From the NCBI GenBank assembly GCA_020073085.1, contig JAIQFV010000007.1, positions 120,375 to 184,374 on the forward strand: a stretch of DNA of 64,000 bases, read 5' to 3'. The DNA comes from Terriglobia bacterium (lineage in GTDB: Bacteria; Acidobacteriota; Terriglobia; JAIQFV01). Numbering within the stretch: the stretch's first letter is position 1; each line of letters begins with the position of its first letter. The notes under the pieces are model-generated. The model was not told where the DNA came from. It worked only from the letters and a program-made list of their open reading frames with translations, and made no database searches. Shown here in pieces: positions 1 through 64,000 of the stretch. Both the position numbers and the translations under genes were made by a program.

Positions 1-396
1 GAGCTTACCTTTTACAAGACCGTCGAAGGAAAGTCAGCGGGAAATCCGAAGGTGAACCCCAAAGAGGAATCCAGTGCGGGGGACAAAGGGAAGAACCAGT
101 CCCCCAGCCGAGCGTCGAAAGAACCTCCAAAGACCGTGCCGGTCACAACGGCGACTGCCGCACCCAACACCATCATCTACCAGGTCGCCGCCTTGTCAAA
201 ATCAGACGATGCTCAAGCCCTGGTGCGCAAGTTGAAGGAAAAAGGATTTCAAGCGTTCCTGGTTTCCCCTCCCGGGGATTCCGGCTCCGACCGGCTGTTT
301 CGAGTTCAAGTGGGGCCATTTTCGGATTCAAATGTGGCGGAACAGATCAAGGCCAAGCTGGTGGCCAATGGGTACACGCCCATTACAAAGAAATAG
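1..396 (+). CDS. SPOR domain-containing protein (5' end lies outside the window)
   Basis: Frame 1 is open from base 1, upstream of the GTG used by the ORF track. The C-terminal segment IYQVAALSKSDDAQALVRKLKEKGFQAF...FRVQVGPFSDSNVAEQIKAKL fits the SPOR repeat pattern. Confidence 0.7.
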   Translation, partial: ELTFYKTVEGKSAGNPKVNPKEESSAGDKGKNQSPSRASKEPPKTVPVTTATAAPNTIIYQVAALSKSDDAQALVRKLKEKGFQAFLVSPPGDSGSDRLFRVQVGPFSDSNVAEQIKAKLVANGYTPITKK

Positions 397-458
397 GATT
401 CTCCGCTCCCGGAATTTTGGGAAGCGCGGCTGACCTGCCCCGTCGCGGGGCTCTCTCC

Positions 459-485
459 CGATCTCAAATTTGAAATTTGAGATCG
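459..485. repeat. Perfect 13+1+13 palindrome CGATCTCAAATTT-G-AAATTTGAGATCG
   Basis: Read directly from the sequence. It lies 63 nt after the SPOR gene stop and about 240 nt upstream of the sigma factor ATG. Confidence 0.9.
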
Positions 486-721
486 CTCAGTTCGATCACT
501 AATAAATTCCCCTGGCCCTGGCCTCCCCGTGTCCTGATTTCCCTCCTCCCTCTGAGGTGGGTTGAAACATTCCGTGGCCGCTGAGTGCTCAGGAGAGCTC
601 TTGCTTGTTTCTGAGGTTCCTGAGGACAAGCGAGGTTTTGCGTAGACGGGCACTGCCCCGTCTGTTGTCACCTCTCTCCATCGAGTATACAATACGAGGC
701 GTTTATCCTAATTCGTCCGAT

Positions 722-1606
722 ATGCCGAATCTGCCGACCGATCAGCAGCTCATCGAATTGCTAGAGCGCAAGCCGCGGGAGGGGTGGCCTCTTTTCCTGG
801 AGACCTACGCACGCCTGATTTATTCGTACTCCCTAAAGTCATTTCATGACATCGACATGGTTTCGGACTTCAATCTTTTTGTTTACGAATCCCTGGCCGC
901 CAACAATTTCAAGAAACTCAAGTCTTTCAAGTTCCGCTGCAAGCTGAGCTCCTATCTCGTGACCCTGCTGGGCAACCTGAAGTCCGATTTCACACGCACC
1001 AAATTCGGGAGGAAAACCCTTCCCGAGAAGATCAAGCAGCTTCCGCAGTTTGCCCAAACCTTGTTCAAATTCCGCTATTGGGAAAACCTGTCCCTCGAAG
1101 AGGCCGCGTTGAAAATGAAATCGGCATTGGGGGACCAGGCGAGCGACGAGGCCATTGAGGGGGCCATGGATCAAATCAATGAATGCCTCAGTATCAAGAT
1201 GCGGGGGCGGATCCAGAACATCAAGCAGCGTAAGGCGCTGGTCGATTACCAGGCGACCACCTCTGCCGCCGCATCTCCCGCCCTGGATCCCGACCCCATG
1301 ATGCAATTGCCGGACTTGTCGCTGAATCCGGAGGTTCTTCTTCATCAGTTCGAGAGAGAGGAGCGGTTTGTAAAGCTGGTGGGCGATTTTCAGGAGCTGG
1401 TCGACGCCCTCCCGTACCAGGAACGGCGACTTTTCATGTTGCGATTCGATCAGGGGCTCTCGGCCAAGGAAATCTCCCGAAAGATGAAAATCCACCCGTC
1501 CGAACGGGTATACACCCTGTTGAATCAGATTAAAGATCGCCTCGGGGCCGAATTGCGCCGACAGGGCTATAACGCAAAGATCCTGGAAGATACTTTTGGA
1601 GATTAG
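722..1606 (+). CDS. Sigma-70 family (ECF-like) RNA polymerase sigma factor with an unusually long inter-domain linker
   Basis: The first ATG of the 605..1606 ORF is at 722 (MPNLPTDQQLIELL). There is a region-2-like segment (WPLFLETYARLIYSYSL) and a C-terminal region-4 HTH (LFMLRFDQGLSAKEISRKMKIHPSERVYTLLNQIKDRL). An anti-sigma gene follows. Confidence 0.65.
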   Translation: MPNLPTDQQLIELLERKPREGWPLFLETYARLIYSYSLKSFHDIDMVSDFNLFVYESLAANNFKKLKSFKFRCKLSSYLVTLLGNLKSDFTRTKFGRKTLPEKIKQLPQFAQTLFKFRYWENLSLEEAALKMKSALGDQASDEAIEGAMDQINECLSIKMRGRIQNIKQRKALVDYQATTSAAASPALDPDPMMQLPDLSLNPEVLLHQFEREERFVKLVGDFQELVDALPYQERRLFMLRFDQGLSAKEISRKMKIHPSERVYTLLNQIKDRLGAELRRQGYNAKILEDTFGD

Positions 1607-1736
1607 GCCGAAAGTGCCAGAAATTTCCGTCTAAATGCTTTGGATTAGGAGTGGTACAGGAATTCTCGTGTTGGGGGCGGGCATTTGAAAGCATTGCGTT
1701 TGTCCTGAAGGAGTTAAACGAGAATCTTCACAATTT

Positions 1737-3986
1737 ATGAATTGCATTGACCTCGCGAAGATCGAAGGTTGGCTGAAGGGCGCGGATCCGGACGCCTTGG
1801 ACAGGGAGGCTCTCGCGCACCTGAAAAGCTGCCGAAACTGCCTCCAGAGCCTGAAGATTGCCGTTGCGCTTAAAGCTTCTGCCGCGATCCCCGCTGCGGA
1901 ATCCTATCTTAGCTCCTCTTTACCCTGTGTGGCGCACATCGAGGATGAAGTCCGCCTTGCCTATCTCGACGAGAGCATGGGGGAGGGGGAAAGAGTCGCC
2001 TTTGAAGATCACTTGGGGGGATGCGCAGCCTGCAAACAGGCGCTCCTTGAGTGGGAGTACGAAATAGCCGACCTTGAACAGAGTAAGGTGGAAGTGCCTG
2101 CCTCCCTCCTCGCCAAAGCCCGCCGCGTCGGGGAAACCGAGATCGCTCGGCATGAATCGGCCGGGTGGGTGGAATCATTTCTCAGAGGCTTGTCTGGGGT
2201 CAGTTCGAAAAGGCTGCAGCTACGCTGGGCTGCTGCGCTGGCAATCGTCGTGATTGTCGCCATGACCTCCATTTTCTACTTCCGGTCCCACAACGGAATC
2301 CACCCGAATCAAGTCGCCCGGGTGAATGTAAATGTTCCCCCCTCCACCGGTCAATCGCCGCAAACCCAGGGTTCTGGACAGACGACAGGGAAAGCCGGCG
2401 GAATCGATCCTGGTACGGTTGAACGGATCCAGAATATTCTGAATCAGGTGGAGCGAGCGGCGGATGCCCTGCCCCCGCGGCAGATCCGGCTGAATATCGT
2501 CGATTCCAACGAGTACATTGCCCAGGTTTCGCCCGCAGGGGAGTTGACCCTCTCGACCCAATATATTGCTGCCACCCAGAATGACGATGAATTGGCGTTC
2601 CTGCTGGCACATGAGGTGTCTCATCGCCAACATCCGACGACCTGTATCCTCTCCTTCTCCACTTCACGTGACCAGTCGGCGAAGACGCTCAATTCTTCGG
2701 TGCAGAAGCAGGGGGAACTTCAGGCCGATCGAATGGGGGTATTTCTCGCCTCCGTTGCCGGATACCAGGCGAATGCCGCTGAAAGCCTTCTTGGGCGAAT
2801 CCAGAATATTCCGAATATTTCCGACAATTCTCATCCCGAATTCAATGCTCGTTTGAAAGAAACCGCCGACGAACTGCGTTCCATTGTCCGGTCCGTCGAG
2901 CTTTTCCGGGCCGGTATTTCGTTTTTCAACACTGAGCAGTACAGCAGGTCGGTGGCGGTATTTGAAGCCGTAGCAGCGATATTTCCAAGTCGAGAGGCAC
3001 TCAATGATCTCGGGTTGGCGTATCACAAATTGGCCATGGAGTATTCGCCTCAGAACTGGGGCTTTAAGAAGTCTGTGATTCTTGATCCGGTGGCCCGGGC
3101 GATTGAACCGGTCCGGGAGGATTTGCCGGAGGCCAACTTGTTTACAGAGTTTTTGAACAAGGCGATCGAGAACTACCGACAGGCAATATCGCGGGATCCT
3201 TCCTACGTCGCGGTGCGTATCAACCTTGCGAGTGCGCTGGACGAGGAGGGGGATTATGCAGGGGCCCGCAGGGAACTTGAAGGGGCCCTGAAAATGAACG
3301 CCGCGTCCGAGGAACGGGCAAAGGTCCTGAATAACCTCGCCGTGATTGCAGCGAAGCAATCGCAGTGGGAGGAGGCGTCCGTGCTGTTGCGGCGCTCGGT
3401 CGATGCCGACAGCACATTTCCTGACCCTCACTTTAACCTGGCCCGTGTTTGGGAGTTGCAGGGCAATGCCAAGGATGCGAGCAGTGAATACGGCCGGTAC
3501 GCCCGATTGGCCGAGAACCAGCGGGACGGTTGGCTCCGGATGGCCTATAACAAGTTGAACAAACCCTGGGTGGGAATGGCAGCAGAACCTTCAGAGGTCC
3601 TTCCAAAGCTGGGACGGGTCCAACTGGGAGCTTCTCTGAGGGTGATCTCGAAGGCACTGGGAGCGCCCGCCGTGACCTGGCAGCTCAAGACCCCCACACA
3701 TTTTGACGTCTTTGTCAGCCTTTATGAGGCTTCTGGCCTGCTGGTTTCAGGCTCCGAGGACGTCATTGACTTTGTTCAAACCACGTCCGCCTATTCGGGG
3801 ACCGATCCTGCCAATCAGCTCTCCCTCGGCATGACCCGCGACGAGTTGGCCACCCGGCTTCGGAATGCGACGCGGGTGCCCGTCTCCACCACCCGCGAAG
3901 GCTACATCAACTTCGGACGTGGCTTGGGGATCAACTTTCGCAACGAGAAAGTTGATACCTGGTACATCTTCGAACCCATCGTCTGA
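1737..3986 (+). CDS. Membrane anti-sigma factor with tandem zf-HC2 motifs, fused to a periplasmic BepA-like M48 peptidase and TPR domain
   Basis: Two HxxxCxxC motifs are present (HLKSCRNC, HLGGCAAC). One TM helix (AAALAIVVIVAMTSIFYF) follows. Then come HEVSH plus ELQADRMG (M48 zinc site pattern) and several TPR-like repeats. Confidence 0.7.
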   Translation: MNCIDLAKIEGWLKGADPDALDREALAHLKSCRNCLQSLKIAVALKASAAIPAAESYLSSSLPCVAHIEDEVRLAYLDESMGEGERVAFEDHLGGCAACKQALLEWEYEIADLEQSKVEVPASLLAKARRVGETEIARHESAGWVESFLRGLSGVSSKRLQLRWAAALAIVVIVAMTSIFYFRSHNGIHPNQVARVNVNVPPSTGQSPQTQGSGQTTGKAGGIDPGTVERIQNILNQVERAADALPPRQIRLNIVDSNEYIAQVSPAGELTLSTQYIAATQNDDELAFLLAHEVSHRQHPTTCILSFSTSRDQSAKTLNSSVQKQGELQADRMGVFLASVAGYQANAAESLLGRIQNIPNISDNSHPEFNARLKETADELRSIVRSVELFRAGISFFNTEQYSRSVAVFEAVAAIFPSREALNDLGLAYHKLAMEYSPQNWGFKKSVILDPVARAIEPVREDLPEANLFTEFLNKAIENYRQAISRDPSYVAVRINLASALDEEGDYAGARRELEGALKMNAASEERAKVLNNLAVIAAKQSQWEEASVLLRRSVDADSTFPDPHFNLARVWELQGNAKDASSEYGRYARLAENQRDGWLRMAYNKLNKPWVGMAAEPSEVLPKLGRVQLGASLRVISKALGAPAVTWQLKTPTHFDVFVSLYEASGLLVSGSEDVIDFVQTTSAYSGTDPANQLSLGMTRDELATRLRNATRVPVSTTREGYINFGRGLGINFRNEKVDTWYIFEPIV

Positions 3987-4170
3987 TTTCAACCCTCAAA
4001 GCACGATTCGCCCGCCGCCCCTTGATGTGTGACCTCGGAAGTCCCCGCTTGCAGCCACCCCGGAGCAGCACGCGAGACGGCCCCGGCTCTCAGATCTGAG
4101 ATTTCAGCGGCAGACAGCGGCCCGACGTGAATGGTCACAAGCTTCTTCAGGGACGCGGGCCGCGCGTCGG

Positions 4171-4200
4171 TTGACACCCATCATTCCTCTAGGCTATAGT
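4171..4200 (+). promoter_or_regulatory. Candidate sigma-70 promoter (TTGACA-N18-TATAGT) upstream of pgsA
   Basis: TTGACA lies at 4171..4176 and TATAGT at 4195..4200, about 90 nt upstream of the pgsA ATG. Confidence 0.45.
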
Positions 4201-4291
4201 CAGGTTCGGCATAATTGAGCGGCGCGTCAACACTCGTCCCTGACTCAGCATTAAACCCCTTAAAGTTGCATTTTGCTCTGATTCGGCCAGC

Positions 4292-4927
4292 ATGAACCTT
4301 CCTATTGCACTAACACTCTCGCGAATTTTTCTGGTCCCCGTCGTGGTGGTGGTATTGCTCTCCAGCCGATTCCCGATCTTTCCGGACCTGTACGCCCAGT
4401 ATCAGGAGTTCATCGCGGTCACGCTTTTTCTGGCGGCGGCCATTACCGATTCTCTCGACGGCTATTTTGCGCGGAAGCGGGGCCAAGTCACGACGCTGGG
4501 AATTCTTCTCGATCCCATTGCGGACAAACTCCTGATCTCCGCCGCCCTCATCTCCCTGGTGAAGACGGTCCCGTGGGTCCCCGCCTGGTTGGTGGTATTG
4601 ATTATCGGTCGTGAATTTGTCGTGTCCGGCCTTAGGAACATCGCCTCCGCGGAAGGGTTCACGATTGATGCGTCGGAATTGGGGAAGATCAAAATGATCC
4701 TCCAGGTGATCGCGATTACGCTGATCATCATCGGGAGCAAGCACAAGAACTTTGAGCTGTTGGGACGGGTGGCGCTCTATCTGGTGGGGTTCTTTGCCGT
4801 GGTTTCCGCGGTCCAGTATTTCCGCCGGTTCTGGGGCAAAGTGGACAGCAGTATCAAGGAGCGTCAGCGTCGTCGCCGCTCGATCCTGCTTCGCCGAAAG
4901 ATGAGACGGGATGTGGAAGTTAAGTAA
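4292..4927 (+). CDS. pgsA: CDP-diacylglycerol--glycerol-3-phosphate 3-phosphatidyltransferase
   Basis: CDP-alcohol phosphatidyltransferase motif DSLDGYFARKRGQVTTLGILLDPIADKLL. The protein is multi-TM. Confidence 0.9.
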   Translation: MNLPIALTLSRIFLVPVVVVVLLSSRFPIFPDLYAQYQEFIAVTLFLAAAITDSLDGYFARKRGQVTTLGILLDPIADKLLISAALISLVKTVPWVPAWLVVLIIGREFVVSGLRNIASAEGFTIDASELGKIKMILQVIAITLIIIGSKHKNFELLGRVALYLVGFFAVVSAVQYFRRFWGKVDSSIKERQRRRRSILLRRKMRRDVEVK

Positions 4928-5471
4928 CGAAGATCAGGCTTTTCTGCTCAGGCTCGCGCGGAAGACGATTTCCGACCATCTTCACAATCAGCCCCTGTCC
5001 CCTCCCGAACCGCTCCCCGTCGGTCCCCTGCTCGAGAAGTGTGGTGCCTTTGTGACCCTGACCCAGCATAACGAGCTCCGCGGGTGCATCGGTTACACCG
5101 CTGCTCTGAAACCGCTCTTCGAGACGGTCATGGATTGTGCCATTTCCGCAGCCACCCGTGATCCGCGGTTCGTCCCGTTGAAGGCGGAGGACCTTGCGCG
5201 CACCCACATTGAGATTTCAGTGCTTTCACCCATGTTTGAGGTCAAGGACGTGAATGAAATTGAGGCGGGAAAGCACGGTCTTATGATTTCACGAGGCAAC
5301 CGGCGGGGCCTGCTCCTCCCGCAGGTCGCTACTGAATACAACCTCAACCGGGAGAAATTCCTGGACCAGACTTGCATGAAAGCAGGACTGCCTCCGAAGT
5401 CCTGGAAGGAGCCCGGGACACGCATCGAGGCGTTCACCGCGTTCGTATTCGGTGAACCCGGAATAGAATAA
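4911..5471 (+). CDS. AMMECR1 domain protein
   Basis: Contains the LRGCIGY motif and DPRFVPL. The ATG at 4911 overlaps the pgsA end by 17 nt. Confidence 0.85.
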   Translation: MWKLSNEDQAFLLRLARKTISDHLHNQPLSPPEPLPVGPLLEKCGAFVTLTQHNELRGCIGYTAALKPLFETVMDCAISAATRDPRFVPLKAEDLARTHIEISVLSPMFEVKDVNEIEAGKHGLMISRGNRRGLLLPQVATEYNLNREKFLDQTCMKAGLPPKSWKEPGTRIEAFTAFVFGEPGIE

Positions 5472-5654
5472 GTCTCGGGAATTTCACCCCCCTCCGCAAT
5501 TGCCCTGAATTCCGAAATCAAGAAACACGAGGTGGGTGTCTTCGATTACCTCGGTAATCCAAAATCCAGGCTTGAGGGGAGGCCACCCTTCCGAGGAAGG
5601 TCGCGGGGGTGGGTGGTTGTTTTGATGCAGGCAGAATGAGTCTGTTGCGATCGT

Positions 5655-7673
5655 TTATTTGAATTCATCGGCCGATTCCTTGTAAGGTTGGGCCATGTAC
5701 TTCCTCGCCTCCTCCTGAGCGCCTTGGGTATTGTCGTTGGTGTCGATGGCCTTTCGATATTCCTGGACGGCGCGTTCTCTCTGGCCCAGGGCATCATAGA
5801 CCTTCCCCAGGTTGATGTGGCTGAACACCTCTACCCACTTCGGATCCAAATCCCCATTGAGAGCCTCGCGGAAGGCATTGGCCGCAGAGTTGTAGTTTCG
5901 CTGGGCCAAAAATGCCTCACCGATCCGAAAATGTGCCAGGGAATTATGTTTGTCGAGGTCCAAGGCCTTTTTGTACGCATCCACAGCCTCGACGTACTCG
6001 CCCTGATCGTAGAGCTCCTTGCCCCGTTGAATCGCGGTCAGGATACGGGTCTTCGCATCGTAGCGGAGGAGGCGGTGATGAGGGTCGAGGTCCACTCGCA
6101 CCGGTTGGCCGAAGGTTTCGATTTCGAAGTCCGAGCTGGTGCCGGACAATTCCACGGTCTTTGACTCGGGTTTCCCTTGCGTTTCGATGGAGACTTCCAC
6201 CGGCATTCGCAGCGTGTCCATGTCCTGTTCCACGTGTCCTTGCACCCGGAATCCCTTCTGAGTCCGGAAGACCGTATATTTCAGTCGAAAATCCGGCGCC
6301 CCTGTCGAAAGGACCCATTCCGCGAAAAAGTAAGTCAGATCCTGGGCTGTCACCTGTTCAACCACCGATTTGAAATCGGCCGTGGTGACGGGCTGATAGG
6401 CAAATTTGGTTGCAAAGGTCTGGAGCGCCGTCGAGAACTTGGTGTCGCCAATAAGATAGCGCAGCATGTGCAGGACAACGGCGCCCTTGTATTGCACCAC
6501 CGAGCGATATTCGTCCGTCTCCTCGGTCAACCGGCCGGCATTCGAGATGGAAGCTGCACTCTCGTGCACCAGGGCCTTGATGCTGAGATCCTTCATCTCG
6601 TCCTCATAAGCGCCTTCGCCCGCATAGTTTTCCATGAACAAGGCCGCGGAATAGCTCGCAAACCCTTCGCTGAGCCAGTAGTCGCTCTTGAAGCGCGGGT
6701 TGAGCCGAAGACCCCACCACTGGTGCCCAATTTCATGGGCGAGGAGTCGGTAATTTACCTTCGTGCTCAAGGTCCGGCGGGCCAGCAAAGTCAGTCCCGG
6801 TGCCGAGTAGCCTCCCACCGTGGAGTCGTCAATCTCCGCAATGGAATAACTGGCGAACGGATACAGCGAGAAACGGGTGTTGTAAAACTCAATGATCTTG
6901 CCGGCCATTTCCCCGTAATCTTTCGCCAGTTTTGCGTTCGACTCGCTGAGGTAAAGGGTGACGGGAATGGATTCGGTTTGGACCGTAGTCTGCACGTATT
7001 TCCCTGCGGCCACGGTGAACGGGAACTGTTGCCCGTCTGCCTGCCAATGAAACACATCCTCCCGGGCTCCCTTATCCACTCCCGTCAACTTCCCCTGAGA
7101 AACCACGACGATCCCCTTGGGAACTGTCAGGTTCAGCTGAACCGCAGCACGATCAAAGTTGTAGCCGTTCATCGGCACCCAGAAGGAGCGCGCCAATAGA
7201 TACGAGCCCGCCTCATCGATGTTGGCAAGCTTCACGTCTTCGACCGGGCTGCGGTCGGATTTGTTCAAAGTGCCGTGATACTCAAAAACCAGTGAGCCTT
7301 CTTGCGGCTTGCTGAGCGGCGCGTCGAGATCGACTGACAGCTTGGAGGTATCGACATCCTGGTTGAATCGAACCGGTCGATTCTTTTCATCCAGGACATG
7401 GGCCGGCGAGAGATTGGCGTTAAAATCAAACTCCAGATGTGAGATATCGCTCTCGAGGGCGGCAAACTGTATTTTGACCTTCGCCTCGAGTTGGTGTGTG
7501 CCGGGGTTGAGCGAGGCATCGATGACGTAACTCTTGATGTCGATTCGCCCCCGCGGATCGGCCACCTCCTTGGCGTTCATCAGGGCGGCCCCCTGGAAAC
7601 AGAGGGAGAGACAGACTGCTGCCATCGCGCGCTCATGCCACAATCGATTCAAAAACATGGACCCTTCCTTCAT
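5655..7673 (-). CDS. M1 family metallopeptidase (aminopeptidase N-like) with C-terminal TPR repeats
   Basis: Contains HEIGHQWWG plus WLSEGFASY (gluzincin motif), an N-terminal signal-like segment and TPR-like repeats at the C-terminus. The start overlaps the lpxB stop by 4 nt. Confidence 0.85.
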   Translation of the reverse strand: MKEGSMFLNRLWHERAMAAVCLSLCFQGAALMNAKEVADPRGRIDIKSYVIDASLNPGTHQLEAKVKIQFAALESDISHLEFDFNANLSPAHVLDEKNRPVRFNQDVDTSKLSVDLDAPLSKPQEGSLVFEYHGTLNKSDRSPVEDVKLANIDEAGSYLLARSFWVPMNGYNFDRAAVQLNLTVPKGIVVVSQGKLTGVDKGAREDVFHWQADGQQFPFTVAAGKYVQTTVQTESIPVTLYLSESNAKLAKDYGEMAGKIIEFYNTRFSLYPFASYSIAEIDDSTVGGYSAPGLTLLARRTLSTKVNYRLLAHEIGHQWWGLRLNPRFKSDYWLSEGFASYSAALFMENYAGEGAYEDEMKDLSIKALVHESAASISNAGRLTEETDEYRSVVQYKGAVVLHMLRYLIGDTKFSTALQTFATKFAYQPVTTADFKSVVEQVTAQDLTYFFAEWVLSTGAPDFRLKYTVFRTQKGFRVQGHVEQDMDTLRMPVEVSIETQGKPESKTVELSGTSSDFEIETFGQPVRVDLDPHHRLLRYDAKTRILTAIQRGKELYDQGEYVEAVDAYKKALDLDKHNSLAHFRIGEAFLAQRNYNSAANAFREALNGDLDPKWVEVFSHINLGKVYDALGQRERAVQEYRKAIDTNDNTQGAQEEARKYMAQPYKESADEFK

Positions 7674-8902
7674 TCCGGAGGACCCGACACTACCACGGCC
7701 GGCTCCAGAGTCACCTGCTTGGATTCAACTTTACCCGTTTGAGTTTCCAGATGGGACAAAACAATTTGAGCCGCCTTCTCCATGGGTGAATGCCCCGTCG
7801 AAAGAATTGCCCTCAGGGCGGCTACCCCCTCAATCATGGTCTGGCGTGCGGCACGGTCATCGAGCAGCTTCAGAACTTCCCTTTCCAGGACCCGGGATGA
7901 AAAATCTGACTGGTAAAGCTCGGGGACCACCCCTCGCCTCAAAATCAAATTTACAAGACAGTAGTAATCGACGTCAATCAGCTTTTGCCCGAGCCACCAG
8001 CTCAGGGGGGCCACTTTGTACACGCAGATGAGGGGCACCTCCAGGAGCGCCGCCTCAAGGGTAGCTGTCCCCGAGGAGACCACCGCCATGTTGGAATACT
8101 TCATGATCTCGCGGGTGTACCCCTCGATCACTTTCACCGGGGCGACCTGATTCCCCGCGCGCTGCCATTTTTCGATTCCCCGCACAATGAACGATCTCCC
8201 CACCGTTGTTGAAGCGGCCAGAAAAAACTGGATTTCGGGCCGGTTCGAGTGAAGGCGCATTACCGTGTCCAGGATGGGAAAAAGATTATGCCGGATCTCG
8301 TTTTTGCGGCTCCCCGGCAACAGGGCCACGCGCGGACGGTCGGGATCAATTTCAAACCGTAAGAATAACTCCTCCTGCCCGCATACTACCTCCAGCATTT
8401 CGACCAGCGGATGGCCAACGTATTTGGCTGGAATGCCCATGTGGTCGTAGAACCGCTTCTCAAAAGGAAGAATGCAGATCATCTCGTCGATCAATTTTCG
8501 CAGGACTTTGAGCCGGCCTCGACGCCAGGCCCAGAATTGCGGGCTGATGAAATAAACGATGTGCACGCCGAGGGATTTCAGACGAGCGGCCAGCCGGATA
8601 TTGAAATCCGGGAAATCCACCAGTATCACCAGGTCGGGTTTCCTCCGTTCTGCCGCCGCTAGAATTTTCAGAAATCCGTCAAAAAGAAATTCCAAATGGG
8701 ATAGAACTTCAACAAAGCCGTGGACCGATATCTCTTCTACCGTGACGATTGCCTCCACCCCCGCCTGTCGCATCGCCTGCCCGGCGCAGCCAAAGAAAGA
8801 CACGGGCTCCTGCGCCTGCCTTTGAATCTGCCGGACCAGTTGGGCGGCATACATTTCGCCCGAGGCTTCCCCGGCCACGATCAAAATCCCGCGTTCCTTC
8901 AT
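7670..8902 (-). CDS. lpxB: Lipid-A-disaccharide synthase
   Basis: N-terminal ILIVAGEASGEMYAAQLVRQI and the overall GT19 pattern. I moved the start to the ATG at 8902 (MKERGILIV), which avoids overlap with the upstream gene. Confidence 0.9.
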   Translation of the reverse strand: MKERGILIVAGEASGEMYAAQLVRQIQRQAQEPVSFFGCAGQAMRQAGVEAIVTVEEISVHGFVEVLSHLEFLFDGFLKILAAAERRKPDLVILVDFPDFNIRLAARLKSLGVHIVYFISPQFWAWRRGRLKVLRKLIDEMICILPFEKRFYDHMGIPAKYVGHPLVEMLEVVCGQEELFLRFEIDPDRPRVALLPGSRKNEIRHNLFPILDTVMRLHSNRPEIQFFLAASTTVGRSFIVRGIEKWQRAGNQVAPVKVIEGYTREIMKYSNMAVVSSGTATLEAALLEVPLICVYKVAPLSWWLGQKLIDVDYYCLVNLILRRGVVPELYQSDFSSRVLEREVLKLLDDRAARQTMIEGVAALRAILSTGHSPMEKAAQIVLSHLETQTGKVESKQVTLEPAVVVSGPPE

Positions 8903-8958
8903 GAATCCAGCCTGTCTTTCCTGCTCTACTCCGGCGGGGGTCTTCCCCCGACTCCCCT

Positions 8959-9861
8959 TCAATTGTAGAGGGCCGGTTCGCCTTCCGGACGTGTCTTCCA
9001 CCGACGATGAACCCACAACCACTGGTCGGGATGCATCCGGATCTTCTCCTCGAGAATCCGATTGAAACGGGCAGTGTTGCTAACCACATCGGCCTGAAAA
9101 TCTCCCGTATCCTCCAAGGCCACCGGAGGCTCAAACCGGAGACGATGCTTCTTGATTTGGTCGTCCCAGATCAGCAGTCCGGGGACTACGGCAGCCCCGG
9201 TGCGCATTGCCAGGGTGGCCAGCCCGGCCGTGGTCGATGCGGGAATCCCGAAGAAATCCGCAAACACCCCCTCCTCACGGGAAGCATTCTGGTCGATCAG
9301 TATGCCCACCGCTTCGTTCTGACGCAACGCCCGAAGGACCTCGCGCATGGAATTGCGCTTGTCGATTCCGACGTTGCCCGCCAACTGACGGTAACCCATA
9401 ATCAGGGCGTCAACCCGCGGATTGTCGAGAGGCCGAACCAGGAACTTGAGAGGATGCCCATAGACCGAGTGCGCGAACGAAGCCAGTTCCCAGGCCCCAA
9501 AATGAGCCGTCATGATCAGGATACCCTTCCCTCGCTTCTTCGCCTCGGCAAAATTCTCAAATCCGTCGTAAACAACAATCCGATCAATGCCCTTCAGGGT
9601 AAACTTGGGAAACTGGCTGAATTCTGCAAGCAAACGGGAGAGATTCCTAAAGACACCCTTCACAATCCGGCGATGCTCAGCTCCGGAAAGGTGAGGAAGC
9701 GCAAGGCTCAGATTGTAATAAGCAATGTGCCGCAGCCGTCCGGCAAAACAATACCCCAGCCGCCCGATCATGCGGGTGACGAACTTTGCGCAAGGCCGAG
9801 GCATCCAGGTTAGGGACTTCAACAGCGTCGCGGCCAGAAAAAATTCGAGTCGTTCGCGCAA
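8959..9861 (-). CDS. Lipid A biosynthesis acyltransferase (LpxL/HtrB family)
   Basis: 300 aa with an N-terminal anchor. MTAHFGAWELA (HX4E-type acyltransferase motif) and GILIDQN are present. It lies directly upstream of lpxB. Confidence 0.8.
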   Translation of the reverse strand: MRERLEFFLAATLLKSLTWMPRPCAKFVTRMIGRLGYCFAGRLRHIAYYNLSLALPHLSGAEHRRIVKGVFRNLSRLLAEFSQFPKFTLKGIDRIVVYDGFENFAEAKKRGKGILIMTAHFGAWELASFAHSVYGHPLKFLVRPLDNPRVDALIMGYRQLAGNVGIDKRNSMREVLRALRQNEAVGILIDQNASREEGVFADFFGIPASTTAGLATLAMRTGAAVVPGLLIWDDQIKKHRLRFEPPVALEDTGDFQADVVSNTARFNRILEEKIRMHPDQWLWVHRRWKTRPEGEPALYN

Positions 9862-10061
9862 TGGGTACCCCGAACGAAGATGATCTTTCTGGATTAGGTC
9901 ACAGACTGCGGCTAGCGATTTGAGCGATATGTGATGACAGCATCCCCAAGTGTGGCGTTCAGTCTCGAGACAGGATAGTATAGTATCATTACTCCGCCCA
10001 TCGTGGCACGGATGAACGCTTCCCGAGAACCGCAGTCAACCGGCTTGATGAGAAACCGAAC

Positions 10062-11702
10062 ATGCTCAACCGTCCGACCCGCCTGATCTTCCTGACCATG
10101 GGGTTAGGGGTAATCCTCCTGCTCTGTTTTCTCCGGCTGGACGCCATGGGGCTGACGGGCCCTGATGAGCCACGCTACGCCGAAGTAGCCAAGGAGATGC
10201 TGCAATCGCACGATTTCATCACTCCACGGCTCCTGGGGCAGCCGTGGTTTGAAAAACCGGTGCTGTATTACTGGCTGGCGGCTTCGGCTTATTCCCTTTG
10301 GGGGGTGAATGAGACTGCGGCCCGGCTCCCCTCGGCGGCAGCCGCCCTCCTCTTGACCCTGACCTTGTTCCTGGGGACCCGGCCGATTCTTAACTTTGAA
10401 ACCCGGTGGCTGAGTTCCATCGTGTTTGCCACCAGCCTCGGCGCCATTGCTTTCTCCCGCGCTGCCTCGACGGACATGCTTCTGACCGCCACATTCAGCA
10501 TCGCCATGATCCTCTTTTGGGTGACGCTCTCGGACCCGTCCGCTACTCCATCGATCTCCAGGGCCACCCTGGCCTACCTGTCTCTCGGCTTATCAGTCCT
10601 GGCAAAGGGCCCGGTGGGCGTCGTGCTCGCCACGGCCATCCTGTTCGGCTATTTCTGTATCTCCGGGAGATGGAGGGAGATCGGGAAACTTCAGATCCCC
10701 CTGGGAATTGCACTGATGGCTGCCGTCGATCTTCCATGGTTTTTGCTGTGCTATCGGGCGAATGGATGGGCATTCGTCGATACCTTCCTTATCCACCATA
10801 ACCTCTTGCGGTTTGCGACCAACGAATTCCAGCACTCGCGCCCTTTCTGGTTCTATGTCCCCGTCATTCTGGGGGCGATGCTTCCGTGGACCTTTCTCCT
10901 GCTCTTGCCCGGGGGTCGAACCCGTGAACTCTTCAATTTCAATAGCTGGAGAAGCCATCCTCAAAGGGCCTTTCTATGTCTGTGGATGGCCATTCCCTTT
11001 GTATTTTTTACAGTCGCCCGATCCAAGCTCCCCGGATACATTCTTCCGGTGCTGATTCCCCTCTCCATCGTCCTGGGCAGTTCCCTCTTCTCCGTAAATC
11101 AGCAAGCCCCTGCTGCTGGGTTCAAAAGGCGAAACCCGTGGCCCCTTCGGGGCGCCCTGACGTTCGAAGGATTATTTTTCACAGCCCTCCTGATCTTTTC
11201 ACACCAGATCATCTCCCGGTTCGGGCTCGCCCTGAACAGCCTGAGGTGGACCATTGGAATCACCGCCGCCCTCATGATTGTCATCCTGACGGGCTGTCTT
11301 ATTCACAGACGCGGTCTGGCAATCGCAATCGGCGCCCATGTGCTGGTGATGACCATTCTGGTGATCGTCTCCACCTCCTACTTCCTACCCCGCCTTGATG
11401 GAGAGATCTCAACACGCCCCGCGGCACAAGCGATACATCAAGTCGCCCAATCGCCGCGTGTGTATGTCTTCGATGTTCCTCGGGCTGCCCGCTACGGACT
11501 TGATTTCTACCTGGCACCTCCGCCCGTACCGGCAACCTCGGTCGAAGAGGTCTTGCGCCAGAAGTCAGAGGATGCTGTATTCCTCGTTCTGCCGTCCCGA
11601 ACATCGAACAACCGCGGAGCCAATGTCTCGCCGCTTGTGGGTGACTTGATATATCAATCCAGAGAAATTACGGTCTTGAGGATCAGACGTCAATCGGAAT
11701 GA
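10062..11702 (+). CDS. ArnT/PMT-like glycosyltransferase (GT39/GT83 family), polytopic membrane protein
   Basis: N-terminal GLTGPDEPRYAEVAKEML...PWFEKPVLYYWL motif. About 12 predicted TM segments. Confidence 0.8.
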   Translation: MLNRPTRLIFLTMGLGVILLLCFLRLDAMGLTGPDEPRYAEVAKEMLQSHDFITPRLLGQPWFEKPVLYYWLAASAYSLWGVNETAARLPSAAAALLLTLTLFLGTRPILNFETRWLSSIVFATSLGAIAFSRAASTDMLLTATFSIAMILFWVTLSDPSATPSISRATLAYLSLGLSVLAKGPVGVVLATAILFGYFCISGRWREIGKLQIPLGIALMAAVDLPWFLLCYRANGWAFVDTFLIHHNLLRFATNEFQHSRPFWFYVPVILGAMLPWTFLLLLPGGRTRELFNFNSWRSHPQRAFLCLWMAIPFVFFTVARSKLPGYILPVLIPLSIVLGSSLFSVNQQAPAAGFKRRNPWPLRGALTFEGLFFTALLIFSHQIISRFGLALNSLRWTIGITAALMIVILTGCLIHRRGLAIAIGAHVLVMTILVIVSTSYFLPRLDGEISTRPAAQAIHQVAQSPRVYVFDVPRAARYGLDFYLAPPPVPATSVEEVLRQKSEDAVFLVLPSRTSNNRGANVSPLVGDLIYQSREITVLRIRRQSE

Positions 11703-11761
11703 GCGGGCATCACAAAATGAGTAAGGATGAGGGGGAGGGCTTCCTTGGGGACATCACGAGT

Positions 11762-12100
11762 TTAGTTAATTCTCATCCGCCCTGTAAAGCCGTCTTCATA
11801 GGTGTGGTAGTGGTCCAGCGCCTTTTCGGGATATTTCCAGCAATAATACCCCTTGCCATTATCAAAATCGACGAGCCAGAGCCCTTTGATTTCACACCCC
11901 AGCTTCTTCATCTGGTCCGCCCAGGAAGTGACGATCATTTCGTATCGTTCTTCCAGTTCGGTCCGATGCTCTTCGGCCGCAGCAGCGCGCAACTCCTCTG
12001 TAATTCCGTTGATCTGTTGGAAAGCATCGTGAGTTACCTTCCAGACGTACGGGATCAATTGCCTGGCTTCTTGATAGGTAAAGATCTTCTTTTCGGTCAT
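11762..12100 (-). CDS. DUF2203-like protein
   Basis: 112 aa. The pattern FTYQEARQLIPYV...GCEIKGLWLVDFDNGKGYYCWKYPE resembles the DUF2203 family as I recall it. Confidence 0.6.
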   Translation of the reverse strand: MTEKKIFTYQEARQLIPYVWKVTHDAFQQINGITEELRAAAAEEHRTELEERYEMIVTSWADQMKKLGCEIKGLWLVDFDNGKGYYCWKYPEKALDHYHTYEDGFTGRMRIN

Positions 12101-12207
12101 AGGGATGTAACGGCGGTTGGTCCTTCTTCTCGGGGCTGATGGATGATCGAAGGGAGCGCCCGGGAAGTTCCTCTTTCTCGGGCACGCAGGGTCTGTTCAG
12201 GAATACG

Positions 12208-12642
12208 TCACGATCCCGGCGACGGCCTTACCGCCGGCTTCTTTCGGAGAAAGGATTCAAAATAACAGGTCGATTGACGATGAATAATGGAATCGGAGTG
12301 CGGATTCTCGATCTGTCGGGTGGTAACGTTGAAGACCAATTCCCCGTGCATATAGGGTCGATGATTGTCTTCCAAAATGTAGCTGGCCACCATTCTTCCG
12401 TTCTTGTCATGAATCATCGCGAAGCGGACCGCCTGGTAGGGATGTCTTTCGGGGAAATGCGGGCATCCTCCAGGATAGCCAAAATTGCAGAACTCCTTCT
12501 GGATTGAATCCTCCGGAGTGAGGGCAGCCGCACTTTCGGCACGACACTCTCCCACAAATCCGTCTCCCAGGGGGGACTCCGGTCGGCCAGGCCATCGCCG
12601 GTGGTCCATCGGCTCCAAGGGGAAAAAAAAGGGACATGCCAT
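12208..12642 (-). CDS. Conserved hypothetical Cys-containing protein
   Basis: 144-aa ORF starting MACPFFFPLEP, with CNFGYPGGCPHFP. It sits upstream of the DUF2203 gene on the same strand. Confidence 0.5.
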   Translation of the reverse strand: MACPFFFPLEPMDHRRWPGRPESPLGDGFVGECRAESAAALTPEDSIQKEFCNFGYPGGCPHFPERHPYQAVRFAMIHDKNGRMVASYILEDNHRPYMHGELVFNVTTRQIENPHSDSIIHRQSTCYFESFLRKKPAVRPSPGS

Positions 12643-13057
12643 GTTTGCCTACCTTTTGACGCTTAAGGGCTGGTTTGGGCGTGTCAACGCACAGCTTCAC
12701 TGGGCCCACGAGGCATTATACCAAACTTGTAGAGGTCTTCCCCAGCCTTAAAGTCAGTGTGTAAACAGCAGAGGGGCCGTCGAGCGTCGCCCTGCAAAAA
12801 CCATTCTGAAAGAAAAAGCCTCAGGATCGGGGAATTGACAAAGGGCCCCTGGGATGGGGTGATTTTGGAAGGAATGGCGGGAATCTCTACCCTGGCGAAT
12901 GCGCCGGGAAGAAAACTTATCGACGGGAGGAGAGGCTCAGAAATCCCTTTCATGCCGCACTCCACCTGTGCCGAACTTACCCCGGTACAAACGGGGGAGA
13001 GATCCGTATCTTCCAAACAACACCCAGCTCTTCAGCTCTCCCCCCCTCGCACTGGTC

Positions 13058-13435
13058 CTATTGTGCAAAAACCAGAGCCTGTTTGGTTCCTCCAATGCGG
13101 ATTTCGAGAAGGGTTCGAGTTCCGTCGCTGTTGTTTTGATAAACAACCGCACTGGTGGAATACCTCTCATCGCGATCCACAAGGCGGGCATCCGCTGTGA
13201 CCGCAACCTTGTCGGAGTGCTTGAATGTCACAGTTGCATCCGGGCTGTGTGTCACCCAGCTTACCTTGTAATCCCCAGGAGCCACCTGACCGCCGTGAAA
13301 TGAGAGTGGATGGGTCACCGTTACCGTCACAGAATCCTTTGCTAAGGCTGGAACACTGGCCATCAAAAGAACAGCCAAGGTCAAAATTGAGATCTTCCAT
13401 TTCATTTGTTTTTTCATTTTTTTGTCTCCCTTCAC
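13058..13435 (-). CDS. Small secreted protein (hypothetical)
   Basis: Clear signal peptide KWKISILTLAVLLMASVPALA followed by a beta-rich mature part. An alternative ATG lies at 13417. Confidence 0.5.
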   Translation of the reverse strand: MKGDKKMKKQMKWKISILTLAVLLMASVPALAKDSVTVTVTHPLSFHGGQVAPGDYKVSWVTHSPDATVTFKHSDKVAVTADARLVDRDERYSTSAVVYQNNSDGTRTLLEIRIGGTKQALVFAQ

Positions 13436-14074
13436 ATCCAGTTAGCGATCCAAATGAGCAAGTTGGCAAAACGCCAGTCGTTCACTTTCTTAAACGGGAA
13501 TGTCTCGATTGACCACCCCCTTTATCTTGAGTTATTTCTCGCGCCATCGAACATACCAAGGTCTTTACCCGAGACGAATTTCAAACAGGGGATTCGCTTT
13601 CGACTCACACCGGCACCGGGACCACCCTTGGTTCCGGCCACCCGATTGACAGAGAAGAATCCGCATCGAGCCCACCCCATGGATTTCGTGTTCATTTGAT
13701 TAGACGAAATATCATTCCAATTGTTTCAAGAGGCAGGGAGATCTCGTGTAATTGTTTGTCTCCCGAGTGAACCTGGATCTTACCGGCCCATCCTCGCCGG
13801 AAAATATTGACTCCCCTCCTGAGTCGGGCCGGCACCGCTGGTGGGCGAGGCGTCCGGATTCGTCGGCGAATCAAAGCGTCGATCGGACTGAGGCGTTCAA
13901 TAAATTGGACCTGGCAGGATTGGCTGCTTCTCCTGATGGGACCTCTGCGGTTTCAAGTTTGAGGTCCGGGTTCATACGGCAGGAAAGCCGACTCGGGGAA
14001 CCCACGCTCGGACATAAGGACCGAGCGGAGCTGGTCCGGAGGAGGAGGTGAGTGGACACGGGGGAGGCAAAAAG

Positions 14075-14761
14075 CTAGCCGAGAAACTTGTAGCCGGTCC
14101 CGTGGATGGTGATGATGAATTTCGGTTCGGATGGCTTCTCTTCGATTTTCTGCCGAACCTTCGCCACATGGTTGTCCACCGTTCGCGTGGTCGGATACTG
14201 GTCATAACCCCACACATCGTCCAGAAGCCGATCGCGACTGAGTGTTTCGCCGCGATGTTGGACGAAGTATTTCAGGAGTTCAAATTCCTTTGTGGAAAGG
14301 TCGAGAGGGCGTTTGTTCCGGATGGCCTGGTGCTTCACGAAGTCGAGTTCGATATTACCAAAGCGATACTGTTCGATCCCCTGGTTGCGGCCCTCGATCC
14401 GGCGCAGGACTGCCTTCACCCGGGCCAGCAACTCCCGGATGCTGAACGGCTTCGTCACGTAGTCGTCGGCGCCCAGCTCGAGGCCGACGACCTTGTCGAT
14501 TTCCTGTCCGCGCGCCGTCAGCATCACCACCGGCATGGTATAGCCCTTGGCCCGCAGCTCTTTGCAGACGTCCAACCCGCTCTTTTTCGGCATCATGATG
14601 TCGAGAATGACCAGATCGGGTTTTTCACCCATGGCCTTACTCAGACCGGCTTCTCCATCGTTGGCGGAGATGACCTCGTAACCCTCCAGCTCAAAGTTGT
14701 CCGTAAGGCCCATCACCATGTTCGGTTCGTCTTCTACAATGAGGATTTTCGGTTTGGTCAC
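14075..14761 (-). CDS. OmpR/PhoB-family response regulator
   Basis: Receiver domain (ILIVEDEP...DLVILDIMMP) plus winged helix (TRTVDNHVAKVRQKIE...IHGTGYKF). The GTG start at 14761 forms a GTGA overlap with the kinase stop. Confidence 0.9.
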   Translation of the reverse strand: MTKPKILIVEDEPNMVMGLTDNFELEGYEVISANDGEAGLSKAMGEKPDLVILDIMMPKKSGLDVCKELRAKGYTMPVVMLTARGQEIDKVVGLELGADDYVTKPFSIRELLARVKAVLRRIEGRNQGIEQYRFGNIELDFVKHQAIRNKRPLDLSTKEFELLKYFVQHRGETLSRDRLLDDVWGYDQYPTTRTVDNHVAKVRQKIEEKPSEPKFIITIHGTGYKFLG

Positions 14762-16521
14762 GCTACATTCTCCGTGTGGGCTGCAGTTGTTGAATGCGAT
14801 TCCTCGCTCTCGTCCGAGGCGGACCACTCCCCTGTCCCGGGTTCCGGCAGGGGCAGTTGGATGACAAATCGGCTCCCCTCTCCGACCCGGCTCTCGACTT
14901 TGATCGTGCCCCCGTGGGCCTTGACAATATGATGAACCAGCGACAGGCCGAGACCGCTTCCCTTAGTGTCGTGCACTAGGCTGTTTGAAGCCCGATAGAA
15001 TTTCTCAAATATCTTCTTCTGGTCCGCTCGCGCAATGCCGATGCCGCGATCCGCGACCATGATCTTTGCCATCTGCCCTTCCCGGCTGACGGTCACGGTA
15101 ATCGATTTCTCATCCGTGGAGTATTTGAGGGAGTTGTTGAGAAGATTCAGCATCGCTTGCGAAATGGCATCCCGGTCGATTCGCATCGGGGGAAGGGTGT
15201 CGTCGGTGTCCATCTTGAGCGTAAATCCCTGCTGCTCCACATGGAAGCGGTAGGACTCAATGGTTTCGCGAACGACCTCAGAAATCGACTGCCGCACAAA
15301 CTTATATTCCTTCTTCCCCGCTTCGATTCGTGAAAAGTCCAGGATGTTGTTGATAAGCTGCGTCAGTCGCTCACTCTCTTTCCGGATAATGCTGAAATAC
15401 TCCCGCTGCCGTTCCGTGGACTTCACCCGGTCCAGTTCCAGAGTCTCCGCAAAGAGCCGGATCAAGGCAAGCGGCGTCTTAAACTCGTGAGAGACATTGG
15501 ACACGAAGTCAGATTTGAGTTGAGCCAGTTGCATCTCCCGGGCCATGTTCCGCAAGGTCAGGAGCATGCCTCCGATCAGCACCACCACGAGGAAGGTGAC
15601 CAGCAAAAAGTTCCAGCGGATATAGTGGTCCGCGATCCCCTCGATCGTGACCCCTTTGGGCTTGATGGCGGCGACGAAGAAGCGCCACGCGCCATAGCCC
15701 ATGATTCGTTTCACCTCAAAATTGTAGGAGTCAATCGGCTGGGAGCTGGCAATGATGTTCTGCTCTTCGTTGATATAATGGATGGCGATGATGGTCGATT
15801 TCAGGTTGCGGCGATCGCCCGAGGTCGACTCGCTTTCCATTTCCCGGAAGATCCGAGGGAAAAACTCGTTGGCCAAAAAGGGCGTATCCAGGATGTAGCC
15901 CCCGATTCGGTAGCTGTCATCGTCGTACGGAGGGAGGACAAAATACACCACAATATTGACGTCGTCATGCTCATTTCGCCGCACCGCCGTGGGGATGAGC
16001 TTGAACTCCCCCCTCAAGGCATACTCCTGCAGTTTTCGTACGCTCTCGTGAAATTGTTCGGTCCTCAACATCTCGACCATCAGGGCCTTCTTGTAACGCA
16101 GGAAATCGCATTCCATGTGCGTTTCCAGCGATTGCCGGTCATTCATCACCAGACCACGCCTGCTGTCAAAATAGAAGATTGCATCGGTAAACGGAAAATG
16201 TTCCAGGGTGGCATCGACCTTCGCATGGATCGCCGCATCGGGGGTCTGGCTTAAGTCCGTTGCCCCCAGCTCATCCGCCACGGAACGCGCATATATTTTC
16301 AACTCGGCCGACGACTTTCGCTCCACCACTTCCAGAGTCTGCATGAAATCCCGTTGAATCACGGCATCGATGGCGTGTGTGCTCTTGATGTTGGACAGGG
16401 AGATGTACTCAAAGACGATTAAAATGATGATGGGCAGGATGATAGCAAGGGTCCAGATGACGATGAGCTTTCGTTTTGGCGAGAATTGCCTTTTCATCGG
16501 ATGGCTACCCCTTGCCGTCAT
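14758..16521 (-). CDS. Sensor histidine kinase
   Basis: H-box SNVSHEFKTPLALI and HATPase_c boxes (LLNNSLKYS, DRGIGI, GSGLGLSLV). N-terminal TM helix. An alternative ATG lies at 16497. Confidence 0.9.
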   Translation of the reverse strand: MTARGSHPMKRQFSPKRKLIVIWTLAIILPIIILIVFEYISLSNIKSTHAIDAVIQRDFMQTLEVVERKSSAELKIYARSVADELGATDLSQTPDAAIHAKVDATLEHFPFTDAIFYFDSRRGLVMNDRQSLETHMECDFLRYKKALMVEMLRTEQFHESVRKLQEYALRGEFKLIPTAVRRNEHDDVNIVVYFVLPPYDDDSYRIGGYILDTPFLANEFFPRIFREMESESTSGDRRNLKSTIIAIHYINEEQNIIASSQPIDSYNFEVKRIMGYGAWRFFVAAIKPKGVTIEGIADHYIRWNFLLVTFLVVVLIGGMLLTLRNMAREMQLAQLKSDFVSNVSHEFKTPLALIRLFAETLELDRVKSTERQREYFSIIRKESERLTQLINNILDFSRIEAGKKEYKFVRQSISEVVRETIESYRFHVEQQGFTLKMDTDDTLPPMRIDRDAISQAMLNLLNNSLKYSTDEKSITVTVSREGQMAKIMVADRGIGIARADQKKIFEKFYRASNSLVHDTKGSGLGLSLVHHIVKAHGGTIKVESRVGEGSRFVIQLPLPEPGTGEWSASDESEESHSTTAAHTENVA

Positions 16522-16694
16522 TCGAGCATGAATCTAGCAGAGCCCTTCCGCTCACATGTCACCTGATTGTAAAAAAATGTAAAATGGAACAGGGAACCCG
16601 CCCCCAGAACCCCATTGTCGAGCGTTTCGCTCAAACCCTGCCCCCCCCCGAACGACACACCCCGAGGGCGACGACCCCAATGGTGCCCGCGAGG

Positions 16695-17324
16695 TCACAG
16701 CCGAATACCTTTTCCCAGAAAAGCGAAAATCGTATTGTAACCAATGAAGAGTGTGATGACAAAAATGACCATCGCCGCCCACGTCGTGACACGCTGGGCC
16801 CGCGGCCCGGACGCTATCCCCCAGGTGATCCCAAAGGTCCAAAGTCCGTTGGCAAAATGATATGTGACGCCCAAAATGCCCAACAAGTAAACAATGAGCG
16901 TTGCCGGTTCTTTCATCCCCTCGGTAAAATGATCATACTGGCTGGTGTAATGGTAAATGCGTGGCGCGATCTGGGTCATATATACATGGGCGAAGGCAAA
17001 CAAGAGCACCCCGATTCCGCTGATTCGTTGCAGGGCGTATCGCAAGTTGCTGAGATAGGGATTGCGGATGTTGTTGTATTTAGCACGAAGGCCCAGCCAC
17101 AAGCCCAGAAAGCCGTGAAACAGGATCGGTACATAAATAAAGACGATCTCAAAGGGAAAGACGTAAGGCAGGTTGTCGAGTTTCTTTAGATGCGCGTCAA
17201 AGGCTTCGCGCCCCGCAAACACATAGGAACCATTGTAGAAATGAACCAGCAGGAATAAACCGAGCGGCACAACGCCCAGCAAGGAATGCAGGCGTTTCCA
17301 ATAAAAATAGGATCGATCGCCCAT
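16695..17324 (-). CDS. sdhC: Succinate dehydrogenase/fumarate reductase cytochrome b subunit (b558 family-like)
   Basis: 209 aa with 5 TM helices. KRLHSLLGVVPLGLFLLVHFYNGS and PILFHGFLGL resemble the b558 SdhC family. No sdhA or sdhB is adjacent. Confidence 0.6.
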   Translation of the reverse strand: MGDRSYFYWKRLHSLLGVVPLGLFLLVHFYNGSYVFAGREAFDAHLKKLDNLPYVFPFEIVFIYVPILFHGFLGLWLGLRAKYNNIRNPYLSNLRYALQRISGIGVLLFAFAHVYMTQIAPRIYHYTSQYDHFTEGMKEPATLIVYLLGILGVTYHFANGLWTFGITWGIASGPRAQRVTTWAAMVIFVITLFIGYNTIFAFLGKGIRL

Positions 17325-17492
17325 ATGATGAACTCTCCGGAATCTGGTTTAATCATCCGAACGGGGATTTGTTCCCTGCGACCCGCGGGCCGGGAAGTGC
17401 GAAACAGCGAAGATTTCAGAATCAGTCTGTCATCATAGCACAAGGAAAAACGATATTGAACCCCGTTTCCATGGATCTCTGCCAGAAACCGT

Positions 17493-17521
17493 TTGACACC
17501 CCGCGGCAGCCTTCCTATGAT
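17493..17521 (+). promoter_or_regulatory. Candidate sigma-70 promoter (TTGACA-N17-TATGAT)
   Basis: TTGACA lies at 17493..17498 and TATGAT at 17516..17521, about 40 nt upstream of the ATG at 17560. Confidence 0.5.
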
Positions 17522-17559
17522 GTTGCTCTCCATCGGAACCCGCGATTCCGGAGGGAATC

Positions 17560-17859
17560 ATGAGCCCATCTTTCATGGAGAATTACCGGGCAAAACACCA
17601 GCACCCTCTCAATCGGCTGACCCACTATATCGGCATCCCGATGATTGTCGCCTCTCTCGTTTATCTCTTCTTTGACTGGAAGATCGGAATGATCCTCTTT
17701 ATCACCGGATGGATTTTCCAGTTTGTGGGCCACTTCATCGAAGGGAATCAGCCCGCTTTTTTCAAGAATCCCATTTATCTCCTGGTAGGGCCTCTGTTCG
17801 TGCTCAAAAAGGCCGGGTCAGCGCTCAGAAATCTCCTCACGCCACGGCCCTCCCCTTGA
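17560..17859 (+). CDS. DUF962 (Mpo1-like) membrane protein
   Basis: YRAKHQHPLNRLTHYIGIPMIV...GHFIEGNQPAFFKNP pattern. Confidence 0.7.
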   Translation: MSPSFMENYRAKHQHPLNRLTHYIGIPMIVASLVYLFFDWKIGMILFITGWIFQFVGHFIEGNQPAFFKNPIYLLVGPLFVLKKAGSALRNLLTPRPSP

Positions 17860-18873
17860 TCAGCGGTTGGCGGCCGGAAGATACCCCGCTGCCCTGAGCC
17901 ACTCTTCGGTCACTCTCATTCCTTTTTCCAGGGAAATCCGGGGTCGATAGCCGAGGTCCTGTTGCGCTTTTTCGATGCTGAATCGCGCGTGGCGGGTCAG
18001 AAACCGAATGGCCTCGCGACTAATCTTAGAGGGCTTCCCCGAGAGCTTTGAACCCATCTCCATACCGAGTGCGATGAGCCGGGCGACCCATTCGGGAACC
18101 GAGCGGATTCCCGACTTTCCAGCCATAGCGGCGTAATACCCAAAAAACTCTCTCCAGGTTACAGCCGTCCCGTCGCTGACCAAATAAACCTGACCCACCG
18201 AGTCGTCGCGCCTGGTCGCGGTCAAGGTGGCGTCAAGCAGGTTGTCAATGAACACGTAGTTACAGAGACCGCTCCCTCCGTTAATGAGGATCATTTGGCC
18301 CGAATTGATCATTTCGATGGGCCGGATGGTCCAGGGGTTCGAGTGCGGACCGTAAACATTGGCGGGCCGAATTACCACCACCGGCAATTTGGCCTCGCGA
18401 TAGGAATCCCAGACGGCCTCTTCGGCAGCAATCTTCGTGTCACAATAGAGATTGCCGCAGGGCTGGTACGGAGTGCTTTCATTGGCTCCGTCTGGCGGAT
18501 CGAGGCCATACACTGCAACGCTGCTGAAGTGGATGAACTTCTTCACTTCCGCCTCGGAAGACACCATGAGAATATTCTGGGTCCCTTCGACGTTGGTCCG
18601 CAGAAACTCGTTCCGTTCTCCTCCTTCCCGGACTACCGCCGCACAATGAAATACCAGGTCGCAATCTGCAGCGGTCCGGCGCAGCGACGGGACATCGAGG
18701 AGATCTCCTTCGACCGTTTCCAGGGGGAGTCCTCTCAGCCGGCCAGCTTTCCCGGGGCTCCGAACCAGGGCCCGAACGTGAACATCCTCCTCAATCGCCA
18801 GGCGCTCCGACAGCCGTCCCCCAATAAAACCCGACGCTCCTGTCACCAAGGCTCTTAGCCCGCGAATCTCCAT
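17860..18873 (-). CDS. NAD-dependent epimerase/dehydratase (extended SDR family)
   Basis: Rossmann motif ALVTGASGFIGG and the YCDTK active-site pattern. The start is set at ATG 18873 (MEIRGLRALVTG). Its stop directly abuts the stop of the convergent DUF962 gene. Confidence 0.85.
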   Translation of the reverse strand: MEIRGLRALVTGASGFIGGRLSERLAIEEDVHVRALVRSPGKAGRLRGLPLETVEGDLLDVPSLRRTAADCDLVFHCAAVVREGGERNEFLRTNVEGTQNILMVSSEAEVKKFIHFSSVAVYGLDPPDGANESTPYQPCGNLYCDTKIAAEEAVWDSYREAKLPVVVIRPANVYGPHSNPWTIRPIEMINSGQMILINGGSGLCNYVFIDNLLDATLTATRRDDSVGQVYLVSDGTAVTWREFFGYYAAMAGKSGIRSVPEWVARLIALGMEMGSKLSGKPSKISREAIRFLTRHARFSIEKAQQDLGYRPRISLEKGMRVTEEWLRAAGYLPAANR

Positions 18874-19075
18874 GACCCCTCCGGGCCCCCTCTTGCCCAG
18901 TGAAAATGAAGAACACCTGAGTCCAGCAAGTGTTCGTAAGCTTTTATCACGCCCGCCGGTCCTTTTCAATCTCTCCATGCGCACCCTCAAGGGAACGCTC
19001 CTGGGCATTGCTGGGACCACGCCGATTCACGAGCTTGCCACGGGTTCCGGCGAGGAGTAGCATACCCATCGAAGC

Positions 19076-20173
19076 GTGGACAACGGGTCGGAAAGGAAGC
19101 CTGGTGTGATGGCCGCGGTTGAAGCGCGATGGTGGACCCCTCTCAACGACCATAAGGTCGTCTGCACCTTGTGTCCCCGCTCCTGCAAGATCGGGGACAA
19201 TCAAGCCGGTTTTTGCTACATCCGCCGGAACGAAGGAGGGAGACTGCTCACCCTCGGCTATGGTCAACCCGCTGCGATCCATGTGGATCCAATTGAGAAG
19301 AAGCCCCTTAATCACTTCTTGCCCGGGACCCAGATCTTCTCCATGGGAACGGCGGGGTGTAACATGGGATGCTTTTTTTGCCAGAATTGGAATATCTCAA
19401 AAGCCAGATCCGACCAGGTGAACTCCTCCCTGCTGTCCGCGGAGGCCGTCGTGGAGTCCGCCCTGTACAGCGGCTGTTCATCCCTCGCGTTTACTTACAA
19501 CGAACCGACCATCTGGGCGGAGTATGTGATTGACATCGCCAAGGTCGCGCGCGAGCATGGCTTGAAAACAGTGATGGTGACCAATGGATACATCTCGCCC
19601 GAGGCGTTTGACGAGGTTTACCAGTGGATCGATGCGGCCAATGTGGACTTGAAAGCCTTCACAGAGCATTTTTACTCCCATCTCACCCTGACGCATCTCA
19701 ACCCCGTCCTGGAGACCCTGAAGCGGTTGAAACAGGACACATCGGTGTGGTTCGAGATCACCAACCTCATGATTCCCACGCTCAATGATTCTGAGGATGA
19801 AACGAAGAAGCTGGCAGACTGGATTCTGGAGAACCTGGGCGACCATGTGCCGCTGCATTTCACCGCATTCCATCCGGACTTCAAGCTGCGGGACAGACCC
19901 CGAACCCCTCATAGCACGCTCCATCGCGCCCGCCACCTGGCGATGGAGCGGGGGATGAAGTTCGTGTACGAGGGCAACGTCATGTGCGAGGAATCTCACA
20001 CTACGTATTGCCCACATTGTCGGAAGGCCTTGATTCGGCGCTCGTGGCACGATCTGAAGGCGTATGAGCTGACCCCTGAAGGGGCCTGCCGATACTGTGG
20101 GACCCAGATCCCCGGTCATTTCTCTCGAATCACAAGAGCGAGGAGGGCGACTTCTCGATTTGATGTCCAGTAA
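19076..20173 (+). CDS. AmmeMemoRadiSam-system radical SAM enzyme (PFL-activase-like)
   Basis: CNMGCFFC (CX3CX2C) plus an N-terminal Cys cluster (CTLCPRSCKI...FCYIR). GTG start at 19076, with an alternative ATG at 19109. Confidence 0.85.
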   Translation: MDNGSERKPGVMAAVEARWWTPLNDHKVVCTLCPRSCKIGDNQAGFCYIRRNEGGRLLTLGYGQPAAIHVDPIEKKPLNHFLPGTQIFSMGTAGCNMGCFFCQNWNISKARSDQVNSSLLSAEAVVESALYSGCSSLAFTYNEPTIWAEYVIDIAKVAREHGLKTVMVTNGYISPEAFDEVYQWIDAANVDLKAFTEHFYSHLTLTHLNPVLETLKRLKQDTSVWFEITNLMIPTLNDSEDETKKLADWILENLGDHVPLHFTAFHPDFKLRDRPRTPHSTLHRARHLAMERGMKFVYEGNVMCEESHTTYCPHCRKALIRRSWHDLKAYELTPEGACRYCGTQIPGHFSRITRARRATSRFDVQ

Positions 20174-21029
20174 TCTACCATCCACACTTCACCTGGGAAC
20201 GTCCAGTTGGTCATCCACCGACTGGGTCGGCGTATTCTATCCTGCAGGTACCCCATCTGCTGAGTTTATTGAAGAATATGCCCGGCATTTCCATACCGTT
20301 GAGATCGATTCCACCTGGCACCACATGCCGGGGCCGCGCATGATCGACTCCCTCAACCGCAGGACCCCCGAGGGGTTTATCTTTTCGGCCAAGGTGCCGG
20401 AGGTCATCACCCACAAGAAATATCTCGTGGATTGCGACGCGGAAATGAAGCAGTTTCTGGAGGTCATGGCCCCCCTGGGTGAAAAGCTCGGCCCGCTGGT
20501 GCTTCAGTTTGCGTATGTGGCCAAGGGAAAAGACGCCCACGAGTACAAGACCGGTGAGGACTTCATTGGACGGCTTCGGGATTTCCTGCCCAAGTTGTCA
20601 AAGGACTTCCGGTATGTCGTCGAGGTCCGCAATGGGAATTGGCTGAAGCCCCCGCTCCTGGACTGTCTCCGAATGCATGGGGTCGCCCTCGCCTTGACGG
20701 CGTATTACACCATGCCGGCGCTCGACGAGATCCTGAAGATGGGGATCGAGCCGCTCACCGCTGACTTTGCATTTGTCCGGTTTATTGGAAACCGCAAGGA
20801 GATTGATGATTTGATCAAAACGAAGATTGAAAGCGGCGAGAAAAAGAAGGAATTTGATGAACTCGTTCTCGATCGGACGGCCGAGATGCGGCGCTGGATT
20901 CCGCCGCTGGCGAGCCTGCTCCAGAAAGGAATTCCCGCCTATCTCTACTTCAATAACCACTATGCCGGGCACGCCCCGGCTTCGGTGAGATTGTTTGAGA
21001 AACTTTGGTTGGAGATGATGGGGGCCTGA
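20163..21029 (+). CDS. DUF72 family protein
   Basis: LGTSSWSSTDWVGVFYP...YARHFHTVEIDSTWHHMP pattern. The start is set at ATG 20163. Confidence 0.85.
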   Translation: MSSNLPSTLHLGTSSWSSTDWVGVFYPAGTPSAEFIEEYARHFHTVEIDSTWHHMPGPRMIDSLNRRTPEGFIFSAKVPEVITHKKYLVDCDAEMKQFLEVMAPLGEKLGPLVLQFAYVAKGKDAHEYKTGEDFIGRLRDFLPKLSKDFRYVVEVRNGNWLKPPLLDCLRMHGVALALTAYYTMPALDEILKMGIEPLTADFAFVRFIGNRKEIDDLIKTKIESGEKKKEFDELVLDRTAEMRRWIPPLASLLQKGIPAYLYFNNHYAGHAPASVRLFEKLWLEMMGA

Positions 21030-21044
21030 AAAACACTCGGCCCT

Positions 21045-21075
21045 TTCGGATTTCGGAGTGCAGAATTCGGAGTGC
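21045..21075. repeat. Short tandem direct repeat TTCGGAGTGC (two full copies and one partial copy)
   Basis: ttcggagtgc occurs at 21052..21061 and 21066..21075. A partial ttcgga copy lies at 21045. The repeat sits between convergent genes. Confidence 0.7.
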
Positions 21076-21117
21076 GGATTGACCTGCTCCTGAAAACTGA
21101 CGAGACAGCAGCTCGGT

Positions 21118-21378
21118 TTATTCCTTGATTCGCTTCAATTCATATACTGCCCGGTTGGTGGCGTCCGGACAGGCGACTACCGAGAGTTCCTTGTTTTCCG
21201 CCCAAGGAAGGGAACCGCCCGTCTGCATCATGACCAGGGTTGGATAAATTGTATGGAACGCCGAGGCACAGAAATTCGCCGGCGTTTTCCCCTCGCTGAT
21301 CGTCCAGCTGTCCCCCACTTTGAATTCTTGAGGGCATTTCCCTTCAATTGACTTGATACTCACAACAACCTTGTGCAT
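21118..21378 (-). CDS. TIGR04076-like small protein
   Basis: MHKVVVSIKSIEGKCPQEFKVGDSW...FCASAFHTIYP pattern. The start is set at ATG 21378. Confidence 0.55.
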   Translation of the reverse strand: MHKVVVSIKSIEGKCPQEFKVGDSWTISEGKTPANFCASAFHTIYPTLVMMQTGGSLPWAENKELSVVACPDATNRAVYELKRIKE

Positions 21379-21600
21379 AAATAGCCTCCTCCAAAAAGTA
21401 CACCTATTTTCTTCTATTTCAGAGGAGTCGTAAACCTGTTTGTGAGGAGGAGAGGGGACAGATCCCAAGAATCTGCAGGTGTCACTTTAGTGGAAGAGCC
21501 CTGCAAGGACTGGATGGCAAGTCATTCAAGGGGGCTTTCTTATGGAAATCAAGATCCTGCTTCAATCGAATGAGTGAGCAACGAGAACGAACCCAATCGA

Positions 21601-22476
21601 TCATTTTTCCTGAGCCTGAGTGGTTTTGTGAGGACCCATCTCCGTCTGCGGATGAGCTTCAGCGGCCCTGGAGTCGAACAGGTTCAGATCCATCAAATGT
21701 CTTGGATGTACGTTGCCCAAGGCCCCCAACAGACTCTTTTTAATCATCGGATATTCCCGTTCGAGATCCAGCAAAAGCTTCTTCATTCGCCGCCGCTTCA
21801 AGGAGTCATCTCCGCACACCGGACAATTACAGCACACGATGGGATACCGCGGCCGATGTGTCGCCGGGTCGACTTGATAAGCGTACGTGGCAAGGTCCTT
21901 TTCAGCGACGTAGATCAAGGGACGAATCACAACGGATTCGCCATTATCTGCGACGAGCCGGGGCGGCATGGAGGCCAGCCGCCCCTCAAAGAAGAGGTTG
22001 AGAAGCAGAGTTTCGACGGCATCGTCGGCGTGGTGTCCCAGGGCGATCTTATTGCAGCCCAGTTCCCGGGCTGCTCGATAAAGCACGCCGCGCCGGATCC
22101 TCGCACAGAAAGAGCAATAAGTGACTCCGGGCTCGATTTTTTCCTCGATCATTTGATACGAGTGGGAATGATAGACCTTATATTCAAAACCACGGGACTC
22201 CAAGTAATCAGCCACCCAGTCGTAACGAAAATCCTTGAACCCCTGGTCCACGTGGATGCACACCAATGAAAACTTCACGGGCGCACGCCGTCGGAGCAGT
22301 TCGAGGACCTCCAGCAGGGTCCAGCTGTCCTTGCCCCCGGAAACGGCCACGCCGATGCGATCGCCATCCTCAATCAACCGATAGTCCCCGATCGCCTTCC
22401 CGACCAGGTGGAGCAGTCGCTTCTCGAGTCTGCCCCGGTTCACGTTTCTTTCAGGACGAATGAGAGTGCAAGTCAT
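21601..22476 (-). CDS. ttcA: tRNA 2-thiocytidine biosynthesis protein
   Basis: PP-loop motif VSGGKDS plus the CSFCARIRRG and CCNCPVC motifs. Confidence 0.9.
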   Translation of the reverse strand: MTCTLIRPERNVNRGRLEKRLLHLVGKAIGDYRLIEDGDRIGVAVSGGKDSWTLLEVLELLRRRAPVKFSLVCIHVDQGFKDFRYDWVADYLESRGFEYKVYHSHSYQMIEEKIEPGVTYCSFCARIRRGVLYRAARELGCNKIALGHHADDAVETLLLNLFFEGRLASMPPRLVADNGESVVIRPLIYVAEKDLATYAYQVDPATHRPRYPIVCCNCPVCGDDSLKRRRMKKLLLDLEREYPMIKKSLLGALGNVHPRHLMDLNLFDSRAAEAHPQTEMGPHKTTQAQEK

Positions 22477-22698
22477 CGCTCTTCGTTCTCACAATCCACA
22501 GATTTATCCTCTTTCGGGGGGGCGCTCCTTTGCTCAATGGGTCAAGGGAGCGCCCGGACGAACCAAGGGCCTGAAGCCAACTCGATCGGTGCTTGCCGGC
22601 CCACCATCTGTATTCATCGAGCCGTTCGAGACATGACCCGGCGGACAGGGCCCCGAGACCACTGCGGTTCTCTTGGACGGACCTGATTGGGGCTGATC

Positions 22699-23646
22699 TC
22701 AGGCCGATGCAGTTTGGGCCTTCCCGGACTTTTCTTTCAGAGCACGGATCTCGTCGGCATGCGTCGAATCGTGGTCCGTGTGAACCTTTGCCAAGCCTTC
22801 GATTGTTATCTCGCCGCGCTCTGCATCGATCCCTGTCCGCTGCCAGCTCTTTTGTGGAAGAGCGCGGAGCAGGGTCAAGGTATCGGCTCGAAGGCGCTTG
22901 AACTCTTTCAGGGTGTTCGTCAGGTCACGTTCGTTGTATCGCAGCTTGACGGCCAGCTCTTGGCTGTCGACGGCCGCCAGCGCGGGCTTGTCAGCATTAG
23001 CGATCCTGACATAGCGAGTAAGAAAGACCTGCTCGGTGTCTGCCAGATGAGCGAGGAATTCCATAATCGACCATTCTCCGGGCGAGGGCTTGCGGCGGAG
23101 CACCTCCTCGGAGACGCCCCTAACTTCTGACTCGATACGCTTCCCGCCCTCTTCAAACTTCTGGAGAACCTGGTTGCGAACCTTGATGTGCTCAATCTGG
23201 CCCAGGTGCGCCTCATCATTCCCGACAGCCTGGCGCCGGAGAACGATCTCGAGGGTCAATGGGCCATCCGTCTCGTGGACTCCAGCCCGCTCCCATTGTT
23301 CATCCTTTACGGATTTCAGTAGTTTCAAGGTGTCCTTGCGCAACCGTTTCCAGTCCCGGAGCACATCGCTCAACTTCATCCTGCGATATTCCGACTCGAG
23401 GGCATAGGCATCGCCATCGATATTCTTGAGTGTCGGATTCTCCTCGTCCAGGATCCGTCGATACCGGGCAATATATGCGTCTCGCTCCATGTCGCGCATA
23501 TGGCAGACGATCTCCTGGATTGACCACTTGCCGGGGGAAGGGGTCCACAATAAGAGTTTCCGGGGAACCCCTTTCAGGCTCGCCGTGAGTCTTTCAGGGG
23601 TCTGCTTCACGATCTCAAAATAGCGTTCATGTTCACTGGTGTCCAT
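22699..23646 (-). CDS. DinB-family protein with two tandem DinB-like units
   Basis: Two repeats of about 150 aa, each with spaced His residues (HMRDMERD...HLGQIEH and HLADTEQV...HADEI). Confidence 0.75.
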   Translation of the reverse strand: MDTSEHERYFEIVKQTPERLTASLKGVPRKLLLWTPSPGKWSIQEIVCHMRDMERDAYIARYRRILDEENPTLKNIDGDAYALESEYRRMKLSDVLRDWKRLRKDTLKLLKSVKDEQWERAGVHETDGPLTLEIVLRRQAVGNDEAHLGQIEHIKVRNQVLQKFEEGGKRIESEVRGVSEEVLRRKPSPGEWSIMEFLAHLADTEQVFLTRYVRIANADKPALAAVDSQELAVKLRYNERDLTNTLKEFKRLRADTLTLLRALPQKSWQRTGIDAERGEITIEGLAKVHTDHDSTHADEIRALKEKSGKAQTASA

Positions 23647-23750
23647 GATGACCTCCGTTGATTAGTCTAAATTCCATGGCGGGGTACCTTAAGGGATTCA
23701 CACCTCAAGTGAAACCTTCAAGGATACGAACGTTGCCCCGCCCGGGCTCA

Positions 23751-24461
23751 CTAGATTCTGGCCTTCAGCCACTGGGCGATGTGTGGAATCGAGCGGACGG
23801 GGAACTTGTGTCCGCCTTTGTACACACTGAATTCCACTTCGGCTGCGCGCTCGGCAAGCATCGGCTCAAAAGTCCGGGACCGCTCCAGGGGATAAAAACG
23901 ATCATGCTCTGTGGCAATGTGCAGCACGTCCGTCCTCGATTTGTGATACCCCCCATCGACCCAGTTTCCCGGAATCCCGCCACACACAGCGACAATACCG
24001 CGCACGGTGTCAGGATTGGAAAAAGCAAAGCGATAGTTGAGAGACACGGGCTGGGAGAACCCCATCAAAAAGACCCTCGAACGATCCACAGGAACTTCGC
24101 TCGAAACGGTCTCGATCAATTTCCGCAAATTGCAATGATGCAGCGCGATGGATTCGACGTCCTTCCATCGGGTAGCCCAGCAGAAACCGGTTCTTAGTTC
24201 CCCGCTCGTTTCGACCGCAAACCCGTCCACCCCGAACGGATAACTGAATTGGTAGGGCCCCTGGAGGGAGGCGATTGCCACATCGCGGTCGTTAATCTGC
24301 TTCGCGATGTCCATCATGGACTCCTTGTTTCCGCCATACCCATGGAGTGCGATCAAGAGAGGCAAACCCCGGCCGTTCGATCGGGACTCTTGCTCCGGAA
24401 GATGAAGGTCATAGTAGATCCGGATCGATTGTTCAAAGGACTTTTCCAAAAGAGACCTCAA
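23751..24461 (-). CDS. Alpha/beta hydrolase (carboxylesterase/phospholipase family); start uncertain
   Basis: Contains LLIALHGYGGN and a nucleophile-elbow-like VFLMGFSQP. The ORF extends to 24695 but would then overlap the upstream E1 gene. I chose the TTG at 24461 tentatively. Confidence 0.65.
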   Translation of the reverse strand: MRSLLEKSFEQSIRIYYDLHLPEQESRSNGRGLPLLIALHGYGGNKESMMDIAKQINDRDVAIASLQGPYQFSYPFGVDGFAVETSGELRTGFCWATRWKDVESIALHHCNLRKLIETVSSEVPVDRSRVFLMGFSQPVSLNYRFAFSNPDTVRGIVAVCGGIPGNWVDGGYHKSRTDVLHIATEHDRFYPLERSRTFEPMLAERAAEVEFSVYKGGHKFPVRSIPHIAQWLKARI

Positions 24462-24486
24462 TCCGTCGGGCGCCCTCGGCCGGGGT

Positions 24487-26667
24487 TCAATACATCGCCA
24501 GCTCCATGATCTTCCTGTACAGGGTGTCGACTTGAGGAAGGATGACATCCTCGAGCGCCGGGTTATAAGCGACAAAGGTATCCATGGCGCCCACCCGCTG
24601 AACGGGGGCATCCAGGATCTCAAACAATTCCGTCCCGATGCGTGCGGCAATCTCCGCGCCATATCCAAACGAGAGGCAATCTTCATGGGCCACAATCACG
24701 CGGCTAGTCTTGGAGACTGAGGTGGCGATGGTTTCCCAATCATAGGGACTGAGGGACCGCAGGTCGATCACTTCCACGCTGACGCCGCTTTCTTCCGCCT
24801 TTCGTGCGGCCTGTACGGCGCGAACAACCAGAGCCCCATAGGTGATGAGGGACAGGTCGGAGCCCTCCCGAACAACCCGGGCCTTTCCCAGCGGGATCAT
24901 GTAGTCCGGGCCGGGATTGATTCCGCGGTTGTGGCCCTGCCGATAAAGATGCTTGTGTTCGAGGAAAAGCACGGGATCATCGCATCGAATCGACGTCCGT
25001 AGCAGCCCGTTGGCGTCCTCAGCGGTCGAGGGCATGACGACCCGCAGCCCCGGGATGTGCGTGTACAACACCTCGCCCGACTGGCTGTGATACACCGCCC
25101 CACCCTGCAGATACCCTCCGATAGTGACCCGGACAACGACGGGACACTTGAAACTGTTGTTGGACCGCCACCGGATCGTGGCCAGCTCGTTGCGAATCTG
25201 CATGTAAGCAGGCCAAATGTAATCAAAAAACTGGATCTCTACCACCGGCTTCAACCCTCGCGTCGCCATCCCGATCGCACGGCCGACGATGTTGGCTTCA
25301 GCGAGCGGTGAATTGAAAACTCGATCCCCCCCAAACTTGCGTTGAAGCCCGTAGGTCACTTTGAAGACACCGCCCTTGCCCTTCAACTGCTCCAGTTTTT
25401 CCTCGTGGCTGCAATCGGCCACATCCTCTCCGAAAACCACGATCCGTTCATCCCGGGACATTTCCGATTTCAGGCAGGAGTTGAGCAAATCGACCATGGT
25501 CTTGGGCTCACCTGAAGGGCGCGGTTCCGTGCTAAACACCTCGGATGTGGGATCGACATCCGGCGAATAAACGAAGGAATGGACGGAATCCCGGGAGGGC
25601 ATTTCCGCGGCCAGGGCCCGATCGACATCGGTTTGAATCAAGCTATCGACCTCGTCCCGGACCGCCTCAATCTCAGCTGCTACTAAAACGCCTTCATCGA
25701 TCAATCTCATAGCCAGCCGGGTAATGGGATCCCGTTGCGCCTCCTCGGAACGCTCCTGGGAAGTCTTGTAAGCTTGCTCGTCGTCTGAGAGCGAATGGGA
25801 GTATGGCCGGACGACGTGGGCGTGCACAAGCGAGGGCCCCCGGCGTTCCCGCGTATAAATGACCGCACGCCGCATGACGTCGTAACAGGCCGCTGCTTCA
25901 CTCCCGTCAACCTCCTCAACATAGAGGTTGGGAAAGTCACGAACCAGCCGCGAGATGGATCCGCCGGCGGTTTGTACATCCACCGGGACCGAGATCGCAT
26001 AGCCGTTGTCCTCAACCAGATAGAGGACCGGGAGCTTCAGATTGCAGGCTGTGTTCAACGATTCCCAGAACTCCCCCTCGCTGGTGGTTCCCTCGCCTAA
26101 TGAAACGTAAGTCACCTCATCAGAATGAAAGGTCTCCATGCGCGATTTTAAATCACCGATCCGGGGGATACGGTAACTCGCCTCGGCACAGCCGACGGCC
26201 TGCAGGCACTGGGTGCCGGTCGGGGAGGATTGGGAGACGATGTTCAGCCGATCGCTTCCCCAGTGGGATGGCATCTGCCGCCCCCCCGAATTCGGGTCGT
26301 CCGCCGCGCCGACGGCCCCCAAAAGCATTTCATAGGGGGTCATTCCCAACGCCAGACACAAGGCACGATCACGATAATAGGGATAGAACCAGTCGTAACC
26401 GGCACGCAAATGCAGGGCCGCCGCCACGAGGGGTGCTTCGTGCCCGGCGCCACTGATCTGAAAGTAAATCTTTTGCTGCCGCTTCAGCTGGATCTCCTTG
26501 TCATCCAGGCGCCGGGACAAAAGCATGGTCCGATAGAAGAAGAGCCACTGCTCCCTGTTCAATCCATTCCACGAGCCGCCGCGTGATTTGGCCTTCGACT
26601 GGGGTTCGATTGAGGCTTTCGACATTCCGCTCCTCACACCCGGGCGACCCGACAGGTCGCCCCTCAT
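24487..26667 (-). CDS. TPP-dependent 2-oxoacid dehydrogenase E1 component, fused alpha and beta subunits
   Basis: The N-terminal half is E1-alpha-like ([23 protein letters not shown]). The C-terminal half is E1-beta/transketolase-like ([18 protein letters not shown]). Confidence 0.85.
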
Positions 26668-26676
26668 TAGATTCCC

Positions 26677-28713
26677 TTACTTTGTCCTGTTGGAGATCTG
26701 ATATTCGACGATCCGACCCGCAATAGCACTGGCGGCGACCGTATAAGGACTCGCGAGGTACACTTGTCCGGGGCCACTGCGGCCCGGGAAATTCCGGTTC
26801 TGCGAACTCACACTGACCTCTTCCTTGGACTTTGACGCGCCGGGACCTGCATTGATGCAAGCCCCACAACTCGGTTCAATGATCTCGGCCCCGACCTCCT
26901 GAAAGAGCCGAGTGTAGCCCATCTGCTCGGCGTATCGCCGCGTCTCCTGGGAGCCAAATTGGATGTAACACCGTACTTCCGGGGCCACATGCCTGCCCTG
27001 AGCAAGCGCCTCTTTGAAAACCCTGGCATACATGTCCATGTCTTCGTTCTTACCGGCCGTACAGGAGCCGCCGTACGCAATGTCAATTCTCACTTCCTCC
27101 TGCAACTCATCAATAAAGATCCCGTTTCCGGGATCTCCCGGCAACGCCACCATCGGACGAAGCCGACTGGCCTCGATTTCGATGACGGTGGCATACTGAG
27201 CGCCCGGGTCACCGGACCAACCTTCACAGTACCTTTCAGCTTGCGAACGCGGCATTTCCCGCCGCTCCACCAGAAAGTCCACTACTTTTTGGTCAGGCGC
27301 TACGATTCCCGTGAAGCCTCCGACTTCCGCCGCCATGTTGGTCAATGTTGCCCGTTCGTCAACCGAGAGGGCCTCAATCGCCTCGCCCGCATACTCGATT
27401 ACTTTGCCCAGGGCTTCTCCGTTTTTCACATAGGGCATGCGGAGGATTTCGAGAATCATGTCCTTCGCCGTGACGTTGTCCGGTTTCCTGCCATGAATGA
27501 CGATCTTCACGGTTTCCGGGATGCGAACGCGAACATCCTTCGTAATCCAGGCGTTGAACACATCCGTCGTGCCGATCCCAAAAGCGATACACCCGATTGC
27601 CCCGCTGTGTGGAGTGTGACTGTCGCTGCCCACCACGACCTGACCGGGGAGGGCATAGCTCTCCAAAACCTTGCTGTGGCAAATCGCCTCGCTCCCCTTT
27701 CGATCACTTAATTCCCCATGGACGCGAATCCCCTGAACCTCAGCAAACAACTGTTGTTTCCGCTTCAACTCGAAGGCGAGGTCCAATAGCCCCATCTTGA
27801 CCCGTTCCACCGGCATCACATCATCCAGAAAGGTCAGATGATCACGAAAGAAAAGGATCGATGAAGGGTCGTTTACTCTTTCGTTTTTCCCGACCAACTG
27901 CTCAAAGAAGATTGCGGCCATGGGAGTGACATACTCATGGCTGAACCGCAAATCGGCTCTCACAAATCCCGAATCACCCGGCTTCACCGCAGGGACCCCA
28001 ATGTCATCCTTGGCCAGGTCGACAACCATGTGCCTTGCAAAAATCTTCTCAGCAAGCGTCATTGGCCTCGGCTGCGTTTCGAGGTTCGGAAGGCGCACCC
28101 GGCCCTGGATGCGCGCCACGTTAAAGTTAAAAAGCCCTCCGTATTCGACAATCTGGCGGGTGATCTCATCCTCACCGCGGGTGAACTCCTCGAGCGGAAT
28201 CTCCTCTCCCTGCCGGATCTTCTCAATGACATCAAAATTGGTGGTCACGTACAGTCCAAGGTTCTGACAATTCTGCTTGTAGATGCGCTCGATATTTTCC
28301 GCCACGATCACACGGATTCCTGCACACATCTCAGCATAAGGGGATTGCTCCCGGCTGGAGCCTTTTCCGCGGCGCTTCCCTGCCACTGCAGCGACAAATC
28401 CGCCTCCCTTTACAGAACCCCGGGTGACTGGAAATTCTTCACGATTGACGCCACCCTCCGTCGCAGTGCATTTCAAACCCAAATAGGGAAAATCTCCCAG
28501 GGTCTCGTCAAAGTAATAGCAGATATAGGCCGGAGTAATCTCATCGGTGGAGATGTTGTCTCGCAGCTTAATGGAAGGGTCCCAAGCCAGGTCACTGCCC
28601 CCCAGCTGCTTTTTCAAGAGCTTGGAGTCCTCAGTGAGGAAAAGAACTCGCCCGCTCAGCCGGACTCCTGGAGGGCGCCGGTTCACCTCACGGGTGAGTA
28701 ATGAGGAAATCAT
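26677..28713 (-). CDS. Aconitase-family Fe-S hydratase with an N-terminal swivel (LeuD-like) domain followed by the catalytic (LeuC-like) domains
   Basis: LRDNISTDEITP and GKGSSREQSPYAE are LeuD-type motifs. They are followed by AEKIFARH, GSDSHTP, GGSCTAG and CGACINAGPG, the LeuC/aconitase cluster ligand motifs. Confidence 0.8.
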   Translation of the reverse strand: MISSLLTREVNRRPPGVRLSGRVLFLTEDSKLLKKQLGGSDLAWDPSIKLRDNISTDEITPAYICYYFDETLGDFPYLGLKCTATEGGVNREEFPVTRGSVKGGGFVAAVAGKRRGKGSSREQSPYAEMCAGIRVIVAENIERIYKQNCQNLGLYVTTNFDVIEKIRQGEEIPLEEFTRGEDEITRQIVEYGGLFNFNVARIQGRVRLPNLETQPRPMTLAEKIFARHMVVDLAKDDIGVPAVKPGDSGFVRADLRFSHEYVTPMAAIFFEQLVGKNERVNDPSSILFFRDHLTFLDDVMPVERVKMGLLDLAFELKRKQQLFAEVQGIRVHGELSDRKGSEAICHSKVLESYALPGQVVVGSDSHTPHSGAIGCIAFGIGTTDVFNAWITKDVRVRIPETVKIVIHGRKPDNVTAKDMILEILRMPYVKNGEALGKVIEYAGEAIEALSVDERATLTNMAAEVGGFTGIVAPDQKVVDFLVERREMPRSQAERYCEGWSGDPGAQYATVIEIEASRLRPMVALPGDPGNGIFIDELQEEVRIDIAYGGSCTAGKNEDMDMYARVFKEALAQGRHVAPEVRCYIQFGSQETRRYAEQMGYTRLFQEVGAEIIEPSCGACINAGPGASKSKEEVSVSSQNRNFPGRSGPGQVYLASPYTVAASAIAGRIVEYQISNRTK

Positions 28714-28868
28714 CGTGATAACCCTTTAGATGGAAACCTGGTCTTTTCTCAAACCCCTATTATACCCAATCCGCTGAAAACCGGGATGATTTGCCGGGGC
28801 CCGCGCGGCGTAGCCGGCGAACAGAGACCGCTGGAGAGAACGGCAGGAACCGTGTCACGCCCGAACGA

Positions 28869-30137
28869 TTAACCGAAGGGATGGTCGAGGGACGGGCTCG
28901 GGGGTGTAAACATCCGGGCGCCTTCCGCGGTCACGAACATACAGTCTTCGAGTCGGATGCCAAACTCGCCCGGCAGGTAAATGCCGGGTTCATCGCTGAA
29001 CGTCATCCCTGCCTCGATCTTTCTCCGATTCCCGTTGACGAGGTAGAACCACTCATGACCATCCAGCCCGATGCCGTGTCCCACGCGGTGAGTGAATTCC
29101 TTATACCCCGGACCGAATCCCGCATCCACGATCACTTTGCGGGCGGCGGCGTCCACGGCCTGACATTCGACACCGGGTTTGGCCGCCTCGAGGGCTACCT
29201 GTTGGGCCTTCTGGACAATCCCCCAAACTGTTCTCTGCTTGTCGGAGGGCTTACCAAATACCACTGTCCGGGTGATGTCCGAGGAATAGCCTTCGACACG
29301 ACACCCGCCGTCGGCCAGGACCGTATCCCCCGGCTTCAACCTCTGGGGCGCTGAAGATCCGTGGGGGAAAGCTGAGCTTTCACCAAACAGAACTAATGCT
29401 CCTCCTGGTGCGCCCAGGGCTCGATGAGCTGCCGCAATGGCGGAGGATAGTTCGCCGGGCGTCATGCCTTCATGTAGTGTCTTGAATGCCGTTTCAAATG
29501 ACTTCAATGTGATCCGATTTGCCAGGGTCATCAGCTCCAGTTCATGCCGGGACTTAACACTGCGGCATCGAGCCGTCACCTCGGAGGAACAGGGGACGAG
29601 TCGAAGGGCCGGAGCTGCTTTCGATATCCCGTCGCTCTGAAAAAAACGCACCTGTTCTTCGATGCCAAGCGTTCCGATCGAGGCATTCCGTTCCTTCAAA
29701 ATCTGCACGATCAACGCATAGGGAGATTCGTCTTCCTGCCAGGAGCGGATGTCCTTCCCAAATCGAATGAGCTCCTCAGCCCGCGCCCGTTCAAATGCCG
29801 GTGTCACCCATGCGATCTCCCCTTTGGCGGGGATGATCAATCCAAACGTGCGTTCGCTTTGGCCCCATTCCATACCGGCGAAGTAGCGCATGGAAGATCC
29901 ACCGGCGATGTACATGGCGTCGATCTTGGATTCACGCATGTACTCCCGGGCCCGCTCGTGTCGAGCCAGATACTCTTCCGTATCAATACCCTTGACGTCT
30001 GTCGTCATTGGCTTGAGATTCTTAATTTCATCTTGGGCAGTCTGCGGCAAGGGGGAGGCTTCGAATTGACCACTCATCGAGGCCCAGGCGAAGGCGCCGG
30101 CACTCAACTTGAAGAAATCACGACGGTCCAGGCACAT
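28869..30137 (-). CDS. M24 family Xaa-Pro peptidase with a Tat signal peptide
   Basis: Twin-arginine signal MCLDRRDFFKLSAGAF. Pita-bread metal ligand motifs HRVGHGIGLDGHE, SDEPGIY and GIRLEDC. Confidence 0.85.
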   Translation of the reverse strand: MCLDRRDFFKLSAGAFAWASMSGQFEASPLPQTAQDEIKNLKPMTTDVKGIDTEEYLARHERAREYMRESKIDAMYIAGGSSMRYFAGMEWGQSERTFGLIIPAKGEIAWVTPAFERARAEELIRFGKDIRSWQEDESPYALIVQILKERNASIGTLGIEEQVRFFQSDGISKAAPALRLVPCSSEVTARCRSVKSRHELELMTLANRITLKSFETAFKTLHEGMTPGELSSAIAAAHRALGAPGGALVLFGESSAFPHGSSAPQRLKPGDTVLADGGCRVEGYSSDITRTVVFGKPSDKQRTVWGIVQKAQQVALEAAKPGVECQAVDAAARKVIVDAGFGPGYKEFTHRVGHGIGLDGHEWFYLVNGNRRKIEAGMTFSDEPGIYLPGEFGIRLEDCMFVTAEGARMFTPPSPSLDHPFG

Positions 30138-30318
30138 GTTTGGATGTCTCCTTGGAAGCCCTTCCGAATCCGGAGGAAATGCAAATGCAGGCCGACAATC
30201 AGGCCTCATCGATTGGCTCTTAACGTCTTGGTACCCGGGACAACCGTTACTTCCCTGCCAGCTCCGCCTCCGCACGGTGTAAACACCCCGGAGGAAGGCA
30301 AAATGGGAACACCATGGA

Positions 30319-31500
30319 TTATTCGCTCATCGCCAGCTTCGCTATGGTCTGAAGTTGCATGTTGGAGGTTCCCTCGTAAATCTGTCCAATCTTGGCGTCG
30401 CGATAGAATTTTTCAACCGGGTAATCCTTCGTGTATCCGTACCCTCCATAGAGTTGAACAGCCATCGAGGTGACCCGCTCGGCCATCATCGAAGAAAAAT
30501 ACTTCGCCATCGCGGCTTCTTTCACGAAGGGGATGCCTGCGTCGCGCATCCGGGCCGTGTTATAGGTCAGGGTGCGGGAACACTCGATGTCGATCGCCAT
30601 TTCGGCCAACTGAAACTGGACAGCCTGGAATTGTGAGATCGCCTTTCCGAAGGCGTTGCGCTCCTTGGTGTACGCCAATGCGGCCTCATACGCTCCCTGG
30701 GCCAACCCGGTCATCTGCGCACCAATTCCAATCCGCCCTTCATTCAAGGTCTCGATGGCTATCTTGTAGCCGATGCCCACCTTGCCCAACACGTTTTCCT
30801 TGGGAACGATGCAGTCGTCGAGCAACAACTCGCACGTCGACGAGGCCCGAATACCCAGCTTGTCCTCTTTCTTCCCCACGGAAAATCCCGGGAAACCCTT
30901 TTCAATGATAAAAGCAGTGATCCCTTTGTAGCCGGCGGCGGGATTCGCATTGGCAAAGAGGATGAAGACATCGGCCTCCTTGGCATTGGTAATCCAAAGC
31001 TTCCGCCCATTGAGGATGAAATGGTCGGGACGTTCCTCGGCCCTCGTGGTGAGGGCAAACGCATCGCTGCCTGAAGTGGCTTCACTCAGGGCATACGCGC
31101 CAACACTCCCTTTGGCCAACTGCGGAAAGTATTTCTTCCTTTGGGCCTCGGTGGCCCAGCGCAAAAAAACGTTATTCACCAGGGTGTTCTGAACATCAAC
31201 AATGACTCCGATGGACGGATCCACTCGAGACAGCTCTTCCACCGCCAGGACCGCCATGAAGAAGGACCCACCGGCGCCGCCATATTCTTCGGGAATCTCA
31301 ATTCCCATGATTCCAAGCTCAAAGAACTCTTTCAGCAGGTCCCTTTGGAATGCCCCTTCCTCGTCCATCTTTCTGGCCAAAGGCTTCAGGCGGGCTTCCG
31401 CAAAGTCTCTCACCGTGGAGCGGAACAGCGCCTCCTCCTCTGAAAACGAGGTCACTGGCGGCCGAGCTGAAATATTTTCCTTCATGGCATTGGTTGACAT
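30319..31500 (-). CDS. Acyl-CoA dehydrogenase (short/branched-chain type)
   Basis: ACAD pattern throughout, including the C-terminal IYEGTSNMQLQTIAK. The start is set at ATG 31500. Confidence 0.9.
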   Translation of the reverse strand: MSTNAMKENISARPPVTSFSEEEALFRSTVRDFAEARLKPLARKMDEEGAFQRDLLKEFFELGIMGIEIPEEYGGAGGSFFMAVLAVEELSRVDPSIGVIVDVQNTLVNNVFLRWATEAQRKKYFPQLAKGSVGAYALSEATSGSDAFALTTRAEERPDHFILNGRKLWITNAKEADVFILFANANPAAGYKGITAFIIEKGFPGFSVGKKEDKLGIRASSTCELLLDDCIVPKENVLGKVGIGYKIAIETLNEGRIGIGAQMTGLAQGAYEAALAYTKERNAFGKAISQFQAVQFQLAEMAIDIECSRTLTYNTARMRDAGIPFVKEAAMAKYFSSMMAERVTSMAVQLYGGYGYTKDYPVEKFYRDAKIGQIYEGTSNMQLQTIAKLAMSE

Positions 31501-31717
31501 AGGCTCTATCCTTTGAATGAATATCCTGGCACAAGCCGACGGCCGGTCTTTAACCAGGCGCTTGCACAAAATTAAGAAAATCTAATGGAAAGCATATCGA
31601 ATGGCAAGGCATTTCCGCGAACGATCCGCGTGATTCATGGCGCCTGCAATCTGTCCAAGGAAGCGCCGGCGCGGGAGGTGTCATACATCGGGAACCTTTT
31701 TCCGTTCTGCCAAGAGG

Positions 31718-32563
31718 CTAATTCATGCGCGCCATTCCATTCTCCGCAGAATACAACCAGAACACCAACTGGTCCCGGTCGGGTCCATCCGGTTCCAGCG
31801 CAAGACACTTTCGGAGGCCCTCCGCTGCCTTACGGTACTGTTTGAGTTGGAGGTGCATTAAAGAGAGATCGCGAATCTCGGTAGCGCTCTCCGGGGAGAT
31901 GACAAGCATTAATTCGATGATCGCCAGCGACTTCTCGGCGGCCCCGGTGCGGGAAAAGATGTGTTTCAGGTTGTTGAGCAGCCGGAAGAGAATCTGCTTC
32001 TTGCTGACCGGGTGAAGAAAGGCGGGGTGAAACTCTCCGGGTCCGCTGGACATCTCCGCCCAACGAGTCCGGCAGTCATCCACGGTCATGAATGTTCCTC
32101 CATGGTAGGGATCGATGAAGATCTCAGTCAGGGGATCGCCAAGTTTCACCACGAAATGGCCCGGTAAACCCACGCCCACCATATCCAAACCGACGCGCTG
32201 TGCTAGCTCCATGTAAACCAGGGAAAGGGTAATAGGAATTCCCGTTTTCCGGTCCAATACGTCGTTCAGATAACTGTTCCTCGGGTCATAGTAATCGTCC
32301 TCGTTTCCCGTGAAACCATTCTCATGGAAGATAAAGTGATTGAGGGCCTCGATGACCTTCACCGGGTGGGGGCATTCACGCGGAAGACGGCGACTGGCTC
32401 GAACGCCCATCTCGTCCAGGCGATTTAGATAGTCCTTTATCCGCAGTGCGGGATACTCGCTCTGGGCGATCGTCAGGGCTGCCAGCGCAAGGTCGATCGG
32501 CCCTTCATCGAGGGAGACTATGGATCGAAACGAATCGACCACATTTTGTTGTTGAAGAGACAT
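31718..32563 (-). CDS. SirB1/YchA-like protein (transglutaminase-like N-domain plus TPR)
   Basis: 281 aa. The GIPITLSLVYMELAQRVGL and LPGHFVV patterns are followed by a TPR-like C-terminus. Confidence 0.6.
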   Translation of the reverse strand: MSLQQQNVVDSFRSIVSLDEGPIDLALAALTIAQSEYPALRIKDYLNRLDEMGVRASRRLPRECPHPVKVIEALNHFIFHENGFTGNEDDYYDPRNSYLNDVLDRKTGIPITLSLVYMELAQRVGLDMVGVGLPGHFVVKLGDPLTEIFIDPYHGGTFMTVDDCRTRWAEMSSGPGEFHPAFLHPVSKKQILFRLLNNLKHIFSRTGAAEKSLAIIELMLVISPESATEIRDLSLMHLQLKQYRKAAEGLRKCLALEPDGPDRDQLVFWLYSAENGMARMN

Positions 32564-32677
32564 TCGCTGTTATTGTAACAAGTTTTCGAATTTCTTGCAG
32601 TGACCTCAGGAAATGAGACCTAAAGTGGCGTCACGGGATGCTCGGACTACCCGGCACTTCCCGCAAAGGCATCCCAG

Positions 32678-32707
32678 ATGACAAGAAAGGGAAACGGGGG
32701 ATATAAT
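32678..32707 (+). promoter_or_regulatory. Candidate promoter (ATGACA-N18-TATAAT) for the PDO selenoprotein gene
   Basis: ATGACA lies at 32678..32683 and TATAAT at 32702..32707, about 85 nt upstream of the ATG at 32793. Confidence 0.4.
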
Positions 32708-32792
32708 TGCGGACGAATCACATCTGAGAAACATCCGGGTGGACGACATCCACTGAACGCTCCAGAAACGAACTCAGGAGGGCTTCACCGAT

Positions 32793-33455
32793 ATGTCGAT
32801 GTTAGGTGAGAAGGAACGGGGAATCGTAAGCGAGCAATTTCAAAAGCTCGAGAGCCCTGTGAAGTTGATTCATTTTACCCAGGGCTTGATGTGTGATACA
32901 TGCCCCGAGACCCAGCGGCTCCTTGAAGAAGTAGCATCGCTGTCCGACAAAATCACCCTTGAAGTGCATAACTATGCGATTGAAGGAGATTTGGCGGCGC
33001 AGTATCGGGTGGCCCGTGTCCCTGCGACCGTAGTTCAGACGGAGAAGGATTTTGGAATCCGGCTCTACGGGATGCCTTCGGGTTACGAATTCGTCTCGCT
33101 ACTGAATGCTATCCTGGCCGTATCTCGCTCCACAACCGATTTGACAGAGGAATCCAGGATCCAGCTCCAGTCCATTACCGCTCCCACGCACATTCAGGTG
33201 TTTGTTACGCCCACTTGACCGTACTGCCCCGCGGCCGTGAAGCTCGCGCATGAAATGGCTATCGAGAACGATTTCATCACCTCAGACATGGTGGAAGTGA
33301 ACGAATATCCGGATCTGGTCCGCAGGTATCAGGTTCGAGGAGTTCCAAAAACCGTGGTGAACGATACCGTTGAGTTTGTTGGCGCTCTTCCGGAAGCGGA
33401 GTTTGTCGCGCAGGTCTTGAAGGGCATATCCCCCACCAGCTTGGAAATCAGGTAG
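32793..33455 (+). CDS. Two-domain glutaredoxin-like protein disulfide oxidoreductase, predicted selenoprotein (Sec at TGA 33216..33218)
   Basis: ORFs 32793..33218 and 33237..33455 are in the same frame. Readthrough gives VFVTPT-U-PYCPRAVKLAHEMAIEN, so TGA sits where PDO-type proteins carry the first Cys of CPYC. The first domain keeps CDTC. A hairpin follows the TGA. Confidence 0.8.
33230..33248 (+). promoter_or_regulatory. Candidate SECIS hairpin
   Basis: CGCGG (33230..33234) pairs with UCGCG (33244..33248), including one G-U pair. The loop is CCGUGAAGC. The stem starts 11 nt after the UGA. Confidence 0.5.
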
Positions 33456-33647
33456 AGGAAAGAGAGGGGAGCCCAGAGAATCAGGATCATCCCCCCCTGC
33501 TGCTGCCTTCATTTCCCAGTTCATGGAATGAGGCAGTCGACGATTCCCTCTCTGTCTTCCTGCTTCCTGTGCTGAATGTCCTTCCAGTCCCGCGCCCGGG
33601 AGGGCACAGGATAGCCCCCGGAAAAAAGGACATTTTCCAACCCCGTC

Positions 33648-35558
33648 TTATTCACTGGCCGGCGGTTGATCCTCTGAAAGGTGAGATTCATAGCCGGTCA
33701 TCAGCGGGAGGCCGGGAAGCGTCTCCAAAGGCACAACATCCGGCTTGACCTCGTAGTAGCCATCAGGGAGATCGCCATTGTCGGGACGAAAATACCGCCA
33801 AAGGCTGGGACGCACGGATGCGATCAGCTCTTTTCTCGTTTTGGTTTTGAGCGGCCTTCCGATGTAGATTTTGCCCATCCGCTCCAGGATCTTTTCCGGG
33901 ATGGCGCCGGCAAACATGAACAAAGGATATTTGAAATTCGGCCCGTTCAACCTCCTCAATTTGACTAGCCACATGATCAGCGCACCGAGGCGCCATGCCG
34001 TAGGGGCCCACCAACTGTAATTGCCCGGCCGTACGTTCATCTTCCAGCACTTCATCATGAGCTGCCATTGCAGGGGTGAAAGCTGACGTGTTTCAGTCAC
34101 GCCTTGCTTATCTGCCATCCGGGTGTCATGCAACGGGGTAAAGATCGAGGGGATGAGAAAGGCAAAGACGTGGCGTCGCTCCATCTCGTAAACCAGGTCG
34201 AGCGTTGCTTTGACATCATCGTCCGTTTCCCCCGGGTTACCCACGATTAAGGTCATGGCCGGAAACCAGTTGTTCTCGTTCAAGATCCGAAGTCCTTCCA
34301 GGATAATGCTCGGCCAGTCCTCAATGGCAAAAGGGACGGCCTTGCTCGGCATGATCTGTTTTGCCATGCGAACTGACCCTGTCTCCAGCCCAATCAAGGG
34401 GATCAATGCCTTCTTCTGAGGATGGCTGCTGAGGTACGGGAAATGGATGGGGCTCTTGGGGAGCAGGAGATTCGACAGTTCATTGATCAGGATCGGATCG
34501 ACAACCGCCGGGGCAATGGTGCTATGACTCAGCAGATGATACTCGACCCCAGGCGTGTTGACGACATCGCGATAGAGGCTGACCAGGGCTTCCCGATTCG
34601 GGAAGTAAAACGGGGTATCCGTGTGAACCTGCCCCCAGATGAACATATCCTCGGTGGCGAGCGAAATCTGCTTGTTCCCGTTGCGGACATTTGCCCGGAC
34701 TGCTTTCAGGAGATTCGCCTTGGGAACATCTATCTGCGGATTGAGATCGGGGACACAGAACTGGCATCTTCGGCCGCAGCCGGTGGTCATCTCGACCACA
34801 CCAAAAGTCGTCCGTTTGTCCGGAGCGAGAATTTCATCGCGTCCTCTCGGATGTGCGACCTCGATTTGTCGGGGGAGGGGATCTCCGCGCAAAGCCTTTC
34901 GGAACAACTCCATTGTGTCCATCGATTCGCTGCGCCCTTCGATAACGCAGTCCACCCCCAGGTCCTCGTAGGAATCGGTCTTTACGATTTGCCAACCGCC
35001 CGATCCGCCCACAATGACCTTGAAGTGGCCTCGATAGGGGTTTCCCTTGATCTTCGCAAAAAGGGCTCGCGCATAGTGGGAGTTGATGGGCATCTTTGAG
35101 GATCCGAACATGGAGGTATAAACCCCGGCTGCAAAGGTCACTCCCAGGGGATTGTGCGTGGAGACCGCGACGACACGGGTGTTCGGGCCGATGAATTTTT
35201 CCAGATCGTCAGGGTAGCATGCGACCACATCCTCCGGGCGGTAGCTGCGGAGCAATGCGGCCTCCACCAGCCTTACGCCTGCAGGCATAGTTCGGGCGGA
35301 TCCATCTTCGTTGTGCTCCACCTCGCGCCAATGGGGATATTTGTCGTTGAGGAACCGCTCCATCCAGATGGGTAAGGATGCCATCATCATCTGAATAAAG
35401 TAGCCGGCATGGTCAATGGTCTCAGACAGGGGTGCTGTCAGGACAATCAGCTTCCCTCCATCAACCGGGGCCGATGATTGAAGGGCCTGCGGCGATTTGT
35501 CCCCGACCGTTTCGCGTGGCACGCCACTTCCGTTGCTCTTCCCAGTCTTTCGATCCAT
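33648..35558 (-). CDS. B12-binding-domain radical SAM protein
   Basis: An N-terminal flavodoxin-like/B12-binding-type region is followed by CGRRCQFC (CX3CX2C). There is a long C-terminal extension. A strong RBS (GAAGGAG) lies 7 nt upstream of the ATG. Confidence 0.85.
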   Translation of the reverse strand: MDRKTGKSNGSGVPRETVGDKSPQALQSSAPVDGGKLIVLTAPLSETIDHAGYFIQMMMASLPIWMERFLNDKYPHWREVEHNEDGSARTMPAGVRLVEAALLRSYRPEDVVACYPDDLEKFIGPNTRVVAVSTHNPLGVTFAAGVYTSMFGSSKMPINSHYARALFAKIKGNPYRGHFKVIVGGSGGWQIVKTDSYEDLGVDCVIEGRSESMDTMELFRKALRGDPLPRQIEVAHPRGRDEILAPDKRTTFGVVEMTTGCGRRCQFCVPDLNPQIDVPKANLLKAVRANVRNGNKQISLATEDMFIWGQVHTDTPFYFPNREALVSLYRDVVNTPGVEYHLLSHSTIAPAVVDPILINELSNLLLPKSPIHFPYLSSHPQKKALIPLIGLETGSVRMAKQIMPSKAVPFAIEDWPSIILEGLRILNENNWFPAMTLIVGNPGETDDDVKATLDLVYEMERRHVFAFLIPSIFTPLHDTRMADKQGVTETRQLSPLQWQLMMKCWKMNVRPGNYSWWAPTAWRLGALIMWLVKLRRLNGPNFKYPLFMFAGAIPEKILERMGKIYIGRPLKTKTRKELIASVRPSLWRYFRPDNGDLPDGYYEVKPDVVPLETLPGLPLMTGYESHLSEDQPPASE

Positions 35559-36001
35559 TTCATCTCCTTCAAAGGCATGGATTTACAAGAGAACCCGGTT
35601 CACCGGTCGTAGGATAATAAGTAACCAGGAAACGGTAGAACTGGACTTCCCTCGAAGTTGCCAGAGGGAACGGCGTAATTCCCATTAAGAATTGGGGAAT
35701 CTTACCTTCTTTTCCACACGAAAGCACGGAAAATCATCACAAGGAGGGGCCAGTGCAAAGTATGTATTCCTGGGGACGAATTCCACACGGTCATGCGTCG
35801 CGTTTGATTTGAAGGATTCCTTCACGGCAACGTGGCCTTGACTCCCACTTGGATCTTTTGCTACCTTGGGCAACGGACAAGGGCATCCGGAGGCCCCCCC
35901 CAATACATTATTCTCGAGCGCGACACGCAGGATCTAAACGTGAAGAAATGCAAGCTCCCTTCAGCTTTGCTGGGTATTTACTATGATTTCAGGGTGGCCC
36001 A

Positions 36002-36688
36002 ATGAACCCATCTCATCGAAGGGTCTTCAGCCCTTATGCAGTCCCCTCTCCACAAACTCCTGGTCCACAGAGGTTTACTCAAAAGGAATGGGACATAATC
36101 CAAAGGTGTCGCACCCCTCGTCAGGTTCAGGGGTTCCTGAGGAATCTCCCTTACAATTGGGAGAAGAAAACCCTGCGCACCTTTCGACAGGTGGCTCGCC
36201 ATGGATCGGCCCATTGTCTGGAAGCCGCCTTGGCAGCGGCCACGATCATGGAACAGCACGGTTATCCTCCCTTGCTGCTCGATCTGGAGTCCAAGGACAA
36301 TCTGGATCACGTCTTGTTTTTGTACCACCAAAAGGGACGATGGGGGACGGTTGCCAAGTCTCGGGATGCCGGACTGCACGGACGCCGGCCGGTGTTCCGC
36401 TCGATCCGGGATTTGGTCATGAGTTACGTCGAACCTTATGTCGATTTCACGGGGCGTATCACGGGGTTCGGAGTGACGGATTTGAATGAATTGGTCCCCC
36501 GTTGCAATTGGCGCCTTTCAAGAAAGAACGTTTGGGTGGTGGAACGCGCGCTCATCGACATGCCCCATCAAAAGATCAAAACCTCCACGGCACGTTTCAG
36601 GCGCGCGTTGAAGCGCTATCTCAATTTCAAGAAGCGATTTCCTCACCGCCAAGCAACCTATTATAGGAACCGGCATCACTGGTTGTGA
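36002..36688 (+). CDS. Hypothetical protein with a possible papain-like Cys/His pattern
   Basis: 228-aa ORF. GSAHCLEAALAAATIM and LDHVLFLY are reminiscent of C39/transglutaminase-like thiol enzymes. I did not recognise a firm family. Confidence 0.45.
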   Translation: MNPSHRRVFSPYAVPSPQTPGPQRFTQKEWDIIQRCRTPRQVQGFLRNLPYNWEKKTLRTFRQVARHGSAHCLEAALAAATIMEQHGYPPLLLDLESKDNLDHVLFLYHQKGRWGTVAKSRDAGLHGRRPVFRSIRDLVMSYVEPYVDFTGRITGFGVTDLNELVPRCNWRLSRKNVWVVERALIDMPHQKIKTSTARFRRALKRYLNFKKRFPHRQATYYRNRHHWL

Positions 36689-36845
36689 GACGGGTGAACT
36701 GTCGTCCCGGAACAATTCGAGCCCCTCGCCAGAGCCCGGATCAGGAAAACCTCATGAGGAGCACGCTGTGATGGAGGATACCTTGACAGGTGGCCCAGTT
36801 CATGTAAAATATCACCCTATTTTTGAGGGGGGGCGTGCATACTGA

Positions 36846-37202
36846 ATGGAAAAGAAGCGTCTCGAGTATTACAAGAAGAAACTTGAAACCAAGTATTCAG
36901 AGCTGACCCAAACCGTCTCGAAAGTGGAGCATTACGGACGAGAAGTGGATGAAGAACCGAGCCAGGATATTGCTGACAAGGCATCCAATTCGTACGAGAA
37001 GGAATTTCTATTTAGTTTGACAAACAATGATCGTTACGTCCTCCAGCTTGTCCAGGAGGCGCTCGGGCGGATCCGCGAAGGATCCTACGGCCACTGCATT
37101 GTTTGTGAAGAGGAAGTGCAACAGAAACGCCTTGAGGCGGTCCCGTGGGCGCGTCACTGCATTGAATGTCAGGAAAAGCAGGAACAGGGACTCTTGAATT
37201 AA
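36846..37202 (+). CDS. dksA: DksA/TraR family C4-type zinc finger protein
   Basis: A coiled-coil N-terminus and the zinc finger CIVCEEEV...ARHCIECQ. Confidence 0.8.
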   Translation: MEKKRLEYYKKKLETKYSELTQTVSKVEHYGREVDEEPSQDIADKASNSYEKEFLFSLTNNDRYVLQLVQEALGRIREGSYGHCIVCEEEVQQKRLEAVPWARHCIECQEKQEQGLLN

Positions 37203-38092
37203 CCTCACTCAGCCTCAAGGTTGCACGTGGAGGTTGCCGGTTCACGGCAAAGGTAATTTGGAGGGTCGTCTTCGAATCCAGTCGTGTTTGGACTCAAGAT
37301 TCATTGCAAACCCCGCTTTGGAGGGCCACACTCTCCCCCATCCTCGATTCCCTCTTTTCGGTTCTACTCCCCGCACACTGCGACCTTTGTCACGAATTGA
37401 TCACCCGGGCCTTTGACTCTACGGTCTGCGCTCAGTGCTGGTCGACCCTGCGACCGCTGAATGATAATGTCTGCTCCCTTTGTGGCGATCCCATCATCAC
37501 ATCGAATGTGCCTCCCGGGTGGCGCTGTGGCCGATGCCGCCGCGGCCTCTACGAGTTTGATTTTTGTCGCTCCTACGCGCTGTACGAGAACAGGGTGCGG
37601 GAAGTGTTGCATCGGTTTAAGTACGGCAGGCGGGCGAGATTGGGGGCGCGACTGGCGCAGTTGCTTTCACAAATCTGGGCTCACTATCCCCTCCTTCAAG
37701 AGGCTGAAGTGATCGTCCCAATGCCCCTTCACCGGCGACGGGAGAAAGAGCGGGGTTTCAATCAATCCGGAATTCTGGCAAAATGTCTGTCTGGAATGGT
37801 CGGAAGGCCGCTGGCAGCCAAGGCGGTAGGCCGGGTTCGAAATACCCCCTCGCAGACGGGCTTAAGCCATCGACAGCGCCGCCTGAATGTGGCGCAATGC
37901 TTTGAGGTCAGACAACCCGCAGCCATCCAGGGAAAGGCATGCCTGGTCGTGGACGACGTCTTTACGACCGGGGCCACATTGAACTCACTGGCCCGGGTCT
38001 TGAAGGAAGAGGGGGCCGCCAAGGTTTTCGCCCTGACGCTGGCCCGAGTTTCACCGCTCGCGGCGATCGGGACGGCAGAGAGGGCGGCATGA
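37166..38092 (+). CDS. ComF family protein (phosphoribosyltransferase domain); start uncertain
   Basis: N-terminal Cys pairs (CDLC, CAQC, CSLC, CGRC) and the PRPP-binding motif [13 protein letters not shown]. The longest ORF overlaps dksA by 37 nt. Confidence 0.8.
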
Positions 38093-38180
38093 CCAGCGAT
38101 TTATGATGAACGCAAAACCCCATGACCGGGTCCATGGAGAAATTCACGCACCCCGGACCGAACCAACCCGTTCGACCTTT

Positions 38181-38690
38181 ATGCACACCCCTGTTCTGGT
38201 CCTGAATGCCACCTATGAACCCATCAATATCTGCGCCGCCCGGCGAGCGCTGGTGCTCGTCTTAAAAGGCGTGGCTCGAGCCGAGGAGGAACACCCTCGA
38301 TTCATCAAATCTCCAACCTTCAGTATCCGGGTTCCTTCTGTCATCCGGTTGTTGGAGTTTCGTCACATCCCCCGTCAGTCGCGCGCCTTGTCAAGAAAGA
38401 ACATCCTGCTGCGCGACCGGAACACCTGCCAATACTGTGGAGGCGTGTTTCCACCCAACGAACTGACTCTCGACCATGTGATCCCCCGATCGCGAGGCGG
38501 TGCGTCCACCTGGGAGAACCTGGTCGCCTGCTGCAAGGGATGCAATCATAAGAAAGGCAACTCAACCCCCGCGGAATCAAGCCTCCATCTGTTTCGTGAA
38601 CCCCGCTCCTTTAATCTCCACACGAGCCGCCAGCTGATGCGAATGATCGGTCCTTCGGATGAGCATTGGAGAAAATACCTGTTCTATTGA
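38181..38690 (+). CDS. HNH endonuclease
   Basis: CQYCGG...[31 protein letters not shown]. The start is set at ATG 38181. Confidence 0.85.
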
Positions 38691-38697
38691 CCGGCGA

Positions 38698-38725
38698 GGC
38701 CTGTGAGGTTCAATTCTCACCGGCC
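38698..38725. terminator. Hairpin between convergent genes (possible bidirectional terminator)
   Basis: GGCCTGTGAG (38698..38707) pairs with CTCACCGGCC (38716..38725) with one mismatch. The loop is GTTCAATT. There is no clear U-run. Confidence 0.35.
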
Positions 38726-38753
38726 GGCTAGCATTGGGGTCCTAAAGGTTCGG

Positions 38754-39782
38754 TCACTTGGCGGGTGAAGGCGCGGAGGTCTTTGACGCATTCTCAAGAA
38801 TACGTTTCGCGAAGTAATTTGTGATTTTCGCTTCGTCCCGAGTATCCTCGATGAAGGCATCCGTGAGCAGGCGATCCTTCTGCTCGAAGAGGTCATTTCG
38901 GACAGAGGTGGTCACCCGGGGATCCGACAAATCGTGTTGTCCTCCCTTTTCGATTTCGAACAGCTTGATGATCAGGTAACCCTGTTTTGTCCTGATCAAA
39001 TCGGAGGTTTCGCCCACCTTCAACGCCGTCATTGCGGCCTTGAATGCGGGATCGGTCTTCGCCAGGTCGGCATCGGACACAAAGGTAATCTGTCCGCCCG
39101 GGGAATTGGGCGTGGAGTCATCGGACCGCTGCTGAGCCACGGTGGTAAATTCCTCACCTGAACGGATGCGGCTGAGCACCGCTTGGGAAAGCTCTTTCAG
39201 CTTTCCTTCATCAGGCGCGTTCGCGATGAGGATGTGGGCAAAACGGTATCCCGGGGGAAAATTGAAGTTCGCTTTGTTCTTCTGATAGTAATCCGCGATT
39301 TGAGCATCGGTGATCGAAATCTTGGCGGTGATTTCCTTGTTCTTCAACTTATCGATGGTGATTTTCTTCTGCAAATCGTGCTTCAGCTCATCCATCGTGT
39401 AGTCCTGATCCTTCAGCGACTTTTGAAACTCCTCCTCGGTACTCCTGCTTTTGAGCTCGGTCAGGCGGTTTTCAACCTCGGTATCCGTGGCGTTCAACCC
39501 CAACTTGGCGGCCCGCTCCAGGAGGATCTGGTCATTGACCAGACTTGTCAGGATATTCAGTTTGAGACTGTTGATCTGATCTTCAGAGTATTGGACCGTC
39601 TGGCCTTTGATGCTCCGTTGATACACGCGATCGACTTCGTTCTCGCTGATTTCCTTTCCATTAACCGTGGCCAGCACTCCCCGGCCCGGACTGCTCTTTC
39701 GATTGCACGCAGGAATTAATATCATTAGGACAGCGACCAAGGCCGCCAAAATGAATTGCCACTTTAATCGATTCACAGGCAT
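38754..39782 (-). CDS. SurA-like peptidyl-prolyl isomerase / periplasmic chaperone (lipoprotein-type signal)
   Basis: Signal sequence with ...LMILIPAC, a SurA_N-like helical region, then a PpiC-type rotamase segment. The start is uncertain (39809, 39782 or 39776). Confidence 0.75.
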   Translation of the reverse strand: MPVNRLKWQFILAALVAVLMILIPACNRKSSPGRGVLATVNGKEISENEVDRVYQRSIKGQTVQYSEDQINSLKLNILTSLVNDQILLERAAKLGLNATDTEVENRLTELKSRSTEEEFQKSLKDQDYTMDELKHDLQKKITIDKLKNKEITAKISITDAQIADYYQKNKANFNFPPGYRFAHILIANAPDEGKLKELSQAVLSRIRSGEEFTTVAQQRSDDSTPNSPGGQITFVSDADLAKTDPAFKAAMTALKVGETSDLIRTKQGYLIIKLFEIEKGGQHDLSDPRVTTSVRNDLFEQKDRLLTDAFIEDTRDEAKITNYFAKRILENASKTSAPSPAK

Positions 39783-40118
39783 CTCCTTCGGAATTGAATC
39801 CCACACCACGATGGCGGCGTCTCATAACGCAAACAAACCTGCCGATGTTACCATGCGACATTCCATCCATAAAACAACTTTTTAGTCCGCAGTGGCTGGC
39901 CGGTCCGGTGATTGCCCGCTCCTGACGCAACGGTTAGCGGCAAGCACAAGCGAGTCTCCTGGGGGGAATCCAGATTCGAAGCGCCGCCGTGTCCGGGGAA
40001 TAACCCTCTGTCTCTTCAGAGCCAGCGGAACCCTTTCACGAAGCAGGGAACGAGAATTCTGGCCCTGTTTCGCAGGGGGCTTTTGCCCCTGTCTCCACTG
40101 AGGAATGCAAATTTCCGG

Positions 40119-40147
40119 TTGTCAAGGGACCTGCTTCTCGATATAAT
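40119..40147 (+). promoter_or_regulatory. Candidate sigma-70 promoter (TTGTCA-N17-TATAAT) for rpmB
   Basis: TTGTCA lies at 40119..40124 and TATAAT at 40142..40147. A GGAGG RBS precedes the ATG at 40183. Confidence 0.55.
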
Positions 40148-40182
40148 GGCGGGCTTTTGATGGTTCCTCGGAGGTTAGCTGT

Positions 40183-40374
40183 ATGGCCAGAGTTTGTGAT
40201 ATCTGCGGCAAGAAACCCGTGTCCGGGCATCGGGTCAGTCATGCCCACAATCTGACGAATCGACGGTGGTTGCCAAATCTGCACCGGGTCCACGCTGTTG
40301 TTAACGGGGCCCGTACCACGGTCCGGGCCTGCACCCGATGTATCCGCTCCAACCGTGTAGTCAAAGCAGCCTGA
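40183..40374 (+). CDS. rpmB: 50S ribosomal protein L28
   Basis: [33 protein letters not shown] is the canonical L28 N-terminus. Confidence 0.95.
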
Positions 40375-40553
40375 TTACATCCCGATTCTCCTGCCTCGTT
40401 TGAATCGGCTGCGACCCCGTCATTCTGAGAGTCAGCCTTGTCCCCCCTCAGTCAAGCAGGCGGGGATTCAATACCCGTTCAAGTCTTCATCCCACCCGGA
40501 CGAGCGCCTGTCACAGCTTCCCACCACACTGAAATCCAGGGTGCACCTCCCTG

Positions 40554-40931
40554 TCAGGCCAACGCAATGACATCAATCTCCACGCGCGCATCCTTGGGAA
40601 GGCGGGCCACTCCAACGGTTGAGCGAGCCGGTCGATTCTCCCTGAAAAACTTCCCGTAGACTTCATTCATCTTGGGAAACTCACCGATATCTGCCAGGAA
40701 AACGGTTGTCTTGATGACCTTATCCAGGCCGCTTCCCGCCGCTGCGAGGACCCCTTCCAGGTTTCGCAACACCCGTTCGGTCTGGGTGGAGATGTCCCCC
40801 TCGATCATCTGCTGCGTTTGGGGATCCAATGGAATTTGTCCGGAGGCGAAAACCATCCCGTTCACTTTTATGGCCTGGGAATAGGGGCCGATCGCCTGAG
40901 GAGCGTTCTTTGTTTGGATAACTTCTTTCAT
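40554..40931 (-). CDS. ridA: RidA family protein (YjgF/UK114 enamine/imine deaminase)
   Basis: GPYSQAIKVNGMVFASGQIPLDP...ARSTVGVARLPKDARVEIDVIA. Confidence 0.9.
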   Translation of the reverse strand: MKEVIQTKNAPQAIGPYSQAIKVNGMVFASGQIPLDPQTQQMIEGDISTQTERVLRNLEGVLAAAGSGLDKVIKTTVFLADIGEFPKMNEVYGKFFRENRPARSTVGVARLPKDARVEIDVIALA

Positions 40932-40993
40932 GCCCTGTCACTCCTTTGAAGGAAAATAGAATCCCTGAGAGGAAACCGCTTCAGCGTGCGGGA

Positions 40994-43186
40994 TCATCCG
41001 GAGGGCCGGTCGGAGGCGGCAAAACCGGGTTTCAGGATCCGTTCCACCTCAAAAACATTGTCAATCTTCTTCAGCGATCCAATCAGTTTCTCGAGATGGC
41101 GCTTGTCACTGATATCCAGGGTCACATCGATGGTGGCGTTCTGATCCGGATAGGTCCGGGCCTCGATGTTCCGAATATTGGATCTCGTATCGGAAATGAC
41201 GGAAGTGACTTCAGCCAGCAGGCCCTGTCGGTCTTCCCCGTGGATGGCCAGCCGGACGGTGTACGCTTCCTCGGCCGTCCCCCGCCACTCCACATCGATC
41301 TTCCGTTCCGCATCGTAGATCAGGTTCTGGACGTTCGGACAATTCTTGGCATGGACCGCAATTCCCTTCCCTCGCGTGATATATCCGACGATCTCTTCGC
41401 CGCGGATCGGATTGCAGCATCTCGCGCGATAGACCAGCAGGCCATCCACCCCCTTCACCTCAATTGAATCGGAGCTGGAAATCCCGAATACCTTCTTGAC
41501 CACGGAAGTGAGCTTGGAGTCTTTGACCGCGGTCTGTTCGTCAAAGGCACGGTTCGGGAGCAATTTCGCAAGCAGGTTCCGAGCCGAGATCTTTCCGAAC
41601 CCCATCCCCGAATAAAGGTCATCCACGGAGTGACATCCGTATTCCGCGGCAATGGGACCGATGTCGATTTCATCAATCGTCTTCTTGAGGTTCACGCTGA
41701 AATTGCGGGCCTCTTTTTCGAGAAGGCGCTTGCCGACGTCGATGGCCCGCTCGCGCTGCTGAACATTCAGCCAGTGGCGGATTTTGTTGCGCGCTTTGGA
41801 GGTCTTGACCCAGGAAAGCCAGTCCCGGCTCGGCATGTGTCCCGACTGAGTGAGGATTTCCACGATGTCTCCGTTGCGCAGCTTGTACCGCAACGGCACG
41901 ATCCGCCCATTGACCTTCGACTGGACGCACTGGTTTCCCACGTCGGTGTGGATCGCATAGGCGAAGTCGATGGGCGTGGCCTCGCGCGGGAGAATGACGA
42001 CCTTCCCTTTGGGGGTGAAGGTGTACACCTCCTCCGGGTAGAGATCGATTTTAAGGGTGGAGAGGAACTCGCCCGGATCCCGCATATCCTGCTGCCATTC
42101 CACCAGTTGACGCAGCCAGTTGATGCGCGAATCCTCGTCTTGATCTACCGTGCGCCCCTCTTTGTATTTCCAGTGGGCCGCAATTCCCATCTCCGCGATG
42201 CGATGCATCTCCTGCGTTCGAATCTGGACTTCGAAGGCCTGCCCGGTCGAACTGATGACCGAGGTGTGCAACGACTGATACAGGTTGGGCCGGGGCATGG
42301 CAATATAATCCTTGATCCGTCCCGGCACCGGCCGCCACGCGTTGTGAATGATACCGAGGGCGGCGTAACAGTTGCGAACGGAGTCGGTGATAATCCGGAC
42401 CGCCAGCAGATCGTAAACCTGATCCAACGTGATGCGTTGCCGCTTCATTTTTTGGTAGATACTGAAGATGCGTTTGATGCGGCCTTGCAGCTGAACGGGA
42501 ATGTCACTCTCCTTCATCTTCCCTGCCACCATCGATTGCACTTCCGCCAGAAACGCCTCATTCACCTTCCGTTTCTTCTCCACCTGATCTTTCAAATCCC
42601 CGTATATGCTGGGTTCGAGAAAGCAGAACGACAGGTCCTCCAACTCGCCGCGCATCTTCCCCATGCCCAGGCGATGGGCGATAGGACCATAGATTTCCAT
42701 CGTTTCCCGTGCGATACGCTCTTGTTTTTCCTGTGGAAGATGCTGCAAAGTGCGCATGTTGTGCAGACGGTCGGCGAGCTTGACCAGGATGACGCGGATG
42801 TCATCGACGATCGCGAGCATCATCTTCCGAAAATTCTCCGCCTGCCGTTCCTCGGCCGAGGTGAATTGGATCTTGCTCATCTTCGTGACCCCATCCACGA
42901 TGTGAGCCACCTCGGGGCCAAACTTCTCCTCGACGACCTTAAGAGGGGTCCCTGTATCCTCGACGATGTCGTGAAGCAGCCCGACACAAACGCTCTTGGG
43001 GTCCAGTTTCATCTCCGCAAGGATGGCGGCCACCGCCAGGGGGTGGGAAAGATAGGGGTCTCCTGAGGACCGCTTCTGGCCCTGATGCTGCGCGGCGGCA
43101 AACTCATAGGCCTTTTGAAGCAGGGAAAGGTCGTCGCCGGGACGATACTCCCGAACCTTGCCCAGAATGTCGTCGAAGGATGTCAT
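40994..43186 (-). CDS. rel: Bifunctional (p)ppGpp synthetase/hydrolase (RelA/SpoT homolog)
   Basis: HD hydrolase motif (HPLAVA...HDIVEDT), a synthetase domain, and TGS and ACT C-terminal domains. 730 aa. Confidence 0.95.
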   Translation of the reverse strand: MTSFDDILGKVREYRPGDDLSLLQKAYEFAAAQHQGQKRSSGDPYLSHPLAVAAILAEMKLDPKSVCVGLLHDIVEDTGTPLKVVEEKFGPEVAHIVDGVTKMSKIQFTSAEERQAENFRKMMLAIVDDIRVILVKLADRLHNMRTLQHLPQEKQERIARETMEIYGPIAHRLGMGKMRGELEDLSFCFLEPSIYGDLKDQVEKKRKVNEAFLAEVQSMVAGKMKESDIPVQLQGRIKRIFSIYQKMKRQRITLDQVYDLLAVRIITDSVRNCYAALGIIHNAWRPVPGRIKDYIAMPRPNLYQSLHTSVISSTGQAFEVQIRTQEMHRIAEMGIAAHWKYKEGRTVDQDEDSRINWLRQLVEWQQDMRDPGEFLSTLKIDLYPEEVYTFTPKGKVVILPREATPIDFAYAIHTDVGNQCVQSKVNGRIVPLRYKLRNGDIVEILTQSGHMPSRDWLSWVKTSKARNKIRHWLNVQQRERAIDVGKRLLEKEARNFSVNLKKTIDEIDIGPIAAEYGCHSVDDLYSGMGFGKISARNLLAKLLPNRAFDEQTAVKDSKLTSVVKKVFGISSSDSIEVKGVDGLLVYRARCCNPIRGEEIVGYITRGKGIAVHAKNCPNVQNLIYDAERKIDVEWRGTAEEAYTVRLAIHGEDRQGLLAEVTSVISDTRSNIRNIEARTYPDQNATIDVTLDISDKRHLEKLIGSLKKIDNVFEVERILKPGFAASDRPSG

Positions 43187-43192
43187 CTGTGA

Positions 43193-43198
43193 ATTATA
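43193..43198 (-). promoter_or_regulatory. Candidate -10 hexamer TATAAT located 6 nt upstream of the rel ATG
   Basis: The minus strand reads cgTATAATtcacagATG. No Shine-Dalgarno sequence is visible. Confidence 0.35.
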
Positions 43199-43455
43199 CG
43201 CAGTTTATCGAAGAAATTCCAAAATGCAAATACTTGGACCAAAATCCAATCGTCAAAATCCAAATTTCAAACAAAACCCTAATTCCAAAAGCCAAAGACA
43301 CAGAGAAGAGCGGATAAACGCACTAGTTGGACTGCAACAACGTTTGGTTTCCTTCAATCACACTTCGATGGCGCGAAGGCAAGTGCTCCATAACCCGGAG
43401 GATCTGGTTCTCGGCCTCCGTCTGAAATCATGTTCCTGCTTGGAAATTGTCCGAT

Positions 43456-43496
43456 AAAAAAAGCCCCGGTCCACTGCTCATGCTGTGGACCAGGGC
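43456..43496 (-). terminator. Rho-independent terminator downstream of the TPR lipoprotein gene
   Basis: A 12-bp stem (43463..43474 pairs with 43485..43496, one G-U pair) is followed on the minus strand by a 7-U run (43456..43462). Confidence 0.8.
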
Positions 43497-43520
43497 TCTC
43501 TTAAGTGCCGGGGTGTCTGA

Positions 43521-44324
43521 TTACTGTGCGGGTTGTGCGGGTGCTGTCTGCTGTTCTTTCTTGAACTTGATGTCCTTGGCTTTCTGAAACCATTTGTCGG
43601 CTTCATTCAAATCCGTTTCGCGTGCCGTCGCATCCGATTCCATGTCTGCTTTCTGCCGGTAGAGCAAGTTCAAATAGGCCATCGCGTCGTCGTATTCCGG
43701 ATTGATTTCCACGGCCTTTCTCAGTGCGGCGAGCCCATCATCCACCGCCGCTCCAAATTGCTCCCGGAAGGGATCGCGCTCCTTCGGGGGCAAGGGTTCT
43801 TTCGCAGGCAGGTTATTCAGCCGATTAACGCGGGCCTCCAGGTTTGCCTTATAAGTTAAGGTCCAGTCGACCACCCCGATTGAGTAGTAGGGTTCGGCAT
43901 TGCCGGGCTCGATTTCAGTCCGCTTCTTGTACCACTTCTTGGCCTCGTCAAACTTCCCCATATTGAAATAGATTGAGGCGATTCCGGCGATACTGCTGCC
44001 GTTCTGGGGGTCAGAGTTCAGCACCTCCTGAAAGGCTTTGATGGCCTCTTCGCCCGTCCGTTTATTCTCTTCCGACTCCACCCCGGGGACATACTGCGTG
44101 GCATAGGCCGTGGCGAGATAAAGCTTTGCGTTGGTCAAAGAGGGATCCAGCGCGACCGCCTCCTTGAAAAAATCGACCGCCGCCTGGTATCTCTGATCAC
44201 GATAAGCCCGGACACCCTTGTTCAGTCGATCGCGGGCCTTGAGCCGACTGCAGGCCATGGACCCGAACATGAGGGCAATAATTCCCAATAAGATTGCAGT
44301 TTTCTTCCAATTCCGAGAATTCAT
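43521..44324 (-). CDS. TPR-repeat lipoprotein
   Basis: Lipobox-like LMFGSMAC after the ATG at 44324. Multiple TPR repeats. It is the last gene of the tonB-exbBD cluster. Confidence 0.7.
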   Translation of the reverse strand: MNSRNWKKTAILLGIIALMFGSMACSRLKARDRLNKGVRAYRDQRYQAAVDFFKEAVALDPSLTNAKLYLATAYATQYVPGVESEENKRTGEEAIKAFQEVLNSDPQNGSSIAGIASIYFNMGKFDEAKKWYKKRTEIEPGNAEPYYSIGVVDWTLTYKANLEARVNRLNNLPAKEPLPPKERDPFREQFGAAVDDGLAALRKAVEINPEYDDAMAYLNLLYRQKADMESDATARETDLNEADKWFQKAKDIKFKKEQQTAPAQPAQ

Positions 44325-44451
44325 CCGACTGCCTCCGGTGTATGAATGGTTAGCCTTCAAAGAGGGCCGCATGGGCATTGATTTCGCCCTTCTGAACAGG
44401 AAGGTACAGGAGATTGGGAAGCACAAAAAATTGCACCTTCTTCCCTTTCTG

Positions 44452-44880
44452 CTACTGCCCCATCTGGATCTTCTCAGTGATCAACCCGATTTTGTCGACG
44501 CCCGCCCCCTTGGCGATATCAATGATGCGGATGATCTTGTCGAACAAGGTTGCGTCGTCGCCTTTGACAAACATGACGCGCTCACTGCGGGTCTTGAAAA
44601 TATCATCCAGCCGGGGACCCAGCGTATCCCAGGTCGTGGGCTCCTGATTGATTTTCAGCAACCCATCCTTGTCGATGACCACAATAATAGTCCGGATGTC
44701 CTTGGGATCCGCCGCGGGCTGGTCCTTCTTCGGCGGCTGGGGCACTAGCGCGTCTAACCCTTTCGAGATGATCGGCGTGATCACGAGAAAGATGATGATC
44801 AGGACCAGCAGAATGTCGATCATCGGCGTCATGTTGATATCCGACTTCGGGCCGTGGCCCGTTCCAACTCCCATTGCCAT
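44452..44880 (-). CDS. exbD: ExbD/TolR biopolymer transport protein
   Basis: INMTPMIDILLVLIIIFLV TM motif and an ExbD C-domain. Confidence 0.9.
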   Translation of the reverse strand: MAMGVGTGHGPKSDINMTPMIDILLVLIIIFLVITPIISKGLDALVPQPPKKDQPAADPKDIRTIIVVIDKDGLLKINQEPTTWDTLGPRLDDIFKTRSERVMFVKGDDATLFDKIIRIIDIAKGAGVDKIGLITEKIQMGQ

Positions 44881-45141
44881 GGCGTTTCCTCCAGCAAAAA
44901 TAAGTTCTGGTGGGCACCAAAGTCAGTGCATCTACTTGAACTGATCCCACTGACTGCCGGATGAGCCCTTTAACCTCTCCGGCATGCCCCCCTCATCAGC
45001 TCAGTCTATCGGGAGGCCCTTAATTCAACCTTGAGCGCTCACCTCATTGATTATTACGGTCTCAAAGCTGTCCCTGACTGCTTTAGGATAACCTGAAAGA
45101 GGGACCGCGCCGTAACAGCAAAAAAACGATCATCCTGCCCT

Positions 45142-45603
45142 TCACTGACCTCCGGAAGGTGGTTTACTCTTTCTCTCTTCTTCCTTCTCCGTTATCAATC
45201 CCAGCGAATCGACACCCGCCGCACGCACTTCATCGACGACGGCAGCCACATCTCCATACTTTGCGCGGCGGTCGCTCTTCACATAAACGGTCTTGTCGCC
45301 CGCTTTTCGCTCGAGCAGGTCTTTGACTTTCTGCGTGATGGCATCTTTCTTGACCTCATCCGAGCCCAGGAAATAACGCCCGTCGCGCTGGACCGCGATG
45401 AGAATGGCGTCGTCCTTGTCGCCCTCCTTCATTTCGCGGGGATTCTTGGCCTTTGCTAAATCGACCGACACGCCGTGTTGCAACATGGGCGTCACCACCA
45501 TGAAGATGATCAGCAGCACGAGCATGATGTCAACCATCGGGGTGACGTTGATATCGCTCTTGACCGAGCTCTCCCTTGTTTCTGCACCACCCAGGAAAGG
45601 CAT
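45142..45603 (-). CDS. exbD: ExbD/TolR biopolymer transport protein (second paralog)
   Basis: INVTPMVDIMLVLLIIFMV motif. The start is set at ATG 45603. Confidence 0.9.
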   Translation of the reverse strand: MPFLGGAETRESSVKSDINVTPMVDIMLVLLIIFMVVTPMLQHGVSVDLAKAKNPREMKEGDKDDAILIAVQRDGRYFLGSDEVKKDAITQKVKDLLERKAGDKTVYVKSDRRAKYGDVAAVVDEVRAAGVDSLGLITEKEEERKSKPPSGGQ

Positions 45604-45663
45604 AGTTAACCTCCTCAAAAAGATGTCAATTCAAAGCCTATGCTGCATCATCTTCCGAGAGGC

Positions 45664-46395
45664 CTAATGCTTCCCGCCGCGACGCTTCAGGAAAAAGTCA
45701 ACGAGTTCGGATGAGGAATTGTCCATCTCAACCGCGAAGGCTTCCACCTTGCCAGTGAAGTAATTGAAGGCCATTACGGCCGGAATCGCAACCAGCAGAC
45801 CGAATGCGGTGGTCACGAGGGCTTCGGAAATTCCTCCGGCGACTGCCGACAGACCCGTTGCCTTTTCCGTCGAAATCCCCTTGAAGGCGTTGATGATGCC
45901 GACGACCGTTCCGAACAAGCCGACGAAGGGAGAGACCGAACCGATGGTCGCCAGGCCGGACAGTCCACGCTTCAACTCCGCATTCACAATGGCGGCCGAG
46001 CGCTGGAGGGCCCGCTTTGACGCATCAATTTCCTCTCCCGGGATTTCTGTACTGGCCTGATGGGCCTCGAATTCCTGCAACCCGGTAATGAGCACCTTGG
46101 CCAGGTGGCTCTTCTTGTTCTGCTCGCAGACACTGATCGCCTCTTCGATTTTGCCTTCCTTCAGACAGCCTGCCACGGCCGGCGCAAAATCACGCGACTG
46201 CTTGCGCGCCGAGGAATACGTAAACCAGCGGTCAATCATTACCCCAATCGACCATGCCGACATGATAAAGAGGATCACAACGACGGCCTTTGCGGGAACC
46301 CCCATCTGCTTCCACATACTGACCAGATCAAAGCCTACCTCACCCTGCATGAGCAGGAGCGCTAACAGATTAAGTTTGGAAAAGACGAAAAGCAT
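45664..46395 (-). CDS. exbB: MotA/TolQ/ExbB proton channel protein
   Basis: Three TM helices and SPFVGLFGTVVGIINAF...GGISEALVTTAFGL. Confidence 0.9.
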   Translation of the reverse strand: MLFVFSKLNLLALLLMQGEVGFDLVSMWKQMGVPAKAVVVILFIMSAWSIGVMIDRWFTYSSARKQSRDFAPAVAGCLKEGKIEEAISVCEQNKKSHLAKVLITGLQEFEAHQASTEIPGEEIDASKRALQRSAAIVNAELKRGLSGLATIGSVSPFVGLFGTVVGIINAFKGISTEKATGLSAVAGGISEALVTTAFGLLVAIPAVMAFNYFTGKVEAFAVEMDNSSSELVDFFLKRRGGKH

Positions 46396-46504
46396 AAATT
46401 AACCTTCCTCCTAAAGATGTTGAGAACGATTGGTTGTTGGCGCCGGCTCCGCGCATTGCCCTAGTATGGGTCCCGATGCGCCGGGCCGGCAACGATTTCT
46501 TTTT

Positions 46505-47263
46505 CTAACCACCGGTCAGGGAGAAATTCACAGTAATCGTCGTGATGACCTCGACCGGCTCTCCATTCAACAGGGTGGGTCGGTACCGCCACTGTTTGAC
46601 GGCATCCAAGGCCGACTGAACCAGCAAGGGGTGTCCCTGGATCACAGTCAAATTCTCGACCGTCCCCTGCTTGGAGATGACGGCTTCCAAGACCACTGAT
46701 CCCTGGATGCGGGCCGATTTCGCCAGCGGGGGATAAGCCGGCCTCGGCGAAGAAATCAAATTCGCCTGCTGGACATTTCCACCTACCCGAATCCGCTGCA
46801 CCGGCTTGGGAGCCTCGATCCTGGGAGGCGGCGGGGGAGGGGCTGCGGCGCTCTTGGAGATCAATCCTCCGATCACGCCTCCAACCGAACCGCCAACCAT
46901 ACCTCCTTCAACACCCCCGACTACACCGCCCGTGGACGGCGGGGGCGGGGCATCTTCCATGATTTTTGCAATTTCTTTTGGAATTTCTTTTGGCGTCTGA
47001 AGCTGTCCCTCAACAATCTGGGAAACGACCTTCTGCACCTTCACCATCGTGGCAGCCGGTGGTGGCGGTGGCGGTGGTGGCGGCGGTGGGGCCGTCAACA
47101 GGAAGGTCAGCAGTTGTTGTTTAGGGAGCGCTTCGGTGTAAATCAGTGGGATCAGGATCAAGATCGCAATCACCACTGTGTGGATAACCATCGACAGGAC
47201 AACCGTAACAGGTTTTTTCGTCGCCTCAGCGGTCCCTCCCGATTCGACGAGATGCTCAAACAT
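46505..47263 (-). CDS. tonB: TonB family energy transducer
   Basis: N-terminal TM helix, a poly-Pro spacer and a TonB_C domain (ARIQGSVVLEAVISKQGTVENLTVIQG...NGEPVEV). Confidence 0.9.
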   Translation of the reverse strand: MFEHLVESGGTAEATKKPVTVVLSMVIHTVVIAILILIPLIYTEALPKQQLLTFLLTAPPPPPPPPPPPAATMVKVQKVVSQIVEGQLQTPKEIPKEIAKIMEDAPPPPSTGGVVGGVEGGMVGGSVGGVIGGLISKSAAAPPPPPPRIEAPKPVQRIRVGGNVQQANLISSPRPAYPPLAKSARIQGSVVLEAVISKQGTVENLTVIQGHPLLVQSALDAVKQWRYRPTLLNGEPVEVITTITVNFSLTGG

Positions 47264-47423
47264 GCGCTCTCCCTCCCTTCAAATCAAAAAATACACGCAA
47301 AAAAATGTGTCAATCCAAAAAAGTTCAAAAACAGCGCCCGCCTCGGGCCTGACGACGGGAGATGCATCGAACGGCGAAACCTATGATTACACGCGTACCG
47401 AGTCTCTTCTAAACCTTGGAAAA

Positions 47424-47509
47424 CAAATCGTATGGGTATACTTCGAGGAAACCTGGCTTCGCGAATGAATAAGATGCTGGAACTACGCCCTCAGATTTCA
47501 AATCGTATG
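47424..47509. repeat. Direct repeat CAAATCGTATG (two copies, 75 nt apart) upstream of tonB
   Basis: Identical 11-mers occur at 47424..47434 and 47499..47509, in the 375-nt secF-tonB intergenic region. Confidence 0.6.
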
Positions 47510-47638
47510 CCTTTCAATTTGGCTTGTCAATCGTGTTCTCCACCGGTCGGGCAGCCACTCCGACCTGATCCTTTTCGCCCCCTCCGGCCCTCTCGGCTCC
47601 TCCCGAAGGGAGATGCCTATGGGGCGCTCATTCCCGAA

Positions 47639-48844
47639 TCACCGGGCCGCCGCGGCCGCCTTGACGGCTTGCTTCCTGCCCGCACGATACTCCACCCACC
47701 CCAAGACAATAGGGGCCGCAATGGCGATGGAGGAGTATGTCCCAATCAAGATGCCCACCACGAGGCAGAATGCAAAACCGTGAATCACTTCCCCTCCAAA
47801 CAGGAACAACGACATCACCGTCAGGAAGGTCAGCCCGGAGGTCAGAATCGTCCGGCTCAGCGTCTGATTAATCGACAGATTGACAATCCGCGCCAGCGGC
47901 TCGCGCCTCATGAGTTTCACGTTTTCACGGATCCGGTCAAAAACCACGATGGTGTCGTTCATGGAATAGCCAATCAGGGTCAAGAACCCCGCGATCACCG
48001 TCAGGGTAATTTCCTTGTTAAACAGGGAAAAGAACCCGATGGTGATGATGACATCATGAAATGTTGCAATGACTGCGGCCACCCCATAAATGGTTTCAAA
48101 CCGGAATGCAATATAGATCAGCATTCCTGCCAAGGCGTACAAGGAAGCCTGTAATGCTTGCCGTCGCAGGTCCTTGCCTACCTTGGGACCCACCACCTCC
48201 GAGTTCTTGATGGCGTAGTCAGAAAGGTAGAAGCTGTTGCTGAGGACCCCGGCCAGTTCCCTGGTGATGCCGGCTCCTGCCACCAGCTCATCCACCGAAG
48301 CAATCAACCCGCCATGCAAATCCCGGTACTTGACGATCCGATCAGCCGCATCCTTATAAAAATCTTGCGCCTGGGTCTGTCCCTTGGAAGGCGCCAGCTT
48401 CAGCGGATCCAGGGCGATCATCCGGTCGGCGAAGGTGGCCGGTCCCACATTGTTCAAATCCAGCTTACCTTCTCCCGCGGCAGTACTCGGGTAAACCACT
48501 TTCAAAGTCGCCAGTATGTCCTGCCTGCCGGTATCGAGATCCTGTTGAGACTCACCCGAGAGGTCGAGTCCAATCATTACCTCATGGTTTGATTGCAAGC
48601 CGAACTGCTGTATCGAATTCTCTCCCGACACCCGCCTTTTCAATTCAGCACGGATACGTTCGATGGGCGGCTTATCCTTGAATTTGACATAGACATTTGT
48701 TCCGCCCCGAAAATCGATGCCGTACCGGGGGCCGCCCTTCGCGATGAGGGAAATGATCCCGGCCACACTCAAGACCAACGAGAGACCGATCAAGACCCAC
48801 TTGTACTTGAGAAAATCAAAATTTGGATTATGAAAAAATTCCAT
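47639..48844 (-). CDS. secF: Protein translocase subunit SecF (with N-terminal/periplasmic extension)
   Basis: GIDFRGGT motif and a 6-TM C-terminal SecD/SecF domain. Confidence 0.9.
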   Translation of the reverse strand: MEFFHNPNFDFLKYKWVLIGLSLVLSVAGIISLIAKGGPRYGIDFRGGTNVYVKFKDKPPIERIRAELKRRVSGENSIQQFGLQSNHEVMIGLDLSGESQQDLDTGRQDILATLKVVYPSTAAGEGKLDLNNVGPATFADRMIALDPLKLAPSKGQTQAQDFYKDAADRIVKYRDLHGGLIASVDELVAGAGITRELAGVLSNSFYLSDYAIKNSEVVGPKVGKDLRRQALQASLYALAGMLIYIAFRFETIYGVAAVIATFHDVIITIGFFSLFNKEITLTVIAGFLTLIGYSMNDTIVVFDRIRENVKLMRREPLARIVNLSINQTLSRTILTSGLTFLTVMSLFLFGGEVIHGFAFCLVVGILIGTYSSIAIAAPIVLGWVEYRAGRKQAVKAAAAAR

Positions 48845-48951
48845 CGAGCCTGAGACTCCTTCGCCGGTCGAGCTTCCAAACTTCGATCATCTCACTGAAT
48901 ATAGACACCGATCGAAATCTGGAAGTTCCAAAATTTTCAAAGATTAAGAAT

Positions 48952-50568
48952 CTAAATACTCAAAGTGGCACTGCGCGGCTGGTTACTGACATGCCAGTCA
49001 AAAATCAATCGGGACACATAAACTGCCGTAAAAACGTTTGCGGCCAGACCAACGGTAAGGGTCACGGCGAATCCCTTGACCGGGCCGGTCCCGAACAGAA
49101 ACAGGAAAAGAGCAGAAACAATGGTAGTTACATGGGTATCGATGATCGTCCGAAATGCGTTGGAAAAGCCGCGATCGATGGCGGAAACCACGTTCTTTCC
49201 CAAGCGGAGCTCCTCACGGATCCGTTCAAAAACAAGAACATTCGAGTCCACCGCCATACCGATGGTCAAAATAACTCCTGCGATCCCGGGCAGGGTCAGG
49301 GTCGCCCCAAAATAAGCCAGGGCGGCAAGAAGGATAATCAGATTGAAGAGCAAAGCTGTCACCGCGTTCACACCAGATAACTTGTAATAAATCACCATGA
49401 AGACCACCACCATGGCAAGCCCCACGATCGAGGCCAGGATACCCTCGCGGATAGAATCGTTGCCGAGTGATGGTCCAACTGTGACTTTTTGCAGGTACTT
49501 GAGGCTTGCCGGCAGAGCTCCGGAACGAAGCACCAAGGCCAACTCCTCAGCCTGGACCTGGCTGAAGTTGCCGGTAATCTGACCCGAATCGCTAATCTGG
49601 CTTTGAATCTCAGGAGCGGATTGAATCTTGTGGTCAAGAACAATGGCAAGCTGTTTGTGGAGGTTTTGCTGGGTGACTTGAGAGAATCGAACCGCCCCGG
49701 CATTGTTGAGGGTGAATCCCACTGCGGGCCGGCCATTTTCGTCCAGTTGGGGTCGGGCTCCCTTCAAATCGCGGCCCGTGATCGAGGCCACGCGGTCGAC
49801 GAAGTACCATTGTTCTGTGGAAGGCTGGCCGGGTGCAGATTTCTCCACTGATTTCAAGAGTTCCAAATCGGGGGGGACCGTGTTTCCGTGACCCGCCAAA
49901 GCGGCTTGTTGAGTCGGGAAGGGACCATCCTTGACGATTTTCAATTCCAGGATCGCGGGTTGGCCGATCACGCGGTCGACCTTTTCGGGATCATCCATCC
50001 CAGGCAGTTGTACCAGAACTTCATATGAACCTGCAGACCGTTCTTGAATGACGGGTTCGGTGACTCCCAAGGCATCGATCCGGTTGCGAAGCGTCTGGAC
50101 CGTCTGCTTTACGGCTTCCGTGCGCAACTCGGATTCCACCGACGGCTTCATCCCCAGGGTAAAGCCACTGACATCGCCCGCCAATGAAGAGAGGTCCCAC
50201 GAGCCGGTAAACTTGTCGTTGAACATCTCCCGGAAATCGGCGGCACGCGAAGAATCAATCCCCCGGACCTCGACGTGGTCCAGATCGCGCTTTCGCAGGT
50301 CGGCCGAGGTGATTTGCCGGTTCAACAGTTCCGTCCGAATCAATTCAATGGTCTGATCCGTCTCAGCATTGATCGCATCATCCGTCATGACCTGGATGAT
50401 GAGATAAGTGCCCCCTTTCAGATCCAGGCCGAGCTGAATGCGCTCGGAGAAATTCTGCTTAATCGCGCTCCATGACCCCGGGACGTGGGGATACCCAATA
50501 AAGCCATAGAGGCAGCCGATAATGATCAAGCCGTAAATAAGGGCTTTCCATTTCAAATTCTTGTCCAT
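48952..50568 (-). CDS. secD: Protein translocase subunit SecD
   Basis: LGLDLKGGTYL motif, a large periplasmic domain and a 6-TM C-terminus. Confidence 0.9.
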   Translation of the reverse strand: MDKNLKWKALIYGLIIIGCLYGFIGYPHVPGSWSAIKQNFSERIQLGLDLKGGTYLIIQVMTDDAINAETDQTIELIRTELLNRQITSADLRKRDLDHVEVRGIDSSRAADFREMFNDKFTGSWDLSSLAGDVSGFTLGMKPSVESELRTEAVKQTVQTLRNRIDALGVTEPVIQERSAGSYEVLVQLPGMDDPEKVDRVIGQPAILELKIVKDGPFPTQQAALAGHGNTVPPDLELLKSVEKSAPGQPSTEQWYFVDRVASITGRDLKGARPQLDENGRPAVGFTLNNAGAVRFSQVTQQNLHKQLAIVLDHKIQSAPEIQSQISDSGQITGNFSQVQAEELALVLRSGALPASLKYLQKVTVGPSLGNDSIREGILASIVGLAMVVVFMVIYYKLSGVNAVTALLFNLIILLAALAYFGATLTLPGIAGVILTIGMAVDSNVLVFERIREELRLGKNVVSAIDRGFSNAFRTIIDTHVTTIVSALFLFLFGTGPVKGFAVTLTVGLAANVFTAVYVSRLIFDWHVSNQPRSATLSI

Positions 50569-50733
50569 GGGGCAATTCTACCTTCCCTTAACAATCTCTC
50601 GAAGTTCAACCTCTGACTTGCTTTGTCCTTCTGTAAACACAACTCCGCCGTTTTTGACTTCGGCTGTCTTGCGAGTCGGAGGGGGTCACTCGTGAAGTCT
50701 GCCACCCGGTGCTGTGGACCTTCCACTGTCCCA

Positions 50734-51057
50734 CTACGACTCTTTGGCATCCTCGGGAGATTGCATGCCCACGACCGCACTCTTGAGCATGCGCACTTTG
50801 ACCTGATCGGCCACGCGAAGCGACACCGTGCTATCGTCCAGGCTCACAATGGTCCCGAGCATTCCGCCCGAAGTGACCACCTTATCGCCCGACTTGAGGT
50901 TTGTGAGCATTTCGCGGGTTTTCTTTTGTCGTCGCTGCGCGGGAAGGATGAGGAGGAAATAGAAAATAAAGCCAATTGCGATCAGTGGAAGAAAACCGAC
51001 TAGCGTAGAACTGCCCCCTGACGCCTGGGCCAGTAAATTCAAGGTCGCACTACTCAA
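50734..51057 (-). CDS. yajC: Preprotein translocase subunit YajC
   Basis: Single TM helix followed by RRQKKTREMLTNLKSGDKVVTSGGMLGTIVSL. Confidence 0.9.
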   Translation of the reverse strand: MSSATLNLLAQASGGSSTLVGFLPLIAIGFIFYFLLILPAQRRQKKTREMLTNLKSGDKVVTSGGMLGTIVSLDDSTVSLRVADQVKVRMLKSAVVGMQSPEDAKES

Positions 51058-51189
51058 TGGGCATTCCTCAAATCAGATGGGTGTTGGGATTTCAAACAGG
51101 ACTGTTTCGGGTCGTGTGCGGGCAATGCGCTTCGCAGCCAATCCCTGGGCGGAACCTGTCGTCTCCCCCGAAACGGAAACAGCGGAACC

Positions 51190-52335
51190 TCAATCCGATG
51201 TTCCTGATTGTCTCCACTCCGACAGGAATTTCATCGCAAACTCTGCGAAGCGAGAAGACGCAATAGATTGCCTGATTCGCTCCATAGTGTCAAGATAAAA
51301 GTAGAGGTTATGGTAGGTGTTGAGGACCGCGGAGAGCACTTCATTTTGATGAAACAGGTGGCGCAAATAGGCCCGAGAATATCTTTTGCAGACGAAGCAC
51401 TCACACCGGTCATCGATCGGCTTTTCGCTCTCTTTATGAACCTCATTCTTGATGACAATATGCCCGTCGTGGGTGAACAGCCATCCGTTCCGGGCATTCC
51501 GCGTGGGAAGGACACAATCGAACATATCAATGCCACGGCGGACGCCCTCGACCAAGTCGGCCGGAGTCCCCACCCCCATCAGGTACCGGGGGCGGTCCGA
51601 CGGCAGCAGCGGAGCAGTGGCCTCGACCATTTCAAACATCTTCTCTTTTGATTCTCCGACGCTGAGCCCCCCGAGGGCGTATCCGGGGAATTCCATTGCG
51701 AGCAAGTGGTCCACGCAATCCTTGCGCAAATCGGCATAAACGCTGCCTTGCACAATGCCGAACAGCGCCTGGTCTGCCCTCTCATCCGACCGCTGACGCT
51801 GCTCGAGGTAATTCTTGCATCGTTCCGCCCAACGCACCGTCATCAACATCGACTGGTTAGCATGTTCGTGAGAGCAGGGAAAGGGGGTGCAGTCATCAAA
51901 ACACATGATGATGTCGGCGCCGAGGTTCATCTGGACTTCCACGGAACGCTCCGGCGAAAAGAAATGCGAAGAGCCGTCATAATGGGACCGGAAACGAACT
52001 CCCTCTTCCGTGATTTCACGCAAGTCGCTCATGGAAAAAACCTGGAATCCCCCGCTGTCGGTCAGCAGGGCTCGCGGCCAGGAAATGAACCGGTGGAGGC
52101 CTCCTAACTGGCGGATGAGCTCGTCGCCGGGCCGCAGATACAGATGGTAGGTGTTGGCCAGAATGACCCGGACATCCAGGTCCTCGAGCTGTTCCTGCGT
52201 GAGCGACTTCACGGTCCCCGCCGTACCCACCGGCATGAACACGGGCGTCTCGATCTCCCCGTGAGGCGTGACAAGTCTCCCCAGGCGCGAGGCCCCGTCG
52301 GTATGAAGAATCTGAAACTGGAGGGGTGAAGTCAT
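51190..52335 (-). CDS. tgt: tRNA-guanine transglycosylase (queuine tRNA-ribosyltransferase)
   Basis: LTDSGGFQV, GGLSVGE, DCVLPTRNARNG and the zinc site CECFVCKRYSRAYLRHL. The tgt-yajC-secDF synteny supports the call. Confidence 0.95.
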   Translation of the reverse strand: MTSPLQFQILHTDGASRLGRLVTPHGEIETPVFMPVGTAGTVKSLTQEQLEDLDVRVILANTYHLYLRPGDELIRQLGGLHRFISWPRALLTDSGGFQVFSMSDLREITEEGVRFRSHYDGSSHFFSPERSVEVQMNLGADIIMCFDDCTPFPCSHEHANQSMLMTVRWAERCKNYLEQRQRSDERADQALFGIVQGSVYADLRKDCVDHLLAMEFPGYALGGLSVGESKEKMFEMVEATAPLLPSDRPRYLMGVGTPADLVEGVRRGIDMFDCVLPTRNARNGWLFTHDGHIVIKNEVHKESEKPIDDRCECFVCKRYSRAYLRHLFHQNEVLSAVLNTYHNLYFYLDTMERIRQSIASSRFAEFAMKFLSEWRQSGTSD

Positions 52336-52398
52336 GGGAGCGAGGATACTTGAGCCAAATCAAAGAAGGGCCACCCATCCGGGCGCCCGGCGTTCCAG

Positions 52399-52438
52399 AA
52401 AAAAGCGCCCCGACTCGCCGTCGCGAATCCAGAGCGCT
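52399..52438 (-). terminator. Possible rho-independent terminator downstream of the Yip1/ABC operon
   Basis: On the minus strand a GC-rich imperfect hairpin is followed by a U6 run (52399..52404). Confidence 0.35.
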
Positions 52439-52474
52439 CCCTCGGAATACAATTGTACACGAGCCGAGATAGTT

Positions 52475-53254
52475 CTATTTCCTTATCGCCGCCCATCCAA
52501 CCACACACGCGATCACGATAAGCCAGAGAATGATGATGGTCGTGAGCGACTTCTTAAAGGTCAGGTTCTTCGAGACCCCCGCGACACCCATCGCCAGCAC
52601 AACAAGGGACCAGATGGTAAAAATATCGATCGATTTCCCGAAGGCGTACAACGCCTTGTTGCTCGGATCGAATAAGATCGATAAATTGGACTGGACGACA
52701 TCGGCCGGGTTGCCAAACTCGGTGGGCTGTTTGACAAACAAAATGGGAATCGCGATGATCGACTTCAGCAGACTCGGCATGGAGGCATAGGCGTTCGCCG
52801 CAAATATCTTCTTAAACGTCGTCTCCGCCCCCATGATAAAACTGAATACAGCGAAAAGAACCCCCGAAACCACTACCAGAGCGAGGGGAACGACCACCAG
52901 GACCGAGACGTAACTGATGATAACACTGAACTTTAGTCCAGACTGCAGGGCTTCATCAGACGGCACCGGACGTCCCGATTTTTCAATCTGAGCCCGGATC
53001 AACTCAAGCATGTCCGCGTGGGATAGAAAGACATACGTGACGGCCAAGGCCACAAACACAATCAAAATCGCGGGCACAAGCCAGTCCGGCTTGCGGTTGA
53101 TGTCTTCAAAAGTGGCCTTCGGCGAGACGAACACCCCGATGATTCGCTCCAGGGGGCTCTTGGTTGGTTCCACTGAAACAGGTGATGTGCTGCCCGGCAT
53201 TTCCTGACTCATAGAACTCTCCTTTTGAGAATTGTGATTCACGGAACTCTTCAC
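52475..53254 (-). CDS. Yip1-domain family membrane protein
   Basis: 259 aa with five TM helices. The start overlaps the upstream ABC ATPase stop by 4 nt. Confidence 0.6.
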   Translation of the reverse strand: MKSSVNHNSQKESSMSQEMPGSTSPVSVEPTKSPLERIIGVFVSPKATFEDINRKPDWLVPAILIVFVALAVTYVFLSHADMLELIRAQIEKSGRPVPSDEALQSGLKFSVIISYVSVLVVVPLALVVVSGVLFAVFSFIMGAETTFKKIFAANAYASMPSLLKSIIAIPILFVKQPTEFGNPADVVQSNLSILFDPSNKALYAFGKSIDIFTIWSLVVLAMGVAGVSKNLTFKKSLTTIIILWLIVIACVVGWAAIRK

Positions 53255-54252
53255 TTAATTGCAAGTTGGGTGGCATCTTTGAATTTAAAGCAGGCCGACC
53301 AGTGGCTTGTCGAAATGGTTTCCCGGGGAGGCTCTGCCGCCGCACAGGCTGCATCGGCAATCGGGCAACGCGGATGAAATCGACAACCACTGGGAACTCT
53401 GACCGCGGAAGGTATCTCTCCCCGTAATACGAGCCGGCTCGATTTTGGTTTCGGGTCGGGTTCCGGGACGGCCGAGAGCAGGGCCCGTGTGTAAGGATGG
53501 GCGCTGCGGGTAAAGACCTCCTCGGTGGTTCCTTCTTCGACGATCTTCCCGAGATACATGACGGCGATCCGGTCACACAGGTGCGCCACCACCGGCAGGC
53601 TGTGAGAGATGAAGAGAAAGGTGAGTTGAAACTGGTCTCTCAAATCAGCCAGCAGATTGATGATTTGTGCCTGGACCGAGACATCCAGAGAGGAGACCGG
53701 CTCGTCGGCGACAACAAACTTCGGCTTGAGCGCAATGGCGCGCGCAATGGCAATGCGCTGCCGCTGCCCCCCGCTGAATTCGTGCGGAAAACGATCCAGC
53801 ACCTCCGGCTCAAATCCCACCGTCTCGAGCAACGACCTCAAGCGCCCTTCGATTTCCGTCTTCTTGCAGATACGATGGACAATGAAAGGCTCGGCCAGCG
53901 TGGTCCGAATGCGCAGGCGCGGATTGAGTGAGGAGTAAGGGTCCTGAAAGACAATCTGCATGGACCGGCGTTTTCGGCGGAGGCTCTCGCGATCGAGATG
54001 GAACAGATTCTCTTGATCGAAAATGACCTCCCCCGAGGTGGGCTCAATCAAACGCAACACAAGCCGACCCGTGGTCGATTTCCCGCATCCCGACTCCCCC
54101 ACCAGCCCCAAAACTCCTCCGCTCCGGATGAAGAAGTCGATGTCGTCGACCGCATGGACAAATTCCTTCCCCCTTCCGAAGAGCAGGCGATTGTCCGCAG
54201 GAAAGTATTTCTTTAGATGATTGACCTGGAGCAAGACGTTATTTTCTGCCAT
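53251..54252 (-). CDS. Oligopeptide/dipeptide-type ABC transporter ATP-binding protein (OppF/DppF-like)
   Basis: Walker A GESGCGKST, signature FSGGQRQR, Walker B VADEPVSSLD and the C-terminal oligopeptide-type extension. Confidence 0.9.
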   Translation of the reverse strand: MAENNVLLQVNHLKKYFPADNRLLFGRGKEFVHAVDDIDFFIRSGGVLGLVGESGCGKSTTGRLVLRLIEPTSGEVIFDQENLFHLDRESLRRKRRSMQIVFQDPYSSLNPRLRIRTTLAEPFIVHRICKKTEIEGRLRSLLETVGFEPEVLDRFPHEFSGGQRQRIAIARAIALKPKFVVADEPVSSLDVSVQAQIINLLADLRDQFQLTFLFISHSLPVVAHLCDRIAVMYLGKIVEEGTTEEVFTRSAHPYTRALLSAVPEPDPKPKSSRLVLRGEIPSAVRVPSGCRFHPRCPIADAACAAAEPPRETISTSHWSACFKFKDATQLAIK

Positions 54253-54395
54253 CGAGTTAGTCGTCGTGAATCATTCCGTTTGTTGCACTTCTGACAATCT
54301 GTTTTTGACTCACGCTGAGTCGCGAAGAAGCCAGAGGGTCAGCTCCGGCTCATCCTGGCCCCTGACACCCGACACCTGGCACCGGATCTCCTCGC

Positions 54396-54423
54396 TGCCC
54401 ACTGCCCACCGCCCACTGCCCAC
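54396..54423 (-). repeat. Four tandem heptamers GTGGGCR (G3-N4 x4, G-quadruplex-type motif on the mRNA-sense strand)
   Basis: The minus strand reads GTGGGCAGTGGGCGGTGGGCAGTGGGCA. It starts 5 nt after the stop of the OppD-like gene, within a 175-nt inter-cistronic gap. Confidence 0.8.
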
Positions 54424-54427
54424 TCTT

Positions 54428-55462
54428 CTACCGGCACAAGACACACCGCGCCCGATGTCCTTGTCCAACCGGATAGAGGGGGGGATCAAGCTCCTTACAT
54501 TCCTCCAATCGAACCGAGCATCGGGGCTCGAATTTGCAGCCCCGGGGCAGTGCCAGCAGATTCGGAACGGTCCCGGGAATAGCATCCAATTTCCGTGTCG
54601 GCAGCGTGCCCGGCCGGATCGTGGGGAGCGAGCGCAACAGCCCCTGCGTGTAAGGGTGACGCGGATTCGAGAAAATCTCCGACACGGGGGCCTGTTCCAC
54701 AATCTTCCCTGCATACATCACGGCCACATCATCCGCCACCGCGGCGATGACTCCCAAATCATGCGAGATGAAGAGCATTGAAAGGGCGAACCGCTCGCGC
54801 ATGGATCGAAGCAATTCCAGGATCTGCGCCTGGACCGTGACGTCCAGCGCCGTGGTGGGTTCGTCGGCGATCAACAGTTGAGGATGGCACACCAGGGCCA
54901 TCGCGATCATGACGCGCTGGCGCAACCCTCCGGAAAGCTGGTGCGGATACTCCCGGGCGCGACGAGCAGCATCGGGAATAGAAACGGCTTCCATGGCTCC
55001 GATGGCCTGGTCCCAAGCCTCACGGCGCCGCACCCTCGCATGGGCCCGTACAGTTTCTGCGATCTGCTCGCCCACCGTGAAGACCGGATCCAAGGCCGTC
55101 GAGGGCTCCTGAAACACCATAGCAATTTCAGCACCCCGGACCTTGCGCATCGCTCGCTCCGGGATCGAGAGCAACTCCACGGCCCGTGATGGCGCGCCTT
55201 CTGTGGATTCGGCGGCGTCGGAATCTCCCCCCAGCTTTCTGGAATGAAATAGAATCTTTCCACCCTCGATGCGCGCCGGCGGCTGCAACAATCGCAGAAT
55301 GGATAGAGCCGTTACCGTCTTGCCGCATCCCGATTCTCCCACCAGTCCGAGCGTCCGTTGGGCGGCGATTGTAAAGGACACGTCATCCACCGCCCGCACC
55401 GTTCCCTCCGGGGTGTCAAACACCGAGCGCAGATTTTCCACGGCAAGCAGATCGGAATTCAT
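54428..55462 (-). CDS. Oligopeptide/dipeptide-type ABC transporter ATP-binding protein (OppD/DppD-like)
   Basis: Walker A GESGCGKTV, signature LSGGLRQR and Walker B IADEPTTALD. Confidence 0.9.
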   Translation of the reverse strand: MNSDLLAVENLRSVFDTPEGTVRAVDDVSFTIAAQRTLGLVGESGCGKTVTALSILRLLQPPARIEGGKILFHSRKLGGDSDAAESTEGAPSRAVELLSIPERAMRKVRGAEIAMVFQEPSTALDPVFTVGEQIAETVRAHARVRRREAWDQAIGAMEAVSIPDAARRAREYPHQLSGGLRQRVMIAMALVCHPQLLIADEPTTALDVTVQAQILELLRSMRERFALSMLFISHDLGVIAAVADDVAVMYAGKIVEQAPVSEIFSNPRHPYTQGLLRSLPTIRPGTLPTRKLDAIPGTVPNLLALPRGCKFEPRCSVRLEECKELDPPLYPVGQGHRARCVLCR

Positions 55463-55619
55463 TCAATAATTGGAAGTATCCTGTCACCCCTTCGAGCGCA
55501 GGAGGCACGCGTTATCTTATCGCGAATTGGAAGCCCTGCAAGGGAAATCTCGCCAGCAATTGAATCCGGGATAGCTTATCAACCGAGTCTGTGCCGACAA
55601 GCGCAGGAAAGGATCCATC

Positions 55620-55734
55620 ATTAGGAGGCCAGGAATACAGGAAGGTGAAAACCTTAAATCAGAACAGAATTTGAGATCCCGCAGGGAAAGGAACTCTGTC
55701 GGCGTCCATTTTCATGGTTTCCTGGCTTCCTAAT
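55620..55734. repeat. 16-nt inverted repeat (one G-U/mismatch position) enclosing 83 nt
   Basis: ATTAGGAGGCCAGGAA (55620..55635) is complementary to TTCCTGGCTTCCTAAT (55719..55734). It lies in the divergent region between the ABC operon and nuoB. Confidence 0.7.
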
Positions 55735-55860
55735 AAATTCTGGTCTTGGTTCCGGCTTGTCTGGAGAATGGTAATCTCTTCTGCATTTCCCGTAGTTTTT
55801 CTGTCTTCATGAGTGAATCTTTGGTAGAATCACCCTTCACTCAGGAAAGAAAAAGAGGAA

Positions 55861-56412
55861 ATGGCAACAATAACAACGCAAGAAAAGAAAATCGTGCCCG
55901 CAGGAAATCCGTTTGTCGAGCAAAACACGGAGTTTGGGGCCGGGGTGGTCACCACTTCGTTTGACAAGGTGGTCAATTGGGCGCGCAAGTCCTCCATTTG
56001 GCCGATGACTTTCGGCCTGGCCTGTTGTGCAATCGAAATGATGGCGATGGGCGCATCCCGTTATGACATTGCACGATTTGGCGCCGAGGTCTTTCGCGGC
56101 TCACCACGACAATCGGACCTGATGATCGTGGCCGGCCGGGTCTCAAAGAAAATGGCACCGATCGTGCGCCAGCTGTATGATCAAATGCCGGAGCCCAAGT
56201 GGGTCATCTCCATGGGAGTGTGCGCCACAGCGGGCGGCATCTTCAACAATTACGCCATCGTGCAGGGAGTCAACCAGGTAGTGCCAGTGGATGTGTATAT
56301 CCCCGGCTGTCCTCCACGACCTGAACAGCTTATTTATGGCATCATGAAGTTGCAGGAAAAGATCGATCGCCAGCGAGGAAGCTTCAAAGGGGTTCTTCCT
56401 TTTGGGCAGTGA
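55861..56412 (+). CDS. nuoB: NADH-quinone oxidoreductase subunit B (NuoB-like, orphan)
   Basis: [18 protein letters not shown] and IPGCPPRPE are the N2 cluster ligand motifs. No nuoA or nuoC flanks it. Confidence 0.85.
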
Positions 56413-56521
56413 GCCCCTCAGTTGATTGCTCAGGCCGTAGGCGCCGCGGCGACTCCTCGTTTATGGCTGCTCTCCCTTGTCCGATCTTAAGTAGAATCCC
56501 TCCTTCCGATCGATTCCCATC

Positions 56522-56530
56522 TGTTATAAT
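56522..56530 (+). promoter_or_regulatory. Candidate extended -10 promoter (TGtTATAAT) for the Bcp-type selenoprotein gene
   Basis: TGTTATAAT lies at 56522..56530. An AGGAGG RBS lies at about 56576, ahead of the ATG at 56589. Confidence 0.4.
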
Positions 56531-56588
56531 CCGTTCGCGTTCTCACTACCATTTCCAGTTCTGACCAGAAAACCCAGGAGGGATTTCT

Positions 56589-57026
56589 ATGCTGTCACCC
56601 GGAGAGAAGGCACCTGACTTCACTGTGAAGACCCATGAGGGAAAAGAAGTTTCGTTGAGCCAGTTTGGGGGGAGCAAAGTGGTCCTGTGGTTCTACCCCA
56701 AGGCGGACACCCCCGGTTGAACCAACGAAGGCAAAGGATTCCGTGACCGAATCCGAGAGTACGAAGCAAAAAACGTGAAGATCCTTGGCATCAGCTTTGA
56801 TACGGTCGAAGAGAACGCTGCATTTGCCAGGAAGTTTCAGTTTCCGTTCCCCCTCTTGTGTGACACTGACCGCAAGATCGGCCTGGCGTATGGAGCTTGC
56901 GAATCGCCCCAGGATGTATACGCCAAGCGGATTAGTTACGTGATCGGCGAAGATGGGAAAATTCTTCTGGCCTATCCGAAGGTCGATGCCGCGCGCCATC
57001 CCCAGGAAGTGCTGGAGAAGGTCTAG
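56589..57026 (+). CDS. Bcp/PrxQ-type peroxiredoxin, predicted selenoprotein (Sec at TGA 56718..56720)
   Basis: The ATG at 56589 gives MLSPGEKAPDFTVKTHEGKEVSLSQFGGSKVVLWFYPKADTPG-U-TNEGKGFRD, in frame with ORF 56775..57026. The TGA aligns with the peroxidatic Cys of the FYPKxxTPGCT motif. A hairpin follows. Confidence 0.85.
56736..56754 (+). promoter_or_regulatory. Candidate SECIS hairpin
   Basis: GGAUUC (56736..56741) pairs perfectly with GAAUCC (56749..56754). The loop is CGUGACC. The stem starts 15 nt after the UGA. Confidence 0.55.
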
Positions 57027-57871
57027 TAGAATACCTTTTCGAGGAACAAACCGAACGGGGGCGCTGTCCATTCGGCCGGCTTTGGAGAGGGTTTGTAGAA
57101 GAAAGAACTGAATTCATCCCGGGTGCAATTCCCTGCCCCCAATTCCACCATGCTTCCGACCAGGCGCCGGACCATTTTCCACAGAAATCGATCGGCACGG
57201 ATGTGAAAGGTCAATAGCCGGGCGTAACAGGGCCGCGTAATGCGGATTTCCCGCCATTCACACTCTTCCACAATACATTGGAAGGAACGTTCTTCCTCCT
57301 CATCCGGATCACAAAAAGAGCGGAAACTGTGTCTCCCGACGACAAGTCTTGCGGCCTCCTGGAGGAGGGGGAGTTTGATCTCGCGCCTCGGGCACCAGAC
57401 GTGACGCCGCAGGAAGGGCGAGTAAGTTTCAACGATCTGATAGCGGTAGCTGCGGGAGTGCGCATCATGGCGGGCATGAAAATTCAGAGGAACGAAAGCG
57501 GCCTGAGAGACCGTCAGGTCAGCAGAGAGTCCGTTGTTCAGCTCCCGCATGATCTTCTCCGCTGACCACAGGCGCGGATCTTCCGCGTGATCCCCTGCAT
57601 GAAAGGGGGCTTTCAAAAGCGGGATATCGCGGGAGGCGGTCCTGTCCACCGGAGGATCCCCGTGGATGACCGCATTCACAACCTGCGCCTCGGCGTGAAC
57701 CCCGCGGTCGGTACGTCCCGCCGCAATGATCCGCGGCTTTTCTTTCAGGACATCAATCATTGCCGACAGCAATTGGCCCTGGACCGTGCGAACGTCCTTC
57801 TGGATCTGCCAACCATAGAACCGCGTGCCTTCATAGGCGATCGTGAGCTTCAGGTTTCTCATTGCATGCAA
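57023..57871 (-). CDS. truA: tRNA pseudouridine(38-40) synthase
   Basis: AAGRTDRGVHAEAQV catalytic Asp motif. Its stop overlaps the stop of the convergent peroxiredoxin gene. Confidence 0.9.
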   Translation of the reverse strand: MHAMRNLKLTIAYEGTRFYGWQIQKDVRTVQGQLLSAMIDVLKEKPRIIAAGRTDRGVHAEAQVVNAVIHGDPPVDRTASRDIPLLKAPFHAGDHAEDPRLWSAEKIMRELNNGLSADLTVSQAAFVPLNFHARHDAHSRSYRYQIVETYSPFLRRHVWCPRREIKLPLLQEAARLVVGRHSFRSFCDPDEEEERSFQCIVEECEWREIRITRPCYARLLTFHIRADRFLWKMVRRLVGSMVELGAGNCTRDEFSSFFYKPSPKPAEWTAPPFGLFLEKVFY

Positions 57872-57923
57872 ACTTTCCGTTTCACTGGTGCGTCCGCCAT
57901 AGCGGACCCCCCTGCGGTCCCAT

Positions 57924-57940
57924 CTCCGGCTTCCGACTTC
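57924..57940. repeat. Dispersed copy of a 17-mer (CTCCGGCTTCCGACTTC)
   Basis: It is identical to 58322..58338. It lies in the truA-Smr intergenic space. Confidence 0.8.
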
Positions 57941-57967
57941 TGGGCTCTGACCTCGTTTTCCAATGCT

Positions 57968-58384
57968 CTAAATTCGTGATCCCCCGATCAACACCGCCCA
58001 CGTCGCCCCCCAACCTCCTGCTTCCGGCCTGGCATCCTTAAACGACACGACCAGCGGATGCTTGGAGAGCACCGATCGGACAATCTCGCGCTGCACCCCC
58101 ATCCCGCGCCCGTGGATGATTCGTACTGTCTGAAAACCCCTTTCGTGAGCCTCACGGAGATATTCTTCAAGGACGACTTTTGTTTCTTTCGACGAAAAGG
58201 TATGCAGATCGATGGAATCTTCGATAGGAATGTGGACAGGTTCTCCCGAGGACAAGACCTCATCCTCATGATTTCGGAGTTCTGCATTCCCGCCTCCGGC
58301 CTCCGGCTTCTGACTTCCGACCTCCGGCTTCCGACTTCCCCTTTCAGTGGGAGGAGAACTTTGCGGTCCGGGTTTCCTGTCCAA
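57968..58384 (-). CDS. Smr domain protein; start uncertain
   Basis: IDLHTFSSKE...VRIIHGRGMGVQREIVRSVL is the Smr pattern. The longest ORF begins with TTG, and its N-terminus is encoded by a tandem repeat. Confidence 0.7.
   Translation of the reverse strand: MDRKPGPQSSPPTERGSRKPEVGSQKPEAGGGNAELRNHEDEVLSSGEPVHIPIEDSIDLHTFSSKETKVVLEEYLREAHERGFQTVRIIHGRGMGVQREIVRSVLSKHPLVVSFKDARPEAGGWGATWAVLIGGSRI
58293..58340. repeat. Tandem array of about 21 nt units (CTCCGGCTTC[C/T]GACTTCCGAC) related to the 57924 copy
   Basis: The sequence is cctccggc ctccggcttctgacttccgac ctccggcttccgacttcc. It falls in the putative 5' end of the Smr ORF. Confidence 0.75.
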
Positions 58385-58393
58385 AAGCGCTCC

Positions 58394-60025
58394 TTAAATC
58401 ACAATCGCTTCCTGGTACTCACCGAACACGCACCGCATGGCGTCGGAGATCTCCCCCACGGTGGCGTAAGCTTCCACGGCATTGAGGATCGGTGGCAGCA
58501 GGTTCTTCAGGGGATCACGGGCAGAGGTCTCGATTTCCCGCAAAGCGCCTTCCACCTTTCTTGCGTCCCGCTCCGCTCTCAAGGTGGCGAGGCTCTTCTT
58601 CTGCTGCTCTTCCAGGGCGGGGTCGATCCGGAGGAGGGGAATCGGCTTTTCGTGCTCCGCCACAAAGGCATTGATGCCCACCACCGTCTGGTCCTTCGAT
58701 TCGATGGCTCGCTGGTACTGGTATGCCGATTCCTGAATTTCCTTCTGGATAAATCCCGATTCAATGGCCCGAAGCATGCCTCCCATCTTCTCGATCCTCG
58801 CGATATATTCTTCTGCGCGCCGTTCGATCTCATTGGTCATTGACTCGATGAAATAAGACCCGCCCAGGGGATCGACGACATCGGCGACGCCGCTCTCCTG
58901 GGCGATGACCTGCTGGGTGCGCAGGGCCAGCAAAGCGGATTCTTCCGTGGGCAGGGCCAGCGCTTCATCGCGGGAATTGGTATGCAGGGATTGCGTGCCT
59001 CCGAGCACGGCGGCCAGCGCCTGCAACGCCACTCGGACCACGTTCACCTCGGGTTGCTGTGCCGTTAGCGTCGCTCCCGACGTCTGAGTGTGGAATCGCA
59101 GCATCCAGGATTTTGGCTTGCGAGCCCCAAAGCGGTCGCGCATGATCCTCGCCCACATCCGGCGTGCCGCCCTGAACTTCGCCACCTCCTCCAGAAGATT
59201 ATTGTGGGCGTTAAAGAAAAAGGAAAGCCGGGGAGCAAACAGGTCCACGTCCAGACCCGCCTCGACCGCCGCTCCCACATAAGTGATCCCGTTCATCAGG
59301 GTGAAGGCCACCTCCTGAACCGCCGACGAGCCGGCCTCGCGGATATGGTACCCGCTGATGGAAATCGTGTTCCATTCCGGCAAGTGCCTGGCACAATATT
59401 CAAAAATGTTGGCGACCACCCGCAGCGAATGCCGGGGTGGATAGATATAAGTCCCGCGGGCGATATATTCCTTCAGGATATCATTCTGGACCGTGCCGGA
59501 AAGTCTTGCGGGCGCCACGCCTTGTTCCTTTGCCACCCCGATGTAGAGCGCCAGCAGGATTGCCGCCGTGGAATTAATGGTCATGGAGGTCGAGACCTTG
59601 TCGAGCGGGATGCCATCAAACAAGATCTCCATGTCGCGCAGCGAATCGATCGCCACTCCCACCTTCCCCACCTCGCCGGACGCGAGGGGATGATCCGAAT
59701 CGAGCCCGATCTGAGTGGGAAGATCGAAAGCCACCGACAGGCCCATCTGACCCTGCGAAAGGAGAAACTTATACCGCCGGTTGGATTCAGCGGCCGAGCC
59801 GAATCCGGCGTACTGGCGCATGGTCCAGAATCGCCCCCGGTAAAGGTTGGGTTGGATGCCACGGGTGAACGGAAACTCGCCCGGCGGTGCCAGGGATTGC
59901 CCGACATCGAATCCTGACACATCGTCCTCGGAATAGAACCGTTTCAGCTCGATGTGGGAAGTGGTCTCAAATTTGGGTTTGCGTTCAGTCATTGCTGGTC
60001 CCAGGTCAAAATGAGAAGACGTCAA
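58394..60025 (-). CDS. Methylmalonyl-CoA mutase family protein, catalytic (TIM-barrel) subunit without a B12-binding domain
   Basis: [53 protein letters not shown] and colinear MCM motifs. 543 aa. Confidence 0.9.
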
Positions 60026-60085
60026 ATCCTTACTCTTCCAAAGTGCCCCCCGGAGCGTCCGGAATGTCCAGCGGCGAAGGGCGGA

Positions 60086-60343
60086 CTACTGTTTCTTCCT
60101 CACGGCCCGAGCCCGCAAAAGTGAGCTCACCGCAAAGGTCAGTAAGAGGACGGCAAATCCCGCGGAGGTGTAAAACCGAATCCCGGACGAGGGGATTTCC
60201 GGAGTGTAGTCCTTGTATTCTTTCCATGCCGCAATGGCGGCGCTGAACCCCAGCATGAAAAAGAAGAGGCTCATGAACTGATGAAAAATGACCTTGAGCG
60301 AGCGGATGAAGCCGGCAAAGGAGTGCTTGAGTATCCTCCACAT
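60086..60343 (-). CDS. Small membrane protein (hypothetical)
   Basis: Two hydrophobic helices. The start is set at ATG 60343. Confidence 0.4.
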   Translation of the reverse strand: MWRILKHSFAGFIRSLKVIFHQFMSLFFFMLGFSAAIAAWKEYKDYTPEIPSSGIRFYTSAGFAVLLLTFAVSSLLRARAVRKKQ

Positions 60344-60505
60344 AATCCCGCGTATGTTAGGGAGAAAGCGGAGGGAAGTCAAATAGCGACATCGGGAGGG
60401 CAATTGCCGCCACGAGCCTGACCGGCCTGTCCAAATGCTCGCATGGACAATTCAGATCTTGGTGAGATCGACGATGACCGCTACAGGGCTGCCTGCCGAC
60501 AAGGC

Positions 60506-62053
60506 TTATTTTTCAGGTCGCAGCTTTTCCCCAAAAGGCTTATCGAGCCCGCGCTTGGCGGCGGCGAGGGCGCCACGGGTATCCTCGCCTAACTGAACCG
60601 CGGCGGCATACTCCCGGAGAGCGCTCTCACGCTCTCCCTCCAAGTCAAAGAGGCGCCCCAGGTACACGTGCGACCAGGCCTTGGTGGCACTGTCGGCATT
60701 CTTGTCCGCAATCGCCTGCTCAAAATAAGACCTGGCGTCTTCAGGATTTCGCTGCAAGCTGCATGCGACACCCAAACCGTAGAGCGCTTTCGACCGCAAA
60801 TCCGCATCCGAGTCGGCAATCTGTCTAAAGATCTTCTTGGCCAACTCGTACTTTTCTTCGCTGATCAGGTCTTCCGCTTCATCCAGCTTCTTTTCATTCT
60901 CGGTCCGGGGACGCTTGGGAGGGGCCGGCGTGGGGGGGACGGTGACCAGGGGGAGGGAGGCCGCATACTTCTTCTCGGCTTCCATGTCGATGGACTCCAC
61001 CATATCTCCCAACGCCTCCCGGATCCCTTGTTCCCCCTTTTCAAATTCTTGCAACTGATTATAGAAGTGTTTGATCAGAAAGAAACCCGTGGCTGCATTC
61101 CGGGTGAGCTCGTCGTCGGCTTTGGCCGTCGGCAGTTTCCGCATACGGAGCTCCGCCGCACGAATGACGCACTCGATCGCATAAAGCATGAAATCTTTCC
61201 TGAATTGGGGATCGAGGTTGGGATTCTTCGCCGCCACCTCCATCAGGGCCTGCTTGTGATAAAACCGATTGGCGTACTTCAAGCTCAGAGGATCGAGGAC
61301 AAAATGGAGGAACTGATGGCGGATTTCATCCAGATTCGCTCGTGGCGCGGGACTAATGACCAGATAGTAATCCTCACCGTAATTGCGCGCCAAAGCCGCT
61401 GAGCTCGCGCCGAGCATATCAATCGCGATCGAGTAGCGGCGCCCCAGGTAGGAGGAAGACGGCAACCGGAGGTAGGCCTCGGTCTGCTGAATGGTCCGCA
61501 TGATGGGAACCTGTTGCGTCTCGATATAAGATTCCAACGCCGGCTGGGTTTGTCCCCAGAGCTTCTCCAGGTGGGTCGCTTCGTAGAATTCCTTTACCAG
61601 AGGCTGGAATTCCTCGATGGGCAAGACATCGGGAGGCAGCTTATCATGGCTCCACACGAACCCCCATTTCGGAGGCTGGTCCAACACCAGCGCCAGCGAC
61701 ATGTACTTGGACAGCTCCGCACTGCGGTCGGTCCCCTCCTGATGCGACGCATAAAACTGTTTCAGCTTCTCACGCAGCTCGCTCGGAACGTCCTTGTCGA
61801 TCGCGTCTTGTACCCGCTGACGGACCGCGTCGACGCCGGGGGAGGCTGCCGGGCCGAAGCTCAACCCCGCGGCGTGGAGTGCAGAGAGCACCGCAAACAG
61901 ACGGACATCGCCGTCCAGGGTAATCATCGACTGCTGCGCCCAAAGCGGAGAAACCAGCAGCAATCCGAAACAAGCCATCCTCCCGATCAATCGAGTGGTC
62001 CGTTTAAAGGTTCGTGAAGTCATTCGAGCTTTCCATCCCCCCCAGGCATTCAT
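60506..62053 (-). CDS. Secreted hypothetical protein with C-terminal TPR repeats
   Basis: Signal-like CFGLLLVSPLWAQ and C-terminal TPR-like repeats (ALYGLGVACSLQRNPEDARSYFEQAI...). An alternative ATG lies at 62023. Confidence 0.6.
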   Translation of the reverse strand: MNAWGGWKARMTSRTFKRTTRLIGRMACFGLLLVSPLWAQQSMITLDGDVRLFAVLSALHAAGLSFGPAASPGVDAVRQRVQDAIDKDVPSELREKLKQFYASHQEGTDRSAELSKYMSLALVLDQPPKWGFVWSHDKLPPDVLPIEEFQPLVKEFYEATHLEKLWGQTQPALESYIETQQVPIMRTIQQTEAYLRLPSSSYLGRRYSIAIDMLGASSAALARNYGEDYYLVISPAPRANLDEIRHQFLHFVLDPLSLKYANRFYHKQALMEVAAKNPNLDPQFRKDFMLYAIECVIRAAELRMRKLPTAKADDELTRNAATGFFLIKHFYNQLQEFEKGEQGIREALGDMVESIDMEAEKKYAASLPLVTVPPTPAPPKRPRTENEKKLDEAEDLISEEKYELAKKIFRQIADSDADLRSKALYGLGVACSLQRNPEDARSYFEQAIADKNADSATKAWSHVYLGRLFDLEGERESALREYAAAVQLGEDTRGALAAAKRGLDKPFGEKLRPEK

Positions 62054-62182
62054 TCAATATCTTGTGGCGACGATTACAATCTGAACAGCCTCGCAAATAT
62101 TCCATGAAATTGCAAGCCTCGCCTCCACCCCATCTATTCCAGAAGTCGAACGCAAGGTCCGATATGGTAAGATAACCCGGGT

Positions 62183-62758
62183 ATGCCAAACGTCTTAAAA
62201 CCCACGCTGGTCCTACTCGCCCTCACCCTGCTCATCTCATGTGGAGGGAGGCAGGAGAAAAGGCTCGCCCAAAACCTTGACAACCTCCAAATCGCTAACC
62301 TGGCAGCCGAAGACCTGAAAGTCAGTTCGTTCCATCCACACGGAAAAGACGAAGCCATCCTGGTGGCCGATGTTCACACGGCTTTTCTCATGAAGAAGAA
62401 TTCGCGGGGGGAATGGGAGATTCAATCTGTCCGTCTGGGCGATCGCAACTGGGAAGATGCGAAGGATTTTGCCCGGGCACTTCACCAGGTGAGGCTTGAA
62501 CGCGTCAAAAGTGATTTCGAGAAAATCGCGAATGCCCTTGAAAAATATCAGGCCCAAACGAAGGCCTTGCCGGCCGTCGTAGGGATCGGCCCTCTAGTGG
62601 ATCTCTTGTTCCCGACCTACCTGGCGGAAGCCGTGCGGGTCGATCCCTGGTCATCCGAATATAACTACCGCCTCAGCACCCCCACTTCCTACATCCTGAT
62701 TTCCGCCGGGCCGGACCGCAAGTTCGGGACGGGCGACGACATCCGGTTCGAGCGTTGA
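62183..62758 (+). CDS. Lipoprotein with a GspG-C-terminal-like (type II secretion pseudopilin-like) domain
   Basis: Lipobox LTLLISCGG. The C-terminal DPWSSEYNYRL...ISAGPDRKFGTGDDI resembles the T2SS G domain. Confidence 0.55.
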   Translation: MPNVLKPTLVLLALTLLISCGGRQEKRLAQNLDNLQIANLAAEDLKVSSFHPHGKDEAILVADVHTAFLMKKNSRGEWEIQSVRLGDRNWEDAKDFARALHQVRLERVKSDFEKIANALEKYQAQTKALPAVVGIGPLVDLLFPTYLAEAVRVDPWSSEYNYRLSTPTSYILISAGPDRKFGTGDDIRFER

Positions 62759-62841
62759 TGGGACACGGACAAACACGGACGACACAGAGACCTAACAAAT
62801 GGCGTCCATGGATTTGAACCTCGTCCTCGCAAGGACCAGCC

Positions 62842-62889
62842 AAAATGAAAACCGGCTGGCAATGACAAGACTCTTGTCAGGCCAGCCGG
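62842..62889 (-). terminator. Rho-independent terminator of the secreted peroxiredoxin gene
   Basis: A compound hairpin: CCGGCTGGC pairs with GCCAGCCGG, enclosing TGACAAG paired with CTTGTCA (62852..62889). On the minus strand it is followed by UUUUCAUUUU. Confidence 0.8.
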
Positions 62890-62917
62890 AAAAACGTTCT
62901 CAATCCCCGCCAGAATC

Positions 62918-63493
62918 TCAAGGAAACTTCGTCACGGCATCCACGACCTGCTGATCCGGCAACAGCTTCCCTTCCACGTTTTCCCAGAGGATTTTCCCGT
63001 CTGTCCCCACTAGAAAGTAAGTCCTCTTGGCCACCACCGAATGGATGCCCGGGACGTTGACTTCCAGTTCAATGTGATAGTCCTTGATCACCTTGCGTTC
63101 CATATCACTCAGCAAGGGAAAAGGCAGACTGAGGCTTGCCTTGAATTTATCCTGGGAAAAGGGCGTATCGGTGCTGATTCCCCACACTTCGATGTTCTTG
63201 GCCTTTAACTTTTCATAGTTCTCTCTGAACCCAGAGAGCTCGGTCGTTCAACCGCCGGTGAAATCGAAAACATAGAAGGCCAAAAGGACCTTTTTCTTGC
63301 CGCGCATGTCACTCAATTTCATTGGAGCGAGTTTGGGTCCCGAGGGGAGGGTAAAGTCCGGAGCTGTGTCCCCCACCTTGGGGGGTTGCACCCCGGCACC
63401 CGCGGGAGGAGAGGTACTTTGAGCTGTCAAGGAAACTGTGCCCATGAGCAGTAGCGCCACAAAAAGGGACAGAACAAGAAACGTTTTATTCAT
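62918..63493 (-). CDS. Signal-peptide-bearing AhpC/TSA-family peroxiredoxin, predicted selenoprotein (Sec at TGA 63248..63250)
   Basis: The ATG at 63493 gives MNKTFLVLSLFVALLLMGTVSLTAQ...KKKVLLAFYVFDFTGG-U-TTELSGFRENYEKLKAKNIEVWGISTD, in frame with ORF 62918..63187. The TGA aligns with the peroxidatic Cys. A near-ideal hairpin follows. Confidence 0.85.
63221..63238 (-). promoter_or_regulatory. Candidate SECIS hairpin
   Basis: On the minus strand, CUCUCUG-GGUU-CAGAGAG forms a perfect 7-bp stem with a GGUU loop. The stem starts 9 nt after the UGA. Confidence 0.65.
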
Positions 63494-63547
63494 CGCTTCC
63501 TTCCTCAAAAAATGAGATTTCGGACCGATTTCAGTTTGGGTCACCGC

Positions 63548-63576
63548 ACTATAGCCAATCTCCCCGCAACATGCAA
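63548..63576 (-). promoter_or_regulatory. Candidate sigma-70 promoter (TTGCAT-N17-TATAGT) for the secreted peroxiredoxin gene
   Basis: On the minus strand, TTGCAT lies at 63576..63571 and TATAGT at 63553..63548. Confidence 0.45.
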
Positions 63577-63603
63577 GAGACGAATGTGAGGCGTCCTTCT
63601 CCT

Positions 63604-64000
63604 TCATCCTTTGGTGGCGATGCCTTCGAGCCTTCTGAGGTTGGAGGGATCTCCCATCGCAATCAGGCAGTCGCCGGCCCCGATGCGGGTCTCCGAAGTG
63701 GGGTTGAACACCATGTTTCCATCCGCCTTCTTCATCGCCAGCACAATGACATTCATTTCCTGGCGGATTCCGGAATCCTGCAAGGTTCGATTGGAGAGAG
63801 GGCAACCCTTGCCGATGGGAATCTCTTCAATCGCCAGGTTCAACTTCTCGGCACCCATGGTCGAGGTCGCCACGTCGAGGAAATCATAGACGTTGGGTCG
63901 GAGCATCGCCTGGGCAATACGGTGGCCTGTGAAAATGTAAGGGGAAATGACCTCAGTCGCGCCGGCTCGCCGCAATTTCTCCTCGGCGTCTTCTTCGCTC
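63604..64000 (-). CDS. RCK/TrkA-C domain protein (K+ transport/channel regulatory domain), N-terminus outside the window
   Basis: The frame is open to the window edge. The TrkA_C-like segment is LAIEEIPIGKGCPLSNRTLQDSGIRQEMNVIVLAMKK...RIGAGDCLIAMG. Confidence 0.7.
   Translation of the reverse strand, partial: SEEDAEEKLRRAGATEVISPYIFTGHRIAQAMLRPNVYDFLDVATSTMGAEKLNLAIEEIPIGKGCPLSNRTLQDSGIRQEMNVIVLAMKKADGNMVFNPTSETRIGAGDCLIAMGDPSNLRRLEGIATKG

Follow-up and report, generated by a model that had tools for sequence, protein, structure and literature searches.

A predicted sigma/anti-sigma unit of Terriglobia in which a double-zinc anti-sigma head is fused to a BepA-style M48 protease module

Two adjacent genes of a Terriglobia (Acidobacteriota) bacterium probably form a two-gene sigma/anti-sigma signalling unit, a pairing predicted from sequence. 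The product of the second gene combines two zinc-binding anti-sigma (ZAS) modules, one transmembrane (TM) helix and a BepA-style protease, a domain combination that has not been described previously. As a best guess, which is favoured with some confidence, the unit would monitor the envelope through regulated proteolysis, with a latent protease as its sensor part. Both genes lie on the + strand of the window, the 64,000-nucleotide stretch of DNA analysed here, and reading of the ORFs confirmed their annotated limits. The first (722–1606, from the ATG at 722 to the stop at 1606) encodes a 294-aa sigma-70-family, ECF-like protein with three domains, while the second (1737–3986) encodes the 749-aa anti-sigma/M48 protease fusion. 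In every locus examined the fusion gene is the next gene after the sigma gene, with the strand unchanged, and the corresponding protein clusters share contigs; in orthologous loci the two genes are spaced by 114–130 bp and do not overlap. At the level of sequence the pairing proposed in the initial annotation is supported, and the upstream protein has a Sigma70_r4_2 match at residues 223–260. Flanking synteny (pgsA, lpxB and a lipid A acyltransferase) is common to close relatives and may reflect ancestry alone.

The N-terminal part of the fusion protein is organised around two HxxxCxxC motifs, HLKSCRNC at residues 28–35 and HLGGCAAC at residues 92–99, each completed by an upstream fourth zinc ligand, Cys-3 and Cys-64, respectively. 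The first module, ZAS1 (aa 1–50; 1737–1886, + strand), thus reads C3-x24-H28-x3-C32-x2-C35 and the second, ZAS2 (aa 63–115; 1923–2081, + strand), C64-x27-H92-x3-C96-x2-C99. All eight zinc-ligand positions are invariant across 13 aligned orthologue sequences that share 51–81% identity, while the linkers beside the motifs are only ~18% identical, which excludes chance. ZAS2 matches Pfam zf-HC2 above threshold (29.9 bits against a cut-off of 22.2) and, taken together with the TM helix, NCBIfam anti-sigma NF052375 (E 1.4e-7) as well as the RsrA model, the latter below its cut-off (E 1.9e-5; 24.7 bits against 62.5). ZAS1 alone remains under the zf-HC2 threshold (14.1 bits against 22.2); it aligns with the ZAS2 core in hhalign (E 1e-5), and its His-28, Cys-32 and Cys-35 remain invariant when three unrelated double-ZAS families are aligned with it. 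The annotation of two consecutive zf-HC2 motifs stands. The AF2 models of both proteins, derived from shallow alignments, are of moderate confidence (pLDDT about 70). They place three helices only in ZAS1 (6–13, 23–31 and 33–49; pLDDT 74–78), and three in ZAS2 (70–77, 83–95 and 97–115) that are followed, at moderate confidence, by a fourth at residues 122–140.

This fourth helix lies in a conserved segment (aa 116–152; 2082–2192, + strand) in which Pro-121, Gly-132 and Glu-135 are invariant and Glu-119, Val-120, Lys-127, Ala-128 and Glu-133 are at least 90% conserved, and is a candidate for helix IV of a class I anti-sigma domain, where three helices bind σ4 and the fourth binds σ2 (PMC7406223). 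The zinc motif with its profile, the three helices plus a fourth and the adjacency to a sigma gene are shared with the zf-HC2 class I anti-sigmas. Similarly to RsiW, RslA, ChrR and RsrA, the fusion displays HxxxCxxC with an upstream Cys/His ligand, a three-helix bundle with a fourth helix and then a TM helix, and its gene directly follows that of the sigma factor. In contrast with these proteins, it carries two tandem ZAS modules instead of one, its extracytoplasmic domain is a protease and its predicted partner is a three-domain rather than a two-domain sigma factor. As annotated, there is a single TM helix (aa 164–186; 2226–2294, + strand; AF2 helix 163–186), corresponding to the only hydropathy peak above 1.6 in the protein, at ~164–182/186. 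Four Lys/Arg residues flank it on the N side against two on the other. The single helix and this 4:2 positive-inside bias point to a cytoplasmic N-terminal part and a periplasmic M48-TPR-beta module. Six of the seven cysteines of the protein belong to the N-terminal part, all six at zinc-motif positions. The helix is followed by a disordered juxtamembrane linker (aa 187–222; 2295–2402, + strand) with a pLDDT of 27–35 and a pairwise identity of 18.6%.

The upstream protein matches the TIGR02937 sigma70-ECF model over residues 25–274 marginally below its cut-off (42.0 bits against 42.9; E 7.2e-11), and specific ECF subfamily models all score far under their own cut-offs. Its orthologues (n = 14) are 68–91% identical, and Foldseek with the whole chain returned sigma factors only, the best being SigB, σ28 and σS. 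Residues 1–97 (722–1012, + strand) form a region-2-like domain that aligns by hhalign with a 209-aa, Sigma70_r2-bearing ECF sigma factor, P0180 (96.4%, E 1.3e-9, 33% identity), and weakly with AlgU region 2; Pfam Sigma70_r2 gave no direct match to this N-terminal part. Region 4 is located at the C-terminus (aa 201–294; 1322–1603, + strand), where Sigma70_r4_2 and Sigma70_r4 match the isolated piece with E 7.8e-8 and 6.9e-5, respectively, and the full-length protein with 43.6 bits against 25.7 (E 2.3e-11, aa 223–260) and 32 bits against 24.1. Thus, region 2 and region 4 features of ECF (group 4) sigma factors are both present, while the short linker of a two-domain ECF protein is replaced by a folded domain and a further linker. 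The folded domain (aa 98–165; 1013–1216, + strand) has a pairwise identity of 75% and resembles region 4: it aligns with the C-terminal region 4 of the same protein (hhalign probability 88%, E 2.9e-6, 29% identity over 56 columns) and with AlgU region 4, and matches Sigma70_r4_2 below threshold (E 0.008). The following linker (aa 166–200; 1217–1321, + strand) is of low confidence (pLDDT below 50 at 166–198) and 51% pairwise identity. Because residues 98–165 are conserved, folded and region-4-like, the predicted layout of the protein is σ2, σ4-like, linker and σ4, a three-domain sigma factor and not a canonical two-domain ECF. The initial annotation was right that the protein, at ~295 aa, is atypical, although what it took for a long linker is this folded domain. 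Group 3 sigma factors (FliA/σ28, SigB), which provide the best whole-chain Foldseek matches, also have three helical domains and a similar length. In contrast with group 3, regions 2 and 4 resemble those of ECF sigma factors, the middle domain is region 4-like and not region 3, and FliA-family models all score far below threshold.

The periplasmic module begins with an M48 zinc metalloprotease domain (aa 223–376; 2403–2864, + strand) that matches Peptidase_M48 (PF01435) in two stretches (38.6 bits against 20.3, or 44.9 bits for the domain alone). The annotated zinc-site motifs, HEVSH (292–296) and ELQADRMG, are borne out, HEVSH and ELQAD (327–331) being invariant. They are joined by a third M48 motif that the annotation had not listed, HPx4R, formed by His-366, Pro-367 and Arg-372. 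Thus the full M48 motif set (PMC13655028) is present, His-292, Glu-293, His-296, Glu-327, Asp-331, His-366, Pro-367 and Arg-372 being invariant in 13 sequences. The profile of the domain aligns all three motifs with the Geobacter M48 structure 3c37 (E 1.6e-6) and then matches minigluzincins, weakly, and BepA. HPx4R, whose partner is the Asp of ExxAD, has an autoinhibitory role in BepA (PMC13655028), where it forms the plug that maintains latency, and, judged from sequence, the predicted protease of the fusion is apparently latent. The TPR region that follows (aa 377–606; 2865–3554, + strand) matches a number of TPR families of Pfam (E as low as 1e-12 over residues 389–601), forms helical repeats in AF2 and retrieves TPR proteins and full-length BepA in Foldseek. 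HMM searches therefore supported all three annotated families, zf-HC2, Peptidase_M48 and TPR. Within the TPR region a loop that includes NWGFKKSVILDPVARAIEPVREDLP (aa 437–468; 3045–3140, + strand) shows the highest conservation of the fusion protein, with a mean pairwise identity of 88% and many invariant residues, and is without regular structure in AF2 (pLDDT ~31). The protein terminates in a beta-rich domain (aa 607–749; 3555–3983, + strand; AF2 strands with a pLDDT of 75–90) of unassigned family, for which Pfam and PDB sequences gave no credible match. Constraint is clear on all regions save the two linkers, and pairwise identity reaches 62–88% in the periplasmic module against 45–49% in the cytoplasmic part.

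The comparison with BepA/YfgC, the beta-barrel assembly-enhancing protease of E. coli (PDB 6AIT, 6SAR), to which the module had been likened, is favourable for domain order and fold and for these only; the fusion is no BepA orthologue. In both proteins the M48 domain precedes the TPR region and HExxH, ExxAD and HPx4R are present, and Foldseek aligns 414–442 columns with full-length BepA (6ait/6sar; E 1.5e-7 to 2e-7) with low TM-scores (0.30–0.38 of target) that probably result from a differing domain orientation. In contrast, identity is ~14% and the BepA equivalog model NF052400 matches only 30 residues around HExxH (20.2 bits against 570). The α6 lid segment counts 30 residues between His-296 and Glu-327, half the length of the membrane-inserting lid of BepA (~60 residues; PMC13655028). 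Failure of the equivalog model together with the ~30-aa lid indicates that activation cannot copy that of BepA. Furthermore, BepA is exported with a cleavable signal peptide and is soluble in the periplasm, where its targets at the BAM complex are LptD or outer-membrane proteins that have stalled, whereas the M48 domain of the fusion is preceded by a 160-aa predicted cytoplasmic part, a TM helix that tethers it to the inner membrane and a linker. The conserved loop in the TPR region and the C-terminal beta domain are additional to BepA.

A survey found the ZAS-M48 fusion only in ~13 protein clusters from 5 GTDB species, all Terriglobia MAGs, with 12 full-length orthologues at 51–81% identity. 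The carriers, few in number, are uncultured Acidobacteria (Terriglobia) of soil and sediment. The periplasmic part matches P0034, a stand-alone exported M48-TPR protein, over residues 224–670 (27% identity, E 6e-36), and the start of the C-terminal beta-rich domain is included in the alignment. This match indicates that the fusion added a cytoplasmic anti-sigma head onto a pre-existing envelope protease. The sequence of loop 437–468 is absent from P0034.

Upstream of the sigma gene, a consensus scan identified a sigma-70-type promoter, TTGTCA-17 nt-TACAAT (665–693, + strand; 10/12 matches), both hexamers of which are kept in six orthologous loci while the DNA around them has diverged. A promoter of this housekeeping type suggests that control would be mainly post-translational. 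The spacer between the two genes contains the motif TCCGTCTAA (1626–1634, + strand), which is identical in 6/6 loci and starts 22–23 nt past the sigma stop, the rest of the spacer having diverged. The rest of the window shows no enrichment of this motif, Rfam gave no match to it, and no ECF -35/-10 arrangement can be recognised in it. A search for an ECF-type autoregulated promoter or regulon found none.

In the regulated-proteolysis reading, the cytoplasmic N-terminal part would hold the sigma factor at the membrane and the periplasmic M48-TPR-beta module would act as the sensor, its protease plugged and inactive in the resting state. Engagement of an envelope ligand or substrate, most likely from the class of misassembled outer-membrane components, by the TPR/beta module or the protease would expose the anti-sigma to a cut within or close to the disordered juxtamembrane linker, made by its own M48 domain or by a second protease. 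Further proteolysis, within the membrane and in the cytoplasm, would then release the sigma factor in the manner of RseA or RsiW. The link between envelope protein quality control and an ECF regulon, put forward in the initial annotation, is likewise tentative. In the RseA-DegS-RseP and RsiW-PrsW-RasP systems a single-pass anti-sigma likewise holds an ECF-type sigma factor at the membrane, and the sigma factor is released by stepwise proteolysis. These systems employ a separate site-1 protease and a noncatalytic periplasmic anti-sigma domain, whereas the fusion carries its own protease domain. BlaR1/MecR1 (M56) are likewise membrane signal transducers with a gluzincin domain related to M48, minigluzincin structures serving as models for both M48 and M56, and their activation involves autoproteolysis. 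In contrast with the fusion, the BlaR1 protease faces the cytoplasm, the sensor is an extracellular penicillin-binding domain and signalling ends in the cleavage of a repressor instead of in sigma release; no M56 match was found in the fusion protein.

By analogy with BlaR1/MecR1 autoproteolysis, a more specific version of the preferred reading may be envisaged, possible but doubtful, in which the tethered M48 domain would serve as site-1 protease and cut its own polypeptide, no separate DegS- or PrsW-like enzyme being needed. Ligand binding to the TPR/beta module would displace the plug, and the site of the cut could be loop 437–468 or the juxtamembrane linker. Both the catalytic and the plug motifs are complete and show no variation, a disordered 36-aa linker separates the TM helix from the protease and the most conserved region (88%) is an unstructured loop, as would be expected if a pseudo-substrate were tethered there or the chain were cut there; docking of a partner protein would explain the loop equally well, and P0034 is without its sequence. 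Existence of the periplasmic module on its own in other organisms, as P0034, and its higher conservation, are also consistent with a membrane-anchored envelope quality-control protease whose ZAS head titrates the sigma factor. The cell would then gauge the amount of intact protease, a homeostatic gauge rather than a signal receptor, and consumption or degradation of the protease would free sigma, which would restore expression of the protease or its partners. The invariant TCCGTCTAA, a short distance ahead of the anti-sigma gene, is a candidate for the sigma-dependent feedback site, but it lacks a recognisable ECF -35/-10 arrangement; this explanation is unlikely. Two complete, invariant Cys-rich zinc motifs and the weak RsrA match would suit a cytoplasmic redox switch, in which thiol oxidation would be sensed, as by RsrA, through one ZAS module or both, with release of zinc and sigma independently of the periplasmic domain. 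This is highly improbable, as the RsrA model scores far below threshold, the large and strongly conserved periplasmic module would be left unexplained and in most membrane-bound ZAS proteins the role of zinc is structural (PMC7406223).

Points against the preferred reading include the sub-cut-off ECF score, the missing Pfam region 2, the non-overlapping genes and the unexplained TCCGTCTAA. The first two, with the NCBI name of one orthologue ('sigma factor-like helix-turn-helix DNA-binding protein'), would suit a helix-turn-helix DNA-binding regulator that has lost RNA polymerase binding, the zinc modules being otherwise used. Such an explanation is scarcely credible in view of the region 2 alignment with a genuine ECF sigma factor, the exclusively sigma-factor Foldseek matches, a ZAS2 above the zf-HC2 threshold and the recurrence of the double-ZAS module in four other families ('type A': P0037, P0079, P0080 and P0163). 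Each of these adjoins an upstream long gene (339–360 aa), and the three that are readable are all sigma-like. Their N-terminal double-ZAS and TM parts are homologous to those of the fusion, the HxxxCxxC motifs being spaced by 58–69 residues (64 in the fusion) and His-28, Cys-32, Cys-35, Tyr-76, Asp-78, Arg-86, His-92, Cys-96, Cys-99 and Trp-164 invariant. In contrast, their periplasmic parts are unrelated and none has an M48 domain; as uncharacterised metagenomic proteins they offer no functional precedent. Together these proteins may represent an unrecognised class, rather unlikely as a complete proposal, of three-domain ECF-like sigma factors (290–360 aa) locked by double-zinc-bundle anti-sigmas, the Terriglobia version being self-cutting. 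Each region-4-like domain would be capped by its own zinc bundle, with σ2 covered by the helix that follows the second bundle. In Terriglobia, a stalled envelope substrate would trigger a self-contained latent M48 domain to cleave its own polypeptide, as the first and signal-dependent step. If true, protease activation would be wired directly to transcription. Among the long sigma factors, L011 and L013 align with that of the fusion across the middle and C-terminal domains and match FliA_WhiG weakly over regions 3–4, while L012 shows no significant alignment to it but fits the ECF model, with the same excess of sequence separating region 2 from region 4. In P0079 and P0080 the C-terminal region is of another kind, common to the two.

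The sigma gene (722-1606, 294 residues) and the anti-sigma gene (1737-3986, 749 residues) lie on the same strand with 130 bp between them, and the product of the second gene joins two zinc-binding anti-sigma (ZAS) motifs, a transmembrane (TM) helix, an M48 protease domain, TPR repeats and a C-terminal β-domain. The N-terminal head is defined by ZAS1 (residues 1-50; C3-x24-H28-x3-C32-x2-C35) and ZAS2 (residues 63-115; C64-x27-H92-x3-C96-x2-C99), and six of the seven cysteines of the protein are located in this N-terminal part, all six at zinc-motif positions. Pfam zf-HC2 matches residues 75-99 (29.9 bits, cut-off 22.2), the NCBIfam generic anti-sigma model covers residues 79-195 and the RsrA match is weak. 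ZAS1 alone scores 14.1 bits, under the Pfam threshold; it aligns with the ZAS2 core (hhalign E 1e-5), and its motif stays invariant when three independent double-ZAS families are aligned with it. Both zinc motifs are invariant across 13 aligned orthologues sharing 51-81% identity. The mean pairwise identity reaches 48% in ZAS1, 49% in ZAS2, 45% in the helix region, 65% in the M48 domain, 62-76% in the TPRs and 56% in the C-terminal domain, in contrast with only ~18% in the inter-ZAS and juxtamembrane linkers. Thus, with invariant motifs and regions conserved far above the linkers, the motifs are under selection and do not reflect chance. The AlphaFold2 (AF2) model, built from the 13-sequence alignment (pLDDT 69, pTM 0.62), displays ZAS1 as three helices and ZAS2 with a fourth helix (122-140), followed by the TM helix (163-186) and a disordered stretch (187-222). 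In the sequence, residues 164-182/186 form the single hydrophobic helix, flanked by more K/R on its N-terminal side (4:2), and the topology is probably N-in. In class I anti-sigma domains the three-helix bundle binds sigma4 and helix IV binds sigma2 (PMC7406223). The anti-sigma protein would sequester its sigma partner.

The protease domain matches Pfam Peptidase_M48 at 38.6 bits (threshold 20.3) and is modelled as a compact α/β gluzincin domain spanning residues 225-376, followed by helical repeats to residue 606 and a β-rich domain at 620-749. In all 13 orthologues the M48 residues His-292, Glu-293 and His-296 (HExxH), Glu-327 and Asp-331 (ExxAD), and His-366, Pro-367 and Arg-372 (HPx4R) are invariant. 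An M48 profile search of the PDB ranked the Geobacter M48 structure 3c37 first (E 1.6e-6; the three motifs all align), ahead of minigluzincins and BepA. The HPx4R motif is the autoinhibitory plug of BepA, where the His provides the fourth zinc ligand and the Arg bonds the ExxAD Asp (PMC13655028, 2026). Since the plug residues are all invariant, a latent, regulatable protease is the reasonable reading. The NCBIfam BepA equivalog model scores only 20 bits against a threshold of 570. A Foldseek search of the PDB with the anti-sigma model retrieved TPR proteins, the sole non-TPR class being full-length E. coli BepA (6ait and 6sar; E ~1.5e-7, 414-442 columns, low TM-scores). In BepA a membrane-inserting lid lies in the segment of ~60 residues between HExxH and ExxAD, whereas the equivalent segment of the anti-sigma protein comprises ~30 residues, and activation therefore cannot match that of BepA.

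Many Pfam TPR families match residues 389-601. The highest conservation of the entire protein, 88% mean pairwise identity, is found in a loop inside this region, QNWGFKKSVILDPVARAIEPVREDLPEANLF (3045-3140, residues 437-468), which contains many invariant residues and yet is unstructured in the AlphaFold model (pLDDT ~31). The loop sequence is absent from P0034, a stand-alone exported M48-TPR protein; possible roles for it are those of tethered pseudo-substrate, cleavage site or docking motif for a partner. AlphaFold models the C-terminal β-rich domain (3555-3983, residues 607-749) with confidence, and neither Pfam searches of all 13 members nor a PDB profile search assigned it to a credible family. 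The matches to phosphopantetheine adenylyltransferase (E 0.012) and to BamE (one of 13 members, E 0.093) are not credible.

In the usual envelope-stress sigma systems the sensor, which is the periplasmic domain of the anti-sigma factor, belongs to a protein other than the site-1 protease, and the proteases of quality control are separate from both. In contrast, the present system carries a complete, regulatable-looking M48 protease inside the anti-sigma factor itself, suggesting that engagement or activation of the protease could be reported directly as transcription, with the sigma presumably released through proteolysis. If protease activation is indeed read out in this way, the protein would offer a compact natural model for the trigger of M48 plug release, a question opened for BepA only recently (PMC13655028). 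Literature searches found no paper on an M48 domain within an anti-sigma factor, nor any pairing Peptidase_M48 with anti-sigma factors, and the papers that name both BepA and anti-sigma factors are unrelated.

The sigma protein departs from the ordinary ECF layout. Pfam recognises region 4 only (residues 223-260) and the sigma70-ECF model TIGR02937 scores 42.0 bits, against a cut-off of 42.9. Residues 9-101 match region 2 of P0180, an ordinary ECF sigma of 209 residues (hhalign 96.4%, E 1.3e-9). Residues 99-156 align to AlgU region 4 and also to the C-terminal region 4 of the sigma protein itself (hhalign 88%, E 2.9e-6, 29% identity), and a PDB search with the middle-domain profile placed region 4 of sigma28 and AlgU on top, below significance. 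Across orthologues the middle domain is 75% identical, compared with 68% for the C-terminal region 4, and the AF2 model (pLDDT 70.5) displays three helical blocks, with residues 166-198 disordered. Thus, what the initial annotation described as a long linker is instead a folded, conserved region-4-like domain that occupies the region 3 position and precedes a true linker. Assignment of the middle domain to sigma region 3 itself finds some backing in Foldseek, where three-domain sigmas (SigB, sigma28, sigmaS) rank best, with ECF sigmas next, and the fold search puts the domain at the region 3 site; the sequence evidence favours region 4, and the domain is left as a region-4-like domain in the region-3 position. 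A profile search for distant sigma relatives returned two ordinary ECF sigmas only, matched in region 2.

The origin of the fusion was addressed by an exhaustive HMMER search of 1.84 billion representatives with residues 1-385, which gave 197 matches. Among the best 150 of these, M48 proteins cover the M48 part, anti-sigma proteins cover the N-terminal part, and one cluster only, an orthologue, spans both. Two apparent further fusions, P0064 and P0159, contain HxxxCxxC and HExxH without a zf-HC2 domain and are attributed to chance motifs. The closest non-ZAS relative among the matches listed is P0034 (592 residues), which comprises an N-terminal hydrophobic segment, M48, TPRs and the start of the C-terminal domain of the anti-sigma protein, and shares 27% identity over its alignment to residues 224-670 (E 6e-36). 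Thus, the fusion placed a double-ZAS/TM head on a pre-existing exported M48-TPR protein. The gene is carried by five of 185,579 GTDB species genomes, all Terriglobia/Acidobacteriota MAGs, as are the relatives of the window sequence, which was itself found in freshwater-sediment and wetland metagenomes. The runs containing it, searched for RNA-seq bearing on co-transcription, are DNA metagenomes only. With the family confined to uncultured Terriglobia, practical impact is limited until expression in a surrogate host.

The double-ZAS head recurs outside the fusion. Ten of the listed anti-sigma matches possess two or three HxxxCxxC motifs, and in four of them (P0037, P0079, P0080 and P0163; type A) two motifs are 58-69 residues apart, compared with 64 in the window protein. 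Three of these four were aligned and match the window protein over both ZAS modules and the TM helix. Each of the four is flanked upstream by a gene of 339-360 residues with no Pfam match on record; three of these genes were read from DNA and all three are sigma-like. The product at L011:942-1994 (350 residues) gives weak TIGR02937 and FliA_WhiG matches and is collinear with residues 64-281 of the window sigma, and that at L013:1802-2884 (360 residues) aligns with its residues 66-283 (hhalign 85%, E 6.6e-6). The product at L012:2895-3914 (339 residues) matches TIGR02937 at 37.9 bits, with 255 residues over ~140 model positions, and has no significant alignment with the window sigma. The fourth gene (359 residues) lies directly upstream of a double-ZAS gene on a JGI contig. 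The contigs on which long genes adjoin double-ZAS genes are unrelated metagenomic ones, and the three products read are divergent.

These long sigma-like genes and the window sigma may form one unclassified long-sigma family. The broader proposal that all multi-ZAS anti-sigmas accompany long sigmas is refuted by the type B proteins P0051 and P0118, which have a wider motif spacing than type A and adjoin ECF sigmas of 196-224 residues. Long sigma-like genes upstream thus accompany tandem ZAS modules of the type A spacing, and the M48-TPR protein represents one sensor variant of this pairing. An attractive hypothesis is that the two ZAS bundles would face two region-4-like domains. The recurrence of the pairing points to a geometry of sigma/anti-sigma binding that existing ECF schemes may leave out; the ECF reclassification paper searched mentions neither peptidases nor M48.

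A sigma-70-type promoter (TTGTCA-17-TACAAT, 665-693), kept in six loci, is positioned ~30 nt before the sigma start codon, and the sigma gene is therefore seemingly transcribed by the housekeeping holoenzyme. Autoregulation is common among ECF-type sigma genes, for which a housekeeping-type promoter is unusual. A near-consensus sigma-70 promoter (TTGACA-18-TATAGT, 4171-4200, 11 of 12 matches) precedes the phosphatidyltransferase gene, suggesting separate transcription units for the sigma/anti-sigma pair and the genes downstream of it. In the spacer of the pair, the 9-mer TCCGTCTAA (1626-1634) is invariant 22-23 nt past the sigma stop codon in six of six orthologous loci, within a spacer that has elsewhere diverged. 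A/T-rich sequence precedes the 9-mer, whose distance from A-rich sequence upstream does not suit an ECF -35/-10 pair, and a standard ECF promoter does not fit. As a candidate regulon motif the 9-mer was rejected, since the window contains 11 copies with one mismatch at most against 9.3 expected, no enrichment. No terminator-like site was predicted in the spacer, and no Rfam family matches the spacer or the UTRs (E up to 1).

The end of a SPOR-domain gene, which extends past the window start, lies upstream of the sigma gene. Downstream follow genes named by transfer from syntenic orthologous loci, namely CDP-alcohol phosphatidyltransferase, AMMECR1, an M1 peptidase with TPRs, lpxB, a lipid A acyltransferase and a PMT_2 glycosyltransferase. 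The order from SPOR to PMT_2 (window 1-9861, L001/L003) is fully kept in relatives, down to 51% anti-sigma identity. This envelope-biogenesis neighbourhood is suggestive of a functional tie to the sigma/anti-sigma pair, and among close relatives its sharing may reflect ancestry alone. The Peptidase_M1 gene (5655-7673, - strand, 672 residues with C-terminal TPRs), 1.7 kb downstream, is kept in the syntenic loci and runs on the opposite strand; its product is a second zinc metallopeptidase bearing TPRs near the pair.

Follow-up and report, generated by a model that had tools for sequence, protein, structure and literature searches.

The stretch from 32793 to 33455 on the forward strand of the window (the whole 64,000-nucleotide piece of Terriglobia contig DNA that was analysed) represents, with a probability of about 0.9, one genuine UGA–Sec gene for a selenocysteine-containing protein disulfide oxidoreductase (PDO). 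This reading is based on a Cys/Sec pair, conservation of the TGA, family membership, a hairpin that complies with the bacterial SECIS model, and two peroxiredoxin genes of the window that likewise carry a TGA. The preliminary description of this DNA had predicted a selenoprotein, and the Cys/Sec pair, the conserved TGA and the purifying selection downstream of it all agree with that prediction. The PDO is an unannotated member of a known selenoprotein family in an uncultured Terriglobia lineage; it represents neither a new mechanism nor a new family.

Gene organization and the in-frame TGA

The ORF opens with an ATG at 32793 and runs for 141 codons on the forward strand until the TGA at 33216..33218. 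A Shine-Dalgarno-like AGGAGGG (32776..32782, forward strand) was read from the sequence 10 nt 5′ of the ATG. About 85 nt 5′ of the start codon lies a promoter-like ATGACA-18-TATAAT site (32678..32707, forward strand) matching 11 of 12 consensus positions; it is weak evidence for a promoter, with one such site found and 0.6 expected in shuffled sequences. The same-frame stretch 33219..33455 is parted from the ORF 32793..33218 by the TGA alone, and beyond this codon the frame meets no further stop until the TAG at 33453..33455. Reading through thus gives 220 residues plus the stop, and the earlier statement that two ORFs share one frame with the TGA as their sole interruption is correct. The second ORF returned by the ORF finder begins at a GTG in this frame (33237..33455, 72 aa).

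Around the TGA the read-through sequence is ...HIQVFVTPT-[TGA]-PYCPAAVKLAHEMAIENDF..., and with selenocysteine written in it becomes ...HIQVFVTPT-U-PYCPAAVKLAHEMAIEN... An earlier reading of the residues after the codon as PYCPRAVKL has to be corrected, as the sequence encodes PYCPAAVKL. The in-frame UGA is codon 142, a predicted selenocysteine codon, and it forms the start of the motif U142-P-Y-C145 (33216..33227, forward strand) in the C-terminal thioredoxin-fold unit. The CxxC motif of the N-terminal unit, C34-D-T-C37, is encoded by ordinary Cys codons at 32892..32903 (forward strand), just as the preliminary description had it.

The gene is flanked by a divergent transglutaminase-like/TPR gene on one side and by a convergent radical-SAM gene on the other. 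No partner gene (reductase or AhpC) adjoins it at the locus; the gene stands alone and appears to be monocistronic. Elsewhere in the window, a Pfam match identified an AMMECR1-family gene at 4911..5471, and 14 kb from it a radical-SAM-type ORF (19076..20173) looks, by eye, like an AmmeMemoRadiSam partner.

It had been foreseen that gene callers would split the PDO gene in two, and the public calls indeed give exactly 141 + 72 aa in all assemblies. These calls fit the possibility that the UGA at 33216 is a real stop, in which case the gene would produce a 141-residue single-domain fragment and the C-terminal piece would be either untranslated or started from the GTG at 33237 as the second half of a split gene. 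The use of TGA as a normal stop in the window is also in line with this explanation. However, the 72-aa piece would then begin 3′ of the CPYC position and would be left without an active site.

Family assignment and the catalytic cysteine column

For the profile search, Sec was modelled as Cys. The protein matched the NCBIfam profile TIGR02187.2 (‘PDO_seleno_TRX, protein disulfide oxidoreductase’) with 264.7 bits against a curated cutoff of 185, and the match covered profile positions 2–208 of 209. This result bears out the earlier assignment to the two-domain PDO family. The score against TIGR03140 was 81 bits, far below the cutoff. The Pfam family Thioredoxin_3 matched the protein in two stretches, and end-to-end sequence alignment to 1A8L, 1J08 and 2YWM points to two tandem thioredoxin-fold units, in a protein whose size agrees with the ~220–230 residues expected of the family. 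At the level of sequence, the window protein has every feature that characterizes the TIGR02187 family.

The PDB entries 1A8L and 1J08 aligned with residues 1–212 (2–212 for 1A8L) at an E-value of ~4e-49, with their CPYC motif falling on the TGA. When 5.8 billion proteins were searched with the PDO sequence, thousands of homologs were found. Among the best 120 of these, the column of the TGA was occupied by Cys in all of the 116 full-length homologs, in the near-invariant context VFVTPT-C-PYCP, and the alignment therefore confirmed a Cys column at this position. The remaining four were 141-residue products ending in ...VFVTPT. A CxxC motif (CQYC, CELC, CDTC and others) was present within the first 80 residues in 120 of 120, the four shortened products included. 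Since U-P-Y-C aligns on the C-P-Y-C of PfPDO and of the homologs, the redox-active motif with which the first helix of the second unit begins, the TGA had been placed correctly at the nucleophilic Cys of CPYC.

Conservation of the TGA codon

An identical 141-aa product is encoded by 23 contigs, which derive from at least 10 independent samples or assemblies. Three other clusters of the 141-aa type showed 89, 87 and 80% identity to the 141-residue product of the window. One of them came from an NCBI Acidobacteriia MAG, and all three have the gene neighbourhood and the 141 + 72 aa split in common with the window. In DNA sequence, each of the three differed from the window at 92–112 of 663 positions (14–17%). 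The TGA at codon 142 was kept, and no indels had occurred, in four of four lineages (the window and the three others).

Pairwise dN/dS values among the four lineages were 0.05–0.37 downstream of the TGA and 0.07–0.15 upstream of it. In the 18 nt that extend from the TGA to the GTG of the second ORF, only synonymous changes were seen (CCG/CCA/CCC and TAC/TAT), and the frame remained PYCPAA throughout. Because this segment varies only synonymously, it is evidently translated. The TGA was also kept in L074, a Terriglobia MAG whose protein has 76% identity.

We scanned GTDB, with one genome per species, for the pattern ACN CCN ACN TGA CCN TAY TGY CC (TPT-TGA-PYCP). The results showed at least 118 loci that are PDO homologs with a TGA, and in at least 102 species TPT-TGA-PYCP was located in a near full-length two-domain PDO, with 70–80 conserved codons following the TGA. 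The hosts of these TGA forms belong to the Chloroflexota, the Acidobacteriota (including the Terriglobia MAG with 76% identity), the Methylomirabilota, the Bacillota (Sulfobacillus and Alicyclobacillus), the Ignavibacteria and others. The proposal that the TGA is biologically meaningful gains from its retention in four lineages, from its presence in no fewer than 102 further species and from the purifying selection 3′ of it.

These data bear on two of the alternative explanations. An error in sequencing or assembly, or a recent nonsense mutation that turned the gene into a pseudogene, would require no more than a one-base event (TGC or TGT to TGA). Against this stand the occurrence of the same product on the 23 contigs, the presence of the TGA in four diverged lineages with purifying selection 3′ of it and no indels, and its presence in L074 and the GTDB loci. 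Such conservation across samples and lineages effectively refutes the error or pseudogene reading of TGA 33216. As to a real stop at this codon, the segment between the TGA and the GTG stays in frame with synonymous changes only, the dN/dS downstream matches that upstream, and in more than 100 species the TGA coincides precisely with the column of the catalytic Cys. We thus consider the chance that the UGA terminates a single-domain protein to be minimal, and take it as a recoded codon within one gene.

The hairpin downstream of the TGA

RNAfold predicted a SECIS-like hairpin at 33230..33248 (forward strand), beginning 11 nt after the TGA. Its outer pairs are 33230–33248, 33231–33247, 33232–33246 and 33233–33245, and its inner pairs are 33234–33243 and 33235–33242; U33244 is bulged, and the loop, CGUGAA, spans 33236..33241. 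Numbered from the U of the UGA, the GU of this hairpin occupies nt 22–23. The preliminary description of the hairpin was therefore right as to its presence, its distance from the TGA and the location of the GU, but the 9-nt loop that it gave, CCGUGAAGC, is not the preferred one, since RNAfold favours CGUGAA.

The bSECIS model (quoted in PMC13188914) calls for a loop of 3–9 nt, a stem of 4–16 bp, a minimum free energy of ≤ −7.5 kcal/mol, and a G followed by G/U within the first two loop positions, at 16–37 nt from the UGA. We applied our own simplified implementation of these published constraints. The PDO hairpin passed, with the loop CGUGAA, a spacing of 17 nt, six pairs plus one bulge, and −10.4 kcal/mol. 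For comparison, 7.2% of the 2325 TGA triplets in the window passed as well. Within this background, the geometry expected of a bacterial SECIS element is present at the PDO site.

Across the four lineages, the 23 nt from 33225 to 33247 (seven consecutive codons) were invariant, synonymous sites included, with gene-wide third-position conservation in the same lineages at 49%. The hairpin stem was intact in L074 too. In a 31-nt window the hairpin had −7.4 kcal/mol, a modest value that ranks within the top 15% for windows of this gene. When compared with synonymous-codon shuffles, it showed no greater stability (fraction 0.43–0.52), and when the 60 nt following the UGA were folded, the result was not better than for dinucleotide shuffles (z = +1.2). 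The GU in the hairpin belongs to a conserved Val codon, and 87% of the Cys forms likewise contain it. The site thus has a model-compliant hairpin, but its case for a SECIS element is weaker than the preliminary description had suggested, as the folding energy does not exceed that of the synonymous shuffles and the GU coincides with the conserved Val codon.

At the level of the family, 105 TGA forms were compared with 100 Cys forms encoding the same motif. The TGA forms had a peak of stability right after the codon that was absent in the Cys forms (mean −10.1 compared with −6.4 kcal/mol). The within-gene z after the codon was −1.57 for TGA forms and −0.73 for Cys forms (Mann–Whitney P = 3e-9). 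Thus, TGA forms are clearly more structured after the codon than Cys forms.

The hairpins of the TGA forms (alignment nt 15–33 after the UGA) fell into several classes, including CGUGNN loops on the stems CGAGC/GCUCG, CAAGC/GCUUG or CGGGC/GCCUG, and a GGCCAGGUUGGCC class. In some TGA-form PDOs the register was shifted and the loop was a 5-nt CGUGC; in others a GGCC-AGGUU-GGCC hairpin lay a few nucleotides further in the 3′ direction. The bulged version seen in the window was found in Terriglobia relatives only. In the fixed-register helix 15–20/27–32, neither a covariation analysis of 108 TGA forms nor RNAalifold gave anything significant; single-register covariation is absent since the TGA forms use no fewer than three different hairpin registers or classes. 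A search of the whole window against Rfam at gathering thresholds gave no match, and this has no weight either way for a bacterial SECIS element.

Other TGA-containing genes and the use of the codon in the window

Two further genes of the window have a TGA at a catalytic Cys. One encodes a peroxiredoxin of the BCP/PrxQ type (56589..57026, forward strand), with the TGA 56718..56720 at the peroxidatic Cys (FYPKADTPG-U-TNE). The other encodes a secreted Prx-like protein with a signal peptide (62918..63493, reverse strand), with the TGA 63250..63248 at the peroxidatic Cys (FYVFDFTGG-U-TTE). Both align across the TGA to solved peroxiredoxins, and they are predicted to be the second and the third selenoprotein of the window, respectively. 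In public gene calls the BCP/PrxQ gene is split into 43 + 83 aa and the Prx-like gene into 81 + 89 aa. A 158-aa ORF on the opposite strand of the BCP/PrxQ gene (56595..57071) is probably spurious.

The hairpin of the BCP/PrxQ gene, GGAUUC-CCGUGAC-GAAUCC, had −7.1 kcal/mol and a G at loop position 3, and it narrowly failed the simplified bSECIS model. The Prx-like gene had a 7-bp hairpin with the loop GGUU, which passed. In synonymous-codon shuffles, the BCP/PrxQ site was not significant and the Prx-like site was marginal (0.08).

Among the best 120 homologs of the Prx-like protein, the catalytic column contained Cys in 107 and W in 13 (P0121–P0123 and 10 others), and the homolog search returned no close shortened relatives. 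In one locus from another metagenome (L260, 214–798), whose protein has 45% identity to the Prx-like protein, the codon behind the W proved to be TGA; evidently, the gene caller of its source had used a table in which TGA is Trp. Sec genes are concealed in public protein collections, where they appear as Trp variants.

Ordinary stops in the window are most often TGA, which ends 11 of the 23 long ORFs. The code is therefore not globally reassigned. When long same-frame ORF pairs were judged by eye, in-frame TGAs were noticed only at the catalytic Cys of thiol oxidoreductases.

A non-canonical tRNA/SelB system might conceivably decode the UGAs. In one alternative the codon would be recoded to something other than Sec, either to Cys by a tRNASec-like tRNACys of the selC*/SelB* type or to Trp or Gly under a different code. 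In some anaerobes selC* tRNACys species act as opal suppressors, and odd allo-tRNAs occur in Acidobacteria (PMC5389517); furthermore, JGI callers gave W for the TGA in the 13 homologs of the Prx-like protein mentioned above. On the other hand, selC* has been reported in Firmicutes, Thermodesulfobacteria, Nitrospirae and Proteobacteria and not in Acidobacteria (PMC5389517), and a global reassignment is ruled out by the ordinary TGA stops. The W calls are an artefact of the translation table, as L260 has TGA, and the restriction of the in-frame TGAs to the catalytic Cys of thiol oxidoreductases is a signature of Sec. Recoding to an amino acid other than Sec therefore has a small chance of being correct, and insertion of selenocysteine is the reading that we prefer.

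Selenocysteine machinery

The window and all loci were searched by tblastn with E. coli SelA, SelB and SelD, and ARAGORN was run on the same sequences. The window plus ~10 kb of flank on each side, together ~84 kb of the 221-kb contig, yielded no selA, selB, selD or tRNA-Sec. ARAGORN detected no tRNA in the window. That this organism decodes UGA as Sec nevertheless has strong indirect support from the two peroxiredoxin genes with TGA at the catalytic Cys.

The sole machinery matches came from two Chloroflexota, an Anaerolineaceae MAG (L044, 4394..5716) and a Leptolinea MAG (L073, 5496..6722). In both, a selA homolog with 41–45% identity to E. coli SelA lies ~4–5 kb from the TGA-form PDO. A separate observation concerns the right-hand flank of the window, where a 329-aa Pyr_redox_2 protein with the size of a thioredoxin reductase is encoded ~7.6 kb past the edge (L263, 19401..20390). 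This protein is a possible reductant of the PDO, from which it is unlinked at a distance of ~38 kb.

Proposed mode of action and significance

The PDO is composed of two tandem thioredoxin folds, the first with CDTC and the second with U142-P-Y-C145. In the proposed scheme, when the ribosome meets the UGA at 33216, the hairpin with the loop CGUGAA would recruit SelB-GTP-Sec-tRNASec, and Sec would be inserted in place of termination. The insertion, its dependence on SelB, the reductant and the substrates are inferred. In the finished protein, the selenolate of U142 would act as the nucleophile on a substrate disulfide, and C145 would resolve the mixed selenenylsulfide. We assign these roles on account of the known behaviour of the PDO family and of UxxC thioredoxin-fold selenoproteins.

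In the archaeal and Aquifex PDO systems, regeneration is carried out by a flavoprotein of the thioredoxin-reductase type. In the window protein, the Se–S bond would presumably be re-reduced by a reductant of this type, possibly via the N-terminal CDTC.

The value of the finding lies mainly in annotation. In the NCBI MAG record, the 141-aa piece is entered as ‘thioredoxin family protein’, with a 72-aa fragment beside it. All three TGA genes are split in public calls (L001–L017 and L263–L265), which means that the redox enzymes of this lineage are systematically under-called. The scan also indicates that the Sec form of TIGR02187 is common across the Chloroflexota, Acidobacteriota, Methylomirabilota and Bacillota.

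With three Sec genes in 64 kb, it might be asked whether this uncultured Terriglobia lineage has an unusually dense selenoproteome of thiol oxidoreductases. We regard this as doubtful, yet if it were true, the use of Sec in soil Acidobacteriota would be far wider than the approximately three genes of the cultured representative suggest.

Comparison with known systems

The Sec form of TIGR02187 (UxxC) is listed as a selenoprotein family (PMC9312934, PMC13188914, PMC1794560) and has been catalogued since 2004. In the table of a 2026 review it is placed under ‘predicted with high confidence’ (PMC13188914). It was first described in Carboxydothermus hydrogenoformans (prototype ABB15282.1), and later in Symbiobacterium (S. 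thermophilum) and Asgard archaea. Selenoproteins have also been reported in Acidobacteria (PMC1794560, Table 2; Occallatibacter riparius, PMC12013277, Table 2).

The window protein has the HMM family and the UxxC in the second thioredoxin-fold unit in common with the Sec-PDOs of Carboxydothermus and Symbiobacterium, a likeness drawn via the HMM family and the motif. The hosts differ, being a thermophilic Firmicute and Symbiobacterium in the known cases and an uncultured member of the Terriglobia here. As regards the RNA element, the hairpin of the window is a bulged variant of the CGUGNN-loop hairpin that is commonest among the other TGA forms.

The PDOs of P. furiosus and P. horikoshii (1A8L, 1J08), Aquifex aeolicus (2AYT, 2YWM) and Aeropyrum pernix (2HLS) aligned with the window protein over the full length, with E-values from 4e-49 to 1.5e-25. 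They resemble the window protein in having a pair of thioredoxin-fold units, with CxxC in the N-terminal and xPYC in the C-terminal one. Unlike it, they are Cys proteins (CPYC) from hyperthermophiles, whereas in the window protein Sec replaces the first Cys. The window protein also lacks a short insertion that the solved PDOs have after the active-site helix.

The N-terminal domain of AhpF (1HYU, 1ZYN, 4O5Q) is likewise a double thioredoxin fold, homologous to the window protein (E ~1e-10), and its redox-active CxxC belongs to the second unit. AhpF, however, serves AhpC and joins this domain to a ~300-residue flavoprotein reductase, whereas the window gene is free-standing. Finally, bacterial Sec-containing Trx, Grx and Prx proteins, such as the Trx of Treponema denticola, also have Sec in place of the nucleophilic Cys and an intragenic hairpin after the UGA (PMC13188914). 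These proteins differ from the PDO in being single-domain members of other Pfam families, and two such peroxiredoxins are present as separate genes in the window.

Follow-up and report, generated by a model that had tools for sequence, protein, structure and literature searches.

The SECIS of Escherichia coli fdhF is a hairpin located soon after the UGA codon, with a loop G-U at nucleotides 23–24 that is contacted by SelB. Peroxiredoxins (Prx; TxxU) and the AhpF N-terminal domain/PDO family (UxxC) are already catalogued as selenoprotein families (PMC13188914, PMC1794560). The bacterial selenocysteine (Sec) forms of the PDO family have been "predicted with high confidence" (PMC13188914), and among selenoprotein Prx (PF00578, PxxxTxxU) PrxU of Eubacterium acidaminophilum has been experimentally shown. 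Acidobacteria are on record with selenoproteins (PMC1794560, Table 2). Regeneration of Bcp1, Bcp3 and Bcp4 in Sulfolobus solfataricus runs from NADPH through thioredoxin reductase to PDO, and the thiol-transferase activity of this PDO belongs to its C-terminal CXXC (PMC7465337).

The window, that is, the whole stretch of 64,000 nucleotides analysed, from an uncultured, soil-type Terriglobia (Acidobacteriota) bacterium, contains three split pairs of open reading frames, each interrupted by an in-frame TGA. These are very probably three intact selenoprotein genes whose UGA is read as Sec via a SECIS element. All are members of already known selenoprotein families, and their novelty is lower than was assumed in the original prediction. 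A read-through scan of 49 genes yielded no further plausible split pair, in agreement with that prediction, and Pfam and NCBIfam matches likewise placed all three among the thioredoxin-fold redox enzymes, as one PDO and two peroxiredoxins.

The gene for Sec-PDO, a protein homologous to the N-terminal domain of AhpF (32793–33455, + strand), comprises 220 codons with a TAG stop and encodes two thioredoxin-fold units. It matched NCBIfam PDO_seleno_TRX (TIGR02187) with 264.7 bits (cut-off 185) and the Pyrococcus furiosus PDO structure 1a8l with E=4e-49 over residues 2–212. The N-terminal redox site CDTC (32892–32903, + strand; codons 34–37) was aligned to CQYC of P. furiosus PDO, and the in-frame TGA (33216–33218, + strand; motif TPT-U-PYC) opens the C-terminal U-P-Y-C site, where U was aligned to the leading Cys of the CPYC of 1a8l.

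Prx2 (56589–57026, + strand; 145 codons, TAG stop) and Prx3 (63493–62918, - strand; 191 codons, ordinary TGA stop) matched Pfam AhpC-TSA with E-values of 3.2e-36 and 1.6e-33, respectively, and the best PDB and NCBIfam matches of each point to a BCP/PrxQ-like protein. Structural matches of Prx2 were S. solfataricus Bcp (3drn) and Bcp 5enu. Its in-frame TGA (56718–56720, + strand; YPKADTPG-U-T) occupies the peroxidatic position, aligned to the peroxidatic Cys (Cp) of 5enu and to Ser at the same position in 3drn. Residue +5 after U is Lys, and Prx2 therefore lacks the resolving Cys that is usual in BCP. No signal peptide was found in Prx2, which is a cytoplasmic BCP/PrxQ-type enzyme. Prx3 matched the Bcp-type Prx structure 2ywn (E=6e-24), and its in-frame TGA (63250–63248, - strand; FDFTGG-U-TTE), also at the peroxidatic position, was aligned to Cp of 2ywn and 2cx3. 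There is no cysteine in the whole Prx3 protein. A Sec-pathway signal peptide, MNKTFLVLSLFVALLLMGTVSLTA|QS, is predicted from the sequence (63422–63493, - strand); the N-terminus of the Prx3 orthologue in L094 differs but is of equal hydrophobicity and ends in ASA|QG, and Prx3 is probably exported. Aligned with solved structures of PDO and Bcp, the three proteins thus bear out the proposal that each TGA falls on a catalytic Cys, and they would be expected to have peroxidase and disulfide-reductase activities.

The original prediction gave each gene its own consensus-like promoter. This stands for PDO, with a sigma-70-like consensus match (ATGACA-18-TATAAT, 32678–32707, + strand; 11/12 positions), but not for the other two, for which a sigma-70 promoter scan returned nothing passing. 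Only -10-like elements were read from the sequence in these: the extended element TGTTATAAT of Prx2 (56522–56530, + strand), with no -35 match, and TATAGT of Prx3 (63553–63548, - strand).

The in-frame TGA codons are conserved. That of PDO is kept in all eight lineages read at the DNA level (50–100% identity; 50–89% for the seven other lineages); the N-terminal part is 141 aa long in all eight closest homologues and exactly 141 aa in 28 of the best 120. Cysteine and Sec codons in relatives, a count that had been proposed together with the prediction, were scored for Prx2 in the 80 closest GTDB species-genome loci (59–90% identity), of which 71 carry TGA and nine TGC or TGT at this position. 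The Prx3 TGA is present in nine of nine metagenome relatives (37–79% identity), and the same split genes are present in the independent assemblies ERZ27247930, ERZ27247941 and ERZ27247996. In each gene, the parts before and after the TGA both evolve under purifying selection (dN/dS 0.02–0.35 overall), with values of 0.07–0.35 for PDO and 0.03–0.22 for Prx2 on either side of the TGA; in Prx3, compared with L094, they are 0.14 and 0.02 for the two parts. TGA is also the commonest ordinary stop, ending 20 of 41 window genes, Prx3 among them, and consequently it is not reassigned genome-wide.

A hairpin follows each TGA, starting after 11 nt in PDO, 15 nt in Prx2 and 9 nt in Prx3, within the 9–15 nt given originally. 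The putative SECIS of PDO (33230–33248, + strand) folds as CGCGGC-CGUGAA-GC(U)CGCG, and the synonymous sites of the 23-nt block TGCCCCGCGGCCGTGAAGCTCGC are invariant across four lineages, with dS of 0.3–0.9. In the PDO of L107 a hairpin is found in the same place with another, compensated stem (CAGGC-CGUGC-GCCUG). This hairpin is weak: the RNAfold structures differ between close relatives, and the distant relative L108 has no obvious equivalent. In Prx2, the predicted SECIS (hairpin B, GGAUUC-CGUGACC-GAAUCC; 56736–56754, + strand) retains all six pairs not only in the window but also in each of the four Terriglobia relatives and another 13 Sec sequences, and L028 carries compensatory changes (GGGCUC/GAGCCC). 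The pentamer CGUGA was confirmed in the loops of PDO and Prx2. Hairpin B was not found family-wide; most of the Prx2 family has hairpin A (columns 13–31), in which 90% of the cells are paired against 35–55% with the partner slid, and which shows 20 double-sided changes, the observed values being reached in none of 500 shuffles. The Prx2 family thus has two alternative hairpins, 5 nt apart, in different clades. Among its Cys-codon homologues, eight of nine have neither hairpin. The candidate SECIS of Prx3 (CUCUCUG-GGUU-CAGAGAG; 63221–63238, - strand) is kept in its relatives in position and in the GUU loop, with a wholly different stem (UGACCGA-GUU-UCGGUC). Single-sequence folding energies were not better than those of shuffled sequences (z = +1.3 for PDO, +0.2 for Prx2 and -0.7 for Prx3), and the three regions gave no match to Rfam SECIS families, even at E≤10. 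The support for the hairpins is comparative, and on this evidence they appear to be under selection.

No tRNA, tRNA-Sec included, and no Rfam family was detected in the window, and Pfam searches of about 40 large window ORFs did not reveal SelA, SelB or SelD, as had been reported for the sel genes of this stretch. Likewise, no sel gene was listed in the gene tables of the flanks of approximately 8–9 kb on each side, bringing the part of the 221-kb source contig covered to about 82 kb, and neither sel genes nor tRNA-Sec were seen in any of the relatives' loci retrieved. For this reason the Sec-decoding trait of the genome can only be inferred, and it is reasonable to place selA, selB, selC and selD elsewhere in it.

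Conserved TGA in orthologues, purifying selection on both halves, the use of TGA as the commonest stop and the compensation or invariance of the hairpins argue together for SECIS-directed Sec insertion and not for decay or error; they sustain the original view of a systematic recoding signal. Public gene calls do give each gene as two separate ORFs, and Prx2 and Prx3 have a start codon downstream of the TGA, as would be the case if they were pseudogenes, products of misassembly or genes for proteins naturally made in two pieces. Such an origin is nevertheless extremely improbable, given an identical TGA in independent assemblies and dozens of species and dN/dS far below 1 on both sides; moreover, the codons after the TGA (TNEGKGFRD, TTELSGFR, PYCPAAV) show conservation at the protein level in spite of their position upstream of any possible restart, and a split at this point would leave both pieces without the catalytic residue. 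Decoding of the UGA as a residue other than Sec, either Cys through a tRNA(Sec)-like tRNA(Cys) and a second SelB or by an opal-suppressing allo-tRNA, is in our opinion very unlikely. Sequence data by themselves speak only to read-through of UGA and the requirement for a hairpin; a selB* copy together with selC*, a tRNA(Sec)-like tRNA(Cys), is found in delta-proteobacteria and others, and allo-tRNAs of Acidobacteria may be nonsense suppressors (PMC5389517). However, selC* is not reported for Acidobacteria in the same work (PMC5389517), general suppression fits poorly with TGA as the commonest stop in the window, Sec is well established in both families, at the same TxxU and UxxC motifs (PMC13188914), and reading Cys from UGA plus a SECIS has no evident gain over the TGC codon used by nine relatives. 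Under Sec insertion, the hairpin within the coding sequence 9–15 nt downstream would be recognized by a SelB-type factor, which would deliver Sec-tRNA(Sec) to the in-frame UGA, and Sec would take the place of the attacking Cys, at the start of the C-terminal UPYC of PDO and at the peroxidatic residue of both Prx.

It is doubtful that the three genes form one functional chain, in which a flavoprotein reductase reduces Sec-PDO and this recycles the Sec-peroxiredoxins. The statement that PDO-type proteins reduce peroxiredoxins in other organisms is correct for the Sulfolobus pathway (PMC7465337), the Sec of the present PDO lies in the site equivalent to the transferase CXXC, and the N-terminal domain of AhpF, to which PDO is homologous, donates electrons to AhpC. 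A Sec-to-Sec step also has a precedent in the Sec-glutaredoxin reducing Sec-MsrA, as Kim et al. 2011 is cited in PMC13188914. In L108, an OsmC-family gene is located 70 nt upstream of Sec-PDO on the same strand, and in the relative JAIQFY01 PDO and Prx2 are on one contig too, but this synteny is simply that of close relatives. Nothing in the sequence supports the three genes working as a chain: they do not form an operon, lying at distances of 23 and 30 kb, with about 20 unrelated housekeeping genes in between and Prx3 on the opposite strand, and none of the 80 Prx2 loci from other genomes has a PDO-like gene within 3 kb. No thioredoxin reductase gene was found in the vicinity; the flavoprotein closest to them is encoded outside the window and is a putative bacillithiol disulfide reductase of YpdA type that lacks a CxxC. 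With its signal peptide and probable export, Prx3 would be inaccessible to a cytoplasmic PDO, which could not directly reduce this Cys-free protein. Since the Sulfolobus precedent is real, coupling of PDO to Prx2 stays, by analogy, a fair hypothesis.

Compared with the known systems, the PDO shares with the TIGR02187 family the model, above its cut-off, the two-thioredoxin-fold architecture of P. furiosus PDO and Sec as first residue of the C-terminal CXXC (UPYC), and differs in its host, a mesophilic-type Terriglobia MAG and not a thermophile, and in the N-terminal site CDTC. Both Prx share with PrxU-type selenoproteins the AhpC-TSA fold, Sec in T-x-x-U (TPGU, TGGU) and a hairpin after the UGA, whereas they miss the cut-off of 270 of the PrxU equivalog NF040737 (45.9 and 57.1 bits), Prx2 lacks the Cp+5 resolving Cys, and Prx3 has no Cys and carries a signal peptide. 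The hairpins are like that of E. coli fdhF in their location within the coding sequence and in the apical-loop G-U, at nucleotides 21–27 from the U of UGA, and unlike it in their shorter stems (6–7 bp) without a bulged U on the 5' side, that of PDO being on the 3' side. In the tandem Sec-glutaredoxin/Sec-MsrA of Clostridium sp. OhILAs, as cited in PMC13188914, one selenoprotein reduces another, but the protein families are others and the coupling was shown biochemically, while here it is a hypothesis. The S. solfataricus system also combines PDO of the same fold and Bcp-type Prx in one genome, with the C-terminal CXXC as transferase site; it is archaeal and uses cysteine throughout, whereas in the present bacterium the genes are unlinked, no partner reductase was found, and export is predicted for one Prx.

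Each of three genes in the window, encoding a two-domain protein disulfide oxidoreductase (PDO), a BCP/PrxQ-type peroxiredoxin (Prx2) and a peroxiredoxin with a signal peptide (Prx3), was found as a split ORF pair with one in-frame TGA. The original prediction of a systematic recoding signal is well supported by sequence comparison, and the three codons very probably represent selenocysteine (Sec) recoding, ordinary in kind. The first position of the window corresponds to position 120,473 of the 221,114-bp metagenome contig ENA ERZ27247930 k141_269518. The nearest named relatives, with the same gene order, were the Terriglobia (Acidobacteriota) MAGs JAIQFY01 (GCA_020072965.1), JBGQBO01 and JBGPTE01. 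The G+C content was 54–57% throughout the window, without any compositional island. A scan for read-through and upstream extension of 49 window genes, and of the flanks, gave no further convincing split or selenoprotein genes. Each of the three genes has its own Shine-Dalgarno sequence; of the consensus-like promoters predicted for all of them, only that of PDO was recovered in a sigma-70 scan (ATGACA-18-TATAAT, 11/12), and upstream of Prx2 and Prx3 there were only -10-like elements.

The PDO gene (32793–33455, forward strand) carries its TGA at 33216–33218, in the context QVFVTPT-U-PYCPAAV (U, Sec position). Its product matched the NCBIfam model TIGR02187 (PDO_seleno_TRX) with 264.7 bits (cut-off 185) over model positions 2–208 of 209, and also matched the AhpF N-terminal domain. 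As in the TIGR02187 family, there are two thioredoxin-fold units, each with a CXXC-type site (CDTC and UPYC), the C-terminal one being of the form (C/U)PYC. In the alignment with the solved structure of the PDO of Pyrococcus furiosus (1a8l, E=4e-49), CDTC aligned with the N-terminal CQYC, and U took the place of the Cys that opens the C-terminal CPYC site. For the N-terminal part, the eight nearest homologues (61–100% identity) were all exactly 141 aa long with the same end codon, a length found in 28 of the best 120. At the DNA level, in each of eight lineages, down to 50% identity, PYC or PHC came after the TGA, and the C-terminal half was conserved.

Convergent with PDO is a gene for a 636-aa radical-SAM protein (33648–35558, reverse strand), which showed no good family match, only weak ones to MiaB/RimO and B12-binding radical SAM proteins; it adjoins PDO in three of the Terriglobia-type relatives read (L007, L010 and L105) and is missing in L106. 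A 228-aa ORF at 36002–36688 (forward strand) had no Pfam or NCBIfam match; L007 has a called gene of 211 aa in the corresponding position. In a distant relative (L108, 50% identity), the Sec-PDO gene (3001–3645) follows, after 70 nt and on the same strand, a gene of the OsmC family (2511–2930; hydroperoxide reductase-like), the sole neighbourhood hint of a PDO-peroxidase link encountered.

Prx2 (56589–57026, forward strand; TGA at 56718–56720, context WFYPKADTPG-U-TNEGKGF) and Prx3 (63493–62918, reverse strand; TGA at 63250–63248, context YVFDFTGG-U-TTELSGF) both matched the Pfam family AhpC-TSA (3e-36 and 2e-33, respectively); for all three proteins, the family matches bear out the original naming. 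In structure alignments, U of both proteins occupied the position of the peroxidatic Cys of the Bcp-type enzymes 5enu, 2ywn and 2cx3, where 3drn has Ser. The peroxidatic motif PxxxTxx(C/U) was recognized as PKADTPGU in Prx2 and as FDFTGGU, without Pro at -7, in Prx3. Both proteins are BCP-like and fall outside the BCP/PrxQ equivalogs (NF006960, 104.9 and 74.6 bits, cut-off 140; NF053650, 94.2 and 69.4 bits, cut-off 260) and outside the PrxU equivalog (NF040737, 45.9 and 57.1 bits, cut-off 270). The resolving Cys of the atypical 2-Cys BCP type, five residues after the peroxidatic position (Cp+5), is missing from both: Prx2 has Lys, many of its Sec relatives have Cys, Ser or Arg, and Prx3 has no Cys anywhere.

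The Sec and Cys homologues of Prx2 were counted, as the original prediction had proposed, by scanning one genome per GTDB species. Among the 80 closest loci obtained (59–90% identity), the peroxidatic codon was TGA in 71 and TGC or TGT in nine. According to record titles, among which a few bin labels look unreliable, the Sec forms belong to Terriglobia, Thermoanaerobaculia, Vicinamibacteria, Blastocatellia and Polarisedimenticolia, as well as to "Marinacidobacterales", Binatia and delta-proteobacterial or Myxococcota-like MAGs. In Acidobacteriota and the phyla next to them, the nearest BCP homologues are predominantly Sec forms, which may deserve a specialist look; a full-text literature search found no paper pairing Acidobacteriota with selenoproteins. 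Three Sec-type Prx2 paralogues are present in the genome OZ240210.1. A solitary NuoB-family gene (55861–56412, forward strand; NF005012, 259.5 bits) precedes Prx2 by 176 nt, other nuo genes being absent from the vicinity, and this pairing is kept in four Terriglobia relatives (L014–L017).

For Prx3, TGA was present in nine of nine relatives from JGI metagenomes (37–79% identity), a set biased by the search pattern AFYVFDFT. A HMMER search with its C-terminal part against 1.84 billion representatives gave a single cluster above 50% identity, a 96-aa fragment, and no close Cys orthologue. The top 60 matches included 26 fragments and 32 full-length proteins, an ambiguous count, since truncation at contig ends mimics a Sec split. 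The N-terminus is a typical predicted signal peptide, MNKTFLVLSLFVALLLMGTVSLTA followed by QS; the orthologue in L094 has a different yet equivalent one, and the mature protein contains zero cysteine. Given this predicted export signal and the cysteine-free mature protein, Prx3 is most likely an envelope 1-Sec peroxiredoxin, out of reach of the cytoplasmic PDO.

The in-frame TGA codons are decoded, as four independent lines indicate: they are real sequence, they are conserved, both halves of each gene are translated, and TGA is not globally reassigned. The identical split genes were recovered in three separately assembled samples, so the TGA is not an assembly artefact. The codon falls on the catalytic Cys in all three genes, as had been predicted; this was confirmed by the structure alignments, and homologues with a Cys codon, having a redox-active Cys at this place, exist. 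The UGA is kept in orthologues and is followed by sequence under coding selection: when the window was compared with its relatives, dN/dS was 0.03–0.35 upstream and 0.02–0.35 downstream of each TGA, and the residues directly 3' of it are conserved at the protein level, a pattern that argues for translation of both halves of PDO, Prx2 and Prx3. Reassignment of TGA throughout the genome was rejected, because TGA terminates 20 of 41 window genes, and Prx3 itself also has a TGA stop.

A hairpin 9–15 nt after each TGA had also been predicted, and all three were located: 11 nt after the UGA in PDO (33230–33248, forward strand; CGCGGC-CGUGAA-GC(U)CGCG), 15 nt in Prx2 (56736–56754, forward strand; GGAUUC-CGUGACC-GAAUCC, hereafter helix B) and 9 nt in Prx3 (63238–63221, reverse strand; CUCUCUG-GGUU-CAGAGAG). 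Single-sequence folding was not better than that of shuffles (z = +1.3, +0.2 and -0.7 for PDO, Prx2 and Prx3, respectively), and the support for the hairpins is therefore comparative. Rfam gave zero matches in the whole window at the gathering threshold, and a permissive search of the three UGA regions gave no SECIS family, only chance snoRNA and miRNA fragments. The stem-loops have G within the first two loop positions and show covariation, with weaker support for PDO. In all three, a loop G-U lies at nt 21–27 from the UGA; in the fdhF SECIS of E. coli, SelB contacts the loop nucleotides G23-U24.

The 72 Sec sequences of the Prx2 family aligned without gaps. Helix B could have been the structure of the whole family, and it is perfect in 18 of the 72, with two compensatory changes in L028 (GGGCUC/GAGCCC); it was rejected in this role, as only 62.8% of its cells were paired, no better than shuffles, and it is clade-specific. 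The family-wide structure is another helix, A, formed by alignment columns 13–20 with 24–31 around a GUU loop, in which 90% of cells were paired, compared with just 35–55% when the partner was slid. Its pair 17–27 was G-C in 41 sequences, C-G in 14 and A-U in six, and the observed values were reached by none of 500 shuffles. Helix A is degraded (5/8 pairs) in the window and four Terriglobia relatives, which use instead helix B, shifted by 5 nt in the 3' direction and perfect in all of them. Neither helix was present in eight of the nine Cys-codon relatives; the exception, L068 (codon TGC), keeps a perfect helix B at 3130–3170, differs very little from the L081 Sec form and may have undergone a recent Sec-to-Cys change. 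Helices A and B overlap in sequence (columns 13–37, window 56730–56754), and some members can form both; helix A (loop GUU) serves most members, helix B (loop CGYGAYC) the clade of the window and some others, and the switch between them follows the Cp+5 codon, Cys, Ser or Arg versus Lys, Asn or Ile. The Prx2 family uses two alternative SECIS hairpins, which may deserve a specialist look and allow two SECIS designs to be compared naturally in one conserved coding segment.

Relatives of Prx3 have a hairpin at equal distance with a wholly different stem (UGACCGA-GUU-UCGGUC), the GUU loop being kept. The PDO hairpin is the weakest of the three: for some relatives, RNAfold predicts different structures. 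Over this hairpin, every synonymous site of a 23-nt block is invariant in four lineages (dS 0.3–0.9), and the flanking third positions vary freely. L107, with a 52% identical PDO, has a different, fully paired stem (CAGGC-CGUGC-GCCUG) with a shared loop start, and no clear equivalent was found in L108. The CGUGA pentamer reported for two of the loops is real (PDO and Prx2). CGUG is kept in seven of eight PDO lineages, and CGUGA in eight of ten helix-B-dependent Prx2 sequences, the remaining two having CGGGA; the shared pentamer may reflect a loop preference, inseparable here from coding constraint.

The absence of sel genes from the window was corroborated by tRNA and Rfam searches and by Pfam searches of about 40 ORFs, all negative, and according to gene tables selA, selB, selC and selD are also missing from about 8–9 kb on each side. 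No tRNA-Sec or SelD was detected in the 109 loci examined (ARAGORN; tblastn with an approximate E. coli SelD query), a result of little weight because these loci are random flanks. Selenoproteins are recorded for Acidobacteria (PMC1794560, Table 2), and from this record and the UGA and hairpin evidence we infer that the source genome has the Sec-decoding trait.

The entry "Peroxiredoxin (Prx), PF00578, TxxU" appears in a 2026 review (PMC13188914) as an experimentally shown selenoprotein family, credited to Sohling et al. 2001, and a 2006 survey described 12 Sec-Prx, with Cys converted to Sec on five independent occasions, and an AhpF-N-terminal Sec family in Carboxydothermus and Symbiobacterium (PMC1794560). 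Since both families are already catalogued, the three genes are new, at present mis-annotated members of known families, and they leave the current understanding of selenocysteine decoding unchanged. Together with dozens of MAG relatives they are now called as short-ORF pairs or "hypothetical protein", and the selenoproteome of Acidobacteriota is consequently under-counted. It may be speculated that, if Sec-BCP is usual in this phylum and its neighbours, the supply of selenium could shape oxidative-stress tolerance in abundant soil bacteria.

An all-selenium relay from PDO to both peroxiredoxins had been proposed. The membership of Prx3 is contradicted by its predicted export signal, and a relay of all three members is unlikely. 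Electron coupling from PDO to Prx2 would be conceivable by analogy and is doubtful. Rather improbable is the fuller scheme, in which a flavoprotein-fed Sec-PDO would serve the cytoplasmic Sec-BCP Prx2 as dedicated reductant, the two making up a selenol-to-selenol couple for peroxide detoxification, and the exported, Cys-free Sec-Prx3 would have a separate envelope reductant; if a Sec-PDO/Sec-Prx2 couple were true, peroxide defence in soil Acidobacteriota would depend in large part on selenium. The linkage of a PDO/Bcp or AhpF/AhpC-like gene couple was not observed: the three genes are separated by 23 and 30 kb, with Prx3 on the opposite strand and about 20 unrelated genes between them, including relA/spoT, secDF, tgt, tonB-exbBD and ABC transporter genes, and in other genomes, 80 Prx2 loci showed no PDO-like motif at a distance of 3 kb or less from the gene.

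A possible reductase for such a relay was sought in a gene for a YpdA-family putative bacillithiol disulfide reductase (L103, 19401–20390; TIGR04018, 447 bits, cut-off 339.9), on the same contig about 7.6 kb past the window end. It was rejected and gives no evidence for a relay, as it is a bacillithiol-type enzyme without CxxC, and it lies outside the window. A DinB/YfiT-like protein is encoded at 22699–23646, with a score below the cut-off of the bacillithiol-transferase model; the two genes suggest that the organism may use bacillithiol.

With respect to known systems, a tandem of Sec-Grx and Sec-MsrA is known, as cited in the 2026 review (PMC13188914). The precedent invoked for a PDO-type protein as peroxiredoxin reductant is genuine: in Sulfolobus solfataricus, electrons pass from NADPH through thioredoxin reductase to PDO, which regenerates Bcp1, Bcp3 and Bcp4 (PMC7465337). 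The transferase site of the Sulfolobus PDO is its C-terminal CXXC (PMC7465337), and it is at this site that the PDO of the window has Sec.

Follow-up and report, generated by a model that had tools for sequence, protein, structure and literature searches.

We analysed a window of 64,000 nucleotides from a Terriglobia bacterium (contig JAIQFV010000007.1), that is, the whole stretch of DNA given above. On its forward strand, a 145-codon frame for an AhpC/TSA peroxiredoxin runs from an ATG at 56589 to a TAG at 57024-57026, and the sole interruption in its translation is a TGA at 56718-56720. The gene, the signals around it and its convergent neighbour are as follows.

56522..56530, + strand: putative promoter TGTTATAAT, a perfect extended -10 consensus (TGnTATAAT) 58 nt 5' of the ATG, matched by eye
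56576..56581, + strand: Shine-Dalgarno sequence AGGAGG, 7 nt 5' of the ATG
56589..57026, + strand: peroxiredoxin coding sequence, 145 residues, with codon 44 as candidate selenocysteine (Sec) codon (translation, Pfam, alignment of homologues)
56718..56720, + strand: in-frame TGA, proposed Sec codon at the peroxidatic Cys position (translation, alignment, independent assemblies)
56736..56754, + strand: candidate SECIS hairpin, 'helix A', with a 6-bp stem GGAUUC/GAAUCC and loop CGUGACC, starting 15 nt after the UGA (folding)
57023..57871, - strand: convergent truA (pseudouridine synthase), given as context (ORF list; Pfam PseudoU_synth_1 on the called gene)

The original prediction had started the gene at an unlisted ATG at 56589 with AGGAGG ahead of it, and both are in place. 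A 43-codon ORF opens there and closes at the TGA, and the same frame passes through the listed ORF 56775..57026, so the predicted joining of the two across 56718..56720 is exact in its coordinates. Gene callers break the Bcp-type gene into these two ORFs, of 43 aa and 83 aa. At the 3' end, the stop of truA (57023-57025, minus strand) and the stop of the peroxiredoxin gene share 2 nt, and the overlap of the two stop codons is thus borne out. The claim that the gene has an extended -10 promoter of its own fared less evenly. The TGnTATAAT match is perfect and suggests a putative promoter for the Bcp-type gene, but there is no usable -35 for TGTTATAAT, and a sigma-70 scan of 56380-57150 returned no -35/-10 pair.

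Read through the TGA, the product has a complete AhpC/TSA domain; its Pfam score (AhpC-TSA, PF00578; E = 3e-36, residues 4-125 of 145) is 124.4 bits, above the gathering score of 26. At E ≤ 1e-10, a protein search retrieved 4737 homologues; the best of them have 145-148 residues, begin with the same MLxxG and share about 65% identity with the window protein. Among solved structures, the 11 top-scoring PDB entries were named Bcp, AhpC-TSA or Prx-like, and 14 of the 18 entries listed belonged to the Bcp/PrxQ class. The best solved relatives were the Bcp/PrxQ structures 3DRN (E = 2e-21), which we take to be Sulfolobus Bcp1, 5ENU, and 5IIZ, presumably, like 3GKK, the Bcp/PrxQ of Xanthomonas campestris. 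The best NCBIfam scores were 104.9 bits for Bcp (NF006960, cut-off 140) and 94.2 bits for PrxQ (NF053650, cut-off 260). Judged by these comparisons, the window protein is Bcp-like and no equivalog of Bcp.

When the read-through product was aligned with 14 Cys homologues, the TGA fell exactly on the column of the peroxidatic Cys, which is invariant in all 14. P37, T41 and R114 are invariant as well, which gives the window protein the active-site motif P37-x3-T41-x2-U44, plus R114. This alignment to Cys homologues, which had been suggested as a check, supports the predicted exchange of the peroxidatic Cys codon for TGA. Residue 49, five positions after the TGA, is Lys, and the protein thus lacks the usual resolving Cys of the CxxxxC type, as the sequence TNEGK had already indicated. 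The subfamily has two further Cys residues outside the active site, namely C91, in an LLCDT motif, which is invariant, and C104, which is nearly so.

Conservation does not end at the TGA. Mean identity to the aligned homologues was 68% upstream of it and 61% downstream (residues 45-145), which argues that the same protein-level constraint acts on the part behind the TGA. This bears on the simplest rival reading, a pseudogene in which a nonsense mutation changed TGC or TGT to TGA in a Cys-type Bcp, so that only a 43-residue fragment is made. A single base change is enough to turn a Cys codon into TGA. However, the stop would have had to fall on exactly the catalytic codon, one of 145, and to leave all 101 downstream codons intact and 61% identical to those of functional homologues.

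Other readings dispense with Sec by doubting either the base or the code: the TGA could be a sequencing or assembly error, or the organism could use a non-standard code with UGA as a sense codon, for Trp or Gly. The sources are metagenome assemblies, and the interpretation hangs on a single base. In the assembly collection, 14 contigs encode the product of nuoB, the adjacent gene. In all four contigs that were read, which come from metagenome assemblies of different ENA samples and are 99.8-100% identical to the window, codon 44 is TGA. The same TGA in four independent assemblies argues against a sequencing error, a possibility that the original prediction had itself raised and that was not upheld. 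Nor does the code appear to be altered. TGA is the commonest stop in the window and closes 35 of its 66 predicted genes at normal lengths, among them ABC ATPases and nuoB directly upstream, which indicates that UGA normally terminates translation in this organism; moreover, the homologues have Cys, not Trp or Gly, in the aligned column. We therefore regard error and recoding alike as scarcely credible.

Two more redox genes in the window have a TGA at a catalytic Cys.

32793..33455, + strand: protein disulfide oxidoreductase (PDO), a homologue of the AhpF N-terminal domain (translation; NCBIfam TIGR02187)
62918..63493, - strand: peroxiredoxin with an N-terminal signal peptide (translation; Pfam AhpC-TSA, 116 bits)

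The PDO scored 264.7 bits with NCBIfam TIGR02187 'PDO_seleno_TRX' (cut-off 185), and its TGA (33216-33218) replaces the first Cys of the second CxxC to give U-P-Y-C. Homologues of the AhpF N-terminal domain, to which the PDO belongs, are a listed selenoprotein family (PMC1794560, PMC13188914). In the secreted peroxiredoxin, which gene callers split into ORFs of 81 aa and 89 aa, the TGA (63248-63250) lies within F-T-G-G-U-T-T-E, at the peroxidatic position. Each of the two genes has a hairpin with GU in the apical loop. That of the PDO (33230-33248) folds with the loop CGUGAA and a bulged U at 33244, and that of the secreted peroxiredoxin (63221-63238, CUCUCUG-GGUU-CAGAGAG) has a strong 7-bp stem 9 nt past the UGA. 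The PDO and the secreted peroxiredoxin are, by sequence, candidates for the second and third selenoproteins of the window. For the pseudogene reading, the same coincidence would then have to occur in all three genes, and we estimate from the gene lengths that three random nonsense hits on catalytic Cys codons have a probability of about 1e-7. With UGA at the catalytic Cys of two redox genes besides the Bcp-type one, this organism most plausibly uses selenocysteine and probably has several Sec-dependent thiol oxidoreductases.

The arrangement recurs widely. We scanned 185,579 genomes, one per species, for the pattern FYPKxxTPG followed by TGA, and at least 120 species genomes matched. Among the matches listed, with the window included, 119 of 121 have at least 90 in-frame codons of homologous peroxiredoxin past the TGA, and the frame in those 119 continues for 94-247 codons, nearly always 95-116. 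The original prediction had asked whether close relatives keep the stop and lose coding conservation behind it; these counts speak against that. The two exceptions are L056, which stops early, and L072, in which the gene is cut by the end of the locus. The hosts among the matches listed are mostly metagenome-assembled genomes (MAGs) of Acidobacteriota, Binatia, delta-proteobacteria/Myxococcota, Planctomycetota, Acidimicrobiales, Neomarinimicrobiota, Gemmatimonadota and Eremiobacterota; the few isolates among them are Effusibacillus consociatus, Clostridium argentinense and a Myxococcus sp. The closest Sec-type relatives among the matches listed are Acidobacteriota MAGs (Marinacidobacterales, Thermoanaerobaculia and Polarisedimenticolia), and identity to the window gene reaches 74% over the part that was compared. 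No synteny with the window (nuoB and truA as neighbours) is shared at the loci of the Sec-type relatives among the matches listed, so orthology rests on the sequence of the gene itself.

Only two of the genes listed look damaged. L056, from an Acidobacteriota MAG, has a second TGA 18 codons on and appears broken, and L109, a Rokubacteria MAG gene counted among the 119, loses homology about 50 codons past the TGA through an apparent frameshift. Two others sit under unexpected names: the Sec-type Bcp genes of L044 (labelled a Klebsiella pneumoniae MAG) and L046 (labelled Patescibacteria) are near-identical to genes of Binatia, delta-proteobacterial or Acidobacteriota MAGs, and their contigs are probably mis-binned.

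The predicted 6-bp hairpin, with its GU-containing loop, is present 15 nt past the UGA. It has a folding energy of -6.6 kcal/mol and is the centroid structure predicted for the 48 nt that follow the UGA. Its stability is unexceptional, since 76 of 200 dinucleotide shuffles folded equally well or better, and 43% of synonymous-codon permutations of the gene were at least as stable. Rfam returned no match, either for the whole window at gathering thresholds or for 56560-57060 at E ≤ 10; we know of no Rfam model for bacterial SECIS elements of the Prx selenoprotein family, and the blank result is therefore uninformative.

Across the family, the region behind the UGA is more strongly structured. 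A 40-nt folding profile of 114 Sec-type genes among the matches listed has a single deep trough, with a mean of -12.3 kcal/mol, in windows starting from -6 to +12 relative to the UGA. The same windows in 110 Cys-type genes average -8.5 kcal/mol (p = 7e-12), and the z-score from synonymous permutation is -1.23 for the Sec-type genes among the matches listed versus -0.33 for the Cys-type genes (p = 2e-12). These 110 Cys-type Bcp genes came from a metagenome pattern scan and include no member of the LLCD subfamily, to which the window gene belongs, so the comparison is confounded by subfamily and by GC content.

The hairpins occur in two registers, here called helix A and helix B and numbered with the U of the UGA as the reference. 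In helix B, base pairs between positions 13-20 and 24-31 enclose a GUU loop; the helix lies within the codons of residues +4 to +9, and it or a bulged variant is found in most GFRD-type members among the matches listed. Its pair 17:27 covaries (GC 35, CG 6, GU 6 and AU 5 among the matches listed) and joins the second base of codon +5 to the synonymous third base of an Arg codon. Helix A, the register of the window gene, begins 6 nt further 3' and pairs 19-24 with 32-37. It is fully paired in 12 of the 119 Sec-type genes among the matches listed, with double changes at five of the six pairs; the alignment was chosen for pairing, so that its 98.7% of paired cells is circular and only the compensatory changes carry weight. 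Helix A, helix B or bulged helix B was present in every one of the 58 Sec-type genes with a GFRD motif among the matches listed.

For a matched control, DNA was taken from the eight Cys-type homologues that are closest. Helix A is fully paired in two of them (L247 and L249) and helix B in two others (L253 and L254); in L249, the helix-A stem is compensated (GGGGCUC/GAGCCCC) despite a changed peptide. Within the LLCD subfamily, mean folding energy was -11.1 kcal/mol for these eight Cys-type genes versus -12.8 kcal/mol for 35 Sec-type genes among the matches listed (p = 0.21), which takes away most of the energy difference, and one or the other hairpin was present in 4 of 8 versus 34 of 35 (Fisher p = 0.003). 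We had considered helix A as specific to Sec forms, and dropped this idea because the matched control has both helices in Cys-type genes. With the same helices in four of the eight closest Cys-type genes, the hairpin is no proof of Sec decoding: it is compatible with a SECIS element and rightly placed, but is not diagnostic alone. The window hairpin is, furthermore, weaker than that of any other of the 35 subfamily members among the matches listed (-6.6 kcal/mol versus a mean of -12.8 kcal/mol).

Why Cys-type neighbours should carry such hairpins can be read in more than one way. Sequence comparison suggests that they may reflect recent switching between Sec and Cys in the clade, and such switching has been described for Prx (PMC1794560). 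They could also be a by-product of the codons for EG(C)GFRD. A stronger proposal is that the post-UGA hairpins of this subfamily are something beyond passive SECIS elements, pointing either to frequent recent interconversion of Sec and Cys or to a hairpin function independent of Sec; we regard this as rather unlikely. If interconversion were the correct explanation, the weak hairpin of the window would be the sign of a gene passing between the two states or of a less demanding SelB.

No selA, selB, selD or tRNA-Sec turned up in the window or its 10-kb flanks, in all about 82 kb of the 221-kb contig. The search for sel genes used NCBIfam on 20 of the window's larger genes and Pfam labels for the 10 kb past each end. 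ARAGORN found no tRNA gene in the window and no tRNA-Sec at the 120 Sec-type loci among the matches listed or at L241-L246. As a result for about 82 kb of one genome, the missing sel genes are uninformative and do not count as negative evidence. Two other observations concern these surroundings. About 9 kb past the secreted peroxiredoxin, outside the window (L246, 19401-20390), lies a gene for a 329-residue Pyr_redox_2 protein, a pyridine nucleotide-disulfide oxidoreductase of thioredoxin reductase-like size near the selenoprotein genes, which could be part of a reducing pathway. AmmeMemoRadiSam protein A (4911-5471, + strand) and its radical SAM enzyme (19076-20173, + strand) are 14 kb apart and thus non-adjacent.

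The empty 82 kb and the weak, non-significant local hairpin are what a pseudogene might also look like, and a few relatives do look broken after the TGA (L056 with its early stop, the frameshifted L109). Against this stand at least 119 genes of many phyla with the same arrangement, in addition to the position of the stop and the intact downstream codons, and we consider it very improbable that the window gene is a nonsense mutant. A subtler alternative is a relic: the lineage once decoded UGA as Sec, its machinery has been or is being lost, and the gene is silent or poorly expressed. The weakest hairpin of the subfamily among the matches listed would suit this, as would the persistence of the same helices in the closest Cys-type homologues, which suggests recent switching between Sec and Cys, and the lack of Sec machinery observed in about 82 kb. 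A decaying system, however, is not what the three separate UGA-containing genes resemble, as all are intact; the sequence is identical across several samples and has no frameshifts or extra stops, and a relic is accordingly quite unlikely. We conclude that the UGA at 56718-56720 very probably encodes selenocysteine in one 145-residue peroxiredoxin of Bcp/PrxQ type, and does not separate two fragments. The central claim of the original prediction, a Bcp/PrxQ peroxiredoxin with UGA-encoded selenocysteine, is thus supported by the alignment, by conservation downstream, by recurrence in other genomes and by independent assemblies.

If this selenoprotein is made as in the established bacterial Sec pathway, an mRNA hairpin shortly behind the UGA, here the 6-bp stem-loop at 56736-56754, would recruit SelB with its bound Sec-tRNA(Sec), and Sec would be put in at the UGA instead of termination. 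Peroxide would then oxidise U44 to a selenenic acid, with T41 and R114 as the likely activating residues. With Lys in the +5 place of the usual resolving Cys, recycling would have to pass through another thiol, for which C91 of LLCDT, C104 and an external thioredoxin-like or PDO-like reductant are candidates.

Loss of the resolving Cys is not peculiar to the window gene. The +5 Cys is kept in 45 of 119 Sec-type genes among the matches listed versus 70 of 111 Cys-type loci (Fisher p = 2e-4), a comparison of different collections (L001-L120 plus the window for the Sec-type genes, and the Cys-type loci among L121-L240) whose members are phylogenetically non-independent. Ser and Arg are the usual +5 replacements in Sec-type genes; their codons are one base from UGC, and pairing in the helix with the GUU loop is kept.

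Peroxiredoxins with a TxxU motif (COG1225) are an established bacterial selenoprotein family (PMC1088965, PMC1794560, PMC13188914), defined by comparative genomics (PMC1088965, Tables 1 and 3; PMC1794560, Table 1). Several independent Cys-to-Sec conversions are listed for Prx, and Acidobacteria are listed as holders of selenoproteins (PMC1794560, Tables 1 and 2); in a 2026 review, the motif is given as PxxxTxxU (PMC13188914). The window gene shares with this family the AhpC/TSA fold, a probable Sec in the peroxidatic place (T41-P-G-U44 in the window), widespread Cys homologues and, as far as shape and position go, a candidate stem-loop directly after the UGA with G in a small apical loop, and the family occurs in delta-proteobacteria, Acidobacteria, Actinobacteria and marine metagenomes. 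None of its differences is one of principle: the window gene lacks the +5 resolving Cys, uses the rarer and weaker of the two hairpin registers of its subfamily, and does not appear as a single annotated gene in any of the assemblies in which it occurs.

PrxU of Eubacterium acidaminophilum (Sohling et al. 2001, cited in PMC13188914), named in that review as the peroxiredoxin with experimentally reported Sec, likewise has this residue at its peroxidatic site. Its Prx subfamily is another one (NCBIfam NF040737 'peroxi_PrxU'), whereas the window protein is Bcp-like and has 145 residues; assignment of the window protein to PrxU was rejected, since it scored 45.9 bits on a 233-position model whose cut-off is 270. 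With the Cys-type Bcp/PrxQ proteins (E. coli Bcp, NF006960; 3DRN; 5IIZ/3GKK), the window protein shares the PxxxTxxC architecture and the conserved Arg. In contrast to these, it has a probable Sec for the peroxidatic Cys and no resolving Cys of the CxxxxC type, and where they have LLSD, its subfamily has the invariant Cys of LLCDT (C91).

Read as a selenoprotein gene, the window gene is a mis-annotated new member of a family that has been known for about 20 years. Sec-type Bcp genes in at least 120 species genomes from many phyla, most of them uncultured, extend the range of this family and leave its concept unchanged. The frequent loss of the +5 Cys in Sec-type members and the SECIS-like helices in the nearest Cys-type genes bear on the exchange of Sec and Cys, and neither is surprising. 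The main consequence is one of annotation. All three UGA-containing redox genes are called as pairs of short ORFs in every assembly that carries them, and the antioxidant and selenium biology of this organism is thereby invisible to automated annotation.
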